In this document: positions 1 through 52,489 of the stretch, piece after piece
Position numbering within the stretch: position 1 is the first letter of the stretch
Layout: each line of letters opens with the position of its first letter
Source: a virus
Taxonomy: Duplodnaviria > Caudoviricetes
Reading direction: 5' to 3' (one strand)
Length of the DNA: 52,489 nt
Virus record (IMG/VR): IMGVR_UViG_3300022752_000102
Span: 1-52,489 of that record
Made by a program: the position numbers and the translations under genes
The notes under the pieces: generated by a model
Databases searched by the model: none
The model's input: only the letters and a program-made list of their open reading frames with translations
What the model was told of the DNA's origin: nothing

Positions 1-53
1 TCTATAACCTACGAATCAATAACCATTTACCCAAAAATTATGGGGTGGGGGGT

Positions 54-1043
54 CTAATTCCTGGTAAAAACCCTCAATTCCACGTTCGTAAACAAGCCTT
101 TTCTAAGGACACAGGCATTCACCCTATCCCCCGGGGAAAGACCCCGTACAGCCCGTATTAGGTCCCTTTGCGTGCCAATCTGGGCGTCTTCCACGGTCAG
201 CAGTATATCGCCTACCTGGAGCCCACAAGGGTTGATTACTTTGACAATTTCCAGGCCATCGTCGTTAAGGCCAAGTCCAAGACTTACCCGTACAGTCTTG
301 CCCAATACCCCAAGGTATCCCTTTGAGGCTATGCCCTTGCTTTCAAGGAATCTTTGAATGTCGGCTGCTGGAATCGTGTAGGTAAACTCCGGGGATGGAT
401 CCTTTGCCGGTAATTGGCCCTGTGGGGCTGTATCCAGGCTTCCCAGGACCAGGGCTATGACTTCACCCTTGCCGTTGACCAAAGGCCCTCCTGAGTTGCC
501 CTGGCGCGTAAGGGCGTCGGTAAATAGGTATCTTTCGCCGCGCTTGGTTCCGCTGGCGCTGACAATGCCCTTGGATATCGTCCTGGTAAATCCCAAGGAA
601 TTGCCGATGGCGTACACGTCGGTTCCCGGCTGGACGGGAAAGTTGGTGTTGAGCACCGCGGGTTTCAGGTCAATTTGCTGTCCCACGTCCCCTTGCAGTT
701 TGATAAACGCGATGTCGGCCAGGTCGTCGGAAAAGACCACTTCCCCGTCAAACATGAAAGACTCGTCCCCGTCGCCGGTAAAGATCGATACCGAGTCGCA
801 GTTTTCCACCACGTGGGCCGCGGTGATGACGCCGCCCTCGACGGCCACACCCGTTCCCCGCAAACTTTTTTGTTTTTTGTTGTTGACCGCCTGGATGCGT
901 ACGACGGATTGAAGGATTTGTTCCTGGGCTAAAAGAACCGGTACCAAAGTTTGCGTAGCCAGCAGTAAACCGACCAGCAAACTCCGGTGAGAAACACGCA
1001 GATTGCGGCGCCCAGAAGCGCGGCCACCGAGAAAACCAGACAT
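54..1043 (-). CDS. HtrA/DegP-like trypsin-family serine protease with C-terminal PDZ domain and N-terminal signal/TM segment
   Basis: Catalytic triad motifs VITAAHVV (His), ADIAFIKL (Asp), GNSGGPLV (Ser); PDZ-like GYLGV...GLQVGDILLTV; hydrophobic N-terminus LLVGLLLATQTLVPVLLA. Confidence 0.9.
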   Translation of the reverse strand: MSGFLGGRASGRRNLRVSHRSLLVGLLLATQTLVPVLLAQEQILQSVVRIQAVNNKKQKSLRGTGVAVEGGVITAAHVVENCDSVSIFTGDGDESFMFDGEVVFSDDLADIAFIKLQGDVGQQIDLKPAVLNTNFPVQPGTDVYAIGNSLGFTRTISKGIVSASGTKRGERYLFTDALTRQGNSGGPLVNGKGEVIALVLGSLDTAPQGQLPAKDPSPEFTYTIPAADIQRFLESKGIASKGYLGVLGKTVRVSLGLGLNDDGLEIVKVINPCGLQVGDILLTVEDAQIGTQRDLIRAVRGLSPGDRVNACVLRKGLFTNVELRVFTRN

Positions 1044-1280
1044 TCAGCGAGTTCCCTTGGCACGGGCAAGTCTTTCCTTTGTGTTGGCGTGGATAAACTC
1101 CTCCAGGGCCTTGACGAAGGCGTAATTGATCAGGGCCTTTTTATCGTGCTGGATTTCAATCCAGCCGGCCTTGGCGAGTTTATCCGCGGTGTCGTCGTCC
1201 ATGTCGAGCTGAAGCTCGACGTATGGGATTTTTTTCTCGGACACAATATGAATGCGCCCGCTGGTGTGTTTCTTTTTCAT
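1044..1280 (-). CDS. Hypothetical protein, 78 aa (MKKKHTSG...)
   Basis: 3' part of track ORF 1044..1511. ATG at 1280 is preferred because it avoids overlap with 1316..1570 and follows a promoter-like element; its stop abuts the protease ATG. Confidence 0.6.
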   Translation of the reverse strand: MKKKHTSGRIHIVSEKKIPYVELQLDMDDDTADKLAKAGWIEIQHDKKALINYAFVKALEEFIHANTKERLARAKGTR

Positions 1281-1289
1281 CGTGCCGCC

Positions 1290-1319
1290 ATTATGTTGGC
1301 CGGCACGGGAAAGCGTCAA
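1290..1319 (-). promoter_or_regulatory. Sigma70-like promoter TTGACG-N18-CATAAT, with the -10 box inside an inverted repeat
   Basis: Minus-strand TTGACG 1319-1314 and CATAAT 1295-1290; CGTGCCG...CGGCACG inverted repeat 1281-1307; ATG 9 nt downstream of the -10. Confidence 0.45.
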
Positions 1320-1570
1320 GGAGTTTCTTTGCCCCACTTGCCGATCGGGCACTGCTCGTGGGGGAGCCAGTGCTTGCCCTTGCCGCATCCGCACTTCTTG
1401 CATTTGCCGTATCCCAGCCGGACGTTTTCCTCCCAAAACTCGCACTTGCGGCAGATTTCCATCCGCTTCTGGTAGGCTTCCGGCGATACCTTGAATCCCG
1501 ACTTGGCCCATTGATGCATGGAGCCGGCGAATTTTTTGGCCTGCTGGTGGAACATCCTTGGATTATTCAT
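1316..1570 (-). CDS. Small Cys-rich putative Zn-binding protein (DUF6171-like)
   Basis: R-MEI-CxxC ... CxxCGC ... CPIGKW pattern typical of small aquatic phage proteins. Confidence 0.75.
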   Translation of the reverse strand: MNNPRMFHQQAKKFAGSMHQWAKSGFKVSPEAYQKRMEICRKCEFWEENVRLGYGKCKKCGCGKGKHWLPHEQCPIGKWGKETP

Positions 1571-2255
1571 AACAGTCGGACAGGTTCAGGCTTAGGGTTG
1601 CGTCCAAGCGCCAGTTTCCCTGGAATCCTGGAATTGACGACCAGGCCGGAGTCCATGTGTTGAGCAATGTGATCGTTGTGGATTGTCCGAAAAGACTGAG
1701 CGTGACCGTGCCGGTGGAGTTTAATCCTGGCGGACTTACCTGGAGCGCCGGGTTTTCCGAAAGGTTTGTGGCGTTGATCCATTCCGAGTAAACATCCACG
1801 TAACCTCCGCCGCAAAGAAATTTAATGCTGTAAACCTGGGCCCCGACGTTTAATTGGTAAGGATTGACGGATGTGCCGGAGGGTGTGATGTATGTGTAGT
1901 CACCTGTAAATAAACCAAGCACGTCCATGGAAACCACCGCTCCCGGCGGAAAACTGCAAGTGCATTCGGATACAAAAGATTTGTTGACGGTGCTTCCACC
2001 TCCGCGCCCACGGTTTGTCTGCCAATATCCTGGAGACGGACTTGCATTTTCCGTTACCACCGCGTTGATGCTTCCGGACGCAACAGGCTTTTGTTGAAGC
2101 GTGTTTTGCTTCAATGCCGAACACGGTATCGTCATACGGTATCGATAGTTCGGGTCAGACTTGATGCTTTGAATTTCCGCCGGATCGGTATACGTGAAAA
2201 ACCCCGAACACTCCGAGGCACAGCAACAATTTTCTGTTATGAGGAACGGGGTCAT
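1563..2255 (-). CDS. Hypothetical beta-rich protein with N-terminal CCC motif
   Basis: 230-aa ORF, Ser/Thr/Gly-rich, starts ENCCCASEC; overlaps the next gene by 8 nt. Confidence 0.65.
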   Translation of the reverse strand: MTPFLITENCCCASECSGFFTYTDPAEIQSIKSDPNYRYRMTIPCSALKQNTLQQKPVASGSINAVVTENASPSPGYWQTNRGRGGGSTVNKSFVSECTCSFPPGAVVSMDVLGLFTGDYTYITPSGTSVNPYQLNVGAQVYSIKFLCGGGYVDVYSEWINATNLSENPALQVSPPGLNSTGTVTLSLFGQSTTITLLNTWTPAWSSIPGFQGNWRLDATLSLNLSDCYE

Positions 2256-2303
2256 TTATAAATCTCGACTATCGCGTATCGCTGGATTTTTGCAAGCCAC
2301 CGG

Positions 2304-4430
2304 TCAAACAACCGGGTCTTCGACGTCGATCGGGATCTTCCAGCTGACCTTGCCCTTGACGGTGACACGCTCGATTTGCTTTGTGGTCATCAGCTTGGCA
2401 AGCCGTTGACCCATCTTTTCAGGCGTGGCCGCATAGTGGCGGGTTAGCTTTTCCAGTCCCGGATCGTTTAGCATCTGGGTAAGAAGCTGTGTCGCCGAGC
2501 CCTTCCAGACGATCTCCTTTGGATTGGAAAGCTTGAAGCTCGCCAAAAATTCATCCAAAAGCTCGGAGAACGCATGGTTGGGGTGCGTGGTCCGGGTGTC
2601 TTCCAGGATGTCGGGGTGGTGGTAGCACTTGACCTCAAACCGGCTGGAGCTTCGGATATGCTCCGGTATCTCCATGTCGACAAGCCACCTGGCAAACGCC
2701 GGAAGCTCGCCGTCCAGGATCCGCTGGAGTTCCTTCGCCGCTGGGAAGTTGACTCCGCGAGACGACGCCTTGAAAAGCATGAGCTTGTCCAGGATGCTCG
2801 CGTCGGTGTAGGGAACGGCCCGCATGGAATCCGGGTCGTCGTTGAGGGTCACAAACACCCGACCGCTCCACTCGATGGTCGAGGGATTCTTCCACATGGC
2901 CCGGTAGCGGTGCCGCCGGTTGGCTACAAACTTCTTGACCGTGTTGGAGAAGAGCAGGTGCTTTTCGTGGCTGGTAGAGGCAATCGTGTCGTCCACGTTG
3001 AGCACGCCAACCTCGAACATCTCCGAGTTAAACTCGCTTTCGCCGGAAATGTGGCCCGAGGCGTCGCAACCTCCGCCTAGCAGACGCGAAACGATCTGGG
3101 TTCCCAGAAGCGTCTTGCCCACGCCCACCGGACCGGCGATGAAGATCGCCTGGCCCTGGGACTGCTTGCCCGACCTGGCCATCACGTAGAAGTGGTGAAG
3201 CCAGGACAGGAAGTATTCCAGCGAGTCGGTCGGATCGAAGAACCCGTCCAGGAACTGGGCGATCCATGGGAAGCCGTCGCCCCACTTGGAGCAGTGCTCC
3301 GAGCGTGGCTCAAGCACCCTGACGCGTGAGACATTAAGAATGTTCTTGCCGCCCAGGTGGACGATCTCCTCCTTGTTGAAGAGGATGGGACCAGCCTCAT
3401 CGACCCGGCGTGTTTCACGGATGCGGAACATGGTCTGGTCAACCTCGCACTGCCCACCCCGCTGCATCGGGGCCAGAGACAGTCCGTAGATGCTGGCGAT
3501 GTCCTTCTTGGCCGTGTCTGACTCGGCATCGCGCCACACGCCCGTGCCGTCGCGCCGCCAGTACTTCTTGCCGTCATAATAGTAGTTGGAGAGCGGAGCG
3601 CCCAGGCGGTCCTCCTCAAACTCCTTGACCCAGCCGGCTCCGAGGATCTCGGCCCAGCTGTAGAAGCTTTTTTCCTGCGAGAAGCTGACCATGCCGGTTG
3701 GCGTGACCACGCAGGAAGTCGGGTTATCCGAGGTGGGTGACCAGAACGCATTGGTCCTGGAGTTGACCTCAAGCCTTCCGACAAGACGTCCGGGGAAAAG
3801 CTCCTCCACGCGGGAACGCACACGGTCCAGCGGAATCTCCACGGGGCCTTCCCCGCGGTATTTGGTTGAGGCGTCTATCGTCGTGGCCAGCCAGCTGAAG
3901 ATCGTTTCCGACCGGATGGGCTTTTCGCTAACCTTTGTGACTGGTTGGTACCAGGCGTAATACTGTTCTGGTCTCAGGTAATTTTCGTCCAGGCCCGGGA
4001 AGATCTTTTTGATCCCAAGCTCCTTGGCCATCCGCTTGATGAACGGCTCAAGAAGGCCCACCGGAATCTGGGCTGGCTCCTCAAACATCCAGATGACCCT
4101 AGCTCCTCCGCTCGGAGTCCTGTGGGCGTAGTTTGGTTTGTAGCCCTTGACCTTGTTGGCCAGGCTCTCGATAAACTCGCTGTCGGTTATCTCGGCATCG
4201 TAGTCCACCACGAACGCATGCATCTTGGCCGGCGGATTATCCTTGGTAACCCGCATGGCCGGAGCCCTGCCCTCAAACCCGCTGACAAACATGCCGTCTG
4301 TCTGCGAGCTTGTGGACCACTTCTTGGCGTCCTCAGGCTTCAGGCTGGGCGGCTGATTGACGTTTCCAGTCCATGGTGTGCAGGGACTTGCCACCGACGA
4401 CGACAGATTAGGAATACGGAAGAGTGTCAT
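2304..4430 (-). CDS. Primase-helicase (N-terminal AEP-like primase, C-terminal SF3/DUF5906-type helicase)
   Basis: AFVVDYD and HRTPSGGARVIW primase-like motifs; Walker A GPVGVGKT, Walker B LNVDD, sensor VTLN. Start placed at ATG 4430, which forms an ATGA overlap with the polymerase stop. Confidence 0.85.
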   Translation of the reverse strand: MTLFRIPNLSSSVASPCTPWTGNVNQPPSLKPEDAKKWSTSSQTDGMFVSGFEGRAPAMRVTKDNPPAKMHAFVVDYDAEITDSEFIESLANKVKGYKPNYAHRTPSGGARVIWMFEEPAQIPVGLLEPFIKRMAKELGIKKIFPGLDENYLRPEQYYAWYQPVTKVSEKPIRSETIFSWLATTIDASTKYRGEGPVEIPLDRVRSRVEELFPGRLVGRLEVNSRTNAFWSPTSDNPTSCVVTPTGMVSFSQEKSFYSWAEILGAGWVKEFEEDRLGAPLSNYYYDGKKYWRRDGTGVWRDAESDTAKKDIASIYGLSLAPMQRGGQCEVDQTMFRIRETRRVDEAGPILFNKEEIVHLGGKNILNVSRVRVLEPRSEHCSKWGDGFPWIAQFLDGFFDPTDSLEYFLSWLHHFYVMARSGKQSQGQAIFIAGPVGVGKTLLGTQIVSRLLGGGCDASGHISGESEFNSEMFEVGVLNVDDTIASTSHEKHLLFSNTVKKFVANRRHRYRAMWKNPSTIEWSGRVFVTLNDDPDSMRAVPYTDASILDKLMLFKASSRGVNFPAAKELQRILDGELPAFARWLVDMEIPEHIRSSSRFEVKCYHHPDILEDTRTTHPNHAFSELLDEFLASFKLSNPKEIVWKGSATQLLTQMLNDPGLEKLTRHYAATPEKMGQRLAKLMTTKQIERVTVKGKVSWKIPIDVEDPVV

Positions 4431-6217
4431 TTCTTGTACCTCTCGGCATCGACCGCTTCCGCCCCGATTGGACAACCTGTAAGCCATTCGGGGGATTCAC
4501 TCATTAGCCTTTCAATCTCACCAGGCGAAACGTCCTTGTCAACCTCGCATACCGCTTCGTCGTGGATGTGCATGACGACCGGACACCCGGCTTTTTCAAG
4601 CCTCAGGACAGCCGCGCCCATAACGTCACGCGCTACAGCCTGCACCAGGTTTTCGCAAAGTTTCCCACCGTAGAACGGGATCTGCGGACCGCCGCGCTCC
4701 ACGCTCGCAGTCCAGGCCGGCTTACGCATTCTGCCGTCCTTGTCCGTCTTCTGGTTCTCCGGCCACTGCGACATGATGTTGCGGTAGGTAAGCACCCGTC
4801 CGCTGGGTAGTCCGACTTCAAGTTGCTTGTCCGCCTTGGCGTGATGGAAGTCGTTCTCAAGCTTGCGCCAGAGTTGGAGAATACCGGGATTACGTCCGCG
4901 GAAATCGTTGACGATCTCCTGAGCCCTGGAATCCGTCATCTCAATCCCGTACTGCATCTTGGCGATGAGCGCGAACTTCTTGGCCCCGGCACCGTATCCA
5001 AGGCCTAGCACCATCGCCTTGACCAGCTGGTAAAGAGGAGCATCGGTTTTCTTCAATGTCCCTTTTGCGCCATTCCACAAATTCATGTTTTTTGCCGCGG
5101 CCTCGTAGATGCCATACCCATTCCTTATTGCATCCAGAAGTCCTTCGTTGTCGCACAGCCAAGCAAGAACTCTTGGCTCGATCTGGGCAAGATCGCAGAT
5201 GACAAACTTCTTACCTGGCCGGGGTACGATGCAACCCCGTAGATCAACGCCGAACATTTCATTTCGGGGAAGATTCTGCACATTGAATTTGGAATCGCCC
5301 GACCAGCGTCCGGTGTGGGCGCCCATGTATTTGAGTCCGTAGCCCATCGTACCGTCCGGGCGCACGCGCGAGCGCATGACCTTCATCTTGGCCAGAAGCG
5401 AGTTAGCCTTACGCCAGTCGCGCATGATTCCGACAAACGGAACCTTGTCTCCATATTGGGCTTCCCAAAGCGCACACTCCTCGGAGTTCTCCGCCATCGA
5501 GGTGGGCCAGGGAATACCGGCCTTGGCACATTCCCGGCGGAACGCCTTTGTTGAGAGAACGACCCCGTCGGTCTCGTCGATCCAGGGAAGCGCATTTTCA
5601 GACTCCCATGTTTTCCGTTCCAAAAGCTTGATGCCTTTTTCAACCGCATCGGTGTCGACATGAAATCCAGACCAACCCATCCGGATCGTGTGCCTGGAAA
5701 GTTCCTGCTCCATTGGCAACAACAAAGATCCAAACTCCTTGTCGATCTGGAAGCAAGCCTGGGCGTCTTGCCTGGCATACTCCAAAACCTCCTTTCCAAA
5801 CTCCGTGTTCTCGACATCGATCCACTTTTTGGAGTGCATCTTGTCCCGCGGATCCTTGTCGATCTTTCTGTCCAGAAGTTCACGGGAGGCCCCTGCAAGG
5901 TTTCGGGGCGCTCCCACGGCGACCGAAAGGTTGGCGGTGCAGTCCCAGACAACGGGTCTGGCTCGGAACTCACCTGCCTCGCGCAACCTCTCGATCACCG
6001 CGCCGTCAAAGCTGTAGTTATGGGCAATCCACCTATGCCCGTCAATCTTGGACCACGGGGCCTTTTTGGGATCACCGACGTAATCCACCCCCGGACCGTG
6101 AATAGCCACCATGTAAATGTCCGATTTGTCGTGGCGCAGATAATGCCACTGCCCAAGCGTGGTAATGGATATTTCCTTGTCGTAATATGTTTCAAAGTCT
6201 ATTGCATATGTGTTCAT
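4427..6217 (-). CDS. polA: DNA polymerase family A with 3'-5' exonuclease domain
   Basis: Exo I AIDFETY, exo II AHNYSFD, exo III YARQDA; HTGRWSG, NVQNLPR; motif A DLAQIEPR; motif B KAMVLGLGYG; motif C HIHDE. Confidence 0.95.
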   Translation of the reverse strand: MNTYAIDFETYYDKEISITTLGQWHYLRHDKSDIYMVAIHGPGVDYVGDPKKAPWSKIDGHRWIAHNYSFDGAVIERLREAGEFRARPVVWDCTANLSVAVGAPRNLAGASRELLDRKIDKDPRDKMHSKKWIDVENTEFGKEVLEYARQDAQACFQIDKEFGSLLLPMEQELSRHTIRMGWSGFHVDTDAVEKGIKLLERKTWESENALPWIDETDGVVLSTKAFRRECAKAGIPWPTSMAENSEECALWEAQYGDKVPFVGIMRDWRKANSLLAKMKVMRSRVRPDGTMGYGLKYMGAHTGRWSGDSKFNVQNLPRNEMFGVDLRGCIVPRPGKKFVICDLAQIEPRVLAWLCDNEGLLDAIRNGYGIYEAAAKNMNLWNGAKGTLKKTDAPLYQLVKAMVLGLGYGAGAKKFALIAKMQYGIEMTDSRAQEIVNDFRGRNPGILQLWRKLENDFHHAKADKQLEVGLPSGRVLTYRNIMSQWPENQKTDKDGRMRKPAWTASVERGGPQIPFYGGKLCENLVQAVARDVMGAAVLRLEKAGCPVVMHIHDEAVCEVDKDVSPGEIERLMSESPEWLTGCPIGAEAVDAERYKK

Positions 6218-6501
6218 TTTTTCATTAAAAAGTCTTCTTCAAAGACGAGCAGTCTTCCGAGCATGTCGGAAATCTTCGACGTCAATAAATCAGAATCCTT
6301 CTGTGTTTTGGATTTTTTGCGTTTGTTCAGGAGCACCTCGATGGCCATAAGGAGCATGTCCGTTATTTCTTTCGGAGACGCCCCGGAGTCCACCAGGATG
6401 TCGTACTCGGCCGCAATCAGTTCACGCTCTCTTCCCTCAAACGGGAAAGGGATTATCGTGAACTCCTCGGCCAGTGCGTAGCTGGCTAAGGCTTTCCTCA
6501 C
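6214..6501 (-). CDS. Hypothetical protein
   Basis: 95-aa ORF with 4-nt overlaps on both neighbours. Confidence 0.65.
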   Translation of the reverse strand: MRKALASYALAEEFTIIPFPFEGRERELIAAEYDILVDSGASPKEITDMLLMAIEVLLNKRKKSKTQKDSDLLTSKISDMLGRLLVFEEDFLMKK

Positions 6502-6806
6502 CGACGGTCGCCGGTTCTTGGGTCGATAACTTCGGCACCACCCTCAGGCTCAATCATGCCGTTGGATATCATGTAATCCTCACTGAGCGGGGCACCGGTT
6601 TTATCGACAAGAGCATTTTCCTCTTTGTCTTTGTTACGAAAACCTTCCTGTTTCAGGAGCTGGCCGAGCAGGCTCTGTACGTGGGGCATCAGGCCCAGAA
6701 ACACGTCTTTTTCAACAAGCGTGGGATTTTCATCCCGTGGTAGCAGTGCGATTTCCAGCTTGTCGGTTTTTGCGTCGTGGCTTATTCTGATCACTATTTC
6801 AGTCAT
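6498..6806 (-). CDS. Hypothetical protein
   Basis: 102-aa ORF, AG-rich RBS, coupled to neighbouring genes. Confidence 0.7.
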   Translation of the reverse strand: MTEIVIRISHDAKTDKLEIALLPRDENPTLVEKDVFLGLMPHVQSLLGQLLKQEGFRNKDKEENALVDKTGAPLSEDYMISNGMIEPEGGAEVIDPRTGDRR

Positions 6807-7164
6807 GGTTGTTCTCTTTCTGGTGTGGTGTTAATTCGAGGACGGCGGACCGTACCTTGCGTCGGAACTCCGAGCATTCCTTTTCAAGGTCGGCCATGTC
6901 GGACAGGAGCTCCTGGCAGAGATCCCTCAGACCTTCGTTCTCGTTTTCAAGACGACCGTTCTCCTCCACAAGGCGAGCGGCAGTCACGTGGTTTGCTTCC
7001 GCCAAGTCAACGACCCGGCAGTAAAACTGATGCAGGCGGTTCAGACTTCTTTGCCTGGTATGATCGGCGCTGTCATATTCTTCTTTACCGACTATTTCTT
7101 CGAGTTGCATATGACGGCCTCCTTGCTTAAAACAATCGTGGGTTCCTTCCGGTCTGTCAAACAT
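6799..7164 (-). CDS. Hypothetical coiled-coil protein
   Basis: Heptad pattern LVEENGRLENENEGLRDL; both ATG 7164 and ATG 7110 have GGAG(G) RBS, so the start is ambiguous. Confidence 0.7.
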   Translation of the reverse strand: MFDRPEGTHDCFKQGGRHMQLEEIVGKEEYDSADHTRQRSLNRLHQFYCRVVDLAEANHVTAARLVEENGRLENENEGLRDLCQELLSDMADLEKECSEFRRKVRSAVLELTPHQKENNHD

Positions 7165-7218
7165 ATAAATCCCTCCTGTAACAGGTAATCCAAAGCGGCA
7201 ACAAGTTCCCTGGCCAGG

Positions 7219-7347
7219 TTATCTTTTTCGTTTCTTGCCACTTTTTGAAACCTTTATAGTTTTCATTTTAGCCTGGGTGCTTTTTGTTTCCGTTTTGATT
7301 TTTGGAAAAGAAAATCCCCGTTTGTCCCAAAGCCATTCAATAATCAT
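7219..7347 (-). CDS. Small basic hypothetical protein, 42 aa (MIIEWLWDKRGF...KSGKKRKR)
   Basis: Translated by hand; ATGA overlap with the stop of 7344..7544; below the ORF-track cutoff. Confidence 0.5.
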   Translation of the reverse strand: MIIEWLWDKRGFSFPKIKTETKSTQAKMKTIKVSKSGKKRKR

Positions 7348-7544
7348 GCTATGTCTTCCTTTTCTAATTGGTGGTTTAGTTTTTCTTTTTCGATTACTTC
7401 CATAAATCTATGAGCATGGGAATCCCGGTCAAAGAAAAACATGGACGTGATCCTGTCTGTTTCTGGATCAGTCGCAAAAACAACCGACCTAAACCAGCGG
7501 ACGCTGATCTTCACAAAAATCCACAACAAGATTGACTCGATCAT
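7344..7544 (-). CDS. Hypothetical protein with hydrophobic N-terminus
   Basis: 66-aa ORF with ATGA overlaps. Confidence 0.6.
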   Translation of the reverse strand: MIESILLWIFVKISVRWFRSVVFATDPETDRITSMFFFDRDSHAHRFMEVIEKEKLNHQLEKEDIA

Positions 7545-7852
7545 AGAGTTTTTCCTTTTCGGATTTTGTAGAGAAGAAACGCCGCCCTTACCAAGGCTCT
7601 TTCCAAATGATCGAGCGAAGTTTCACCAGCCAAATCAGGATCAGGTCTATTCCCGTCAATCTGCATCATTGCCTGAGTCACATGGGAAATCAGACGGTCG
7701 GCATTGTATCGGCGGCTGTCAGTATGAAACCACTGACCAAATACGCTTTTGTCGGAACCCCTGGTCATAATCTTTGTTATGACTTCTTGCGCTTCTGCGG
7801 CGACTTCGCTAATTGCCGGAGCTAAATCTGTATTTATTTCGTTTTGATCCAT
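7541..7852 (-). CDS. dATP/dGTP diphosphohydrolase-domain protein (DUF5664-like, all-alpha NTP-PPase)
   Basis: EVITKIMTRGSDK..GQW...DRLISH...DPD..GETSLDHLERALVRAAFLL resembles the family pattern (V..G..KY...NW...RH....D.ESG..HL..A.....FL). Confidence 0.6.
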   Translation of the reverse strand: MDQNEINTDLAPAISEVAAEAQEVITKIMTRGSDKSVFGQWFHTDSRRYNADRLISHVTQAMMQIDGNRPDPDLAGETSLDHLERALVRAAFLLYKIRKGKTL

Positions 7853-7913
7853 ATGCCCTTTACTTCTGTTTTCACGTTAAAATTAAGATGTTCCAAAAGA
7901 GATATAAATTGGC

Positions 7914-7994
7914 GGAGAACGTCCGGTGTTTCACGCGGCAAGGAACACTTGACCTGTCGACGCCTCTCGCGTCGCACCATGCCAGAACGTCTCC
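7914..7994 (-). ncRNA. Putative structured RNA or ssDNA element (multi-stem) downstream of the SSB-like gene
   Basis: Outer stem GGAGACGUUCUGG/CCGGACGUUCUCC enclosing hairpins CGACGC-GAGAG-GCGUCG and UGUU..AACA. Confidence 0.4.
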
Positions 7995-8008
7995 CCTTCC
8001 TCATCTAT

Positions 8009-8725
8009 TTAGACTAAGCTGGAAGCCCAAGCCTGGAACTCGTCGTTGTTGGTTCCAGCCAACTTAAAGGTCGGCGTAAACCAGCTACCCATCGAGTTGG
8101 TGTTGAGCTTGCTACTGACATGGTACCGACCCTTGCTCAATCCACCGCGAAGGACTGTCTGGCTGTCTGTCAACAACTGACGACCGGCCCCACGGTACGC
8201 ACTCTTGGTTAGGTTATACTGGGCCAAGGCGTAGTTTTTCTTGTCTGGACCCTCAAGCGAGAATACCGGGTTTTTGTCTTTCGGCTCCGACACCAGAAGA
8301 GTCAGAACGAGAAACGGAATGTATCGGTCCGTATCGTCGTTTTCGGTGATATCCAGGGTTCCTCCGGCAGCTTCCACCTCAGCCTGCGAGGCGAAAATCT
8401 TCGGAATCACATCGGTTCCGTAGGGGATTTCCTGGATATATTTCTTCTGAATATGGGTGATGATCGTCTCCATCGGGGCGTCTTTCGACCCGACAACGAT
8501 CTCCTTATTGAAGACGAAGGAGCCCGGCTGGAAGTTGTTGCTCAGGTTCCCGGTCTTACCAACCAGGTTGATCCTCGGAATCAGAAAGTCGGAGGCTTTG
8601 AATTCGCCATCGACTGCCGAGTTGCGATTGGAGATCATGGGAGCTTTGCTCTCCACGGTCGCCAAAGCCTGAGTTTCCTTCTGGTCTGCCGCTTCTTTGT
8701 CTTTCTTACTGAATGATGTTTTCAT
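8009..8725 (-). CDS. Putative single-stranded DNA-binding/annealing protein
   Basis: 238 aa between exonuclease and polymerase; DFLIPRINLV motif, beta-rich, ends ...GSWFTPTFKL; synteny. Confidence 0.55.
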   Translation of the reverse strand: MKTSFSKKDKEAADQKETQALATVESKAPMISNRNSAVDGEFKASDFLIPRINLVGKTGNLSNNFQPGSFVFNKEIVVGSKDAPMETIITHIQKKYIQEIPYGTDVIPKIFASQAEVEAAGGTLDITENDDTDRYIPFLVLTLLVSEPKDKNPVFSLEGPDKKNYALAQYNLTKSAYRGAGRQLLTDSQTVLRGGLSKGRYHVSSKLNTNSMGSWFTPTFKLAGTNNDEFQAWASSLV

Positions 8726-9585
8726 TTTAGTTGTTTTATCTCTTTAGTTTTTCTTAGTTGATAAGACGGCTCACCGCGCGTCATTGCTTCCGCCTCGATG
8801 AGTGTGTCTTCCAGTTGTTCTTTCGCCACGGTCTTTTGACCGCGAGGCGCTTTGGCCGCAACCAGATCAGCCAAATCTGTAAACTTCACCTCACAGGCGG
8901 AACTGAATTCCTCCGGGGTGAGTTTGTCCTTCACAATTTCCCAGGCTTTTTGCGGGTCTTTAATTTCCCTGCGGCCCTGAATTTCCTTAAGGCCGTAACC
9001 AGGAATTTCACCGCCCTCCTTGGCAAATTCCAGATTGTGTTTGCGGACGCTGGAACACCAGGCCTCCATAACCATGGCAATCCGGTGGGCTTGGGCCCTG
9101 CGTTCCGGTGTAGCCAGCTGGCTTGGATGAAATAGTTCCGGCAACTGCGCGTCGTGTGCCAGGTCATAGGCTTTAACGATCTGCATGGTGGCTCCGTGGA
9201 CTGCTGGGCAGTCTGCCAATTTCGCGCAGAATACGCATTGATCTCCGGGGGTGTAATCGGCTTCGGTGTGATTTTTGCATTTGTCTATGATTCCTTTTAT
9301 TCGTTTTTCCATCCGCCCATAATCGGACTCCCGATTAAATGTGTGGGTGAAAATAAGATCTAGCCTGGGTTGCAGGACGTGGACGGTGACGTCTGTGACG
9401 TAATCGTACTTATCAAAAACCCCGAGCGTATAAGCCCACATTTGAGCGTTGTGCTCCGCGTCATCGACAGGATTAAATCCAAATTTGTAGTCGATAAGAT
9501 GGGCTTTGTTTCCGCGGATAAGCAGGCGGTCGACAAACCCCCATTGATCGAAGACTTCAAGTTTTATTTCCTTTAGGTCAAGCAT
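8722..9585 (-). CDS. PD-(D/E)xK Cas4-like exonuclease (DUF2800 family), C-terminal/catalytic part
   Basis: WGFVD...LIDYKFG, NAQMWAY, CVFC...CP, and the IPGYGLKEIQGRREI tail typical of DUF2800. Confidence 0.85.
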   Translation of the reverse strand: MLDLKEIKLEVFDQWGFVDRLLIRGNKAHLIDYKFGFNPVDDAEHNAQMWAYTLGVFDKYDYVTDVTVHVLQPRLDLIFTHTFNRESDYGRMEKRIKGIIDKCKNHTEADYTPGDQCVFCAKLADCPAVHGATMQIVKAYDLAHDAQLPELFHPSQLATPERRAQAHRIAMVMEAWCSSVRKHNLEFAKEGGEIPGYGLKEIQGRREIKDPQKAWEIVKDKLTPEEFSSACEVKFTDLADLVAAKAPRGQKTVAKEQLEDTLIEAEAMTRGEPSYQLRKTKEIKQLK

Positions 9586-9814
9586 CGGTCATCAACTCCG
9601 CCCGGACGCGCTCAACATAATCCAGGCACTTCATAACCAGTTTTGTCTCTTCCGCGTTAAGATTGTCAAAGTCTCCAATTTCACAGGCCTGATGCATGGC
9701 TGTGCCCCGCTGGGTAACAATATGCACTTCCCCATCTTTTTTGGGTTCGTAGCCCGGGCAAAGTTCCCGGCTTTTAAGGGTGCTCGGGCTATATCTTGCG
9801 TGTGAAGTGTCCAT
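9578..9814 (-). CDS. DUF2800 exonuclease, N-terminal part encoded as a separate ORF
   Basis: HARYSPS..K..ELCPG and RGTAMH are the N-terminal motifs of DUF2800/Cas4-like nucleases. Confidence 0.8.
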   Translation of the reverse strand: MDTSHARYSPSTLKSRELCPGYEPKKDGEVHIVTQRGTAMHQACEIGDFDNLNAEETKLVMKCLDYVERVRAELMTDA

Positions 9815-9827
9815 TAGCGTGCCGCGT

Positions 9828-9855
9828 ATTGTGGTGTTTAAAACATGAACGTCAA
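9828..9855 (-). promoter_or_regulatory. Sigma70-like promoter TTGACG-N16-CACAAT
   Basis: Minus-strand TTGACG 9855-9850 and CACAAT 9833-9828 in the intergenic gap. Confidence 0.55.
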
Positions 9856-9856
9856 G

Positions 9857-11161
9857 TCAATTGTGCGTGAGAAGATCGCCGTCATTTAATAACTCGATGT
9901 TCTTGAGTTTTCTGCGGACCGCGTGGCTGACTTCTTCCTCGACGGAGTTGGCTGCAAAGAGAATGTACTGGAGGGCCGGGGACTTGGCTCCTGATCTGTG
10001 AATTCGGCCAAGAGCCTGTTTTAAATCGATCGCCGAATATGTCGGACTAATAAGGGAAACCCGCGGTCTTCCGTTCAAGTCGTGAAGGCTCACACCTACT
10101 CCACCAGCCGCTATTTGGCAGACTAGAAAATAATGGGCGTTGGACTGGAAGGCGTTTACTGCGTCCTGTCGGTCAGCTTCCGATTGATCTCCGGCAATAT
10201 GTATTGGCTGATACTTTTCCATCTTTTCCATAAGCGCGTCGAGCGTCTGCCTGAAGTTGACAAAACACACCACACTTTTGCCCTCGGAGATAAACTCTTC
10301 TGCCATCTCCACCATGACCGGGACCCGCAAAAGTTCGATTTCCTGGCGCATGCGAAGGCGCTTGGTAAGTGGGCTTTCCGGATCTCGATCCGATAATGCC
10401 TTGGTTTTTAACTCCGCTATTTCCTTTTCAACCTGTTCATAAAGTTCTCCGATCCTAGGAGAAATGTCAAAAGTCTGGGCGTTGACCTGGTTGGACGGAA
10501 AAGCGTCGCCAAGCTCGCTAATTTTTATTCGGACCCCTTTTTCTGGAAAGATTTTTGAGTGGATATCTACAAGCACTTTCTTTCCACCCCGAAAAATGAA
10601 TCCTCCCCAAGGGGCTTTGAGGACACCATTTTTGTGAAGCCAGCTAAAGAAATTAACGCCGTTATGGAGCCCTAAAAGTCTGCCGGTAAATCGCATGTCG
10701 AGTGGGCTTCCCGCGGCAGTTGCCGATAGCATAAGAATTTTGGAGGGGCGAGCAGCTTCGAGCATAGCTCCGTTTTGAGACTTATAGCTTTTGCACCGGT
10801 GAACCTCGTCAAAAATAAACAGAAAGTCTTTTGAAGCATTGGCCCATTCCCATTGTTTATTGCCCAGCTTTTTGAGGAATTTAGTTTTACCGGTCCTGAG
10901 CTTTTCGTAGTTCAACACAAATTCAGGCTGTAGCCCAAATGTGCTACACCATTCTTTCCATGCTGGCAGGACAATCTTTGGGGCGATGATTGCGAAAGGC
11001 AGGCCAAGTTCCCTGGCCACGGCGCAGGCTGTTATGGTTTTGCCTGTTCCGGTGTCAGAACAATCCAGTGCGACCGAGTGGTTCCGAAGCGCCGGTAGTA
11101 AAATGCTCTTCGCTTTCTCTTGCCACGGATGTAGAGTTACAGGCGTCGGAATGTTTTTCAC
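9857..11161 (-). CDS. Superfamily 2 (SNF2/DEAH-like) DNA helicase
   Basis: Q motif LHPWQ, DTGTGKT, FDEVH, LSAT, GGVGVSL, QALGRIHR. Confidence 0.92.
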   Translation of the reverse strand: MKNIPTPVTLHPWQEKAKSILLPALRNHSVALDCSDTGTGKTITACAVARELGLPFAIIAPKIVLPAWKEWCSTFGLQPEFVLNYEKLRTGKTKFLKKLGNKQWEWANASKDFLFIFDEVHRCKSYKSQNGAMLEAARPSKILMLSATAAGSPLDMRFTGRLLGLHNGVNFFSWLHKNGVLKAPWGGFIFRGGKKVLVDIHSKIFPEKGVRIKISELGDAFPSNQVNAQTFDISPRIGELYEQVEKEIAELKTKALSDRDPESPLTKRLRMRQEIELLRVPVMVEMAEEFISEGKSVVCFVNFRQTLDALMEKMEKYQPIHIAGDQSEADRQDAVNAFQSNAHYFLVCQIAAGGVGVSLHDLNGRPRVSLISPTYSAIDLKQALGRIHRSGAKSPALQYILFAANSVEEEVSHAVRRKLKNIELLNDGDLLTHN

Positions 11162-11456
11162 GGATTATCGACAACCAATCTTCCGCAAGCATCGTAACCA
11201 ACCACGGACGTTTGTTTTTTCTATGGGCCACGACAGGCACTTTCTTTCCGCAATCTCGCTGGGCCTGCTCCATAGCTTTATCAATGTTGAGGGCCTCAAC
11301 CCGTTTGACCTCAAAGTGAAAAGGGAGGTTCGAGACAACGTCAGGGCTGTCTTCGCTCCCCGAAAATTGCCGGCCCCTCCTTGCCTCAAACCCCTTAGCC
11401 CGGAGGACATCTCGCCACTCACGTTCCCCAACCTTGCCTTTTTGACAACTGTTCAC
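11055..11456 (-). CDS. Holliday junction resolvase (Hjc-like PD-(D/E)xK)
   Basis: KGKVGERE...GFEARR...SPDVV...FEVKR, then PVVAHRKN..PW. Confidence 0.85.
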   Translation of the reverse strand: MNSCQKGKVGEREWRDVLRAKGFEARRGRQFSGSEDSPDVVSNLPFHFEVKRVEALNIDKAMEQAQRDCGKKVPVVAHRKNKRPWLVTMLAEDWLSIIREKHSDACNSTSVARESEEHFTTGASEPLGRTGLF

Positions 11457-11485
11457 GGTTCATATGTGTTCCCAAGCGTCCGGCC

Positions 11486-11528
11486 AGACTGAAGTTAAAT
11501 TGACAACTGTCAAGTCATTATGCAGATT
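11486..11528. promoter_or_regulatory. Bidirectional early/late promoter region with palindromic -35 (TTGACA-AC-TGTCAA)
   Basis: Palindrome 11500-11513 at the strand switch; plus-strand -10 CAGATT 11523-28 (17 bp spacer); minus-strand -10 CAGTCT 11491-86 (16 bp spacer). Confidence 0.55.
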
Positions 11529-13253
11529 GGTCGCTTGCCTATTGAAAAATATGGAAAGTCCTGGCCCAACGGGGCCAGCGATCTCGACATTGAATTGCTC
11601 GCCTTTAAGTGGGGTTTGCGTCCCGAGGATGGAGGGTTGGGCAAGGCCCAGCATTTTAAAAATGTTGTTAATATTCTGTGGCCCTATCACGCCAAGAAGA
11701 ATAAAAATGGATTTTATTGGCATCCTTGGGCAGACTGGATGATCGAACAGGCTTGCGAGCAAAGTTATTTGGCGATCTCCGGCCCCAAGTCTTCGGCTAA
11801 AACGTCAACCATGGCGATGTGGGGTTTGGTTAACTGGCTTTGCGCTCCGCACGAAACCTTGGTTTTGGTGACTACCACATCTGTTCGAGAAGCAAGAAAG
11901 CGTTTATGGGGTTCCATTCGGGAACGGTATATGCAGGTACCTGGTCTCCCGGGCAAGCTTATCGACTCGATGGGTAAGATTGTTTTAAACCCAGAAGAAT
12001 CTGGCGAAGCCAGCGACCGCTCCTCCATAACCCTCGTTCCGTCCAGCCCCGACAAGGAAAAAGAGGCCACAGCAAAATTGATCGGTTTAAAGAACAAACG
12101 GGTTTTGTTGATTATTGACGAGGCAACCGATGTTACCAATTCGGTTTTCGAAGCGATTAATAATCTTAATGCCAATCCATTTTTTCAATGCGTGGCTCTG
12201 GGTAACTTTAATTCTCAGTACGATCCGTTCGGTGTTTTTTCCACGCCGAAGGATGGCTGGAATTCCGTTACGGTGGACTCAGAAGAGTGGGAGACCAAAC
12301 TGGGCAAATGCATTCATTTGGACGGTCTGAAGACGCCAAACATTGAGCATAACGACCAATGGCCGTTTTTGCTGACTTCAAAGCAGGTTAAGTACGCAAT
12401 CGACAATGAGGGGGAAAACTCCCTATCTTTCTGGCGATTTATCCGATCTTTTCCGGCCCCCGTGGGGGCAGAAGAGGGAATTTATTCGGAAGCTGATTTT
12501 AGAAAGTACGATGTGTCTAAAGAGCCGCGGTGGACAAACACACCGGTTGCGCTGGCTGGCTTCGATCCTGCCTTCACCAACGGCGGAGACCGTTCCGTAC
12601 TCGCAATTCTCAAATGTGGAACCAGCGAGGAATCTGGGTCCACCGTTGCATTCCATAAATTTTATTATGTGCGCGAAGACGTCACCAAACCAGAACCAAG
12701 AAACTTCCAGATAGCAAAAGAAGTCATGCGTATTTGCCAGGAGAACGCCGTGTCGCCCGAGAGGCTGGCGATCGACGCCACCGGAGCAGGCGATCCGTTC
12801 TGCGATATTTTATCAGAAATTTGGTCACAAAGGATTGTGCGTATTAAGTTCGGAGAAAAAGCCTCAAGTCTTCCCGTTAGCGTCACAAATCCAATCAAGG
12901 GGTCCGAAAAGTATACCAACCGCGTGACCGAACTATGGTTTTCCGGGGTTGAGTACATGCGGTCCAACCAGTTGAAATCCATCCCGCCGGACCTGGCTAA
13001 GGAGATGAGCGGGAGAAAGTACACTACAACTGCTGGCGGCAAGGTGACTGTAGAGCCTAAACGCGACTATAAGTTGAGGCTGGGTAGATCGCCAGACTTG
13101 GCAGACGCCTTTTTCCTTGGGCTCGATTTAGCCAGACAACGTTTGGGGTTGCATGCAGGATCCCTGGTTTCTGGAAGGGCCAGGTCAACCTGGACCGACC
13201 AGGCAAGACGGCTGGATTCGGCTATCTCCGACAAGTGCTTTTTATCAAAATAA
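11520..13253 (+). CDS. terL: Terminase large subunit
   Basis: Walker A-like SGPKSSAKT, Walker B LIIDEAT, motif C LGN; nuclease AGFDPA, IDATGAG, RSPDLADA. The start may be TTG 11535. Confidence 0.92.
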   Translation: MQIGRLPIEKYGKSWPNGASDLDIELLAFKWGLRPEDGGLGKAQHFKNVVNILWPYHAKKNKNGFYWHPWADWMIEQACEQSYLAISGPKSSAKTSTMAMWGLVNWLCAPHETLVLVTTTSVREARKRLWGSIRERYMQVPGLPGKLIDSMGKIVLNPEESGEASDRSSITLVPSSPDKEKEATAKLIGLKNKRVLLIIDEATDVTNSVFEAINNLNANPFFQCVALGNFNSQYDPFGVFSTPKDGWNSVTVDSEEWETKLGKCIHLDGLKTPNIEHNDQWPFLLTSKQVKYAIDNEGENSLSFWRFIRSFPAPVGAEEGIYSEADFRKYDVSKEPRWTNTPVALAGFDPAFTNGGDRSVLAILKCGTSEESGSTVAFHKFYYVREDVTKPEPRNFQIAKEVMRICQENAVSPERLAIDATGAGDPFCDILSEIWSQRIVRIKFGEKASSLPVSVTNPIKGSEKYTNRVTELWFSGVEYMRSNQLKSIPPDLAKEMSGRKYTTTAGGKVTVEPKRDYKLRLGRSPDLADAFFLGLDLARQRLGLHAGSLVSGRARSTWTDQARRLDSAISDKCFLSK

Positions 13254-13259
13254 TCCTGA

Positions 13260-13288
13260 TTGACAGGCTAAAGTAGCTTCTACATACT
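13260..13288 (+). promoter_or_regulatory. Sigma70-like promoter TTGACA-N17-CATACT
   Basis: Intergenic, between terL and portal. Confidence 0.6.
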
Positions 13289-13298
13289 GGTCGAACTT

Positions 13299-15575
13299 GT
13301 GGACGAAAAGACCTATATGAACCCCGACGGCGGAGCAGCCGACGGGCTTTTAAATCTCACGCCTTCCGGTAAAGCACCGGAGACCCGGATTACTGATCAC
13401 GCGGGTCTTTTTGGGATTTATAAAAATCTGTATTTGGCCGACGAACAATCTGCCGTGGATCGTACCCGGATTATGGATATGTTTGACGGGGCCGCTCCGT
13501 ACGATCCGATTGTATTGCGGAGATTGGGTCAATCGTATAGGGCAAACTTAAATTTTGGCGAAGCCGCGGCCGATTTGGAACAGGCATTGTCGGCATACAA
13601 TGACCTGGTTACCTCGGTCGATCGGCTTGTGAGCGTCAAGACCAAGTTCGGTGATGAAAGCCAGCGCGAAGAATACGGCTCGATTATTGCCGAAGAATTT
13701 CATCGGTTGATCTGTAAAGACTGGCCGGCTTTCTATTTTCGTCAGCAGTTGTTATCCTATTATTTTGTTGCCCAAGGCCTTGGCGTTGCCTTCTTTGAAG
13801 ACGAACGAAATTGGCAGTGGAATGTTTGTCCCATCGGAGATTTTTTAATTCCTAGGGGAACCCCCGCAACCGAAGATAAAATTGAGATTGCCTGCGTCCG
13901 AAGAATTTATCTGACCCATGAGTTATTCAGATATATCGAGAATGAAAAAGCTGCAAAAGCGGCCGGATGGAATGTCGATGCCGTTAAGCAGGCTATTCGC
14001 GATGCTACCACCACAATGCCCCAGGATAGTTTCAATTGGGAAGAGTTGCAAAGGGAGCTGAAATCAAACGATCTTTATTTTGCCCACGTGCGAAGCCGGG
14101 AAGTCCACGTAGTTCATTATTATGTTCGGGAGTTTGACGGTTCCTATTCCCACGCCATTGGGCGCAGGGATGGAGTGGGAGATTTTCTGTTTAAGAAGAT
14201 CAAAAGATTTAAAAAAGCTTCCGAAGCTTTTCATGTGTTTACTTACGGGGTTGGGAATGGAATTTATCATTCTATCCGTGGTTTAGGCTATAAGATTTTC
14301 CCCCACATCCAAACCACGAATCGCTTGCGATGCGCGATTGCCGACGGGGCAATGTTACAGACATCCCTGTTGTTACAGCCACAGACTGCCGAGGATGTAT
14401 CCAGGATGACGATGGCTTATTCTGGACCGTTGTCCTTCCTCCCCCCAGGGTTGCAGGTTGTTCAAAGTCAGTACCCCAATTTGGCTGCGAATGTTCAGCC
14501 GATCGTCAACGAGATGGCAATGGTTCGTCAGGCCAACACCGGGTCTTACCGCACGCAAATGAACGCACCCAGCGGCAAGCCTCGTACCGCCACGGAAGTA
14601 GAAGCTCAGGTGGCAAATGAAGCCGTTCTTTCAAATAATTCAATCAATCTATTTTATGTTCCCTGGGGAAGGCTTTTGCGGGAGCAGTTCCGCCGGCTAC
14701 AGCGGGACACGTGGATTGCCGGGGAACCAGGTCAGGCGGAAGCCGCAAAGTTTAGATCTAGGCTTGAAGAGCGAGGCGTTCCGTGGGATGCAGTAAAAGC
14801 TGTTTATGATGTTGAAGCAGTCCGAGCAATCGGACTAGGGTCCCCCGCCGCGAGGTTAACCGCTTTTAATGAATTTATGCAGTTGTTGCCTCGGTTTGAC
14901 GAATTGGGACAGGTCAACGCTGTTCGGGATCGTATTGCAGCTCGAGTTGGGTACGACGCCGTTGATCGTTATTTGCCTAACCCCAATGTTAAAAATAGGA
15001 CCCCAGTCGATGCCAAGATTGCAGAGTTAGAGAATGGATCGATGCAGGCTGGCCGACCTGTTACGGTTATGCCCAGCGAAAATCATTCGATTCACCTCCA
15101 GGTGCACCTCGGGGAAATTAACCCTGTGGTACAGGCTGTTCAAAACAATCAGGTCCAAGACAAACAACAAACGATGATGTTTTTGACGATGGCTTATGAG
15201 CATTGCAATGAGCATCTTGTCCGTATTTCTCAGGATCAAACCAAACAGCAGGAAATCGGTCAGTTTAAATTAGCGATGAATTTGCTCCGCGAAGCAGTGG
15301 TAAATCTTCAAAGGGATGTTGAGCAGGATATTCGTAAAGCGGCGGAGGCCCAACAGCAAGCAGCTCTTTCTTCTGGTCAAATACCTACTTTAACTCCCGA
15401 AATGCAAATGAAGATGCAGGAGCATCAATTGGAAATGCAGCTAAAGCAACAGAGAGCAAGTATGGATGCAAAATTTAAAGAGATGGAAATGAAACAAAAA
15501 TTAGCTTTACAGGATGCGGAAGCGGCAGCTAAACTTCGTGCCGAAATGAGCGAGAATCCGACCCCTGTTGTATGA
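13299..15575 (+). CDS. Portal (head-tail connector) protein
   Basis: 758 aa directly after terL; RTATEV motif and long Gln-rich coiled-coil C-terminal barrel, as in P22-type portals. Confidence 0.85.
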   Translation: MDEKTYMNPDGGAADGLLNLTPSGKAPETRITDHAGLFGIYKNLYLADEQSAVDRTRIMDMFDGAAPYDPIVLRRLGQSYRANLNFGEAAADLEQALSAYNDLVTSVDRLVSVKTKFGDESQREEYGSIIAEEFHRLICKDWPAFYFRQQLLSYYFVAQGLGVAFFEDERNWQWNVCPIGDFLIPRGTPATEDKIEIACVRRIYLTHELFRYIENEKAAKAAGWNVDAVKQAIRDATTTMPQDSFNWEELQRELKSNDLYFAHVRSREVHVVHYYVREFDGSYSHAIGRRDGVGDFLFKKIKRFKKASEAFHVFTYGVGNGIYHSIRGLGYKIFPHIQTTNRLRCAIADGAMLQTSLLLQPQTAEDVSRMTMAYSGPLSFLPPGLQVVQSQYPNLAANVQPIVNEMAMVRQANTGSYRTQMNAPSGKPRTATEVEAQVANEAVLSNNSINLFYVPWGRLLREQFRRLQRDTWIAGEPGQAEAAKFRSRLEERGVPWDAVKAVYDVEAVRAIGLGSPAARLTAFNEFMQLLPRFDELGQVNAVRDRIAARVGYDAVDRYLPNPNVKNRTPVDAKIAELENGSMQAGRPVTVMPSENHSIHLQVHLGEINPVVQAVQNNQVQDKQQTMMFLTMAYEHCNEHLVRISQDQTKQQEIGQFKLAMNLLREAVVNLQRDVEQDIRKAAEAQQQAALSSGQIPTLTPEMQMKMQEHQLEMQLKQQRASMDAKFKEMEMKQKLALQDAEAAAKLRAEMSENPTPVV

Positions 15576-15853
15576 CATTAAAAGAGTGGCAAAATAGATC
15601 TGATTTGAAAGCGTCTTGGAAGGAGTTTTCCAAGACTGAGGCTGGAAAGGCTGTTCGAAATGTTCTGGTATTTTTAGGTTCTCCCGTTGCAACAATGCCC
15701 CCGGTTAATGTTGATTTTATTGATTGGAATGCGTCATTGAATGCCAGACGGGAAGGGTTTTTTGAGGCTATTAGACTTCTTGGAGTATTGGCAGAAGACA
15801 TTCCTGATAAGGAAGACCTTCCGGCTCCTTGGGAACAAAACACAACAAAATAA
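15572..15853 (+). CDS. Small head-assembly-associated protein
   Basis: 93 aa between portal and scaffold; A-RREG motif common at this position in podoviruses. Confidence 0.7.
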   Translation: MTLKEWQNRSDLKASWKEFSKTEAGKAVRNVLVFLGSPVATMPPVNVDFIDWNASLNARREGFFEAIRLLGVLAEDIPDKEDLPAPWEQNTTK

Positions 15854-15868
15854 TAAGGAATAACAATT

Positions 15869-17056
15869 ATGAGCGAAACAGCCACGCCCACCCAACCCGC
15901 AGAATCCAAAGGAGCAGATACTGTAAGTTTTGCCGACGCTTTGGATGTCGGAATCCAAGGCCTTGACACTCCCGCGCAGGAGACCAAAGCACCTGAACCT
16001 ATTGTAGAAAAAGCACAGGCCCCCGAGATTGCCAAGACAAAACCAACATCAAAGAATCCTTTTGATGTTGTTGCCGACAGGTTTTTAAATAAGGAACAAC
16101 CAGCAGAGACCCAAACAGACGATCTTGATGTAAAAGCTCCGGAAAATCTAAAGCCGGAAGCCCAAACTGCCTGGGCACGTTTAACCAAAGATCTTCGCGA
16201 TGCCCGGGCAAAGCTAAAAGAATTGGAAACAAAGTCAGCAGAAGTTCCCCAAAACTCCCTTGAACAGCAGGATCTAAAAGCTCAATTGGAGCTTTTGAAA
16301 GCCGAAAGGGATGAGTATGAGGGTGAACTTCGACTTTCCAGGTTGGAATCAACCAAAGAATACAAGCAGGCGGTAACCCAACCCCTCAACGCGATTCAGA
16401 AAGAAGTCGCCGATATTGCGGCTCTTTACGAGACTGACCCGCGAAATGTTTATTCGGCCATGCTGGAAACAGATCCTGCCAAACGTAGGGCTTTGTTGAA
16501 AGACGCGACAGCTAATTTCGATCCGGTTGATTCTTTGGCCATTCGCAATAAGGCGGAAGAGTTACAGAAAGTTTTCGAACGTCGCGATCTTTTGACTAAG
16601 GACGTGCGTACGGTTCTTGAAATGCTCGAGAACGATGAAAAACAAGAAATGGAAACATACCAAAAACGTATGCAAGACGAGATTAGCAATGCATACAAAA
16701 CAGAATGGGAGAACATTCAGAAGGAAAATCCTTTGTTGCGCCCAATCGAGAATAACGAATCCTGGAATAACACCTTGAAAGCTATTGAACAACAAGCTCT
16801 TGAGATTGAAAACACTGAACTTGCCCCCAATCAAAAAGCCAGGCTTACCTTTAATGCCGCGGCCCTTCCGGTGGTCATGGAAGTGTTTAGGGATTATGTT
16901 GCCAATGCCCAAAAGCGTATCTCTGAATTGGAAACGCTCAGTAAGGAGATTCGTGCCGCTACTCCTTCGGCGGGGACGGATGGAGCCAAATCCAGCGATA
17001 TCCCTTCGGATTTGGGCTTCCTGGACGCTCTTGAGCGTGGTATGACAAAAATGTAA
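15869..17056 (+). CDS. Capsid scaffolding protein
   Basis: Acidic, Pro-rich N-terminus, long coiled coils, low-complexity linker then a short C-terminal helix; immediately upstream of the MCP. Confidence 0.75.
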   Translation: MSETATPTQPAESKGADTVSFADALDVGIQGLDTPAQETKAPEPIVEKAQAPEIAKTKPTSKNPFDVVADRFLNKEQPAETQTDDLDVKAPENLKPEAQTAWARLTKDLRDARAKLKELETKSAEVPQNSLEQQDLKAQLELLKAERDEYEGELRLSRLESTKEYKQAVTQPLNAIQKEVADIAALYETDPRNVYSAMLETDPAKRRALLKDATANFDPVDSLAIRNKAEELQKVFERRDLLTKDVRTVLEMLENDEKQEMETYQKRMQDEISNAYKTEWENIQKENPLLRPIENNESWNNTLKAIEQQALEIENTELAPNQKARLTFNAAALPVVMEVFRDYVANAQKRISELETLSKEIRAATPSAGTDGAKSSDIPSDLGFLDALERGMTKM

Positions 17057-17063
17057 AAAGGTA

Positions 17064-17091
17064 TTGACACGTTCAATCCGGTTGATACTTT
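17064..17091 (+). promoter_or_regulatory. Capsid promoter TTGACA-N16-TACTTT with extended -10 TG
   Basis: TTGACA 17064-69, TG 17083-84, TACTTT 17086-91. Confidence 0.65.
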
Positions 17092-17094
17092 TAG

Positions 17095-17314
17095 TTTGTT
17101 CGGTGCAGGTATAAAGATTGAGACCCTTGTCGAACACGGCCTATAAAGATTGAAATGGCTGACAAACACGGGCATTAAAAGCTCTGGGATGCCGCCAGGG
17201 AATAGTTTTGAAAAGTGGTAAGAGCGAATAGCTCCGAGTGGAGTTAACGCTACTGCCGCAAATCATAACATCCCTTGCGCGAGCGGGGGATGGATGAAAG
17301 GATAACTAACTAAA
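17095..17314 (+). ncRNA. Structured 5' leader RNA of the major capsid gene
   Basis: About five stem-loops, including 17215-17259 and 17269-17292 (GCGA tetraloop); 12-nt repeat TATAAAGATTGA at 17110 and 17142. Confidence 0.55.
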
Positions 17315-18721
17315 ATGGCTACTACGTACTCCATCGAGCAGTTGCTCGTTAAGGAAGCTGGCCGTATCGGACCGGAGATTTATCGCCGGACGATCGACAC
17401 TTCCGCCTGGCTCAAGCTGACGAAGCAAGAGCAGTTCCCCGAGGAAATGGGTGATGTGATCAGCTCGATGACTTTCGAGCGGTTCTTCCCCTCCGCCTCC
17501 ATCAACACCTCGACTGCCACTATCGGCGGATATGTATCCGGCGAAGTGAATGCTTCTGCCGGTGCCGGATGGCGTAAACTCGGGTCTAACCCAGTCGACC
17601 AGAACTACACTGCGTTCAACCCCTACGACCAGACTATCTCTGGCGGTACCACTCCTCTCCCGGTGGCTTCTTACCCCGGCGGTGCGGGTAACGTTCTTCC
17701 CGCCACCCTCCAGGGTGTGACTTTCGGGCAGAAACTCCGTCAATACAGCCTGGAGTGGGCCTCGATCGAATCCCCCGACATCGCCCTCGAAGACTTGCGC
17801 TTCGCGGTCAAGCGTCGGGAACAGCTGTCCAACATCATGGACGTGCTGACCGAAAGCACCTCGCTGATCTGGCAGGAGCGCTATCGCGACCAGTATACCC
17901 GCAACGTGACCACGGAAGGTAACCTCGTTATCCCCGGCACGGCGGCTTCTGGTATCGTGCCTCAGACCACCTCGGTGTATGCTGGCGCGGTTTACTACGC
18001 TGTTCTTAGCGGCGTGTACACCTCCGGCGTCTCCGGTGCGTTTACGACCACCACCAACACCCTTCCGCAGAGCCAGCTGACTCAGGGCATCCTGAAGCGG
18101 CTGTACATGAAGCTCGTCCGCGACGGCGCTGGACGCAACGCCATGGGCCGTGAGAACGGCGCTCCGGTGTTCATGCTGATCACCTCCGCTGAAACCAGCG
18201 AGTCGATCATCCGCTTGAACGCTGACATCCGGCAGGATTACCGTTATGCGAAGCCCAATGAACTCTTGACCCCCCTGGGTATCGAGCGTTCCTACGGTGG
18301 CTTCTACCACGCCATTGATCCGTATCCCCCGCGGTTCGTCGTCGCGACGGTTACTTCCACGAATGACTCGATCATTCGGATCTATCCGTTCAAGCGCACT
18401 GCCACCACGAAGGGTTACGCCTATGACGTCAATCCTCGCTACGAGACGGCTGATTACGAGCTGAGCTACATCTTCCACCAGGATGTGTTTCGCTCCGTGG
18501 TTCCGACTCCGGTTAGCACCGCTAATAAGATGAACTTCAATCCGCAGAATTACCGCGGTGAGTTCAAATGGGTCAACATCCTCGACCGGCAGACCAATCC
18601 GGATGGTAACGTGGGTTACTTCCGTGGTGTGCTGGCCAACGGTGCGCGCCCGATCTTCCCGCAGTATGGTTATGCCATCCTGCACAAGCGGTCGGTGGTC
18701 AGCCTCGACTACGTTAGCTAA
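17315..18721 (+). CDS. Major capsid protein
   Basis: 468 aa after the scaffold; strong C-ending codon bias typical of high expression; own promoter; terminator two genes downstream. Confidence 0.85.
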   Translation: MATTYSIEQLLVKEAGRIGPEIYRRTIDTSAWLKLTKQEQFPEEMGDVISSMTFERFFPSASINTSTATIGGYVSGEVNASAGAGWRKLGSNPVDQNYTAFNPYDQTISGGTTPLPVASYPGGAGNVLPATLQGVTFGQKLRQYSLEWASIESPDIALEDLRFAVKRREQLSNIMDVLTESTSLIWQERYRDQYTRNVTTEGNLVIPGTAASGIVPQTTSVYAGAVYYAVLSGVYTSGVSGAFTTTTNTLPQSQLTQGILKRLYMKLVRDGAGRNAMGRENGAPVFMLITSAETSESIIRLNADIRQDYRYAKPNELLTPLGIERSYGGFYHAIDPYPPRFVVATVTSTNDSIIRIYPFKRTATTKGYAYDVNPRYETADYELSYIFHQDVFRSVVPTPVSTANKMNFNPQNYRGEFKWVNILDRQTNPDGNVGYFRGVLANGARPIFPQYGYAILHKRSVVSLDYVS

Positions 18722-18743
18722 TTGAAGAAAGGAGACCATTACC

Positions 18744-19061
18744 ATGGCTTTCCCTCTTCAAGTTGCAACGCAGGATAAGGTCCTTGCGGCTAAATTGCGT
18801 GGTTGCCTGAATAAAGGCCCCGAATGGGGCACTTCAGGTTCCACCGTCGCCACAATCGGATCGTCCACCGGCGGAGTGACTGGCGATACAGTGAGCTCCC
18901 TGAGCTTGCTCGCCCTCACGAATGCTGGTACACCTAGCGCAACGTCCACGGTTGTTGCCAGCGGAACTTATTCTGCTGCCGACCTCCAGACGATCGTTGG
19001 CAAGGTGAACACGATTCTGAACGTGCTTCGGAATCTTAACCTGCCCGCAGAAGGTAGTTAA
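18744..19061 (+). CDS. Capsid decoration/head fibre protein
   Basis: Strong RBS AAAGGAG; Ser/Thr-rich; C-terminal DLQTIVGKVNTILNVLR trimer-like helix; co-transcribed with the MCP. Confidence 0.65.
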   Translation: MAFPLQVATQDKVLAAKLRGCLNKGPEWGTSGSTVATIGSSTGGVTGDTVSSLSLLALTNAGTPSATSTVVASGTYSAADLQTIVGKVNTILNVLRNLNLPAEGS

Positions 19062-19070
19062 TACTTAATC

Positions 19071-19108
19071 GATCCCCCCAGGGTTCTATCCCCTGGGGGG
19101 ATCTTTAT
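19071..19108 (+). terminator. Rho-independent terminator
   Basis: Perfect 13-bp stem GATCCCCCCAGGG/CCCTGGGGGGATC, 7-nt loop, followed by TTTAT. Confidence 0.8.
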
Positions 19109-19122
19109 ACCGAAAGGTTTTT

Positions 19123-19359
19123 ATGGCAAATATCTCTTTTCCTGTTCCCCAAGGTTTTACGCCCCCGGAGGGTGTTGCCCAAGGTCAACCCTTTGATTTT
19201 ATGGCCAGCGGCTATTTCAAAGGTCCGACCATGTATCTTACCGCCGTTGAAGGCGTTTCTGTAGGCGCTGCTCCCGAAATGGAAGAAGCCAAGGAAATGG
19301 AAGAAGCTGGCGAAGAGATGGGCATGGCCGAGGCTGTCGAAAAAGGTCTAGCCAAATAA
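19123..19359 (+). CDS. Small acidic protein with scaffold-like C-terminal motif
   Basis: 78 aa ending EEMGMAEAVEKGLAK. Confidence 0.75.
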   Translation: MANISFPVPQGFTPPEGVAQGQPFDFMASGYFKGPTMYLTAVEGVSVGAAPEMEEAKEMEEAGEEMGMAEAVEKGLAK

Positions 19360-19363
19360 TACC

Positions 19364-19588
19364 GTGGACCGTTTGCTCCTGGCCGTGGTTCGCCAGGCTT
19401 GGAATGATCTCCAGGACCTGAGAGCCGGAAAGGGGCCCGGAAGGCCCAAAGCTTGTTTTGAACGCGAATCGTTCGAACTTTGTTTTGAGCTTTTCTTGCC
19501 TTTATTGGGGGTAAAGGGTTATACTGCGAATAAGATGAGAAAGCATTTGATTCCCATGCTGGAGGAGGTTTATGGCCACGGAAAATGA
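19364..19588 (+). CDS. Hypothetical protein
   Basis: 74-aa GTG-start ORF filling the gap between neighbours. Confidence 0.5.
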   Translation: MDRLLLAVVRQAWNDLQDLRAGKGPGRPKACFERESFELCFELFLPLLGVKGYTANKMRKHLIPMLEEVYGHGK

Positions 19589-19793
19589 CCATATGATTGT
19601 CCTTTTGGAGCGTACCGCTCGCATGGACGAAAAACTTGATGCTTTGCTTGGCGACAGCGAAAAGCATGACAACCGCATTGCCAAGCTCGAAAAGCACGTC
19701 AATATGGGCTATGGCCTGGTTGCCGGGATTACTTTTATTGTTTCCGCGTTTGCCCAGTTTTTCTGGGAAAAAATAGTCGGAAAAGGCAGTTGA
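19572..19793 (+). CDS. Small coiled-coil plus C-terminal TM protein (XhlA-like/holin-type)
   Basis: RBS GGAGGAGG; LERTARMDEKLD..RIAKLEK then TM GYGLVAGITFIVSAFAQFFW. Confidence 0.65.
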   Translation: MATENDHMIVLLERTARMDEKLDALLGDSEKHDNRIAKLEKHVNMGYGLVAGITFIVSAFAQFFWEKIVGKGS

Positions 19794-19817
19794 CAAACAA
19801 AACCCAATCTACACAAT
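19790..19817 (+). promoter_or_regulatory. Sigma70-like promoter TTGACA-N16-CACAAT
   Basis: TTGACA 19790-95, CACAAT 19812-17. Confidence 0.55.
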
Positions 19818-19829
19818 AGGAGGACTTAT

Positions 19830-20129
19830 ATGGCATGGAATGACGAAAATATTAGCCCGTCTGTAACACAAGAAACCGATTCCGCTCTTGTTTCTCTTGG
19901 GCAGAAAGGTTTTGTTTATGTTGATTCCACCGCCGCACAAACCGGAAATTTTGCTGCAATTCAAGTTATTGCTTCCGGTACAAGCACGTTTACGTCGCTG
20001 ACCGCTTTAAACTCTACTGTGGGGGCTTTAGGCACCACCGTTGCATTGACCGCCGGAACTATTATTTACGGGCCTTTTACGGCGTTTACGCTGGCTTCTA
20101 GCAGCAAAGTTATCGCCTACAAGGCTTAA
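19830..20129 (+). CDS. Small beta-rich virion/decoration protein
   Basis: RBS AGGAGG; Thr/Ala/Gly-rich; ends GTIIYGPFTAFTLASSSKVIAYKA. Confidence 0.6.
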   Translation: MAWNDENISPSVTQETDSALVSLGQKGFVYVDSTAAQTGNFAAIQVIASGTSTFTSLTALNSTVGALGTTVALTAGTIIYGPFTAFTLASSSKVIAYKA

Positions 20130-20135
20130 ACCGCC

Positions 20136-20999
20136 ATGCCGAAACTCGGCTTAGGTGTAAACTTGCCGGTTTTTAACATTGCCGGCGCTTATGATCCAGA
20201 CGCTCTGGCTTATGTCCAGACAGCTGGCGTGACGGATGCTACTGCAAAAATTCAAATTAATTCTTTTGTAAAAGGGGTTAAGGATCTTGGGATTTGGAGT
20301 TCTTTTGTATGTTGGCCTTTAATTAATACTCAACAGGGAAAAGTTGCTGGAGCTACATCCGGAACAATTTACAGTCTTGGCGGACTTGCGACATATAATG
20401 GCACGATGACCAACAATCCAACTATTAATACAAATGGGATTACATGTACCGGAACCAACCAATCATATATAGTTTTACCGACAGGGGCAACATTATTGGC
20501 TGTTAATCCAGTAACTTCTGGTGCTGTGTACAAAAGTTCCGGCACCGTATGGGCTTCAGCTATTCATTGGTTATACGGGAATTGGTATGGAGTAACAACA
20601 AATCAAAATAGCGGTGGGTGGTTTAGAGAGGGTTCCGGTGCGGGTGCCGGACTTTTAAACCAAATGCGGGGAAGCACAAATCTTTCAATTTTTGGCACAG
20701 ATGCGGAACAAACAACATTTGCGTTTCTGACAAATACAACCTCTGGTTCTGCATCTAACAACTCAATAAATTACAAAAATGGGACAGCAGTAAGCACACA
20801 AACCGTCCCGACAACCGTAAGCCCAGCACCCTCAGGGTCAGATTCGTACCGTGTCTGTTTTGCACAAAATTCGGCCACTTTTTCTGGAACAATGACATTT
20901 CATTTTGTAGCTCAAAACGTATTATTTACGTCTGGACAAGTATCTTCTTTTTATACTTTGTATAAAAATACTTTGGGAAGTTCCGTTGGCCTCCCCTAA
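20136..20999 (+). CDS. Virion structural protein, possible lectin/LamG-like C-terminal domain
   Basis: MPKLGLG start, DPDALAY...INSFVKG.KDLGIW module, Thr/Ser/Asn-rich beta region. Confidence 0.6.
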   Translation: MPKLGLGVNLPVFNIAGAYDPDALAYVQTAGVTDATAKIQINSFVKGVKDLGIWSSFVCWPLINTQQGKVAGATSGTIYSLGGLATYNGTMTNNPTINTNGITCTGTNQSYIVLPTGATLLAVNPVTSGAVYKSSGTVWASAIHWLYGNWYGVTTNQNSGGWFREGSGAGAGLLNQMRGSTNLSIFGTDAEQTTFAFLTNTTSGSASNNSINYKNGTAVSTQTVPTTVSPAPSGSDSYRVCFAQNSATFSGTMTFHFVAQNVLFTSGQVSSFYTLYKNTLGSSVGLP

Positions 21000-21044
21000 A
21001 ATTTAGTAATTGCAATTTACTTTTACAGCTGTAGTAAAGGTCAG

Positions 21045-21866
21045 ATGACAATTTATTACAGTTTCTGGGTGAGTCGTTTTCGTCCAGTAAACCTCAATTT
21101 AGACATGTGGAGATTGTCATTTGAGCTGGCAAAGAAAAATTATCCAAATACGCCAATCTGTCTTATAACCGACACAAAAAGCGCCGGATTATTCCGGAAC
21201 TTTGATTTTTCCGATGTTTCAACTGCCTTGGACGGGATACCTGATTTTCAGAAGATCTGGTCCTTGGGAAAAATTTATGCTTATCGTGAGGCCGCAAACA
21301 AAGGTCCTTTTTTACATTTGGACGCCGATGTGTTTTTATGGGCACCTTTGCCAGTTGCACTGACTGAATCTCCGATTTTTGTTCAATCTCCCGACAAACG
21401 AATTTGGGATGATCCAGGGTATATTTCTTTTGAGGAAGTGTTGAATAAACATGGAAAACTTCCGGAAGCATGGAAAGATATGCTGATTGCAGAGGATAAT
21501 TTCCACACTGTTAACATGGGCATATTTGGTGGAACTGACACAAATTTAATTCTAAATTATTGTAAGTTTGTTCTCGATATGATTGAAGATCCTGAGCATT
21601 TAAAATTATGGACAAACCCAAGTATCAATACATGCTTGGCCTGCATGATTGAGCAACTTAATCTTGTTTACTTTGCCAGACAACATGGTGTTGAGGTTAA
21701 TTATCTCTTGGACGATGTGAACGACTCCACCAGAAAATCGTACTTAAAGTATACCCATTTGATGAACGGGAAAGATAATCCAGCTGTTATGGCAGCTGTA
21801 TCCAAACGAGTGCAAACAAAACCATATAATTTAAGACCTAAATTTGTGGGAGTTGAGAGATGGTGA
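21045..21866 (+). CDS. DUF6734-like putative GT-A glycosyltransferase
   Basis: LITD, WSLGKIYAY, PFLHLDADVFLW (DxD), NMGIFGG, MIEQ, YTHL. Confidence 0.7.
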   Translation: MTIYYSFWVSRFRPVNLNLDMWRLSFELAKKNYPNTPICLITDTKSAGLFRNFDFSDVSTALDGIPDFQKIWSLGKIYAYREAANKGPFLHLDADVFLWAPLPVALTESPIFVQSPDKRIWDDPGYISFEEVLNKHGKLPEAWKDMLIAEDNFHTVNMGIFGGTDTNLILNYCKFVLDMIEDPEHLKLWTNPSINTCLACMIEQLNLVYFARQHGVEVNYLLDDVNDSTRKSYLKYTHLMNGKDNPAVMAAVSKRVQTKPYNLRPKFVGVERW

Positions 21867-22678
21867 CTGTGCCCAGTCATCACGGGCCGTTATTTTCTGC
21901 CATAGTCGCGGTAAAAGACCGCACGGACCGGCTTGAAATTATGCTTCCATCCTGGATGCGGTGTAATAAAATTTTTGATTTCGTGGTTGTTGACTGGAGT
22001 TCAAAAATTCCTGTTGTGGAGAGCCAAGTCATTCAGGAACAAATGTCTTATTATCCTAATTTAAAAATAATTCGTGTAGAAGATCAGGAGCATTTTTACA
22101 GATGCAAGGCGCTTAATCTTGCCAGAAAACATACTGATTCCAGAATAGCAATCCTTTTAAAGTTAGACGTTGATTATGTAAATATTGACCATGGTTGGAT
22201 GGATATATTAGACGGAAATAATATTTGGTACGATAAAAACACTAAAGCTCACGAACTGGGAGACTATTTTATTGTTGGATGTAATTTTAGTTTTTCTTCA
22301 TACGGATTTATGGCGGTAAACAAGTGGGCGTTCGATTTAACCGGCGGATTTAATGAGAATCTTTTACCCGTATGGGGATATGAGGATGAGGATCTTTATA
22401 CAAAATTATCACAAATAAAATGCCGCCCAGATGAAAAAAACATATTTAAAAAACGTTACTTGGAAAAACTTTCTTTTTTTCTGTTTGACAAATATATTTA
22501 TCATATCCCGCACGACCATGATACCAGAAAATCAAATATACCCGAAGAGTTAAAAAATTTAAACATTTGGGAGTTATGCGAGCTAAATAAAAAGAAAGCT
22601 GAAGATACGGTAGTCATTAGATCAAAGTATCAAATTATTGCTAACACAAAAAATTATATACGAGTGAAAGAATTATAA
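21860..22678 (+). CDS. Glycosyltransferase (GT2/GT7 galactosyltransferase-like)
   Basis: VVVDWSS, KALNLA, LKLDVD (DxD), GGFNE...WGYEDEDL. Confidence 0.85.
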   Translation: MVTVPSHHGPLFSAIVAVKDRTDRLEIMLPSWMRCNKIFDFVVVDWSSKIPVVESQVIQEQMSYYPNLKIIRVEDQEHFYRCKALNLARKHTDSRIAILLKLDVDYVNIDHGWMDILDGNNIWYDKNTKAHELGDYFIVGCNFSFSSYGFMAVNKWAFDLTGGFNENLLPVWGYEDEDLYTKLSQIKCRPDEKNIFKKRYLEKLSFFLFDKYIYHIPHDHDTRKSNIPEELKNLNIWELCELNKKKAEDTVVIRSKYQIIANTKNYIRVKEL

Positions 22679-22680
22679 TT

Positions 22681-22854
22681 ATGTTTTGTTGCCTTTGTAA
22701 AGATACGTTTTATGATTATGTCGTGGAGAACAACAATAGTCTTGGATATTGTGAAAAGCATCACAAACAAAAACTGGTGTTGCTAGGATATTGCCGTACC
22801 ATGGGAATTATCAATAAAAATTTGCAGTATATAGATCCAAAAGAACATGAGTGA
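22681..22854 (+). CDS. Small Cys/His protein, 57 aa (MFCCLC...YCEKH)
   Basis: Translated by hand; fills the gap between GT and DUF1796 genes; CxxC...CxxH pattern. Confidence 0.45.
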   Translation: MFCCLCKDTFYDYVVENNNSLGYCEKHHKQKLVLLGYCRTMGIINKNLQYIDPKEHE

Positions 22855-23653
22855 AAATTGCCATTATTGGGTTGAGCACAAAAGAGCTGAATGTGGGCTA
22901 CCAGCAGAGCAATCCGTCAATATCGCCGGAGTTGAGTCGTTCCTACTTTGCAAAAAACATTATGATTTTATGTCGGAGAAAATAGATCTTGATACTTTTG
23001 ATAGGACTATTGCCCCAAAAGTTATAAGTTTGGGGGCCTCCTGTTATCCATTTATGCGAATGAAAAATTTATTTTCCACGGAACGGTATTTATTTGATTC
23101 CTGTAGATGCAGCCATCAAGTATTATTAACAATGCTTAAATCAAAATTTAGAAATATTCTTAATCCCATCCCGGCAATTCCAAATCAAAATGCGGTACGG
23201 ATAGGGTTTTATGATGAGTACAGTGATTTTTGGGTTGGACATAGGAAACGGGAGCAAATGCCAGATATTGATGCAACTATACGAAGAAGAGCGAAAAGAT
23301 TTTTAGATCTTGTTTCCTCAAACGAGCACATTGTTTTTATAAGGCTACGAAATTATTACTTTGACCCATCAACGTTTCTGGAACCATGTAGTTCAGATGA
23401 AATAGTTAGTATGTTTGAAACGGAGTATGACCAAATTGTTTTAACTCTAAAAGAATTAGGATTTAAGAATTTTGAAGTTTTTTATATCATAAGTTCACCA
23501 ATACTTACTTTAGATGGATTTATTACCATTCCAGAAGGACCTATTTCAGAGTCAATGTACTGTTTGGAGGATCCGGAAAGTTTTAGTAATAAAAATTGGA
23601 AGGGTTGTTTTGATTTTTTAAACTCAATTTATAGTTTTCCAACTAAAGGTTGA
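22847..23653 (+). CDS. DUF1796-like (putative papain-like peptidase family) protein with N-terminal Zn-finger-like segment
   Basis: VISLGASC, YLFD, IRRRAKRFLDL, IVFIR; N-terminal C..C..LCKKH. Confidence 0.65.
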   Translation: MSENCHYWVEHKRAECGLPAEQSVNIAGVESFLLCKKHYDFMSEKIDLDTFDRTIAPKVISLGASCYPFMRMKNLFSTERYLFDSCRCSHQVLLTMLKSKFRNILNPIPAIPNQNAVRIGFYDEYSDFWVGHRKREQMPDIDATIRRRAKRFLDLVSSNEHIVFIRLRNYYFDPSTFLEPCSSDEIVSMFETEYDQIVLTLKELGFKNFEVFYIISSPILTLDGFITIPEGPISESMYCLEDPESFSNKNWKGCFDFLNSIYSFPTKG

Positions 23654-23684
23654 CTTATAGAAAAAACGGTTATTATCAGATTGT

Positions 23685-24077
23685 ATGAAGTTTAAAGTTT
23701 TATTGTTCTTAACAATACCCATATTATTTGTCTCGTGCGCTTCTACACGGACAACTTCATCGGGTTCTTTGACACTTCAGGCCACCACCGAGTCCGTCTT
23801 GAAGGCTCAGGCTATCGCTCGTTCCATTCCGGCCTGTAAGCCCGTAGCCGATGAGCTCGACAACACCAAGGATCAAATCCTCAAACTCCAATCCCAAGTT
23901 GACCAAAACTTTAAAGAGCGTTCAGAGATGGCCGCAAGGCTTGAATATCTTGAGGGAAAATACAGCAAGGCCGTCGGGTTGCTCTGGAAATGGCGTTTGA
24001 TCGGGATTGGGGGTATGCTGCTTTTACCTGCATTTTTGGCCTTGCGTAATTTCTTCCCATTTCTTAAACTATTATAA
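23685..24077 (+). CDS. Putative unimolecular spanin (lipoprotein with C-terminal TM)
   Basis: Lipobox LFVS-C, central coiled coil, C-terminal TM LIGIGGMLLLPAFLAL; first gene of the lysis cassette. Confidence 0.6.
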   Translation: MKFKVLLFLTIPILFVSCASTRTTSSGSLTLQATTESVLKAQAIARSIPACKPVADELDNTKDQILKLQSQVDQNFKERSEMAARLEYLEGKYSKAVGLLWKWRLIGIGGMLLLPAFLALRNFFPFLKLL

Positions 24078-24419
24078 GTGAAAAAGTGGCTTTGGGATAA
24101 CGCCCAGGGACTTACAGCTCTCCTTTGCGGGATTGGGCTATTCCTGGCTCTTGGCCCGTTGCTCCATAAAATTGACCCCGGAGCCGGTGTGGTGGATTTG
24201 GGAGCGCTCCATGTGATCATCTTTGGTGCCGTCAAACTGCTAGCCGCCGTATCCCTGGCCTGGGGAATCATCGCTATTGAGTTTAAGTTTCTCAACGACT
24301 ACGTCGACTCCAAAACGCTTTTGGAGGACTGGTCAAATATCAGCGCTGAAGCCAGGGCCAAAATCCTTGTCGGTGTATTCCTTGGCCTGGTTCTGGCTTT
24401 TGCCCTTTTATGCGGGTGA
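24078..24419 (+). CDS. Putative holin (3 TM)
   Basis: Three hydrophobic segments; lies between spanin and CHAP genes. Confidence 0.65.
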   Translation: MKKWLWDNAQGLTALLCGIGLFLALGPLLHKIDPGAGVVDLGALHVIIFGAVKLLAAVSLAWGIIAIEFKFLNDYVDSKTLLEDWSNISAEARAKILVGVFLGLVLAFALLCG

Positions 24420-24952
24420 TTTATGGCCTGGTTTTGGCGACTTTATTTGGGTTGGGTACCGGAGCCAGAGCTACTGAGGGAGTCCCGCAGACGCGAGAAG
24501 GAAGAGTTGAGGAAGTTATTCGAGTGGCTCGAGGAACCATTGGATGGCGAGAAGGACCTGGAAACTCCGGGCCCCTGGTGGACAAAATTTTAGCTTCAGT
24601 TGGGCTTGAAGGTACAAGGGCTCCATGGTGTGCGGCATGGGTGGTATATGTAGGCGATGAAGCGTTTGGCAAAGAAAAGAACCCCTACCCGCGTTCTGCT
24701 TGGAGTCCCGATTTCGTTAAAGCTCCGGAGTGGAACAGGGGCCGTGGAAAGAGGCCAGGCCCGTCCGACGCCTTTGGGATTTATTTTCCGAGTCTTGGCC
24801 GCGTGGCTCACACGGGTTTGGTGGAAAAGCTAGAGGGCAAGATGGTAGTTACTATTGAGGGTAACACCAATGACGACGGAAGTCGGGAGGGGGATGGGGT
24901 CTATCGCAAGCGCCGGTCCCTTGATACAATGCTTGCCAAGAGGTGGTTATGA
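24410..24952 (+). CDS. CHAP-domain peptidoglycan hydrolase with signal peptide
   Basis: APWCAAWV (Cys), VAHTGLVE (His), TIEGNT; N-terminal signal ending GARA. Confidence 0.85.
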   Translation: MRVIYGLVLATLFGLGTGARATEGVPQTREGRVEEVIRVARGTIGWREGPGNSGPLVDKILASVGLEGTRAPWCAAWVVYVGDEAFGKEKNPYPRSAWSPDFVKAPEWNRGRGKRPGPSDAFGIYFPSLGRVAHTGLVEKLEGKMVVTIEGNTNDDGSREGDGVYRKRRSLDTMLAKRWL

Positions 24953-25362
24953 GTATTCGACTAGGTGCAATAGGTGTACAAAAGGTTTCGGCCAAACTCC
25001 TTTCCCACGGGTTTTTGGTAAGTCTGCCTATTTATGACGATGGTTATGATTTGGTGGTCGATTGGAAGGGAAAGTTAACCCGTGTACAGGTAAAATGCAC
25101 CTCGGGTAATGAGGATGACCGTAGGGTAAAATTGAAGTTTTTGGCGGTAAAAGGTCCTGGGTTCGGAAGCAATAAGATGAAAGAGCACGCTCATCTTGCG
25201 GTTAAAAGGATATATAATCGAAGCGATTGCGATGCCTTTATTTTTTACCATACTGTTCAGGACATCGTTTTTGTGCTGCCAACCTCAAAATTACCCAAGA
25301 CAAAATCGGTTTATTTTGACCCCAATTCCAAGTGGAGGGATAACTGGTCGGTCTTAAAGTAG
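24949..25362 (+). CDS. Free-standing PD-(D/E)xK endonuclease (group I intron-associated/DUF3257-like)
   Basis: VSLPIYDDGYDLVVD...RVQVK...Y....CDAFIFY; ATGA overlap with the CHAP stop. Confidence 0.75.
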   Translation: MSIRLGAIGVQKVSAKLLSHGFLVSLPIYDDGYDLVVDWKGKLTRVQVKCTSGNEDDRRVKLKFLAVKGPGFGSNKMKEHAHLAVKRIYNRSDCDAFIFYHTVQDIVFVLPTSKLPKTKSVYFDPNSKWRDNWSVLK

Positions 25363-25367
25363 AATAC

Positions 25368-25395
25368 TTGACTCGTAAAACCCAACCGGCATACT
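25368..25395 (+). promoter_or_regulatory. Promoter TTGACT-N16-CATACT, probably giving a leaderless transcript
   Basis: ATG 25403 lies 7 nt after the -10 box; no SD. Confidence 0.55.
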
Positions 25396-25402
25396 ACTTG
25401 CG

Positions 25403-26020
25403 ATGAGTTTTCCCAATCCCGACAACTATGGCCGCAGTTGTGAATGCGGGCCGGAAAACACCACTCCTCCCCCGTCAGACATTCAGGATCAACTGGATGC
25501 TTTGTCCGATCAGGTGGATACATTGGATGCCGATGTGGTGGATTTGGATACCCGGGTAACCGCCATTGAGGATTTAAATATTGAAGATTATCGCTTGCTT
25601 CGGTCATCCCCAGATTTGGGAACAAGTAATTTGGGCGCCGGTTTATATACTTTAAGCGCGCTTACGAATGGTGGTTCCTATAATACCGCTGTTGGTGCGG
25701 GAGCTCTGGGAGTATTAACAGGAGGGGATGGAAATACCGCAGTGGGTTATTATTCCGCGGCATTGGTTTTGACGACAGGATCAAATAATACTTTACTCGG
25801 TTATGGAACATCCGTTGATGCCGCGTCTAGAAGTTCTTGTATTTGTTTGGGAAAAGGAACTACAACCCCGCCAGTAGACGGAAGTCTTTGCATTGGTGGT
25901 TCCGGTGGATCTGCCATGGGAAATCTGGTTGTTCCTGGACCTGCTGGTAGCGCAAGCGGAAGTTATCTTAATATTTTTCTGAATGGAAACAATTATAAGA
26001 TAGCCCTTTTATATCCATGA
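25403..26020 (+). CDS. Short fibre/spike protein (coiled coil plus NTAVG beta-roll repeats)
   Basis: LDALSDQVDTLDADVVDLDTRVTAIE coiled coil; YNTAVG, GNTAVG, NNTLLG repeats. Confidence 0.7.
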   Translation: MSFPNPDNYGRSCECGPENTTPPPSDIQDQLDALSDQVDTLDADVVDLDTRVTAIEDLNIEDYRLLRSSPDLGTSNLGAGLYTLSALTNGGSYNTAVGAGALGVLTGGDGNTAVGYYSAALVLTTGSNNTLLGYGTSVDAASRSSCICLGKGTTTPPVDGSLCIGGSGGSAMGNLVVPGPAGSASGSYLNIFLNGNNYKIALLYP

Positions 26021-27840
26021 GCTGCGATTGCAACACACTTATTGTTGGAGAAGCTGGGCCCCAGGGACCTCAGGGTCTTGCCGGGACCAACGGCACCAAT
26101 GGCACCAACGGTGTAAATGCTTTTACCACGGTTTCGGGATCGTCTTATGTACAACCCGCAGTCAATGGTTCCGTATCTTTTAACGTCGCCAACAACGCCT
26201 GGATCGCTGTTGGTCAGGCAATTTATGTTTCCGACGGTGGGTATTATGAAGTAAGCAGTGTGTCGGGCTCCAGCGCCGTGACTGCCTATTTAAGATCGGT
26301 TGGCTCAGTCGCTCCAGGAGGTTCAGTCGCAGTCGGTAAAAAAGTTTCTCCGGCTGCGGTTGCCACTTATGCCGCTCCGTTGAGTCAGCTTACGGTAAGC
26401 GGAACATCCGTTTTCTACAACGGCCCGGTTAGTATCAACACTTCCGGAGCGACGGCTAATGATGTGGTGATTGGCGGAACCACGGATACCGGTTTGTTTG
26501 TCGCGGATGTGAGCGCAAATCGCATCGGGGTTGGAACAAGTTCTCCTGCCGCCAAGTTGCACGTAAGCGGGACATTAAAGGTTGGGAATAGCTCAACCGG
26601 CGGAAACGCTGAGTTTACCGGCGGAGCCACTTTTAATTCTTCCCAAGCCGCCAATAACGATTTTGTCGTTATGACGGCGTCATTGAGCAACACGCTGTTT
26701 GTCCAGACCAGCTCCAATAGAGTCGGAATTGGAACCAATAACCCAGACAAACTTTTTGATGTAAACGGTACCGCCGAGATCAATGCGCTTGCGGTTAATC
26801 CGGGTGGAGTCAATGTAATTGACGGATCTGAGTATGTATTTCGTGTTCGTGGATCTGGTACGACTTATCCGATTTCTGTAAACGCTTCCACCAATTTTGT
26901 CGGGATATTTGTATCGTCGCCCACGACTCAACTTGACGTTTCCGGCTCTTCAAAAATCAGCGGAAACCTAATTGTCGATACAAGCACCCTGTTTGTTGAT
27001 GCCTCGAATAATCGGGTCGGAGTCAATACGGCCACTCCGGCTGTTCCCTTGGATGTACTTGGTAGCGCCAGTATCTCTGGCAATTTGGCAGTAAAGGGAA
27101 CTTTATCTACGGCGGTTTTGGCCTATGCCAACGCCGGCCTTGCCGTTTCCGGAGTCCTGACCGTATCCCAAAGTGCGGCGATTACCAACGATCTTTTTGT
27201 GGGCGGAGATGTTTTGGTTGTCGATACTTCGTCCAACAGGATCGGAATTAACGGAACCGCCACCGCAACAAATTCTCTCGAAGTATTTAGCGGAGATTTT
27301 GCTGTAGATGGCAATGTCCTGTTTGCGGATGCGTCTGCCAATAGCGTTGGCGTCAACACGAGTTCCCCGGCTTTTAACCTCGATGTCGTTGGAAACGCCA
27401 AAGTGAGTACCAGCATGGCGGTCGGTTCTTCCACCTTTATTGCCGACGCGACGTCCAATATGGTATTTGTCGGGACTTCCTCGCAGATTGATTCTGGAAC
27501 ATTCAATGTTTTGGGACCCGTTTCTATCTCCGGTTATCTCAATCGAAAGGGCTCCAAAAGAGTTACCACTACGCCCTACACGGTTGGCGCCAGCGACACA
27601 TGGCTTTCCGTGGACGCAGGCGCTACCGCCGTTCTTGATCTGCCCAGCACTATTACCAACGGTGGTAGAGAGCTTCATGTGAAAACTTCCGGGGCATTTG
27701 CCGTGTATTCGAGCGGTAATGTTGTTGTTTCTATTACCGGTGTGACCACATCCTCAATCTTGACGAATACAGCCGGAAAGTGGGCAACCCTGGTTGTGAA
27801 TAGTTCCAACACTTATTGGGAAATCATGGCGCAGGGATAA
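26017..27840 (+). CDS. Tail fibre protein
   Basis: Short collagen-like G-X-Y run; about 7 repeats of N(R)(V/I)G(I/V)(G/N)T..P...L(D/H)V.G. Confidence 0.8.
   Translation: MSCDCNTLIVGEAGPQGPQGLAGTNGTNGTNGVNAFTTVSGSSYVQPAVNGSVSFNVANNAWIAVGQAIYVSDGGYYEVSSVSGSSAVTAYLRSVGSVAPGGSVAVGKKVSPAAVATYAAPLSQLTVSGTSVFYNGPVSINTSGATANDVVIGGTTDTGLFVADVSANRIGVGTSSPAAKLHVSGTLKVGNSSTGGNAEFTGGATFNSSQAANNDFVVMTASLSNTLFVQTSSNRVGIGTNNPDKLFDVNGTAEINALAVNPGGVNVIDGSEYVFRVRGSGTTYPISVNASTNFVGIFVSSPTTQLDVSGSSKISGNLIVDTSTLFVDASNNRVGVNTATPAVPLDVLGSASISGNLAVKGTLSTAVLAYANAGLAVSGVLTVSQSAAITNDLFVGGDVLVVDTSSNRIGINGTATATNSLEVFSGDFAVDGNVLFADASANSVGVNTSSPAFNLDVVGNAKVSTSMAVGSSTFIADATSNMVFVGTSSQIDSGTFNVLGPVSISGYLNRKGSKRVTTTPYTVGASDTWLSVDAGATAVLDLPSTITNGGRELHVKTSGAFAVYSSGNVVVSITGVTTSSILTNTAGKWATLVVNSSNTYWEIMAQG
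26086..26112 (+). repeat. 3 x 9-bp tandem repeat ACCAAYGGY (TNG) in the collagen-like segment
   Basis: accaacggc accaatggc accaacggt. Confidence 0.7.
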
Positions 27841-27851
27841 AACTTTGAACC

Positions 27852-29789
27852 GTGATCAAGGACCCACTCCGACTTGTTGAAGGCATAACCTCGTTTATCG
27901 GGGGAGCCAATTCCAGCGTTGATCCGGCACTACTTCCGCCCAATCAGTATTCCTGGGGTGTAAATGTAAGTATCCGTGGAGGATACCCTCGATCACGTCC
28001 TGGTTTTAAATTTATAAAAGCTCTGCCCAATGGGGTTATCCAGGGGGCCTGCTATTTTAAAACAAAATCAGATGAAGAAGTCGTCACCCTGATCAATGGC
28101 CGGCTTTACAATGCCCAAATTAATGACTCCTCGGCTTCAGTTCTCGACGTTACTCCGGCTGGGGAACAAAACAATTATGTGTCTCGGCGTGCTTCCATGG
28201 TTGCGGCCAACGATTATCTTGTTGTTCAGGACGGAATAAGCAGTCCGATTGTTTATACCGGATCCACTTCCTTTAGATCCAAAAATATTCTGGACGAAAC
28301 AAAAGGTTTTTTAGAGTTGGAGGCGACAACGGGAGCAAACAACCCAAGAATTAACGTTACGAGCACGGCAGGGCTATATCCTGGGATGCTGATGCAAGCG
28401 GCCCGCGGGGTCCCGGCCAATACCGTGATCGTGTCAATTGATTCCTCAACCGAGGTGACATTGAGTAAAAATTGCACTTTAACCGGACTTGTTACCGCAA
28501 AATTCTTTTCTCCGGGACCTCTTCAGTCCAATGTCTCCATACCGGTTGGAAGTATCATGGCCTTCGGGAATGGTCGGCTGTGGGTGGCACAGGGAAGTCA
28601 GCTTTTTGCCGGAGATTTGGCCGGAAGTTACGGGGGCGCGGAGATTAGATTCACGGAAAATCAGTATTTGGGTGAGGGCGGAAGTTTTTACTTTGGCGAC
28701 GATATTACGGGCTTGGCATTCCTTCCGGGATCGGATACGTCAACGGGTCAGGGCGATTTGATTGTGTTCACACGGAACGATATCAGCGCTGTAAAATCCT
28801 ATATTTTTAATCGGACTCTTTGGTCCTCGACCGAAGGGATGCAGAGAAGGCTTTTCTGGGGAGGCGGGGCTGAAACTCCTGATGGAATGATTGTGACAAA
28901 CAACGACATTTTCTTTCGGTCACTGGATGGAATCAGATCTTTATTACAAACTTTTCAGGAAGCTAAACATGCCAACGTCAGTTTGACGGACAGCATCGAG
29001 GCAAACCGCGTGATCAAATATGACACAGAACGGTGGGTAAAATATGCCCCTTCGGTTTATTTTGACAACAGGGCTCTTCACGGTTGCGCCCCCAAAATCC
29101 AAAAAATAAACGGGGATCCGACTTCTTACAATATTGTTTTCACCAAGTTGGTGAGCCAGGATTTCAACCCAGGAGTTTATCAGGGAAATTTCCCACCCGT
29201 TTACGACGGGGAGTGGACAGGCCTGCAAATTTGCAAACTTGTAGAGGGTATTTTTTCCGGCAAGAAAAGGTGTTTTGCCGTTGTATGCGGTTCGGACGGT
29301 AACAACGCAATATATGAAGTAACCCTTGATGATTACTTTGACACCATTCCGGATGGAAATAATGGAACTACTGAGCTTCCAATTTCCTCGGAGGTGGAAT
29401 TTCGAAGGATGTCATTGGAAATTCCTTTTGAGGTAAAGGAGATGGTTCGTGCGGATTTAAGTTTTTCGGAAGTTTACGGTACGGTGTCCTGGACTTTCGA
29501 ATTTTCCCCCGATTATTACCCGACATTTTTTCCCGTCCAATCAGGCACGATTGATTATGAGACGGAAACAGCCGAGCTTGAAACGTGCTCTCCGCCCGAC
29601 CTTGCCCTTGGATATAAAAACATAAGGACTGTAAAGCCCTCAGATTCCTGTGTTACGGGAGTCGGCAGAAAAGCGCGGTTTGCTTATTTGTTCCAACCAA
29701 AAATGTCATGGACCGGTCATGCAAAGTTGGCATTGTTTAGGCTCCATGCCTCCCGCAAAGACATCAGTGATCTTGGAGAGTGTTCCTAA
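27852..29789 (+). CDS. Tail tubular/nozzle (P22 gp10/T7 gp12-like) protein
   Basis: F.GG.NS..DP.LL..NQ...VN...RGG...SRPG N-terminus, GRLW, beta-propeller-like repeats; synteny. Confidence 0.7.
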   Translation: MIKDPLRLVEGITSFIGGANSSVDPALLPPNQYSWGVNVSIRGGYPRSRPGFKFIKALPNGVIQGACYFKTKSDEEVVTLINGRLYNAQINDSSASVLDVTPAGEQNNYVSRRASMVAANDYLVVQDGISSPIVYTGSTSFRSKNILDETKGFLELEATTGANNPRINVTSTAGLYPGMLMQAARGVPANTVIVSIDSSTEVTLSKNCTLTGLVTAKFFSPGPLQSNVSIPVGSIMAFGNGRLWVAQGSQLFAGDLAGSYGGAEIRFTENQYLGEGGSFYFGDDITGLAFLPGSDTSTGQGDLIVFTRNDISAVKSYIFNRTLWSSTEGMQRRLFWGGGAETPDGMIVTNNDIFFRSLDGIRSLLQTFQEAKHANVSLTDSIEANRVIKYDTERWVKYAPSVYFDNRALHGCAPKIQKINGDPTSYNIVFTKLVSQDFNPGVYQGNFPPVYDGEWTGLQICKLVEGIFSGKKRCFAVVCGSDGNNAIYEVTLDDYFDTIPDGNNGTTELPISSEVEFRRMSLEIPFEVKEMVRADLSFSEVYGTVSWTFEFSPDYYPTFFPVQSGTIDYETETAELETCSPPDLALGYKNIRTVKPSDSCVTGVGRKARFAYLFQPKMSWTGHAKLALFRLHASRKDISDLGECS

Positions 29790-30499
29790 TGGCCGAGAGA
29801 ATTGAGTATCAGGGGGATGCTCTCCCAAGTGGACTTCCGGGATTTGGGAATGCCTCCGTCTCTGTCCTGACGCTTCCCGGTTTCAACACGGTTGTCGCCG
29901 CCCAAAAGTTTGGTCCGGTGGTAGAGGCAGTTAATGTCACTCCCCCCGACCCAACACCTCCTCCAGGAAGTAATCCAGAAGACCCAACCGATGATGTTGT
30001 GCCGCCAGCTCCTGCCCCAAGACCGGGCGGAATTCAACCATCTTTTTGTAAACGTTGTGGCGATGCCGTGTATATTAACGATGTTCAACCTTTGGTTTAT
30101 GGAGCATTGGATGAAGATTATTGTATCGATTGTGACGGGAAAGAAACAGTGGTTCAATCTTATGCCCCAACCCCAGCCATGAGCAGCACCTATGAGTACA
30201 TGTATTACAGCAGTCCCAGTGGTATTGGATATTCACATGACACGACCGATGACTGGTTTATGGATCGTGACGGTCTTACCTTCAATAAGCCTTTGGCTAA
30301 GGTAAAAATTGGCGACGATGAGTTTACCGACGGAGCAAAACTCGATAAGGAAAAAGTGATGCTTTCCGGAACAGAATACCGCAAGGGAGCAAAAATATTC
30401 GACATTGATACTGGAAGAACCTATGAGCCGCAACAACTTGAAGTATGTAATAACGGACAGCCACAAACATGGTATGTTTTAGCCCACATCCAAGGATAA
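29789..30499 (+). CDS. Hypothetical tail-region protein with Pro-rich linker and two CxxC
   Basis: ATG 29789 (TAATG overlap); CKRC and CIDC. Confidence 0.65.
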   Translation: MAERIEYQGDALPSGLPGFGNASVSVLTLPGFNTVVAAQKFGPVVEAVNVTPPDPTPPPGSNPEDPTDDVVPPAPAPRPGGIQPSFCKRCGDAVYINDVQPLVYGALDEDYCIDCDGKETVVQSYAPTPAMSSTYEYMYYSSPSGIGYSHDTTDDWFMDRDGLTFNKPLAKVKIGDDEFTDGAKLDKEKVMLSGTEYRKGAKIFDIDTGRTYEPQQLEVCNNGQPQTWYVLAHIQG

Positions 30500-30502
30500 T
30501 AT

Positions 30503-30958
30503 ATGGCCGAATACCCACTGACAGCGACAACGATTTCCACGAGCGCATGCTATCCAGCAACCCCTCAGGCGCTTCTGGAATCCTTGACCCAATACCTTAC
30601 AATTCAGATTGACGGGTATAATCAACCCTATATTGTGGACGACGCGGTTCCGTCGGCTTTAAATCAAAACTCCCCGTGGTTTGAGACTGGGTCATCTGCA
30701 ACTCCAGGAGAGTATGGGACTCCAAAAGTTATCCGTCTGTATTCCTCCGGCCAATGGAAAGAATTTGCCCAGTTTCAACAAGGGGATATGATTTTAGTTC
30801 CCCTGGATTACCCTGTTGCGGCCCCATGGGGAACACAGGGAATTACCTATGTTTTTGGGAGTACCGGAGTGCCAAACTACACTGTTGCTGCAACTCCCGC
30901 TCCACCCGAGAATTACAAATACAAAGTTTACGTGGGGTATTGGAATTCGACTCTTTGA
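30503..30958 (+). CDS. Virion protein, paralog A
   Basis: Aligns along its length with 31001..31426. Confidence 0.75.
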   Translation: MAEYPLTATTISTSACYPATPQALLESLTQYLTIQIDGYNQPYIVDDAVPSALNQNSPWFETGSSATPGEYGTPKVIRLYSSGQWKEFAQFQQGDMILVPLDYPVAAPWGTQGITYVFGSTGVPNYTVAATPAPPENYKYKVYVGYWNSTL

Positions 30959-30963
30959 TCATG

Positions 30964-30991
30964 TTGACACTAAAAGCTAAACCGTTAATCT
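30964..30991 (+). promoter_or_regulatory. Promoter TTGACA-N16-TAATCT
   Basis: Intergenic; ATG 9 nt after the -10 box. Confidence 0.6.
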
Positions 30992-31000
30992 AAAGAAGCT

Positions 31001-31426
31001 ATGGCTGTTTATAACCTAACCGCGGGGACATTGCCAGCCAATACCGGTTACCCTGCAAATTTGCAGGCATTGCTCCAGCTTATTCAGTCCTACATGTCCG
31101 TGTCGAGCCCGGATATTCTTAATTCAATCGTTATTTCAGACACCACACCCCCATCCGAGGACAACACCAAAATCTGGTTCGAAACCCAAAGTGGTGTTTC
31201 CGGTGCGCCCAAATCCATCAAAATTTATGTCGACGGACAGTGGGAAGAGTTTACCCCGTTTTCTTTCGGGGATATTGTTTTGACTGCGGATACTGCTTCC
31301 ATTGTTTCTCCGTGGGGAATCGGTAACACAACTTATGTTGTCAACGGAATCACCAAGCTTACCCCCACCACTCCCCCCGCTCCGGCCGGAACGCAGTACA
31401 AAGTTTACGTGGGGTACTACGAATGA
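31001..31426 (+). CDS. Virion protein, paralog B
   Basis: Shares YPA..QALL, WFET, GQW.EF..F..GD, PWG, YKVYVGY with paralog A. Confidence 0.75.
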   Translation: MAVYNLTAGTLPANTGYPANLQALLQLIQSYMSVSSPDILNSIVISDTTPPSEDNTKIWFETQSGVSGAPKSIKIYVDGQWEEFTPFSFGDIVLTADTASIVSPWGIGNTTYVVNGITKLTPTTPPAPAGTQYKVYVGYYE

Positions 31427-32661
31427 TCCGGCGCACTTACGGCTCAGTCAAAGAACAGTTGGCTCGCGTTACCCAGAACGGGATGTGCGCGACTGATCCC
31501 CAACTTTTGGCTCGCACCAACGAAGCCCAAGAGCGTTTGCTTAATAAAGGCCTTTATGCCGGAACATACGGGCGTTATTCGGTTTGCGTTTACGGTGGGT
31601 GTATCACGCTTCCCCGTGAATTTGAATCCGTTTTGGGGTACAATTTTGGCGGTATTGCCCACCAGGTTTACAACCAGTGGTACGAGTTCATGGAAAACGG
31701 TCCCGGGATTGCCCCGGTTGGGGATTGGAAACGACTGATTGACCGGGGCTATGTCCCCATGTTCCGTGATCTTCCCGATCAGCGTTATCTTAAAGTTTAT
31801 ACCGATCAGATTGAGGATGCGACTGCCACGATTCTATTCCGCGGTTCGGATACCTACAATGACCGCATCCGCACACTTGAAAATAACGAATATATCGACG
31901 GGGAACGGGTAAACCTCAGCGCCGGTTCTGGGAACTCAAGCGTACTAATTGCTGGTGTTACTGGAAATTATTCTGACGCAAACGGTATTTATTCTTGGAA
32001 TGGTACTTTTAATTCAAAACCGCAATACCACAAAGCCGACAGTCTTTATGATATTATTTGGACAGGATCAAATTGGAATTTGATTTATGATAAAGACGAT
32101 CCCGGTGGTGGAGATATTGTTGCCTCGAGTTCTTCGGCAGTAAATTATCCATGGCTTGCATCCGGATGGACTGTAGCGACAAGTATCGTTGTGACCGAAC
32201 TTCCCCGCATCACCGCCAACGCCTTCCGAAGCGTCGATGCCATAAACAAAACTGCAACGAAGGGTTGGGTCCGCGTCTATGCGGTCGACCCCACCACGGG
32301 TGCGGAATCCTGCGTCGCCATCCTTGCCCCCGATGAAACACTTCCCATGTATCGCCGGTATGCAATTCCCGGGTTTGAAAACCAGCAAGGTTCCGTCGTG
32401 ACCGTACTTGCCAAGCGCAAATTTATTCCTGTTACATCCGATGACGACGATTTGATCGTGACTAATCTTGGTGCTTTAAAAATGATGGCGATCGCCATCG
32501 AAAAAGAGGAAAACAACAACCTGAATGAAGCCGCAAAGTACGAGGCCAAAGCCCTCGATCTTCTGCGCGAAGAACTCCGCGAGGTGCAGGGTTCCGCGAT
32601 CGGCAGACCCCAGGTTCAAATGGAGGCTTTTGCTATGGGAGAAATCCCTAGCATGGCATAA
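31423..32661 (+). CDS. Head-tail adaptor (tail tubular A-like) with an inserted domain
   Basis: LLARTNEAQERLL N-terminal helix, ITLPREFESV, C-terminal helical hairpin EAAKYEAKALDLL; synteny before ejection proteins. Confidence 0.65.
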   Translation: MIRRTYGSVKEQLARVTQNGMCATDPQLLARTNEAQERLLNKGLYAGTYGRYSVCVYGGCITLPREFESVLGYNFGGIAHQVYNQWYEFMENGPGIAPVGDWKRLIDRGYVPMFRDLPDQRYLKVYTDQIEDATATILFRGSDTYNDRIRTLENNEYIDGERVNLSAGSGNSSVLIAGVTGNYSDANGIYSWNGTFNSKPQYHKADSLYDIIWTGSNWNLIYDKDDPGGGDIVASSSSAVNYPWLASGWTVATSIVVTELPRITANAFRSVDAINKTATKGWVRVYAVDPTTGAESCVAILAPDETLPMYRRYAIPGFENQQGSVVTVLAKRKFIPVTSDDDDLIVTNLGALKMMAIAIEKEENNNLNEAAKYEAKALDLLREELREVQGSAIGRPQVQMEAFAMGEIPSMA

Positions 32662-32664
32662 TTT

Positions 32665-33654
32665 ATGGCTGGATATTCATCTTCTTCGGGATCGTCCTAT
32701 TCAGGACCTGGAGCTTATACGGACCCGATTACAGGCACTCGGAGTGAAGTAAGAAATTACGAACAAAGAATGCGAGATTTTTTAACCAAAGGTTCTTTGG
32801 GTTACGGCGAATTGCCCAGGGCTCCCGGTGAAAATTGGAATGCTTGGATGCGCCGCCAACAATCGCTTGCAGATACTTATACGGGTCCCGGACTTAAAAC
32901 TGGATCCGCAGCCCTTACTCAATACCTCAAACCAAGCAGCGATGTCAGCAGTCGTCCAGCCACTGCCGGAAGAATGCCGAGCGGGGGTGGTGGCGGTGGT
33001 GGGATCGCTTACAAACCCCCAACGACCGTGGAGTTTTACATGGGTAAATTACCCGAACTTCAAAAGTTGGAAATCCCGTGGCAGGAGTTAGGCAAACGTG
33101 TTCAGGAGACCAATGCCCCGACGATCGCCGAGTATCAAAAAGCGGCACCCGGGGAAGAAGCCACTTTGCGTAGCCTTTCAATGGCGAATGCGGATATGGC
33201 CGCCGGAAAAATTCCGCTGTCGTTTTTGCAGGCCTCCCAAAGAGCCTCTGCACAGGCCGGTTACGGAACCGGACTTGGTGTGGGTGGACGTGCGGGTGGA
33301 ATTCAAAGAATGCGCGGAGAGCGGGATATTTTACTGACGTCCCTTAATCTCCAGCAAAGAGCCGCGCAAATGGCCGCGGCTATTCCGCAGATCATGCAAG
33401 GCAGGTATGCGGCCCAGTATCAGATTTCACCGACCGAGATATTTGGCACCGCAGCGAACCAGGCTTCGATTAACCAGCAACTCGCCAACCAGCAATTGCT
33501 GATGAACTGGATGAATCAACCGCGGCCCGGTATGTACGACGTCTCGAAAGGAATGTATGTGGGTGCCCAACCGGGAACCTACAGCGCCACCCCAACAAAT
33601 CTTCCGGGAGTTGGATCGTACTTCGCCGGATCACCTTATAATCCTTTTGTTTAA
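32665..33654 (+). CDS. Putative ejection/internal virion protein
   Basis: Gly/Ala/Gln-rich, follows the adaptor. Confidence 0.55.
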   Translation: MAGYSSSSGSSYSGPGAYTDPITGTRSEVRNYEQRMRDFLTKGSLGYGELPRAPGENWNAWMRRQQSLADTYTGPGLKTGSAALTQYLKPSSDVSSRPATAGRMPSGGGGGGGIAYKPPTTVEFYMGKLPELQKLEIPWQELGKRVQETNAPTIAEYQKAAPGEEATLRSLSMANADMAAGKIPLSFLQASQRASAQAGYGTGLGVGGRAGGIQRMRGERDILLTSLNLQQRAAQMAAAIPQIMQGRYAAQYQISPTEIFGTAANQASINQQLANQQLLMNWMNQPRPGMYDVSKGMYVGAQPGTYSATPTNLPGVGSYFAGSPYNPFV

Positions 33655-33657
33655 TTT

Positions 33658-35322
33658 ATGGCCCTTAGCCCCAACGCCCCCGATTACGTAAGCCAGGTCA
33701 GAGGATTCCTCAGCGACCTGAGACAGGATGCCCGTCAGCGCGACCAGCTTGCCTTGGAGGCCGCGAGGTCATCTGCGGCCAACGCCCTGAACTATGCCCA
33801 GCTCGCCCAACAAAGGGAGTTGGCGTATCTCCAAGCCGATCTGAATCGTGAGCAGTATCAACAGGCATACGATCAAAAGAAGTTGGCTTACGAGAATGAC
33901 GCCCTTAAAAATGCCATCCAGACAATGGATAAGCAGAAGACGCAAGAATTGGCTGAACGCAGGTTTCAGTTCGATGTAATAAAGGAAGCCGAAGAGCAGA
34001 AACGGCTTGAAGAAAAAGACCGCAAGGAGAGGATCGAACAAACTGAAAGCCGTTTTGCGCTTCAAAAGTTGGGTGACATTATGGCAACCGGAGATTTGAA
34101 CGGTTTTGACAAATGGGTCAGTGGGATGAGTCAAATGGCGTTTTCTTATGCTGATTTGGGAAATATTTATTCTCAAGGTCTGAATTTGTGGAATAGCGCT
34201 GACAACGCCCGTAAGGAAAAGCTGACAACCGAAAACATGCCTACTTATATTTCCTTGACCGACGAAAGCTCAAAACTAGGGGCACAGCTTCCCTTTATGA
34301 CCTCCCAGCAACGATTGGCGGCTATAGGCGATTGGGAAAAACGATCCGCTGATTTTAAAGTTAGGGTGGGAAATCCTCAGATGACGAGCTCCCTTGATCT
34401 CATTGCTAAAGGTTTAAGGGATAAATCGGAGGTTGTTTCCAAAGATACAAAAACACAATCCTTGGCCACTTTTACCCAATTTGGGAAAGCAAAGGCTATC
34501 GCAGAAGTTAGTCCCGAACTTCAAAAAGAATTTGATACACTTTATACGGGAACCTCCTCTGAGCAGAAATTGAGCGAGGATTATCAGTCCAAACTGGATC
34601 TGGTTCGTTTGGCGTACAATAAAGAAAAGTCCAAGCGCATTCTTGCGGAAGAGGCCGCAAGATTGCGTCAATACGAGGAGATTCAGGTGGGGCGTGAAGG
34701 ACTTTACACCACCGATGAACAAGGATTTAGAAAGCCAAAGTTACAGGCTCCCGATCTTAGCCCATCTCTTGGCAGCGGCAATTTGGACGAGAACAATGAA
34801 ATAACGGAGCTTGCCAAAGACAAAATCAAAAATTATGAGAGCCGTCTTGGTCAGCAAGGAATATTGTTAGAGAAACTATCTCCAGAACAGGCAGTGGTAA
34901 AAATGATGGAGGACCTCGAAAGAATAAGAAGGGGAGAAAAAATCGCCACTCCAGAATCAAAACCCACGGTACAAGTGGATACGTCCAAAGTGCGGTATGG
35001 AAACACATGGGCTTTCCCGACCGCCGTGGCTCCTCAAGCCACGACCGCCGCCGCTCCGACGGCACCCCAGGTACAGCCTGCGGCCCCGGCCCAACCGTCA
35101 GCCAATCTGGGAAATCTTGAGGCCAATAAAGCCTTGTTCGCCGAGGTTCAGAAACAGATCGCCGGCGGGAAGAAGTTCTTTGAGGTCACCGATCCAAAAA
35201 CAGGAGAAGTAAGGGTAACCACCTACCCCTTATCCACGTTGTTCGCAAACTTGCCGGCGCTCATCCGGGAGCAGGAAAAGACGTTGGTGACGACACCGAC
35301 CGCTCCGGAAGATCGTCGTTGA
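33658..35322 (+). CDS. Putative ejection/internal virion protein (coiled coil)
   Basis: Gln/Glu-rich helical N-terminus, precedes the giant protein. Confidence 0.55.
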   Translation: MALSPNAPDYVSQVRGFLSDLRQDARQRDQLALEAARSSAANALNYAQLAQQRELAYLQADLNREQYQQAYDQKKLAYENDALKNAIQTMDKQKTQELAERRFQFDVIKEAEEQKRLEEKDRKERIEQTESRFALQKLGDIMATGDLNGFDKWVSGMSQMAFSYADLGNIYSQGLNLWNSADNARKEKLTTENMPTYISLTDESSKLGAQLPFMTSQQRLAAIGDWEKRSADFKVRVGNPQMTSSLDLIAKGLRDKSEVVSKDTKTQSLATFTQFGKAKAIAEVSPELQKEFDTLYTGTSSEQKLSEDYQSKLDLVRLAYNKEKSKRILAEEAARLRQYEEIQVGREGLYTTDEQGFRKPKLQAPDLSPSLGSGNLDENNEITELAKDKIKNYESRLGQQGILLEKLSPEQAVVKMMEDLERIRRGEKIATPESKPTVQVDTSKVRYGNTWAFPTAVAPQATTAAAPTAPQVQPAAPAQPSANLGNLEANKALFAEVQKQIAGGKKFFEVTDPKTGEVRVTTYPLSTLFANLPALIREQEKTLVTTPTAPEDRR

Positions 35323-35357
35323 CCTTCGAACTCAAACCCGCTTGAATAGACAGGGTT

Positions 35358-38300
35358 ATGGCTGATACTCCAATCAATCCGGAAGAGCAGGATCAGCAAC
35401 AAACCCAGCCAAATCCGGTAGCCCCCGCAGTTCCGGTTACCGAACCGCAACCCGCGGTTCCTTTCTCCCTTGAGGACCAGGCCAAGGCAATCATGGAGAA
35501 CCTGCCTCCCTCGATTGATTTGGAGGCCCAGGCAAAGGCCGTTTACGATATTCCTTCGCCTTACGAAGGTTTTGCATCGGAAGTCATCAAGGTGGCCGAA
35601 GATCCGGTTGGACGGGGTATTCTGTCCAACCTCAAACACGCGATTGAGTCCGGTGAACTTAAAGAACATTATGGAAAAGCCTATGACTATTTTCTTACCG
35701 GACCTGATTTGCAGGATCCGATGGATAAAGCAATGGAGGCAAAAAAGAATGGAGATGCCCTTGGGTTTACCAAAGGCTTTTTGGGTTTTCTTGCCAATTT
35801 AACAGGCAACTACTTTAATCTGGCGGTTGGAAGGTCCAAAGAGGATTCCAAAGCCGCTGCTCTGTCAAACGAAGCCGACACATTGATCGGGAAGATCCGC
35901 GACCCCAAAGTCGCTTCCAGGGCAATTGAACTTGGAGAGATGTATCTGTCTAAGTTGGACAATGGACAGTCCATTATTTCAAAAGATCAAGAACCCAAGT
36001 TTATCGTCAAGGCGGACTCGCGTGGTGGAGCTGGCCCGGAACCGAGTATTTCCGGATACAACTTTGGGATGAATCTTGCCGAGGCGGAAAAATATTTAAA
36101 GCAACTCGAAGAGGATCAAAATGCCACGTTAAGTTCCAGCGCCCTTAGAGTTTTTGCCACGACGGGTGTCGACGCGTTGCCGTTCGTTACTGCGGGCAAC
36201 ATCTATATTGACGACGAAACCGATCCTGAACAGGTGGCGAAACGGCGCGCCCTGACGCACAAAATCAACGAGGTCATAAGAAACAAATATTACGGGCCTA
36301 GTGTCGCGGGATCGGTTGCCGGTAGTCTAGGAGGTTTTGTGGGGGCCGGAAAGTTGGCAACCAAACTTATTGGAACTCCAGCGGTTGTTGGCGGAAGATC
36401 AATCCAGATCCCGAACAGTTTTTCCAGGTGGGGGACTTATGCGATTTACGGAGGAGGCGAAGCCCTCGAAGACACCCGTGATCTTCCGTGGTCTGATCGT
36501 CTTTTGGATGTGGCAGAGAATATTGTTAAGATTGGTGTGTCTGAGCGGATTGGAGAAGCGGGCGGTACGTATGTGGAAAGACTTGCCTCGACAAAACTCG
36601 CCCATACCGGATTGACCGCCTCCATTCCCGGGCTTACCCCGGTGACGCGAAATGCCGCGTTTCTTACGGGCGGCATTACCAGCGAAACAATCTCAAACCA
36701 GATCGATCGCGTTTTGGCCGGTCAAGCTCCGTTACCCGGACTTGGAGAAGACGCGGCCACGGCGTCCGGAGCGGTGTTCGGAATGTATCTGATTGGAAAA
36801 GGGGCCAATCTTTTCACCAAACCAGGAATTGAGACAAGAATTTTTGACCAGGCCAAGAGACAGTTTTCCGATGGCTTCGGTCAGTTTATCGATAGGATCA
36901 ACGAAAGCACCGACCTGACTTACAATCAAAAAAGAAAGTTGATTTCGGACACCTTAAAAAATCTCCCCACGCAGGAGTTAAAAGATTTGTTTACCGCCAA
37001 AATGGCGGAGCGTGCCGCCGCCAAAAACGCGGATGTTGCCCCCCAAACTCTGAAAGTTGCCCAGGAGATTGTTGAAAAGACCGAAGGTCCGGCCCTGGTT
37101 TCAATCTTGAAGGTTGAAGCGGACAAGCAAGAAAAAGAAGCAAAAGCGAAGAAAGAGGGGGTTTCCGTCACCAAAGAAGCCGCCAAGATTGAAGCTCCTG
37201 CTCTTACCCAGGAGGAACTGGAGGTTCGCGCCGAAAGTTTTGGCGACTGGATTTATTCAACCTTAATAGATTTACCACAGGGGACGGAACTAACCATTTC
37301 AAGAACCCCACAAAATGAACCGCTTCTGTCCATTTTGGAAAAACGTGGGATTATTTATGGGGAGAAAGACACTGAAAATTTCATTGTCAAGGCCGCTTAC
37401 GACAAAACCAAAACCAAATTGGCCGGACCCAAGGATTTTGCACCGGATCTGAAAGCCGAGAACGCCGTTGAGTCAGGCCGCGCCTTATTGGAGGATATAC
37501 AAAAATTAAAGCCGATGGATCCCAATGAGGTTGACCGTATTGAGGCATCCTTTGATGAGGCCACCAGCGAAAGTGAAGTCAATCAGATCATAAAACAATT
37601 CGCCTCAATCGAGGATTCGCACAACAAACAAAATGATGAGATTTTGGCCACGTTCAAGGAGCCCAAGAAAGTTGCCACGATTCAGTCACAGATCAGGGCA
37701 CTAAACAAACAGATTACCCAGCTTGAACGGGATGTCTTGACCGTACCAACTGCCCAGAAAGCCCAGACGGAAAAACAGCTGGAAGACCTCAAATTAAAAC
37801 GTGATGGACTGGTCAATGAGCGCGAGAATATTGAGGGCCTGGGAATGCGGGCTGTTCAGCTGAAGATTGAGGACAGCATTGATGCTTTGATAGAGCAGAA
37901 AAAGATTACCAAAGAAGAAGCCGATCTTATTCCCGAAAACATCACATTGCACATCAACAATCCGAAATCCGGGTCATATCAAAGGTATCAACTGGCTTTG
38001 GCTGATCCCGAACGGGTAAAACTCCTCACCGATCCCCAGCAAACTTTGGCAATTTTTGGGGCAAAAAACAAGTTAAAGAAATATGAACTTGCTGATCTTG
38101 GTGCAATTAACGAGGTTGGAGAAGTCCTTCAGACTCCGCAGGAAGTGATTGAATCTTTCCTGGAAGGAAAGAAACGATGGCTTACGGGCGAGGATTTCAA
38201 GGGTTATCCCAATCTTTATGATGTGGTTTACAATGGCGTAAAAGACGAGCTTCAGCTGGAAGTTCTTGAGGGGAAAACAAATCTCAACATGAATCTTGTT

Positions 38301-41300
38301 TTCTTCCGAAGGCTTTATAGCGCCATTCGGATGTACAAAGTCCGCAAGGCGCGCAATATGGGGATTGATTTTGCCAGTAGTTTAGATTCTGAGACGGAAG
38401 GACCCAAAGTCGAGGCTGAAGCCGCCGGGGTTTTGACGGAGCAAAAGGCCGGACCAGCAGCTTTGGTTGGTCAGGCCGAGGAAAAGTTTGACGAGGAAGA
38501 CAAGGCTTTTGCCGATAAAATTTCCCGCGAGAGGCGCGAAGGCTTCATTAAGCAGCTTTCCGATCCAAAATGGGGCGATCAGAACAATAAGATTATTTTT
38601 GAAGAACTCGTTTTTCCGGCTGAGACCGGGACGATTATGACCAGGGAGGATCGTGCGGCAAAGATTTCCGACATTTCCGCCAGGACCAAATTGAGTGTCC
38701 CAGAAATTTTGACCAAGGAAAACTTCCTGAGAAACGAATTTGTTTCTTTCCTTAAAGCCGACGTGCAGGTTCACGAGGCACAAAAGGAAGTAAGACGTTC
38801 ACTAACAAGAAGAGAACCCCCACGCCGTACTACGGAAATGTCTGAACAAGACAAGGAAATAGTGAGCGTTCTCGAACAGTTCAGGGCCATTCAGAAGCAA
38901 ATGGAGAGAGAGAATTACTTTTTGGTAAGAGATATTAAGAATCCCGATGGATCGATACGGCATGTGGACGAATCAGCGATAATCGAAAAACTGTCTGACC
39001 AGGCTCGAAACTCCAGGTCCCAGGATGATTTGCTAAAGTACGTGTCGTATCTAAACGATATCCGGAAACGTACCCTGACCCCCGAGAATCTTAATCCGTG
39101 GCTTCAGGGAATCGAGGAAACTTACGACAGTACTGCCGGACAAACTCCGGAAGCTTTAAGGTCTGACTTCAGAAACCAGATCGATCAGGCCAAGGAAAAC
39201 TATCTGGAGTCACAGCAATCTTCGGATGAGGCAATCCGTTTGGAAGGAGCCGCTAGGTTCCGAAGCAGGATAATCGAACTAGGAAATGAACTCGTAAGGA
39301 GCACAGGAAGATATGAAATCACAAAATCAGGAGAATATAGACTCAAGGGAGGAACTGGGACTTCAACCGCAGGTGGTGGACCTGGCCTTGCTCGAGCTGC
39401 TATCGAGCAAGCTCGTGCCAAACTTAACGCCGGGGCTACTGCCGAAAGACGCGGACTTCGCAGGGTAAAGGATAGTCCCGGTAATATATCTGAACCCCTC
39501 AAGGGAAGACGTTACCGTAAAGACCCCACGTTATCCGAGGAAGAAGTCGAGAGCGGAAATTTTGGAACCCCAATTGCAAAAAGAGTTGTGGCGTTGCCCG
39601 AGCAAGTGGCATCCATTGTGCCCGAAGCAACCATGGAGAAGTTGAAAAAAGCCACTAAACCAATTGTCTGGAAAGCTCTTAATGAAGATCAACGTAAAAC
39701 GTTTGCCAGAATAATGCTGGCGCTAAACACGAAAAACGGCTCTCATTACCTCGGGGATTCGGCCGGTCTTGGCAAAACACGCCCTATTTTGGCTGTGGCC
39801 GATTATTCTGCTTCGCAAAATTCACCGGTGGTCATTCTTACCGATTCGTCCGCTTTGACGCCAGATTGGCGTAAAAATGATCCAGGAGGATCTTTGGGGA
39901 AAGATGCAAAAGAAATGGGGATTAAACTGGATTTTCGTGGTGTAGCCGAGCGTCCTCTCCCCGACAAACTTGCTCCGGGCGAGATTTTGTTGACAACTTT
40001 TCAGTACATCGATCAGTTGAAAGAAAAGGGATTGGTTACCCCGCAAACAGTTTTATTGATCGACGAAGCCCACAAACTCAATGGAAACGGGGTATGGGCG
40101 GAAACCGGTGCGAGTTTGATGCAGACGGCAAAAAAAGTTTTGCTGGCTTCCGGAACACCATTTGAAACATTTGAGCAGATGACCAGGGCTTTTCGCCGGC
40201 TGGGAATATTCGGGGAAGGTGGGATTGCGGAAGATAATCTTGAAAAAGTTTTGGGGTTCAAAACTTATCGCACTCGTGGTGGAAGAGGAGAGGAAACTCT
40301 TCGCGCCAAGCCGGATAAAAAACTTTTAAGTGTGATGTTGGAGAAAGACATCGTCAAACTTGAGAGGCAAAGGGTTGAAGCGAAAAACCTGATTGCAAAG
40401 CTTCGGACACAGAAAGACTTTTCTGTTGCCAATATGACGGCGGCGGTAAATTCCCTTTCCGCCGTTGATGGAGTTCTTGGGGTCACCGAAGAAGACCAGC
40501 AAAGAAGGATCCGCGGATTTTTGGGTCAACTTGCCAAAGCAAATCTCTATTCAGCTTCCTCCATGTCTTTGGAGGGAGTAACGATTGATCAGGTATTTTT
40601 GCCACTGGACGAGGAGATAAAAAGAAAACTTGGAGTTTTAAATGCCCAGGGGGGCGGATCGGCCAATACCGACGGCAAAAGAAAAGAAGCTCTGGAGATG
40701 GCGCACCGGTACGCCTTGGAGCTTTATAAAGTACCGACAGCTGTGGATCTGACTTTCAAGGCCTTGGGGCGTGGGGAAAAGATAATCGTGTTTGTCGAGC
40801 AAGTAAAACAACCAAAGAGCACAACCGGAATTTTGGACAAACCGAGCGCTATCGTATTTGAGGAAATGCTTAGGGTGGAAGCCGCCAAACGTGGAATACC
40901 GGTCGAAATCGCCAAGATGTATGACCCCAAAATTTCCGGGCAAAAAAAGAAAGATGCTCTCAGAAGTTTCCAGGGGGGTAACGCAAATGTTCTTATTGCC
41001 ACCAAGGAAACCGCCGGAACCGGCGGAGAACTTGATGATAAGTTTGGTCCGGAAAAAGGCGGTAAGCCCAGATACGTTATCTTTTTGGCCAACCCTTTCT
41101 CGGCCATCCAGTTTATCCAGGCTGTTGGGAGAACGTGGAGGCGGTTAACTGCCAGCTATCCGAAAGCCGTTTTGCTTACCACTAATGCGGCGGCTGACCG
41201 CATAGTCGCAGATTTACGTACCACCAAGGACATTCTTCTCGGGGCGACGCTCAACACCAACATCTCCGAGCTTGGAAAAGCCGAGTCGCTGGAGCCGCAA

Positions 41301-44300
41301 CCCGAGGCCAAACCGTCCGAAGAAATTGTTCTCGAAGGTGAGCTTCCGGAAACCAAAGGAATCGTGCGCGCAAGAAGTGCCCGACAAAAAGTAAAGCCCG
41401 CCAAGAAGACGGACCAAAAGGCGATTCAGGACTTTATGACCCGCTTGCGTTCCTGGGTCGACATGAATCTTACGGATACCGCACGTAATCCGACCAAGGA
41501 AGTTATTGCAGCACTCAAAGGAAGACCTTCCGACATTCTTGAGGAAATAATCCAAAAAGACGGCCAAAAGGTTTTCGAAGCTTTTGGCACCAGAAGTTAT
41601 CCCGTAATCACCGACTTTATTGAAAAGTTAAGTCCGCAATTCAGTTTTGGTCGCTCTGCAAACGACATTATCCAGGAGTTCACGGAGTACGTCTACGAAA
41701 ACAAGCCAATCGCAAAAATTGCCGAAAAACCGGAATCCCCGGCTGTGGACGAAGATGCTTCCGACAAACACGAGGATAATTATATCCCGAAAGATCTGAC
41801 TAAAGAGCAGGAATTGCTGGTCAAAGAACTTGAGGACGAAGTCAAAAAAGTTTACAAATCAGACTACAAGAACGGGGTTCTTACTATTACCGATCGCAAA
41901 GGAAAGCAGTCCTTTAATGTTCAATTTGTCCTGGGGGCTGAGGCTACAGCTACCCCGGGATCATCGGACGACACGGATGTGATTACACTCGGAGTGAATT
42001 TTTTCAAAGAGGAAAAAAATACTCGCGGAAAGAAGTTTCAGGATTATTTAAAGAATGTCATCATGCATGAGGTTGTTCACGTCAAAACCTTCCGCGTGAT
42101 CAGGGACGAGCTTAAACGTGCCGGGAAAAAGGGTTCATTTGCCGATCTGATAAAATTCTTTGAGGATTTTTACGACAGTCTAGATCAAAACACGATTGAG
42201 AAGAGCGTTAAACTATATCATGCTCTTGCCGGACGTGGAGCGTACACCGGCAAGGAGCTTCAGGAACAGATGTCCCTGTTCGCCACCAATAAACTTCTCG
42301 TGTCGGCAGAATTGATGGCCCAGCTTCTTGGCATCAATGTTTTTGGAAAAACAACCGAACTGGCATTGGCCCCCAACCGAGCTGCTTACAACCGGGCTAA
42401 AGCCAGGCAAGATGCGCTGTTTGTCGAGGAAGCTCAAAAATCCCCAGTGCGGGAAAAGTTCAAGATGTTCTTCAACGCGGCAGAGACAGCCCTTGCTTCT
42501 TTAAGGGGTATCAGCAGCAAAGCGGCCTATGTTCCAGCCGATTTTGACAAAGAAATAAAAAATGCTTTGGATCAGCTTAACAACCGTGTCAGCGGTTATG
42601 CCGAGGCGGTTGAAGAAAAAGCCGAGGAAAGAAAAGAAATTTCCAAGCTGAGCCGCTACCACCTGGAGTTTGAAAACAATGTCGAAAAGATGCGTGACCT
42701 CGAATTCCGTGACGATCTTACACCGGAAGAGGAAGCAAAATACGACAAGCTAAAACGCCGCCAGTCGGATCTTCAGAGGTTGATTATCGAAGAAGAATCC
42801 AAGCCTTATGTGAATATCCCGCCGGAAGCAGGGAAGACCAATCCCTTTCCTTCGGAAGAGCCAAACCGTTTCAACTTCAGCACCCTTCGGGTTGCCCGAA
42901 TGATCGACCTGGCTGAGAACGGGCTTGTCTCTAAAATATTCAACACCGATGTCCAGCAGGATCTCTACGGGAAATTCCTGCCATGGGCGGAGTTTGCCGG
43001 AAGTATCAGAAACGTCGAAGCGTATAATATTCTCCACCCGACAGAAATATATTTAATGCGGTGGGCTCTGGATCAATACGCCAGCAAGAAGAACGTTATC
43101 TATCTGTCCGATCTTAAGCAGAGCGTTTTGGAAAGCGCCGAGGACATGGAGGAGATGAACAAGCTGCTCCCCGAGTCCATCTTTATACGAGACGACCAGG
43201 CTTTGCCCGAGGAGATCATGGAGAGGGCGCAGTTTGAATCATCCGAAGATCGTGAAAAGCCAACTGATCTTTACTATGTCAGGGTATCCAACCTTCCGGC
43301 GGAGTCTGTCTGGGGCAAGTCCAACAAGCACGCGACAGCCAGGCTCGTGTTCCGTATCCTTGGGCGCGGGCAAACAATCTACTATGAGGGCAAGGCCTAT
43401 TCGACCCGCTCGGCTGGACCCGCACTGATAAAGGTTCTGGAGGCGCAAGACCCGACCTTCAAGATTTTTGCCAAGAAAAAACCGTATTTGAGTGCCCCGC
43501 CGATTGAAGAACCCGAAATGGTTATAAGTCAGGGCGGTGCCAACTGGCTGGCCCGCGTGCTTGATGTGATCCCCAACGAGGAAATACGCAACAGGTTGGA
43601 GGCCAATCTTACCTACAAGAAGCTGACTAACGAGGAAACAAAACAAAGGGCCCTTGATTACATCAACGAAGTATCCAAGCGTCCCGACGGATTTAACAAG
43701 CTGGTCAGACAGTTCCTCAACGACACTTTCCCCCGCCGCACTCCTTTGGTCATACGCACGGCTATTGGTTTCCAGATTGCCAATCTTTTGGCCCAAAGGG
43801 CATCCGACGGAGACGCCAATGCCCAGGAACTTATGGCTCAGGTCTCCATGGTGTTGCAGGACCGTCACATGATCGATCCGGGCCGCGCCATCCAGTATCT
43901 TTGGCAGGGCCCGGATCTTGCCGCCGATGCTTTGGCTTTCACCAAGGTTCTGGAATCCCAGATTGAGGCTGCGGCCAAATTGCGGATGGAGCCTTATATT
44001 CCGTATTTGGAACAGACGACCGAGGAGATTGCCAAAGCCGATCTTGAAGCCGGTGATGCGTTTGCCAGCTCACCGCAGGTCCAGGACATTGTTTCGCAGA
44101 TTCAAAGATTCGAAAAGCTCAAACAAAATGCCGCCGAGGAACTTGCCCAGCTCAACTCCGAAATGGCCAACATGGTCATGGCATCGGAAAGCCGGTTTGC
44201 CGATATCTTCTCGGATGTGATTTCCCCGGTGGGCCTACCTCCTTCCAATACGACTGGCGGGGACAATCTTGGGTTCGATGACGTCATCGTCAATAAACTG

Positions 44301-47300
44301 GCGAACTATATGGTGGAGTTTGTTTCCAAGTCTTACGCAGAAGCCAACGATATTCTTGAGCCTGAAAAACTAAAGAAGATGTTGCTTTTAAGTCCGTTCT
44401 TCACGACCGCCAAAAACCCAGAAGCCAGGCTGAGGGTGTTTTACCATCATTTCTTGCCCGCTTATAATATGGCGCTTCCCAGGATTTTGGAGGCCGTCAA
44501 GGATGATTATAACATTACCCAGAAGGAACTGGAAGAAGCCAAAGCCAAGGTTGGCGAAATGAAGACACGTGGTCGCGCAAAAATTATTGCCGACGACTTT
44601 GAAAACATTGTGACAAAGAAGAGAAAGAAAGCTCCGATCAGGCAGGCCCCCAGAACCCTGAAGGATCTTGTTGCCCCGACAGCAAAAGAAATCATTAAGG
44701 AAACCAGTAATATTAAAGATCCGGCCATCCGGATTAAACTCAAGGAGATAGCAAGGTATATCAAAAGCCAGGCAATTATTGGACCGCTCAAGGAAAAAGG
44801 AATTCTTACCCCAAGGAAAACTGAAGGAACCCCGACAGCCGCACAAAAGTTACTCGAGTTTTATGAAATGTTTGAGGAAGGAACGGAGTTTATTGCTGAC
44901 GTTCGCCTATACATAAGCAACACAGCGAAAGAAAGTGAAAAAGCTATTTTAAGCGAATTTCTGGATAAAATTTTAGAGAAGCTTACGACCGTTTCCACAT
45001 TCTCGCGTGTCGTCACTTCTTTGGAGAGCATCGGCGGGACGAACAAGACCATCCAAAGGTTGATCCGAGATCCAAAAGAAAGCATAACCGAGTTCAAAAA
45101 AGAACTCCAGAGACTTTTCATTGACGGTACCACAATGCCGGAAAATCTTCGCCAGCAGGCGGCTGACTATCTGTCCAAGAGTCTTGAGGACATGGTTGCG
45201 GCCAAACGGAAAGAGGCGTTGACCAAACTGAAGGAACGTCTGGCAAAGACCGCGGAAAGAAAAACCAGAAAGGTTCGCTCCGCCATCGACAAGCTGATGG
45301 ATGCGGCCAACCTAGGACTGCTTACCGATCCGGAAATTTTCCAACAGATTCACATGAAACTTGGTCTCCCTGAATTTGGAGACAAGGAAAGAGCCAGGGT
45401 TAATGAAATGATTCTCAATCTGTCCAAGTACCCGGAAGGCCGGCTTCGTAATGCCAAGATCAGCGAAATTAATGACTACATAAAGACAGTTGCTCCGATC
45501 ACTTTTTCCAAGATAGCGCCGTCTTACCAGACGGCTAACCTTTTGAACGCAATTGGGTCCCTTGGAATTAACGCAACTTCGGCTATCAATGGAGTTGCTG
45601 TGGAAGGGCTACAGGCTTATGGCCTGGCTACCGCAAAACAAACTTTGGGAGGAAAGGAACAAAAACTCCAGGCACTTGGAATTAAAAAGGGAATCGAAGC
45701 CCTGCAAAATGCTTGGTTTTCGGAAAAAGGACTGGCTAGAAAAGCGGCGTCAGAAGTATGGAAACTTGGAAGATTCCCGACGGATTCGGCGGTGATGAAG
45801 GAATTTGGACAATTCAATATATTCGAGGCAATGCTTAAAGAAAAACAGGCTGCGGAGGCTGGGAAACGTGGCGATCAGGTGGCGGAACTTAAGGTAAAAC
45901 TTCCCTTTGGTGTCTCTCCCATAGCATCATTTCTCTCCAGACTCATCCCGCAGTTTGTCAAAAAATCCGGACCAGTTCAGGCGTTGTCAGAGGTTATAAG
46001 CAAAGAGGGTCGTGAACTTAAAATTAATCTTCAGGCAGAGTGGAAGCCCGAGCTTAAGTTTTTGCCGGAAAGATTAAAACAACCTGTTTTTGATATTGTC
46101 ACAAAATTGTTCCCCACAAAACTGATCGATACACCCTTGGCCCTGCGTCAACTTCCTTTCATGGAAAAAATGATGGAAGCCGGTTCCCCATATCTGAAAC
46201 TGATCACCAAAGTACCCATTGTTGGAAAATATCTTGGGAGGTTTGGTGGAATAGCGGACGTTCCTATTTATCCTTATAACTCAGCTTTAGGTTCTTATGT
46301 ATTATCGTCCAGGTTAATGGCGGCTTCCGATACGTTTATTAAGTTTGGAGCGAGGGACCTTGGAAGGGTGGTGGAGACTGCTTACCTTCTGGCCAAGGAG
46401 AATCCCGATGCAACAGAAGAGGAGTTCCTTGATCAAATGGCAATCAGGTTGAACCGCACTTCCGACAGTATCGAACGTGCCATGAAACTTGCCATGTCGG
46501 AAGCCAAGCAATTTGCTGAAAACGGGGAGATTGTTATGACCCCGGAAGATATCCTTTTGAGGGCTGATGAAATTTTGGATCAAAATATGCCCAAAGATGA
46601 GTTCACCAAACAGGTTATTGAACGAGCCAACGTGTACGCGCAAAGACTGTCCTTCCAGCAGGATTATGAAGGATACATAGGATTTATTGCCGGAAGTCTG
46701 GATGCGGTGGCAAAGCATTTCTGGGTATCCGCATCAATTCTAAAATTCTTAAGGACCAGCTCCGCGTTGGCAAATGAATTTTTAAATTACGCACCAGGTG
46801 TTTCTTTTTTAAGGTATTTCCGTGGAATGGGCGGTTTATTGGCACACACGGAAGCTACCAAACGCTTTTACCGTCCTCCGGCCATGCCTAACTCTTACCA
46901 AAGGGACATGCTCCGATCAAAGATGATCATAGGTCATTCCATGTATGGATTGATTATCGGATTGATTTGGTCTGCTCTTAACGACGACAAGGAGAATCCA
47001 TGGTTTTTTGTGCATTTCAAGGGCCCGAAAGATCCGGCCCAAAGGAAGGCGTTTTTCTCCGCTGGCGGGACATTGAAGTCCATGCAGATCGGTAAGTTTG
47101 GCGAACCCCTTATGATTGGCGGAGTCAAGGTAGCCGAGGGCCCTGTGTTCATCGCCTGGGAATCTTTATTCCCTGGAGCAACTGGATTCCTCATGCCGGT
47201 GGCCGCAACGGGAGAGGCTGTTAGATATGAAAAAAGATCCTTTGCGGAAGCCGCTCCATCTATTCTGGCCACCGCCGGACTTACTACCGGATTGGGAATT

Positions 47301-48074
47301 ATCGATATGGCAGTTCTCACTGGAGCGAGAAATTTGTTGCAGTTGGTGTCTCCTTCTTCGACCGCACAGGATACAATACGGAATTTTGCAACCCTGACCG
47401 GACAGCTCGCCGCCTCCTATGTTCCTTTCTACCCCAAACTTCGCGACTACGATGCTCTTTATGACGGGCTGATGGGACAGCCCCGGGCCAAGCTTTATAA
47501 AGATGGCTTTGCTTCTTACTTCCTATCCAGCTTCCCCATTGTCTCCAGGTTCGGGGATCAGGATCTCGACTTCCTCGGAGGCCAGGTATCCACTGATGTG
47601 ATCAATACCGTACCCCTAGTCAAACGTTTCTTCAAACTTGGTGTATCCGGATCCGAGTATGATCGGGCAGCCATACCAACTGATCAACAAATCCACGACA
47701 AACTCATCTCCCTTTTCGCAAAACACGGGCGCAGAATCAACTGGGATGCCGGATCCCTTAATGATATTGCCCAAATAGAAATGGCTCAACAGGCGGCACA
47801 GGGGATCCCCGTGGACAAATCCGTCTATGAAATCCTTGCCTTGACCCGCGATTTGACGGAGGATGAAAAATACGAGTGGGTAAAGCTTGCCGGTCCTCTC
47901 ATCCAGGCCGATCTTTCCAGGCTAATCCCGAACCTAGAAGCAGCCGAGGATGCCGCCGAGTTTGATTTCATCCTGGATAAGATGTCGAATGTAAGTGCGA
48001 TCAAACGAAACGTGTTGAGGGCGATACTGATCCGCAAATTCTCCGAGGGAATTATGCGGGACGAGTTGCCTTGA
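35358..48074 (+). CDS. Giant polyvalent internal virion protein (4238 aa) with SF2 helicase (strawberry-notch/DarB-like) and zincin HExxH domains
   Basis: LGDSAGLGKT, LIDEAH, LASGTP, IQAVGRTWR; IMHEVVH; hydrophobic C-terminal region typical of large ejection proteins. Confidence 0.8.
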   Translation: MADTPINPEEQDQQQTQPNPVAPAVPVTEPQPAVPFSLEDQAKAIMENLPPSIDLEAQAKAVYDIPSPYEGFASEVIKVAEDPVGRGILSNLKHAIESGELKEHYGKAYDYFLTGPDLQDPMDKAMEAKKNGDALGFTKGFLGFLANLTGNYFNLAVGRSKEDSKAAALSNEADTLIGKIRDPKVASRAIELGEMYLSKLDNGQSIISKDQEPKFIVKADSRGGAGPEPSISGYNFGMNLAEAEKYLKQLEEDQNATLSSSALRVFATTGVDALPFVTAGNIYIDDETDPEQVAKRRALTHKINEVIRNKYYGPSVAGSVAGSLGGFVGAGKLATKLIGTPAVVGGRSIQIPNSFSRWGTYAIYGGGEALEDTRDLPWSDRLLDVAENIVKIGVSERIGEAGGTYVERLASTKLAHTGLTASIPGLTPVTRNAAFLTGGITSETISNQIDRVLAGQAPLPGLGEDAATASGAVFGMYLIGKGANLFTKPGIETRIFDQAKRQFSDGFGQFIDRINESTDLTYNQKRKLISDTLKNLPTQELKDLFTAKMAERAAAKNADVAPQTLKVAQEIVEKTEGPALVSILKVEADKQEKEAKAKKEGVSVTKEAAKIEAPALTQEELEVRAESFGDWIYSTLIDLPQGTELTISRTPQNEPLLSILEKRGIIYGEKDTENFIVKAAYDKTKTKLAGPKDFAPDLKAENAVESGRALLEDIQKLKPMDPNEVDRIEASFDEATSESEVNQIIKQFASIEDSHNKQNDEILATFKEPKKVATIQSQIRALNKQITQLERDVLTVPTAQKAQTEKQLEDLKLKRDGLVNERENIEGLGMRAVQLKIEDSIDALIEQKKITKEEADLIPENITLHINNPKSGSYQRYQLALADPERVKLLTDPQQTLAIFGAKNKLKKYELADLGAINEVGEVLQTPQEVIESFLEGKKRWLTGEDFKGYPNLYDVVYNGVKDELQLEVLEGKTNLNMNLVFFRRLYSAIRMYKVRKARNMGIDFASSLDSETEGPKVEAEAAGVLTEQKAGPAALVGQAEEKFDEEDKAFADKISRERREGFIKQLSDPKWGDQNNKIIFEELVFPAETGTIMTREDRAAKISDISARTKLSVPEILTKENFLRNEFVSFLKADVQVHEAQKEVRRSLTRREPPRRTTEMSEQDKEIVSVLEQFRAIQKQMERENYFLVRDIKNPDGSIRHVDESAIIEKLSDQARNSRSQDDLLKYVSYLNDIRKRTLTPENLNPWLQGIEETYDSTAGQTPEALRSDFRNQIDQAKENYLESQQSSDEAIRLEGAARFRSRIIELGNELVRSTGRYEITKSGEYRLKGGTGTSTAGGGPGLARAAIEQARAKLNAGATAERRGLRRVKDSPGNISEPLKGRRYRKDPTLSEEEVESGNFGTPIAKRVVALPEQVASIVPEATMEKLKKATKPIVWKALNEDQRKTFARIMLALNTKNGSHYLGDSAGLGKTRPILAVADYSASQNSPVVILTDSSALTPDWRKNDPGGSLGKDAKEMGIKLDFRGVAERPLPDKLAPGEILLTTFQYIDQLKEKGLVTPQTVLLIDEAHKLNGNGVWAETGASLMQTAKKVLLASGTPFETFEQMTRAFRRLGIFGEGGIAEDNLEKVLGFKTYRTRGGRGEETLRAKPDKKLLSVMLEKDIVKLERQRVEAKNLIAKLRTQKDFSVANMTAAVNSLSAVDGVLGVTEEDQQRRIRGFLGQLAKANLYSASSMSLEGVTIDQVFLPLDEEIKRKLGVLNAQGGGSANTDGKRKEALEMAHRYALELYKVPTAVDLTFKALGRGEKIIVFVEQVKQPKSTTGILDKPSAIVFEEMLRVEAAKRGIPVEIAKMYDPKISGQKKKDALRSFQGGNANVLIATKETAGTGGELDDKFGPEKGGKPRYVIFLANPFSAIQFIQAVGRTWRRLTASYPKAVLLTTNAAADRIVADLRTTKDILLGATLNTNISELGKAESLEPQPEAKPSEEIVLEGELPETKGIVRARSARQKVKPAKKTDQKAIQDFMTRLRSWVDMNLTDTARNPTKEVIAALKGRPSDILEEIIQKDGQKVFEAFGTRSYPVITDFIEKLSPQFSFGRSANDIIQEFTEYVYENKPIAKIAEKPESPAVDEDASDKHEDNYIPKDLTKEQELLVKELEDEVKKVYKSDYKNGVLTITDRKGKQSFNVQFVLGAEATATPGSSDDTDVITLGVNFFKEEKNTRGKKFQDYLKNVIMHEVVHVKTFRVIRDELKRAGKKGSFADLIKFFEDFYDSLDQNTIEKSVKLYHALAGRGAYTGKELQEQMSLFATNKLLVSAELMAQLLGINVFGKTTELALAPNRAAYNRAKARQDALFVEEAQKSPVREKFKMFFNAAETALASLRGISSKAAYVPADFDKEIKNALDQLNNRVSGYAEAVEEKAEERKEISKLSRYHLEFENNVEKMRDLEFRDDLTPEEEAKYDKLKRRQSDLQRLIIEEESKPYVNIPPEAGKTNPFPSEEPNRFNFSTLRVARMIDLAENGLVSKIFNTDVQQDLYGKFLPWAEFAGSIRNVEAYNILHPTEIYLMRWALDQYASKKNVIYLSDLKQSVLESAEDMEEMNKLLPESIFIRDDQALPEEIMERAQFESSEDREKPTDLYYVRVSNLPAESVWGKSNKHATARLVFRILGRGQTIYYEGKAYSTRSAGPALIKVLEAQDPTFKIFAKKKPYLSAPPIEEPEMVISQGGANWLARVLDVIPNEEIRNRLEANLTYKKLTNEETKQRALDYINEVSKRPDGFNKLVRQFLNDTFPRRTPLVIRTAIGFQIANLLAQRASDGDANAQELMAQVSMVLQDRHMIDPGRAIQYLWQGPDLAADALAFTKVLESQIEAAAKLRMEPYIPYLEQTTEEIAKADLEAGDAFASSPQVQDIVSQIQRFEKLKQNAAEELAQLNSEMANMVMASESRFADIFSDVISPVGLPPSNTTGGDNLGFDDVIVNKLANYMVEFVSKSYAEANDILEPEKLKKMLLLSPFFTTAKNPEARLRVFYHHFLPAYNMALPRILEAVKDDYNITQKELEEAKAKVGEMKTRGRAKIIADDFENIVTKKRKKAPIRQAPRTLKDLVAPTAKEIIKETSNIKDPAIRIKLKEIARYIKSQAIIGPLKEKGILTPRKTEGTPTAAQKLLEFYEMFEEGTEFIADVRLYISNTAKESEKAILSEFLDKILEKLTTVSTFSRVVTSLESIGGTNKTIQRLIRDPKESITEFKKELQRLFIDGTTMPENLRQQAADYLSKSLEDMVAAKRKEALTKLKERLAKTAERKTRKVRSAIDKLMDAANLGLLTDPEIFQQIHMKLGLPEFGDKERARVNEMILNLSKYPEGRLRNAKISEINDYIKTVAPITFSKIAPSYQTANLLNAIGSLGINATSAINGVAVEGLQAYGLATAKQTLGGKEQKLQALGIKKGIEALQNAWFSEKGLARKAASEVWKLGRFPTDSAVMKEFGQFNIFEAMLKEKQAAEAGKRGDQVAELKVKLPFGVSPIASFLSRLIPQFVKKSGPVQALSEVISKEGRELKINLQAEWKPELKFLPERLKQPVFDIVTKLFPTKLIDTPLALRQLPFMEKMMEAGSPYLKLITKVPIVGKYLGRFGGIADVPIYPYNSALGSYVLSSRLMAASDTFIKFGARDLGRVVETAYLLAKENPDATEEEFLDQMAIRLNRTSDSIERAMKLAMSEAKQFAENGEIVMTPEDILLRADEILDQNMPKDEFTKQVIERANVYAQRLSFQQDYEGYIGFIAGSLDAVAKHFWVSASILKFLRTSSALANEFLNYAPGVSFLRYFRGMGGLLAHTEATKRFYRPPAMPNSYQRDMLRSKMIIGHSMYGLIIGLIWSALNDDKENPWFFVHFKGPKDPAQRKAFFSAGGTLKSMQIGKFGEPLMIGGVKVAEGPVFIAWESLFPGATGFLMPVAATGEAVRYEKRSFAEAAPSILATAGLTTGLGIIDMAVLTGARNLLQLVSPSSTAQDTIRNFATLTGQLAASYVPFYPKLRDYDALYDGLMGQPRAKLYKDGFASYFLSSFPIVSRFGDQDLDFLGGQVSTDVINTVPLVKRFFKLGVSGSEYDRAAIPTDQQIHDKLISLFAKHGRRINWDAGSLNDIAQIEMAQQAAQGIPVDKSVYEILALTRDLTEDEKYEWVKLAGPLIQADLSRLIPNLEAAEDAAEFDFILDKMSNVSAIKRNVLRAILIRKFSEGIMRDELP

Positions 48075-48093
48075 AAATAGGTCTTGGTAGAAT
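48066..48093 (+). promoter_or_regulatory. Promoter TTGCCT-N16-TAGAAT (extended -10 TG)
   Basis: TTGCCT 48066-71, TG 48085-86, TAGAAT 48088-93; ATG 9 nt downstream. Confidence 0.55.
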
Positions 48094-48102
48094 CAGCTAA
48101 CC

Positions 48103-48702
48103 ATGCCAGACGCACCCAAACAAAAAATGACCTCGCAAGAGGCGTTTGATCTTCTCAAAAACTACGAGAAGTTCTCGCCAACCGTCTATCCCGACAAGGG
48201 CGGAGTAGCCACAATCGGTTATGGACTGACAAAGTATGAGTTTCCTGGTTTGACTTTGCAGAGCACAAACGTTTTGACAGAACCCCAAGCTGCCAAAATG
48301 CTTCAAGATAAATTGGAAAACAAATTTATTCCAAGGGTACAAGAACTTGTGTCAGTCCCCCTGACAACCAATCAACTCGGAGCCTTGGCTAGCTTCATGT
48401 ACAATGTGGGAGAGCCCAATTTCACATCCAGCACGCTTAGGAAAAAATTAAATGCCGGAGATTTTGAAGGCGCTCTCAAAGAGTTTCCAAGATGGAACAA
48501 GGTAAGAAATAAGGACACCGGAAAGCTTGAGCCAGCGGCAGGATTGACTGACAGGCGGCAGGCAGAGATGGCTTTGTTCAGCGGGGACATGCAGGAGCTT
48601 GGAAGAAAACTGGAGCTAAAGAAGTTTGGTCCTCCTGGCTACGCCGCGGGTTATATACCAAAGAAGGGTTCCGTTGTAAAATCTTCGGGAGGGTCCAGAT
48701 AA
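48103..48702 (+). CDS. GH24 phage lysozyme (muramidase)
   Basis: YEKF...YPDKGGVATIGYG (E-D-T triad), ALASFMYNVG, SSTLRKKLNAGD, FPRWNK, GLTDRRQAE. Confidence 0.92.
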   Translation: MPDAPKQKMTSQEAFDLLKNYEKFSPTVYPDKGGVATIGYGLTKYEFPGLTLQSTNVLTEPQAAKMLQDKLENKFIPRVQELVSVPLTTNQLGALASFMYNVGEPNFTSSTLRKKLNAGDFEGALKEFPRWNKVRNKDTGKLEPAAGLTDRRQAEMALFSGDMQELGRKLELKKFGPPGYAAGYIPKKGSVVKSSGGSR

Positions 48703-48995
48703 TGCCATTAGGAAAAGCCAGCATGCCTTGCAATCAACCCCGGGCCAGCACACGCCCGGGCAAAAAGAAAATGGTCAAAGCCTGCGAGGGCGGACAGGAA
48801 CGCCTCGTACACTTTGGGGCCAAAGGATACGGCCACAATTACTCGGCCGCGGCGCGCAAATCCTTCCGGGCCCGCCACAACTGCGCCAATCCGGGGAGCA
48901 AGCTAAGCGCCCGTTACTGGGCCTGCAAGCACTTATGGGCTGGCCCAGGCGGCTCTACCCAGTCAAGCCCGTCCAACCGGAAAGGGAAGTACTGA
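48702..48995 (+). CDS. Small basic Cys-containing protein with MPLGK N-terminus
   Basis: KKKMVKAC..LVHFG..ARKSFRARHNC..SARYWAC..W pattern seen in aquatic phage proteins. Confidence 0.8.
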   Translation: MPLGKASMPCNQPRASTRPGKKKMVKACEGGQERLVHFGAKGYGHNYSAAARKSFRARHNCANPGSKLSARYWACKHLWAGPGGSTQSSPSNRKGKY

Positions 48996-49189
48996 TGTTA
49001 TGGCCCGTTTTCTTTTTTGTGGGAATCGTTTTGGTGTTCCTTGTGTGGCGTCCCCGCGGGAGAACCTCGGTGTGGCGGGAAATGAGTTCGGAGGAAAAAT
49101 ACCTTTTGGCTCAAAAAATTTTTACAAGGGATCCAAGCACTTTTAAGGACAAAGACGACGACGGAGTCGAGGATATACTGGAGAAATAA
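48995..49189 (+). CDS. Small membrane protein with C-terminal DxDxDG motif
   Basis: ATG 48995 (TGATG overlap); TM WPVFFFVGIVLVFLVW; DKDDDG. Confidence 0.65.
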   Translation: MLWPVFFFVGIVLVFLVWRPRGRTSVWREMSSEEKYLLAQKIFTRDPSTFKDKDDDGVEDILEK

Positions 49190-49190
49190 T

Positions 49191-49331
49191 ATGCCCCTTG
49201 GGAAGAAGAAATCGGACGATGCATGTACCCGAAAGGTGAAAGCCCGCTACAAGGTCTGGCCTTCCGCCTACGCCAGTGGCGCACTGGTCAAATGCCGCAA
49301 GAAGGGCGCCAAAAACTGGGGGAATAAGTGA
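49191..49331 (+). CDS. Small basic protein, 46 aa, MPLGK N-terminus
   Basis: Hand translation MPLGKKKSDDACTRKVKARYKVWPSAYASGALVKCRKKGAKNWGNK; RBS GGAG; not in the ORF track. Confidence 0.85.
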   Translation: MPLGKKKSDDACTRKVKARYKVWPSAYASGALVKCRKKGAKNWGNK

Positions 49332-49332
49332 T

Positions 49333-49962
49333 ATGCCGCTAGGATCTAAAAATTTTAAGACTGCGGAAGACTTTCAAGACCCTAACAAGTTTTATAGGGT
49401 ATTTTACGGCAATCCGGCTTATGAAGATATATTAGAATCAGGAAAAATTAGAACCGTTGGGAGCCCATCTTATCTAGGAACAAAGCCTCAGTTTGCTAAC
49501 TCCCCAAGCCTATCGGAACAAATCAAAACTAGGCCAACGGCTTGGCCTTCTTTTGCAAAAGGTAAAGCCAACCTATTATACGCCCAAGGATTACCAGATC
49601 ACTACATTATTGAAACAGAAGAAAAGTTAACCACTTCAAAAAGCGGCAGACATGGCAAAGGATCAACTCATTTCCCGATGGACGAAAAGGGGCTAGCTGT
49701 GGACGAAACCAAGACGAAAATATACAAACACGTGGGAGAAGGAAAGTACAAAAAAGTTCGATCAACAAACAAAGGTCTTGGGGCAACTGCGGCCAGCTTT
49801 GCTTTTGCACCGATGGTGGACATGATGATTGATACAGCCATGCAGGGAAGTAAAGCCGGTCCGGAGCTAATGAAGGAGCTCGAAGCAAATCTTGACCCTT
49901 TAATCAAAAAACGTATTGAAGAAGAAGCTAAAAAGCAAGCTCTCGTAAACTCTGAAAAATGA
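49333..49962 (+). CDS. MPLGS-start protein, possible ADP-ribosyltransferase-like fold
   Basis: ATG 49333 just after the previous stop; FYR..G..AYEDILESGKIR...PSFAKG...YIIE. Confidence 0.6.
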   Translation: MPLGSKNFKTAEDFQDPNKFYRVFYGNPAYEDILESGKIRTVGSPSYLGTKPQFANSPSLSEQIKTRPTAWPSFAKGKANLLYAQGLPDHYIIETEEKLTTSKSGRHGKGSTHFPMDEKGLAVDETKTKIYKHVGEGKYKKVRSTNKGLGATAASFAFAPMVDMMIDTAMQGSKAGPELMKELEANLDPLIKKRIEEEAKKQALVNSEK

Positions 49963-50192
49963 ACTTCGAACTGGAGAAAAAATATGGCCTCCATGGATGG
50001 TTCAAGCGTAACAAAGGGAAAGGCTGGGTTAACTGCAAAACAGGCGGACCGTGTGGCCGCTCGGACTCCAGCAAAGGCAGCTATCCGGCGTGCCGTCCGA
50101 CGATGTCTATGTGTTCCGCCTCGGCTCGTAAGAAGAAAGGCCCGGAACGGATAAGCTGGAAAAAGAAGGGTGGTTTGGGTAAAGGCTCTTGA
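49959..50192 (+). CDS. Small basic Cys-rich protein ending GGLGKGS
   Basis: GLHGWF...WVNCKTGGPCGRS...YPACRP pattern; ATGA overlap. Confidence 0.8.
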   Translation: MNFELEKKYGLHGWFKRNKGKGWVNCKTGGPCGRSDSSKGSYPACRPTMSMCSASARKKKGPERISWKKKGGLGKGS

Positions 50193-50216
50193 CGCCAATA
50201 TCCTTGCCTATAACAT
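50189..50216 (+). promoter_or_regulatory. Promoter TTGACG-N16-TAACAT, probably giving a leaderless transcript
   Basis: ATG 50223 lies 6 nt after the -10 box; no SD. Confidence 0.55.
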
Positions 50217-50222
50217 AGATCC

Positions 50223-50378
50223 ATGCCCCTAGGTAAAAGCGTTTCAGCCAACATCCGCGAGCTCTACGCGGATAACAAGAAAAAAGGAAAGGCCCGTGGG
50301 GCCGGCGGAACGCCGCGCCCAAAGGCCCAAATCATTGCCATAGCATTGAGAGCAGCTGGCAAATCGAAAGGTAAATAA
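50223..50378 (+). CDS. Small basic protein, 51 aa, MPLGK N-terminus
   Basis: Hand translation MPLGKSVSANIRELYADNKKKGKARGAGGTPRPKAQIIAIALRAAGKSKGK; not in the ORF track. Confidence 0.8.
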   Translation: MPLGKSVSANIRELYADNKKKGKARGAGGTPRPKAQIIAIALRAAGKSKGK

Positions 50379-50379
50379 T

Positions 50380-50928
50380 ATGCCCGACAACAAACTCAAA
50401 ATGATCATGCCCCCTCCCCCTTATCTTTACGAGGATTATGCCTTGACGAGTAATCCAGATTTCCTTGGACGGATGAGTATAACGGGCGAACCCGTCTACC
50501 GGTCTCAAGTTGAAGCTCAACATCGAATGGACAGATTTCTAGATGAGGAATATAAAAAAGCCAAAGCGGCTGAAAAAGCCGAAAAAAAAGCCCTTAGAAA
50601 TAAAGAGCTTAATAAAATGGGTGTTAAAAAACTTTCTGTTTCTAAGAGAGGAGAAATTGAAGAAGGTCCTGAAGAAATGGTTAATACCATTCCTATCACA
50701 AAAGAAGAGTTCAACGGATACACTCCCGAAGAACTTATGAGAGTTAAAGAGATCCTTGGTGCCGGCGTTAGAAACACAGCAAAATTGCTTTACGATTTTG
50801 GTCCTGAGATTCAAAGAGCGTACGATAAAAGTAAGACTCTTCCTTCCAGGCGTAAACCTGTTGTCGCTCCTGAAGCCAGACCTCCGGTAGGATCGTACAA
50901 ATCCTTTTTTGACTACAAAAAACAGTAA
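50380..50928 (+). CDS. Hypothetical charged protein
   Basis: 182-aa Lys/Glu-rich ORF, AT-rich coding. Confidence 0.7.
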   Translation: MPDNKLKMIMPPPPYLYEDYALTSNPDFLGRMSITGEPVYRSQVEAQHRMDRFLDEEYKKAKAAEKAEKKALRNKELNKMGVKKLSVSKRGEIEEGPEEMVNTIPITKEEFNGYTPEELMRVKEILGAGVRNTAKLLYDFGPEIQRAYDKSKTLPSRRKPVVAPEARPPVGSYKSFFDYKKQ

Positions 50929-50934
50929 GTTCCT

Positions 50935-51165
50935 ATGCCACTTGGGAAAGTTGATTACCGGGAACAGTACGTTAAATACCACAGTGGAACCCGGCAGAAA
51001 AAAGACAGGGCCCATAGGAACAAGGTAAGGAGGATGATGATCCGTAAGCACGGTAAGCAAGCCCTCAATGGAAAACATGTCGACCACAAGGACGGCAATC
51101 CAAGAAACAATCGCCCAAGCAATCTTCGGATTGTTTCGGCCCACACCAACAGGGTAAAACAATGA
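50935..51165 (+). CDS. HNH endonuclease with MPLGK N-terminus
   Basis: HVDHKDGNPRNNRPSNLRIVSAHTNR. Confidence 0.88.
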   Translation: MPLGKVDYREQYVKYHSGTRQKKDRAHRNKVRRMMIRKHGKQALNGKHVDHKDGNPRNNRPSNLRIVSAHTNRVKQ

Positions 51166-51323
51166 AAATGGGATTTGAAAAGCTTACGCGAAGCCTGGCA
51201 GGAAAGGGGGCTGAAAATCCCAAGGCGCTTGCCGCCTGGATTGGCCGCAAGAAATACGGCAAAGAAAAATTCCAGCAGATGTCCCAAAAGGTTCACAACA
51301 AGGGCCGCGGCCTGGGTAAATAA
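51162..51323 (+). CDS. Small basic protein, 53 aa, ending GRGLGK
   Basis: Hand translation MKMGFEKLTRSLAGKGAENPKALAAWIGRKKYGKEKFQQMSQKVHNKGRGLGK; ATGA overlap with the HNH gene. Confidence 0.8.
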   Translation: MKMGFEKLTRSLAGKGAENPKALAAWIGRKKYGKEKFQQMSQKVHNKGRGLGK

Positions 51324-51324
51324 G

Positions 51325-51750
51325 ATGCCCGCCAAGCCCTGTCCCCGCGAGACCCAAGACATTGCGGCCAACCTTGCCAATCGCAAGAAGGCAATCAAAA
51401 CGGCCTTATACGGGCCCCTTAACCCAAATGAACCCAACGAAGACTACTGGACAAAGCTTGGTGAAGAGTTTGGCACGTCGGCAGAGGAGGCAAAGAAATC
51501 GCGTTGCGGCAACTGTGCGGCTTTCAATGTTACCACCAGGATGCAGGAATGTATTGCTTCCGGCCTCAAGGAACGCGGAGGGGACGAGTGGGAGGTGGTA
51601 AATGCCGGGCAGCTTGGATACTGCGAAGCTTTTGATTTTAAGTGCGCGGCAGCAAGGAGTTGCAAAGCGTGGATTGTAGGGGGGCCGATCGATGATTCGA
51701 AGGCCAATGAGCGGATGGGTTTTGTTGAGGCGGTGGAAGAGGGAGCTTAA
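51325..51750 (+). CDS. Cys-rich protein (HiPIP-like C-x2-C...C...C-x2-W) with scaffold-like C-terminal motif
   Basis: ATG 51325 after the previous stop; RCGNCAAF...GYC...CAAARSCKAW; ends RMGFVEAVEEGA. Confidence 0.75.
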   Translation: MPAKPCPRETQDIAANLANRKKAIKTALYGPLNPNEPNEDYWTKLGEEFGTSAEEAKKSRCGNCAAFNVTTRMQECIASGLKERGGDEWEVVNAGQLGYCEAFDFKCAAARSCKAWIVGGPIDDSKANERMGFVEAVEEGA

Positions 51751-51754
51751 TAGC

Positions 51755-51782
51755 TTTACTTTGTACGCCGGGCATTTAGCCT
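51755..51782 (+). promoter_or_regulatory. Promoter TTTACT-N16-TAGCCT, probably giving a leaderless transcript
   Basis: ATG 51789 lies 6 nt after the -10 box; no SD. Confidence 0.45.
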
Positions 51783-51788
51783 TGATTT

Positions 51789-52489
51789 ATGCCCGATTAC
51801 TTCCCAGAGAATAACACGGCTCTTTGGTCGGACACGGAGGTCCGTAGCCTTCAGAAGATTGTTGATGGGATCGATGGGCTTTCAACAAGCATCATCGGAT
51901 CTTTTCCGACCGATGCATTTGGCCGGATCAAAACAGCCAATCCGCTTACCCTTTTTGATTCCAGTTTTCGATACAGGGACAACGGACTTTGGTCGACCTA
52001 CACTTCTGGAACAGCTTCTGCCACGTTTAACTCAAGTCAGGGTTTGATGGATTTGACGATCGGTTCGACTAATGGGGACGAAATTATCCGGGAGACAACC
52101 AGAGTATTTTCCTACCAACCGGGTAAGTCCTTAAACGTTCTCAACACGTTTGTGATGAACTCACCCAAAACCAATCTTCGGCAACGGATTGGATACTTTG
52201 GGGACGAAAACGGATACTACTTTGAGCAATCGGGAAATGGAGTGAGCTTTGTCGAGCGAACTTTTGTATCTGGGTCTGTGGCCGAAACCCCTGTTTACCA
52301 GGCTGATTGGAACGGGGACAAACTTGATGGTACCGGTGCGTCTGGGCTTACGCTTGATACGACCAAAGCCCAAATCTTTTGGATGGACATCGAGTGGCTT
52401 GGCGTCGGAAGCGTGCGTATAGGTTTTGTAATTGATGGAAAATTTATTCTATGTCACACATTCCACCACGCAAATCAGATTACTTCAAC
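51789..52489 (+). CDS. Putative virion structural protein, truncated by the window end
   Basis: Open frame MPDYFPENN...DAFGRIKTANPLTLFDSS...IRETTRVFSYQPGKS...RQRIGYFG...DIEWLGVGSVRIGF running off the edge; this pattern recalls a widespread aquatic phage protein. Confidence 0.75.
   Translation, partial: MPDYFPENNTALWSDTEVRSLQKIVDGIDGLSTSIIGSFPTDAFGRIKTANPLTLFDSSFRYRDNGLWSTYTSGTASATFNSSQGLMDLTIGSTNGDEIIRETTRVFSYQPGKSLNVLNTFVMNSPKTNLRQRIGYFGDENGYYFEQSGNGVSFVERTFVSGSVAETPVYQADWNGDKLDGTGASGLTLDTTKAQIFWMDIEWLGVGSVRIGFVIDGKFILCHTFHHANQITS

Follow-up and report, generated by a model that had tools for sequence, protein, structure and literature searches.

A short acidic C-terminal helix shared by a putative phage scaffold and two small proteins, probably a tag for entry into the assembling capsid

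Three proteins encoded in the viral DNA analysed here (the window, meaning the whole stretch of 52,489 bases) end in the same short peptide, and this shared acidic helix is probably a tag that brings its bearers inside the assembling capsid. The carriers are a putative internal scaffold, a conserved 78-aa acidic protein and an accessory Cys-rich protein, and the evidence supports one conserved motif rather than a chance likeness. We infer both the encapsidation of the tagged proteins and their binding partner, and we give roughly even odds (about 0.5) to the reading that the motif is a portable docking peptide for the procapsid interior, whose bearers share a site on the arm of the major capsid protein (MCP) and co-assemble.

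In the mechanism proposed, the motif would form a short amphipathic acidic helix that docks inside the assembling procapsid. The putative internal scaffold bears this motif at its C-terminus together with a degenerate copy near its N-terminus, and a small protein encoded two genes after the capsid gene presents the same peptide on a variable acidic linker; in this phage and one relative, an accessory Cys-rich domain has acquired the peptide as well. Every tagged protein would bind one site, most likely the conserved N-arm of the HK97-fold MCP, and would enter the procapsid either together with the scaffold or in competition with it.

One motif at three C-termini

The carriers and their motif copies are:

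15869..17056, plus strand: putative internal scaffolding protein, 395 aa, named from its position between the presumed portal and the MCP and from its composition
15923..15952, plus strand: degenerate second motif copy, VSFADALDVG, scaffold residues 19-28
17012..17041, plus strand: C-terminal motif of the scaffold, LGFLDALERG, 4 residues before the stop
19123..19359, plus strand: conserved acidic protein, 78 aa, net charge -9, from its ORF and an alignment of 19 sequences
19318..19347, plus strand: C-terminal motif of the 78-aa protein, MGMAEAVEKG, 3 residues before the stop
51325..51750, plus strand: accessory Cys-rich protein, 141 aa with 7 Cys, among small genes after that for a 4238-aa protein
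51715..51744, plus strand: Cys-rich C-terminal motif MGFVEAVEEG, 1 residue before the stop and beyond the domain's usual end (GGP...)

Re-reading the ORFs found all three tails where the original prediction had put them: the scaffold ends in DLGFLDALERGMTKM, the 78-aa protein in EEMGMAEAVEKGLAK and the Cys-rich protein in ERMGFVEAVEEGA, each followed by the stop codon. Translated in six frames, the window contains exactly three instances of the consensus [LM]G[FM]x[DE]A[LV]ExG, every one in a real gene, and the strict search pattern [LM]G[FMLIV]x[DE]A[LVI]ExG likewise gives three matches in all six frames (17012-17041, 19318-19347 and 51715-51744, plus strand). When residues were permuted inside each of 50 hand-picked ORF products (16,539 aa) for 5000 rounds, the strict pattern appeared in 0/5000; a looser core had a mean of 0.107 occurrences anywhere and 0.0024 within the last 16 residues, and three C-terminal matches were reached in 0/5000, figures that overstate the significance because the pattern was derived post hoc from the same sequences. 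The independent evidence for the motif lies in its conservation among relatives rather than in the shuffle counts.

The tails had been described as using different codons. This holds for the scaffold and the Cys-rich protein, which use the same codon at 0/5 identical residues, but the other pairs are partly alike (3/4 for the scaffold and the 78-aa protein, 3/7 for the 78-aa and Cys-rich proteins). Together with pairwise nucleotide identities of 16-21 of 33, this codon use rules out recent DNA copying of the tails.

The 395-aa protein has homologues in 13/13 examined genomes of this capsid family. Its predicted role as the scaffold fits its position and its composition (acidic, net charge -21, without Cys, helix-prone), but the putative identity comes from gene order; no match was found in Pfam, PHROG, NCBIfam or PDB sequences, nor a structure match. 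The tail is retained in 20/20 close relatives, in the form F[LV][DE]ALERG[LM]; F384, A387 and E389 are invariant across 22/22 aligned scaffolds, at least 90% of which also have G391. As a helix, the tail has a hydrophobic moment of 1.40 at 100 degrees vs 0.33 at 160 degrees. The column block of the N-terminal copy is conserved in the scaffold alignment as well (SFADAFDAGF, LSLADALDAGI, MGLLEALDAQL, SWLDRLDNVF), and a more distant scaffold, L194, carries GFLDGL close to the N-terminus, with DFMAGLDAVL at the C-terminus. A purely C-terminal model of the P22 type, as had been invoked for this scaffold, does not predict the N-terminal copy, which is unexpected under an 80alpha model too and fits scaffold self-association equally well.

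In the 78-aa protein, residues 1-45 form a conserved N-domain, which a variable acidic linker joins to the tail. Its N-domain is present in 13/13 examined genomes of the capsid family and its gene lies two genes downstream of the capsid gene in every relative; family searches gave no match, and the Atlas yielded only unnamed viral clusters. The tail, M[GS]MV[EDQ]AVE[KQ]G, occurs in 16/16 close relatives whose locus extends to this gene, and more distant clades have DFVDSVETGL, DFVDSIETGM, DFMAAVEKGF and SFLAAVEEKL. Both this tail and that of the scaffold persist in four further clades, over which MCP identity falls from 57% to 29%, and all motif copies are under purifying selection. In some clades a second small protein bears the tag; this protein, the N-terminal scaffold copy and the restriction of the Cys-rich domain's tail to one lineage are new relative to the original prediction.

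The Cys-rich domain has a different history: it is a widespread accessory module, and its tail is a lineage-specific appendage. The start at ATG 51325 agrees with the N-termini of homologues (the ORF list opens the frame at TTG 51175). Homologues of the domain occur on at least 598 stretches in IMG/VR, and the gene is found in only 2/13 examined genomes of this capsid family and, in a separate genome search, in 1/10 relatives. Among the 80 best homologue loci, the core motif lies within the last 18 residues of only one; this locus belongs to the same capsid clade as the window and ends in KKSFVDAVEEQV before the stop. Both in-clade copies, in the window and in the complete relative G006, carry the tail (2/2), vs 0/79 of the other homologue loci listed; among these loci the tail on the domain is confined to genomes whose scaffold bears the matching motif. 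The claim that the tail was copied onto two unrelated proteins is apt only for the Cys-rich protein; the tail of the 78-aa protein is as old and as conserved as that of the scaffold and occurs in 13/13 examined genomes.

The capsid protein as candidate receptor

13299..15575, plus strand: presumed portal protein, 758 aa, an alternative receptor, assigned by size and order
17315..18721, plus strand: MCP, 468 aa, HK97 fold by predicted structure, the proposed motif receptor
17333..17464, plus strand: MCP N-arm, residues 7-50, candidate docking surface and the most conserved MCP segment

The assignment of 17315..18721 as the MCP was borne out. An AlphaFold2 model built from a 144-sequence alignment (mean pLDDT 82.6, pTM 0.82) has the HK97 fold, and a Foldseek search of the PDB gave 202 matches at E <= 0.001, the best being the phage N4 capsid protein (9lbz_d, E 1.6e-12); the family numbers 755 representatives at E <= 0.001. 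Identity to the window is higher over residues 7-50 than over the whole protein at every distance: 95-100% vs 72-78% in close relatives, and 75-77% vs 49-53%, 61-66% vs 36% and 52% vs 29% in further clades. By analogy with P22 and 80alpha, this N-arm is a candidate docking surface.

Co-variation with the scaffold tail had been suggested as a check. One joint change was found, in the most distant clade, where the second Gly is replaced in both tails (G to R and G to K) and the MCP N-arm has SD for GP and Q for R24. This is a single event and no more than suggestive. Co-variation is otherwise almost absent, and with a motif that is nearly invariant the test says very little. Searches found no cultured relative.

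Co-folding of the MCP with scaffold residues 346-395, the other proposed check, gave a score of 0.41 (runs 0.43, 0.00 and 0.41), the best of three controls scoring 0.00. In the calibration of the method the mark is reached by 58/80 solved complexes and 2/110 mismatched pairs, and the scores of 0.60 or below that reach it belong to only 7 of the 80 solved complexes and to both passing mismatches; contact agreement among runs was at least 7%, the fold of the partner was itself uncertain (pLDDT at least 38), and no interface was returned. The model lends weak support to docking of the scaffold tail on the MCP. As for the broader proposal that the tags use the scaffold's coat-binding site, the shared conserved motif and a genuine MCP stand behind it, but binding to the MCP stays at the level of that co-fold.

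The weak score leaves room for a less likely reading, in which the peptide is a shared docking tag whose receptor is the scaffold core (by homotypic bundling of the N- and C-terminal helix copies), the portal or a 93-aa protein, and the tagged proteins would ride in with the scaffold core, as is thought for the T4 internal proteins. The scaffold has the motif at both ends, and small proteins of clade D are motif-like at both ends too, an arrangement suited to self-association or bivalent cross-linking. Other receptors are at hand: the 93-aa protein, encoded between portal and scaffold and conserved in 12/13 examined genomes, is without an assigned role. The 758-aa protein, presumed to be the portal from its size and gene order, directly follows an ORF of 577 aa that weakly matches a large-terminase PHROG (E 9.3e-06); searches of its own sequence gave no family or PDB match. 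As far as Gonzales et al. (PMC9024508) describe it, the receptor of the T4 and P1 targeting peptides is not the shell lattice. Against these points, conservation within the MCP is highest in the N-arm, paralleling the tails, the co-fold with the MCP outscored all three controls, and solved precedents as published for 80alpha and P22 place scaffold C-termini on the capsid N-arm.

Cargo or regulator

If the peptide does bind the scaffold site on the MCP, the 78-aa protein might still be a regulator and not cargo: as a competitor or co-scaffold it would tune the occupancy or the release of the scaffold, or the size or curvature of the shell, and it need not be retained in the virion. We consider this unlikely as a full account. 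The protein is universal in the family, is encoded within the block of head genes and shares the high acidity of the scaffold, and its tail differs consistently from the scaffold's at hydrophobic positions (M/V vs F/L), as expected for a different affinity; the SaPI1 protein CpmB is described as acting in this way against the 80alpha scaffold (PMC5644958). The present data are, however, equally compatible with cargo loading, and for the Cys-rich protein at least, fusion partners that include proteases, a capsid protein and an ADP-ribosyltransferase point to cargo. Elsewhere this domain is fused ahead of capsid-interior or injected proteins:

Locus L058: fusion to a prohead protease S78 and HK97 capsid protein
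Loci L045 and L050: fusions to XkdF-type proteases
Locus L082: fusion to an ADP-ribosyltransferase

Such fusion to capsid-interior proteins in other phages is the pattern expected of a loading tag. After GGP, 44 of the best 80 homologue loci end within 13 residues, 15 run on for 14-70, and the other 21 carry fusions of more than 70 residues. In the 44 the domain stands alone without the tail, and it is either unpackaged there or packaged independently of the tail.

Resemblance without a shared function is already disfavoured and very improbable. A chance or compositional likeness between short acidic helices, or the remnant of an ancient duplication at the scaffold 3' end, would suit a motif of only about 10 residues in three acidic proteins rich in A, E, L and V, found with a pattern taken from the data. 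What speaks against it is where and how the motif is kept. The core (F/M-hydrophobic-x-A/S-hydrophobic-E-x-G-hydrophobic) lies 1-7 residues from the C-terminus, and its residues are near-invariant down to 29% MCP identity, while the preceding linkers diverge freely in both the scaffold and 78-aa alignments; whole-genome scans find the pattern at the C-terminus of essentially only the scaffold and one to three small proteins; and the Cys-rich domain acquired its tail only in this lineage, among the best 80 homologue loci.

The window also encodes a candidate reader of C-termini:

54-1043, minus strand: HtrA-like protease with a trypsin-like domain (Trypsin_2, E 1.2e-23) and a PDZ domain (PDZ_2, E 1.6e-07, 31.9 bits vs a cut-off of 27)

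C-terminal peptides are ligands of the PDZ domains of HtrA proteases, and searches of the window ORFs and of 62 ORFs of G006 found no prohead protease of a classical family, but it is hardly credible that the tail marks the scaffold and the other tagged proteins for removal or processing by this enzyme in place of a prohead protease: the protease is found in only 8/13 examined genomes and went undetected in G002 and in all four of the more distant genomes in which the motif persists, its gene lies among replication genes on the opposite strand, and the extreme C-terminal residues that PDZ domains usually read vary (TKM, LAK, EGA, GLK, NEMA and others), the conserved block lying 1-7 residues inward.

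Comparison with known systems

A C-terminal peptide on a flexible linker that docks on an HK97-fold interior is familiar from encapsulin cargo-loading peptides, from the C-terminus shared by herpesvirus protease and scaffold, and from the tail of the HK97 protease. These tails are likened here by description, as short C-terminal docking peptides. Encapsulins operate without portal, scaffold or DNA, the shared herpesvirus tail comes from nested genes and not from unrelated proteins, and HK97 is without a separate scaffold. Engineered P22 cargo fusions are a synthetic counterpart, and the helix-turn-helix of the P22 scaffold is basic.

The 80alpha scaffold and SaPI1 CpmB offer a precedent, by analogy, for a shared docking tail. 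As described by Dearborn et al. (2017, eLife, PMC5644958), the 16 C-terminal residues of the 80alpha scaffold form an amphipathic helix and a hook on the capsid N-arm, CpmB has a homologous tail and competes for the same site, and tail swaps between the two proteins worked, making the tail modular. Both systems would have a second protein bearing the scaffold's short C-terminal amphipathic helix and a site on an HK97-fold N-arm, solved by cryo-EM in 80alpha and proposed here. Unlike CpmB, which a parasitic satellite encodes, the tagged proteins here are the phage's own; there are up to three carriers besides the scaffold, an accessory domain among them, and the scaffold itself has a second, N-terminal copy. 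The chemistry differs too: 80alpha pairs its helix with a basic RIIK hook, whereas the motif here is an acidic F-x-x-A-x-E-x-G helix without sequence likeness to it.

In P22, according to Dedeo et al. (2022, 10.1101/2022.12.13.520362), the scaffold's helix-turn-helix at its C-terminus, of about 30 residues, binds or activates the coat protein via its N-arm, and further coat-binding sites lie elsewhere in the scaffold. The combination of a C-terminal element with an additional one resembles the arrangement seen here; the P22 element is a helix-turn-helix, and that preprint does not report its sharing by another P22 protein.

Capsid-targeting sequences of T4 IPIII and P1 DarB are short terminal peptides that send proteins, heterologous reporters included, into the head, from which they are delivered along with the DNA (Gonzales et al. 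2022, Viruses, PMC9024508); the same paper states that the N-termini of the P1 Dar proteins yielded no consensus. Like those phages, the window encodes a giant protein with a helicase domain and clustered small proteins that are likely packaged. The T4 and P1 signals are N-terminal and unlike the scaffold, whereas the motif here is C-terminal, recognisable in sequence and common to the scaffold.

Phage N4 (Schitoviridae) bears on the question through its capsid, N4-type proteins being the best structural matches of the MCP model; sequence searches found no sequence-level relation between N4 and the window. The giant protein of N4 is an RNA polymerase, whereas the 4238-aa protein of the window has SNF2/helicase matches and a C-terminus without the motif. 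N4 packages its giant protein by means that require a C-terminal region of 1,400 aa (PMC5512222), and the 4238-aa protein of the window has a comparable place.

C-terminal tails shared by a putative scaffold and two small proteins

The window belongs to a tailed phage: it has a terminase-like ORF as well as genes for tail and virion proteins, for lysis and for a family A DNA polymerase. At 52,489 bases it is complete as a viral record, yet its relatives in IMG/VR are contigs of 67-82 kb, several with terminal repeats, and the window is therefore probably a partial genome. No cultured relatives were found when the major capsid protein (MCP), the scaffold, the presumed portal and a distant MCP representative were compared by tblastn with 50,697 phage records, and matches in the ESM Atlas were confined to unnamed viral clusters. 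The genes that matter here are arranged as follows.

Left arm, minus strand: family A DNA polymerase, helicases, nucleases and an HtrA-like protease with a PDZ domain
Right arm, plus strand, first in order: 577-aa ORF with a weak large-terminase match
After the 577-aa ORF, plus strand: 758-aa presumed portal, no family match
15572-15853, plus strand: 93-aa ORF between presumed portal and scaffold
15869-17056, plus strand: 395-aa acidic putative scaffold
17315-18721, plus strand: 468-aa MCP
19123-19359, plus strand: 78-aa acidic protein
After the MCP, plus strand: small ORFs, lysis genes and tail genes
Downstream of the tail genes, plus strand: 4238-aa protein with SNF2/helicase matches, lysozyme and a small-gene cluster
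51325-51750, plus strand: Cys-rich protein

Pfam, PHROGs and NCBIfam contain no match to the scaffold, 78-aa, Cys-rich, portal or MCP proteins, and searches of PDB sequences gave nothing meaningful for the MCP, scaffold or portal. Three of these proteins, the scaffold, the 78-aa protein and the Cys-rich protein, end in one motif, [LM]G[FM]x[DE]A[LV]ExG, and all three tails lie exactly where the original prediction had placed them. The strict pattern matches three times in all six frames of the window, each time 1-4 residues before the stop of a plausible gene. When the residues of 50 hand-picked ORF products were shuffled, three C-terminal matches never arose in 5000 trials; because the pattern was derived from the same data, weight is placed on conservation instead. 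The motif copies share 16-21 of 33 bases and few codons, and are therefore not recent.

Conservation across relatives

A scan with the 468-aa MCP yielded 20 close-relative loci (71-78% identity). Scaffold homologues end in F[LV][DE]ALERG[LM] plus 1-3 residues in all 20, and the small protein ends in M[GS]MV[EDQ]AVE[KQ]G plus 1-7 residues in each of the 16 loci that reach its gene. With a looser C-terminal pattern, both the scaffold and the small protein are recovered from nine of nine genomes (the window and eight near-complete relatives), together with the Cys-rich protein of the window and one weak extra match in relative G005. That pattern misses the Cys-rich tail of relative G006, where Q replaces the last G; a core pattern recovers it.

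A profile scan added 17 more distant loci in four further clades, with MCP identity falling from 57% to 29%, and their scaffold homologues were placed in four whole genomes. The small-protein motif is conserved alongside that of the scaffold in all clades examined.

Scaffold and small-protein tails in four distant clades (one genome each; every tail is given up to the stop codon)
Clade B (G013): scaffold DVGFLEALEKGIGSGR; 114-aa protein EDFVKTIEEGLKNED; 76-aa homologue of the 78-aa protein RDFVDSVETGLA
Clade C (G011): scaffold DVSFLDALEKGLR; tagged small proteins RMAFVDSVEKGFEL and GDFVDSIETGMS
Clade D (G014): scaffold GLSFLDAIEAGIGS; tagged small protein PDFMAAVEKGFADAKDEAVG
Clade E (G015): scaffold PGSFLDAIESRFSGKAA; tagged small protein RQSFLAAVEEKLKSVA

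Beyond these clades, the deep MCP alignment (A3) offers no segment of sufficient conservation to scan with, the search labelled P0105 found nothing and that labelled P0021 found two loci. One of the two, L194, was examined: its scaffold retains DFMAGLDAVL immediately before the stop, and within 3.5 kb there is no small protein with the tag.

Three parts make up the 78-aa protein: a conserved N-domain of 45 residues, a linker that is acidic and variable, and the tail (which MAFFT aligns wrongly for the most distant member). The gene for it is the phage's own, set inside the head-gene block, and the N-domain was detected in all 13 family genomes examined.

An extra protein of 114-128 aa (MMESILLVLPGGK...) is encoded just after the MCP in clade B (L158, L159, L161, L162 and L164) and clade C (L150-L153), and is absent from the clade of the window. 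It ends in the motif, as DFVK[AT]IEEGL or AFVDSVEKGF, so the head block of clades B and C holds three tagged proteins.

The putative scaffold carries motif-like copies near both ends

Identification of the scaffold draws on position and composition. Its gene is directly upstream of the MCP gene, both in the window and in all 20 close relatives. In clade C (L150-L153 and G011) the homologue is separated from the MCP by other genes, including a large 860-aa ORF, and the head module of that clade has therefore been rearranged. The protein has a net charge of -21 and a high content of A, E, L and K, lacks Cys, and by a crude propensity scan contains many helix-prone stretches; no enzymatic or other domain was matched in Pfam, PHROG, NCBIfam or PDB sequences. 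Across an alignment of 22 scaffolds, F384, A387 and E389 are invariant and G391 nearly so, while the Pro/Gly/Ser-rich linker ahead of the tail varies.

A second motif-like copy, VSFADALDVG, occupies residues 19-28 of the window scaffold. An N-terminal block of this kind is conserved in all aligned scaffolds (SFADAFDAGF, LSLADALDAGI, MGLLEALDAQL, SWLDRLDNVF, PMLGRLDALF), its counterpart in L194 being GFLDGL, and the small protein of clade D also begins in a motif-like way (MPGLEDAMAAA). The tag is thus often paired on one chain, which suggests multivalent binding.

The capsid protein as candidate receptor

The 468-aa protein has no match in Pfam, PHROG or NCBIfam, and none among PDB sequences with either profile A1 or profile A3 (the deep MCP alignment). 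An AlphaFold2 model built from 144 sequences (pLDDT 82.6, pTM 0.82) has a long helix at residues 167-200, and Foldseek returned 202 PDB matches at E <= 0.001, the best being the N4 capsid (9lbz_d, E 1.6e-12); the matches listed are all phage or satellite capsid entries. This model supersedes an earlier one from 23 sequences (pLDDT 49.6, best Foldseek E 4.6e-03). By its modelled fold, then, the protein is an HK97-fold major capsid protein, and its sequence family, so far undescribed, has 755 representatives at E <= 0.001.

The most conserved part of the MCP in every clade is its N-arm (residues 7-50), the proposed receptor of the motif. In clade E the second Gly of the motif has become Arg or Lys in both tails, and the N-arm of the same clade carries SD in place of GP and Q in place of R24. 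Compensation between tail and N-arm is no more than hinted at by these changes, which amount to a single event.

The MCP (alignment A3) was also co-folded with residues 346-395 of the scaffold (alignment A4, the scaffold alignment). The score was 0.41 (runs of 0.43, 0.00 and 0.41), graded as weak support, against 0.00 for the best of three controls. Of the calibration pairs, 58 of 80 solved complexes attained the mark, as did 2 of 110 mismatched pairs, and the range at or below 0.60 contained 7 of the 80 solved complexes together with both passing mismatches. Agreement between runs extends to at least 7% of contacts, with a partner pLDDT of 38 or higher, and no interface is reported. The modelling thus nudges the odds towards binding of the scaffold tail to the MCP; it covers that tail only and is silent on those of the 78-aa and Cys-rich proteins.

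A probably transferable tail on the Cys-rich protein

The Cys-rich domain, which has no description in Pfam, PHROGs or NCBIfam, is widespread: at least 598 confirmed stretches occur in phage contigs, and the best 80 of these were analysed. Downstream of a conserved GGP, 44 of the 80 stop within 13 residues, 15 carry tails of 14-70 residues and 21 belong to larger proteins. In one such fusion (L058, 3001-5688) the N-terminal Cys-rich domain is followed, in a single polypeptide, by a prohead serine protease and an HK97-type capsid protein. Elsewhere the domain is N-terminal to XkdF-type proteases (L045, L050) or to an ADP-ribosyltransferase (L082), an injected type of enzyme exemplified by Alt (PMC5512222). 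Other partners are DUF5824 (L054, L056) and DUF6321 (L051), and the eighth fusion protein scanned, L022, gave no domain match. Several of the partners are proteins found inside proheads or injected.

Within the capsid family studied here the Cys-rich gene is accessory, present in 2 of 13 genomes (the window and G006), and both copies bear the tail. Among the best 80 of the at least 598 loci, the core motif occurs in the last 18 residues of the G006 copy (L021) only. Confinement of the tail to this lineage is the strongest argument for a functional add-on that can be transferred and is matched to the capsid system of the phage that bears it. When the 15 tails of 14-70 residues at other loci were compared with the C-termini of other ORFs, in flanks of up to 3 kb that lacked scaffolds, the scores stayed at noise level.

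A proposed docking tag and its alternatives

The original prediction took the three tails for a scaffold-mimic label, by which proteins would use the coat-binding site of the scaffold to enter the procapsid or to modulate assembly. The tails themselves are confirmed, and that interpretation is supported in part. That the motif is a functional docking peptide of some kind, common to these proteins, is very probable; that it docks on the MCP is about an even bet, and the mechanism is plausible.

What lies beyond sequence and fold we infer. The capsid-docking helix of the scaffold would serve as one address tag, readable from sequence, that could load any protein into the procapsid. Nature would have grafted this tag onto a horizontally acquired Cys-rich domain, for which other phages achieve delivery through fusion with proteases, with a capsid protein or with an injected enzyme. 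The two-ended scaffold and the small two-part proteins would link capsid N-arms to one another as multivalent cross-linkers. We put the chance that this whole reading holds, from universal tag to grafted domain and N-arm cross-linkers in a lineage with an N4-like capsid, at roughly one in three.

The receptor could instead be the scaffold itself, the portal or the conserved 93-aa protein, and the paired motif copies are compatible with self-association of the scaffold. The 93-aa ORF, kept in 12 of 13 family genomes and matched by no family in Pfam, PHROG or NCBIfam, encodes a possible assembly partner. Even if the receptor is not the MCP, a two-ended scaffold would still imply an unusual assembly logic. 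Docking on the MCP also leaves room for a different role for the 78-aa protein, which could be a competitor or co-scaffold and not cargo.

A tag read by the HtrA-like protease is unlikely. The enzyme (54-1043, minus strand) does combine a Trypsin_2 domain (E 1.2e-23) with a PDZ domain (E 1.6e-07), but it is found in 8 of 13 genomes and is missing from the other 5 motif-bearing ones, and the extreme C-terminal residues of the tails vary. Chance resemblance of the three tails is disfavoured, being contradicted by their conservation.

T4-type prohead proteases cut at L/I-x-E. A cleavage signal of this type was considered and rejected: by eye the tails do not match such a site, and the search for a classical prohead protease family came up empty in the ORFs of the window and in 62 ORFs of the complete relative G006. 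The location of the HtrA-like gene (54-1043, minus strand) among replication genes is itself unusual.

Comparison with known systems

Which proteins are sealed in a head and injected with the DNA is understood in few model phages, where the loading signals are short terminal peptides without a recognisable consensus. The T4 N-terminal targeting signal is removed by the prohead protease. The tails described here make up a candidate signal that can be read from sequence, is common to the scaffold and is conserved across a family with hundreds of MCP representatives, with one case of new attachment to an accessory domain.

Among solved cases the nearest is that of the 80alpha scaffold and CpmB of SaPI1, in which a second protein likewise carries the tail of the scaffold. 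In 80alpha (PMC5644958), the last 16 residues of the scaffold are placed on helix alpha-1 of the capsid protein N-arm. The 78-aa and Cys-rich proteins similarly have a C-terminal element homologous to that of the resident scaffold. CpmB, however, is the weapon of a parasite and has a basic motif, whereas the motif here is different and the tagged proteins are encoded in the phage's own genome; neither gene comes from a satellite or a foreign element able to redirect the capsid size of a helper. An N-arm is also where the C-terminal domain of the P22 scaffold acts on coat protein, according to 10.1101/2022.12.13.520362.

The targeting signals of T4 IPIII and P1 DarB are N-terminal and unrelated to scaffold, and the N-termini of the P1 Dar proteins are reported to show no consensus (PMC9024508); here, by contrast, all three proteins carry the motif at the C-terminus. 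For its polymerase to be packaged, N4 requires a 1,400-aa region (PMC5512222). The nearest natural parallel to heterologous capsid targeting would be the tail on the accessory Cys-rich domain, a combination seen in this lineage only.

Conceptually similar systems are the loading peptides of encapsulins, the protease and scaffold of herpesviruses, and the protease tail of HK97. The likeness to encapsulin cargo extends to a conserved domain, variable acidic linker and conserved C-terminal tail, and to an HK97-fold shell protein; an encapsulin shell, however, is free of DNA and lacks portal, terminase and tail, whereas the window is from a tailed phage. In the open-access literature we found no report of non-scaffold proteins of a phage's own that carry the terminal peptide of its scaffold. 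If the docking tag is real, the packaged proteome of this lineage could be predicted from the genome, and a scaffold tail would be reused inside one genome and not, as in SaPI1, by a parasite. It would also offer a compact tag of 10-15 residues plus linker for loading cargo into HK97-fold shells, a natural counterpart, inside a true virus, of engineered scaffold-fusion loading and encapsulin peptides.

Other features of the window

The 4238-aa protein is a single ORF (35358-48074, plus strand) with ResIII/SNF2/helicase matches around residues 1441-1965, and its C-terminus lacks the motif. Lysozyme (48103-48702) and then small genes come after it, and it occupies a place like that of the very large packaged "polyvalent" proteins, for example DarB of P1 or the polymerase of N4. 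Between a CHAP-domain lysin and the tail genes lies a PD-(D/E)XK endonuclease ORF (24943-25362, plus strand; PDDEXK_5, E 3.8e-15) that also occurs in G006.

Four small, mostly basic ORFs (starting at 48702, 49191, 50223 and 50935, plus strand) begin with MPLGK, which may be the other label named in the original prediction. One is an HNH endonuclease and another matches a PHROG described as "minor head protein and DNA pilot". The same start is found on 1-4 ORFs in 11 of 13 family genomes and is absent from the two most distant; the Cys-rich gene lies within this cluster, yet begins MPAKP. Finally, GC content drops to 0.35-0.42 at 20000-24000, from about 0.49 elsewhere; this island contains DUF6734, a glycosyltransferase-like ORF and a match to a DUF1796 papain-like peptidase, and was probably acquired separately from the head genes.
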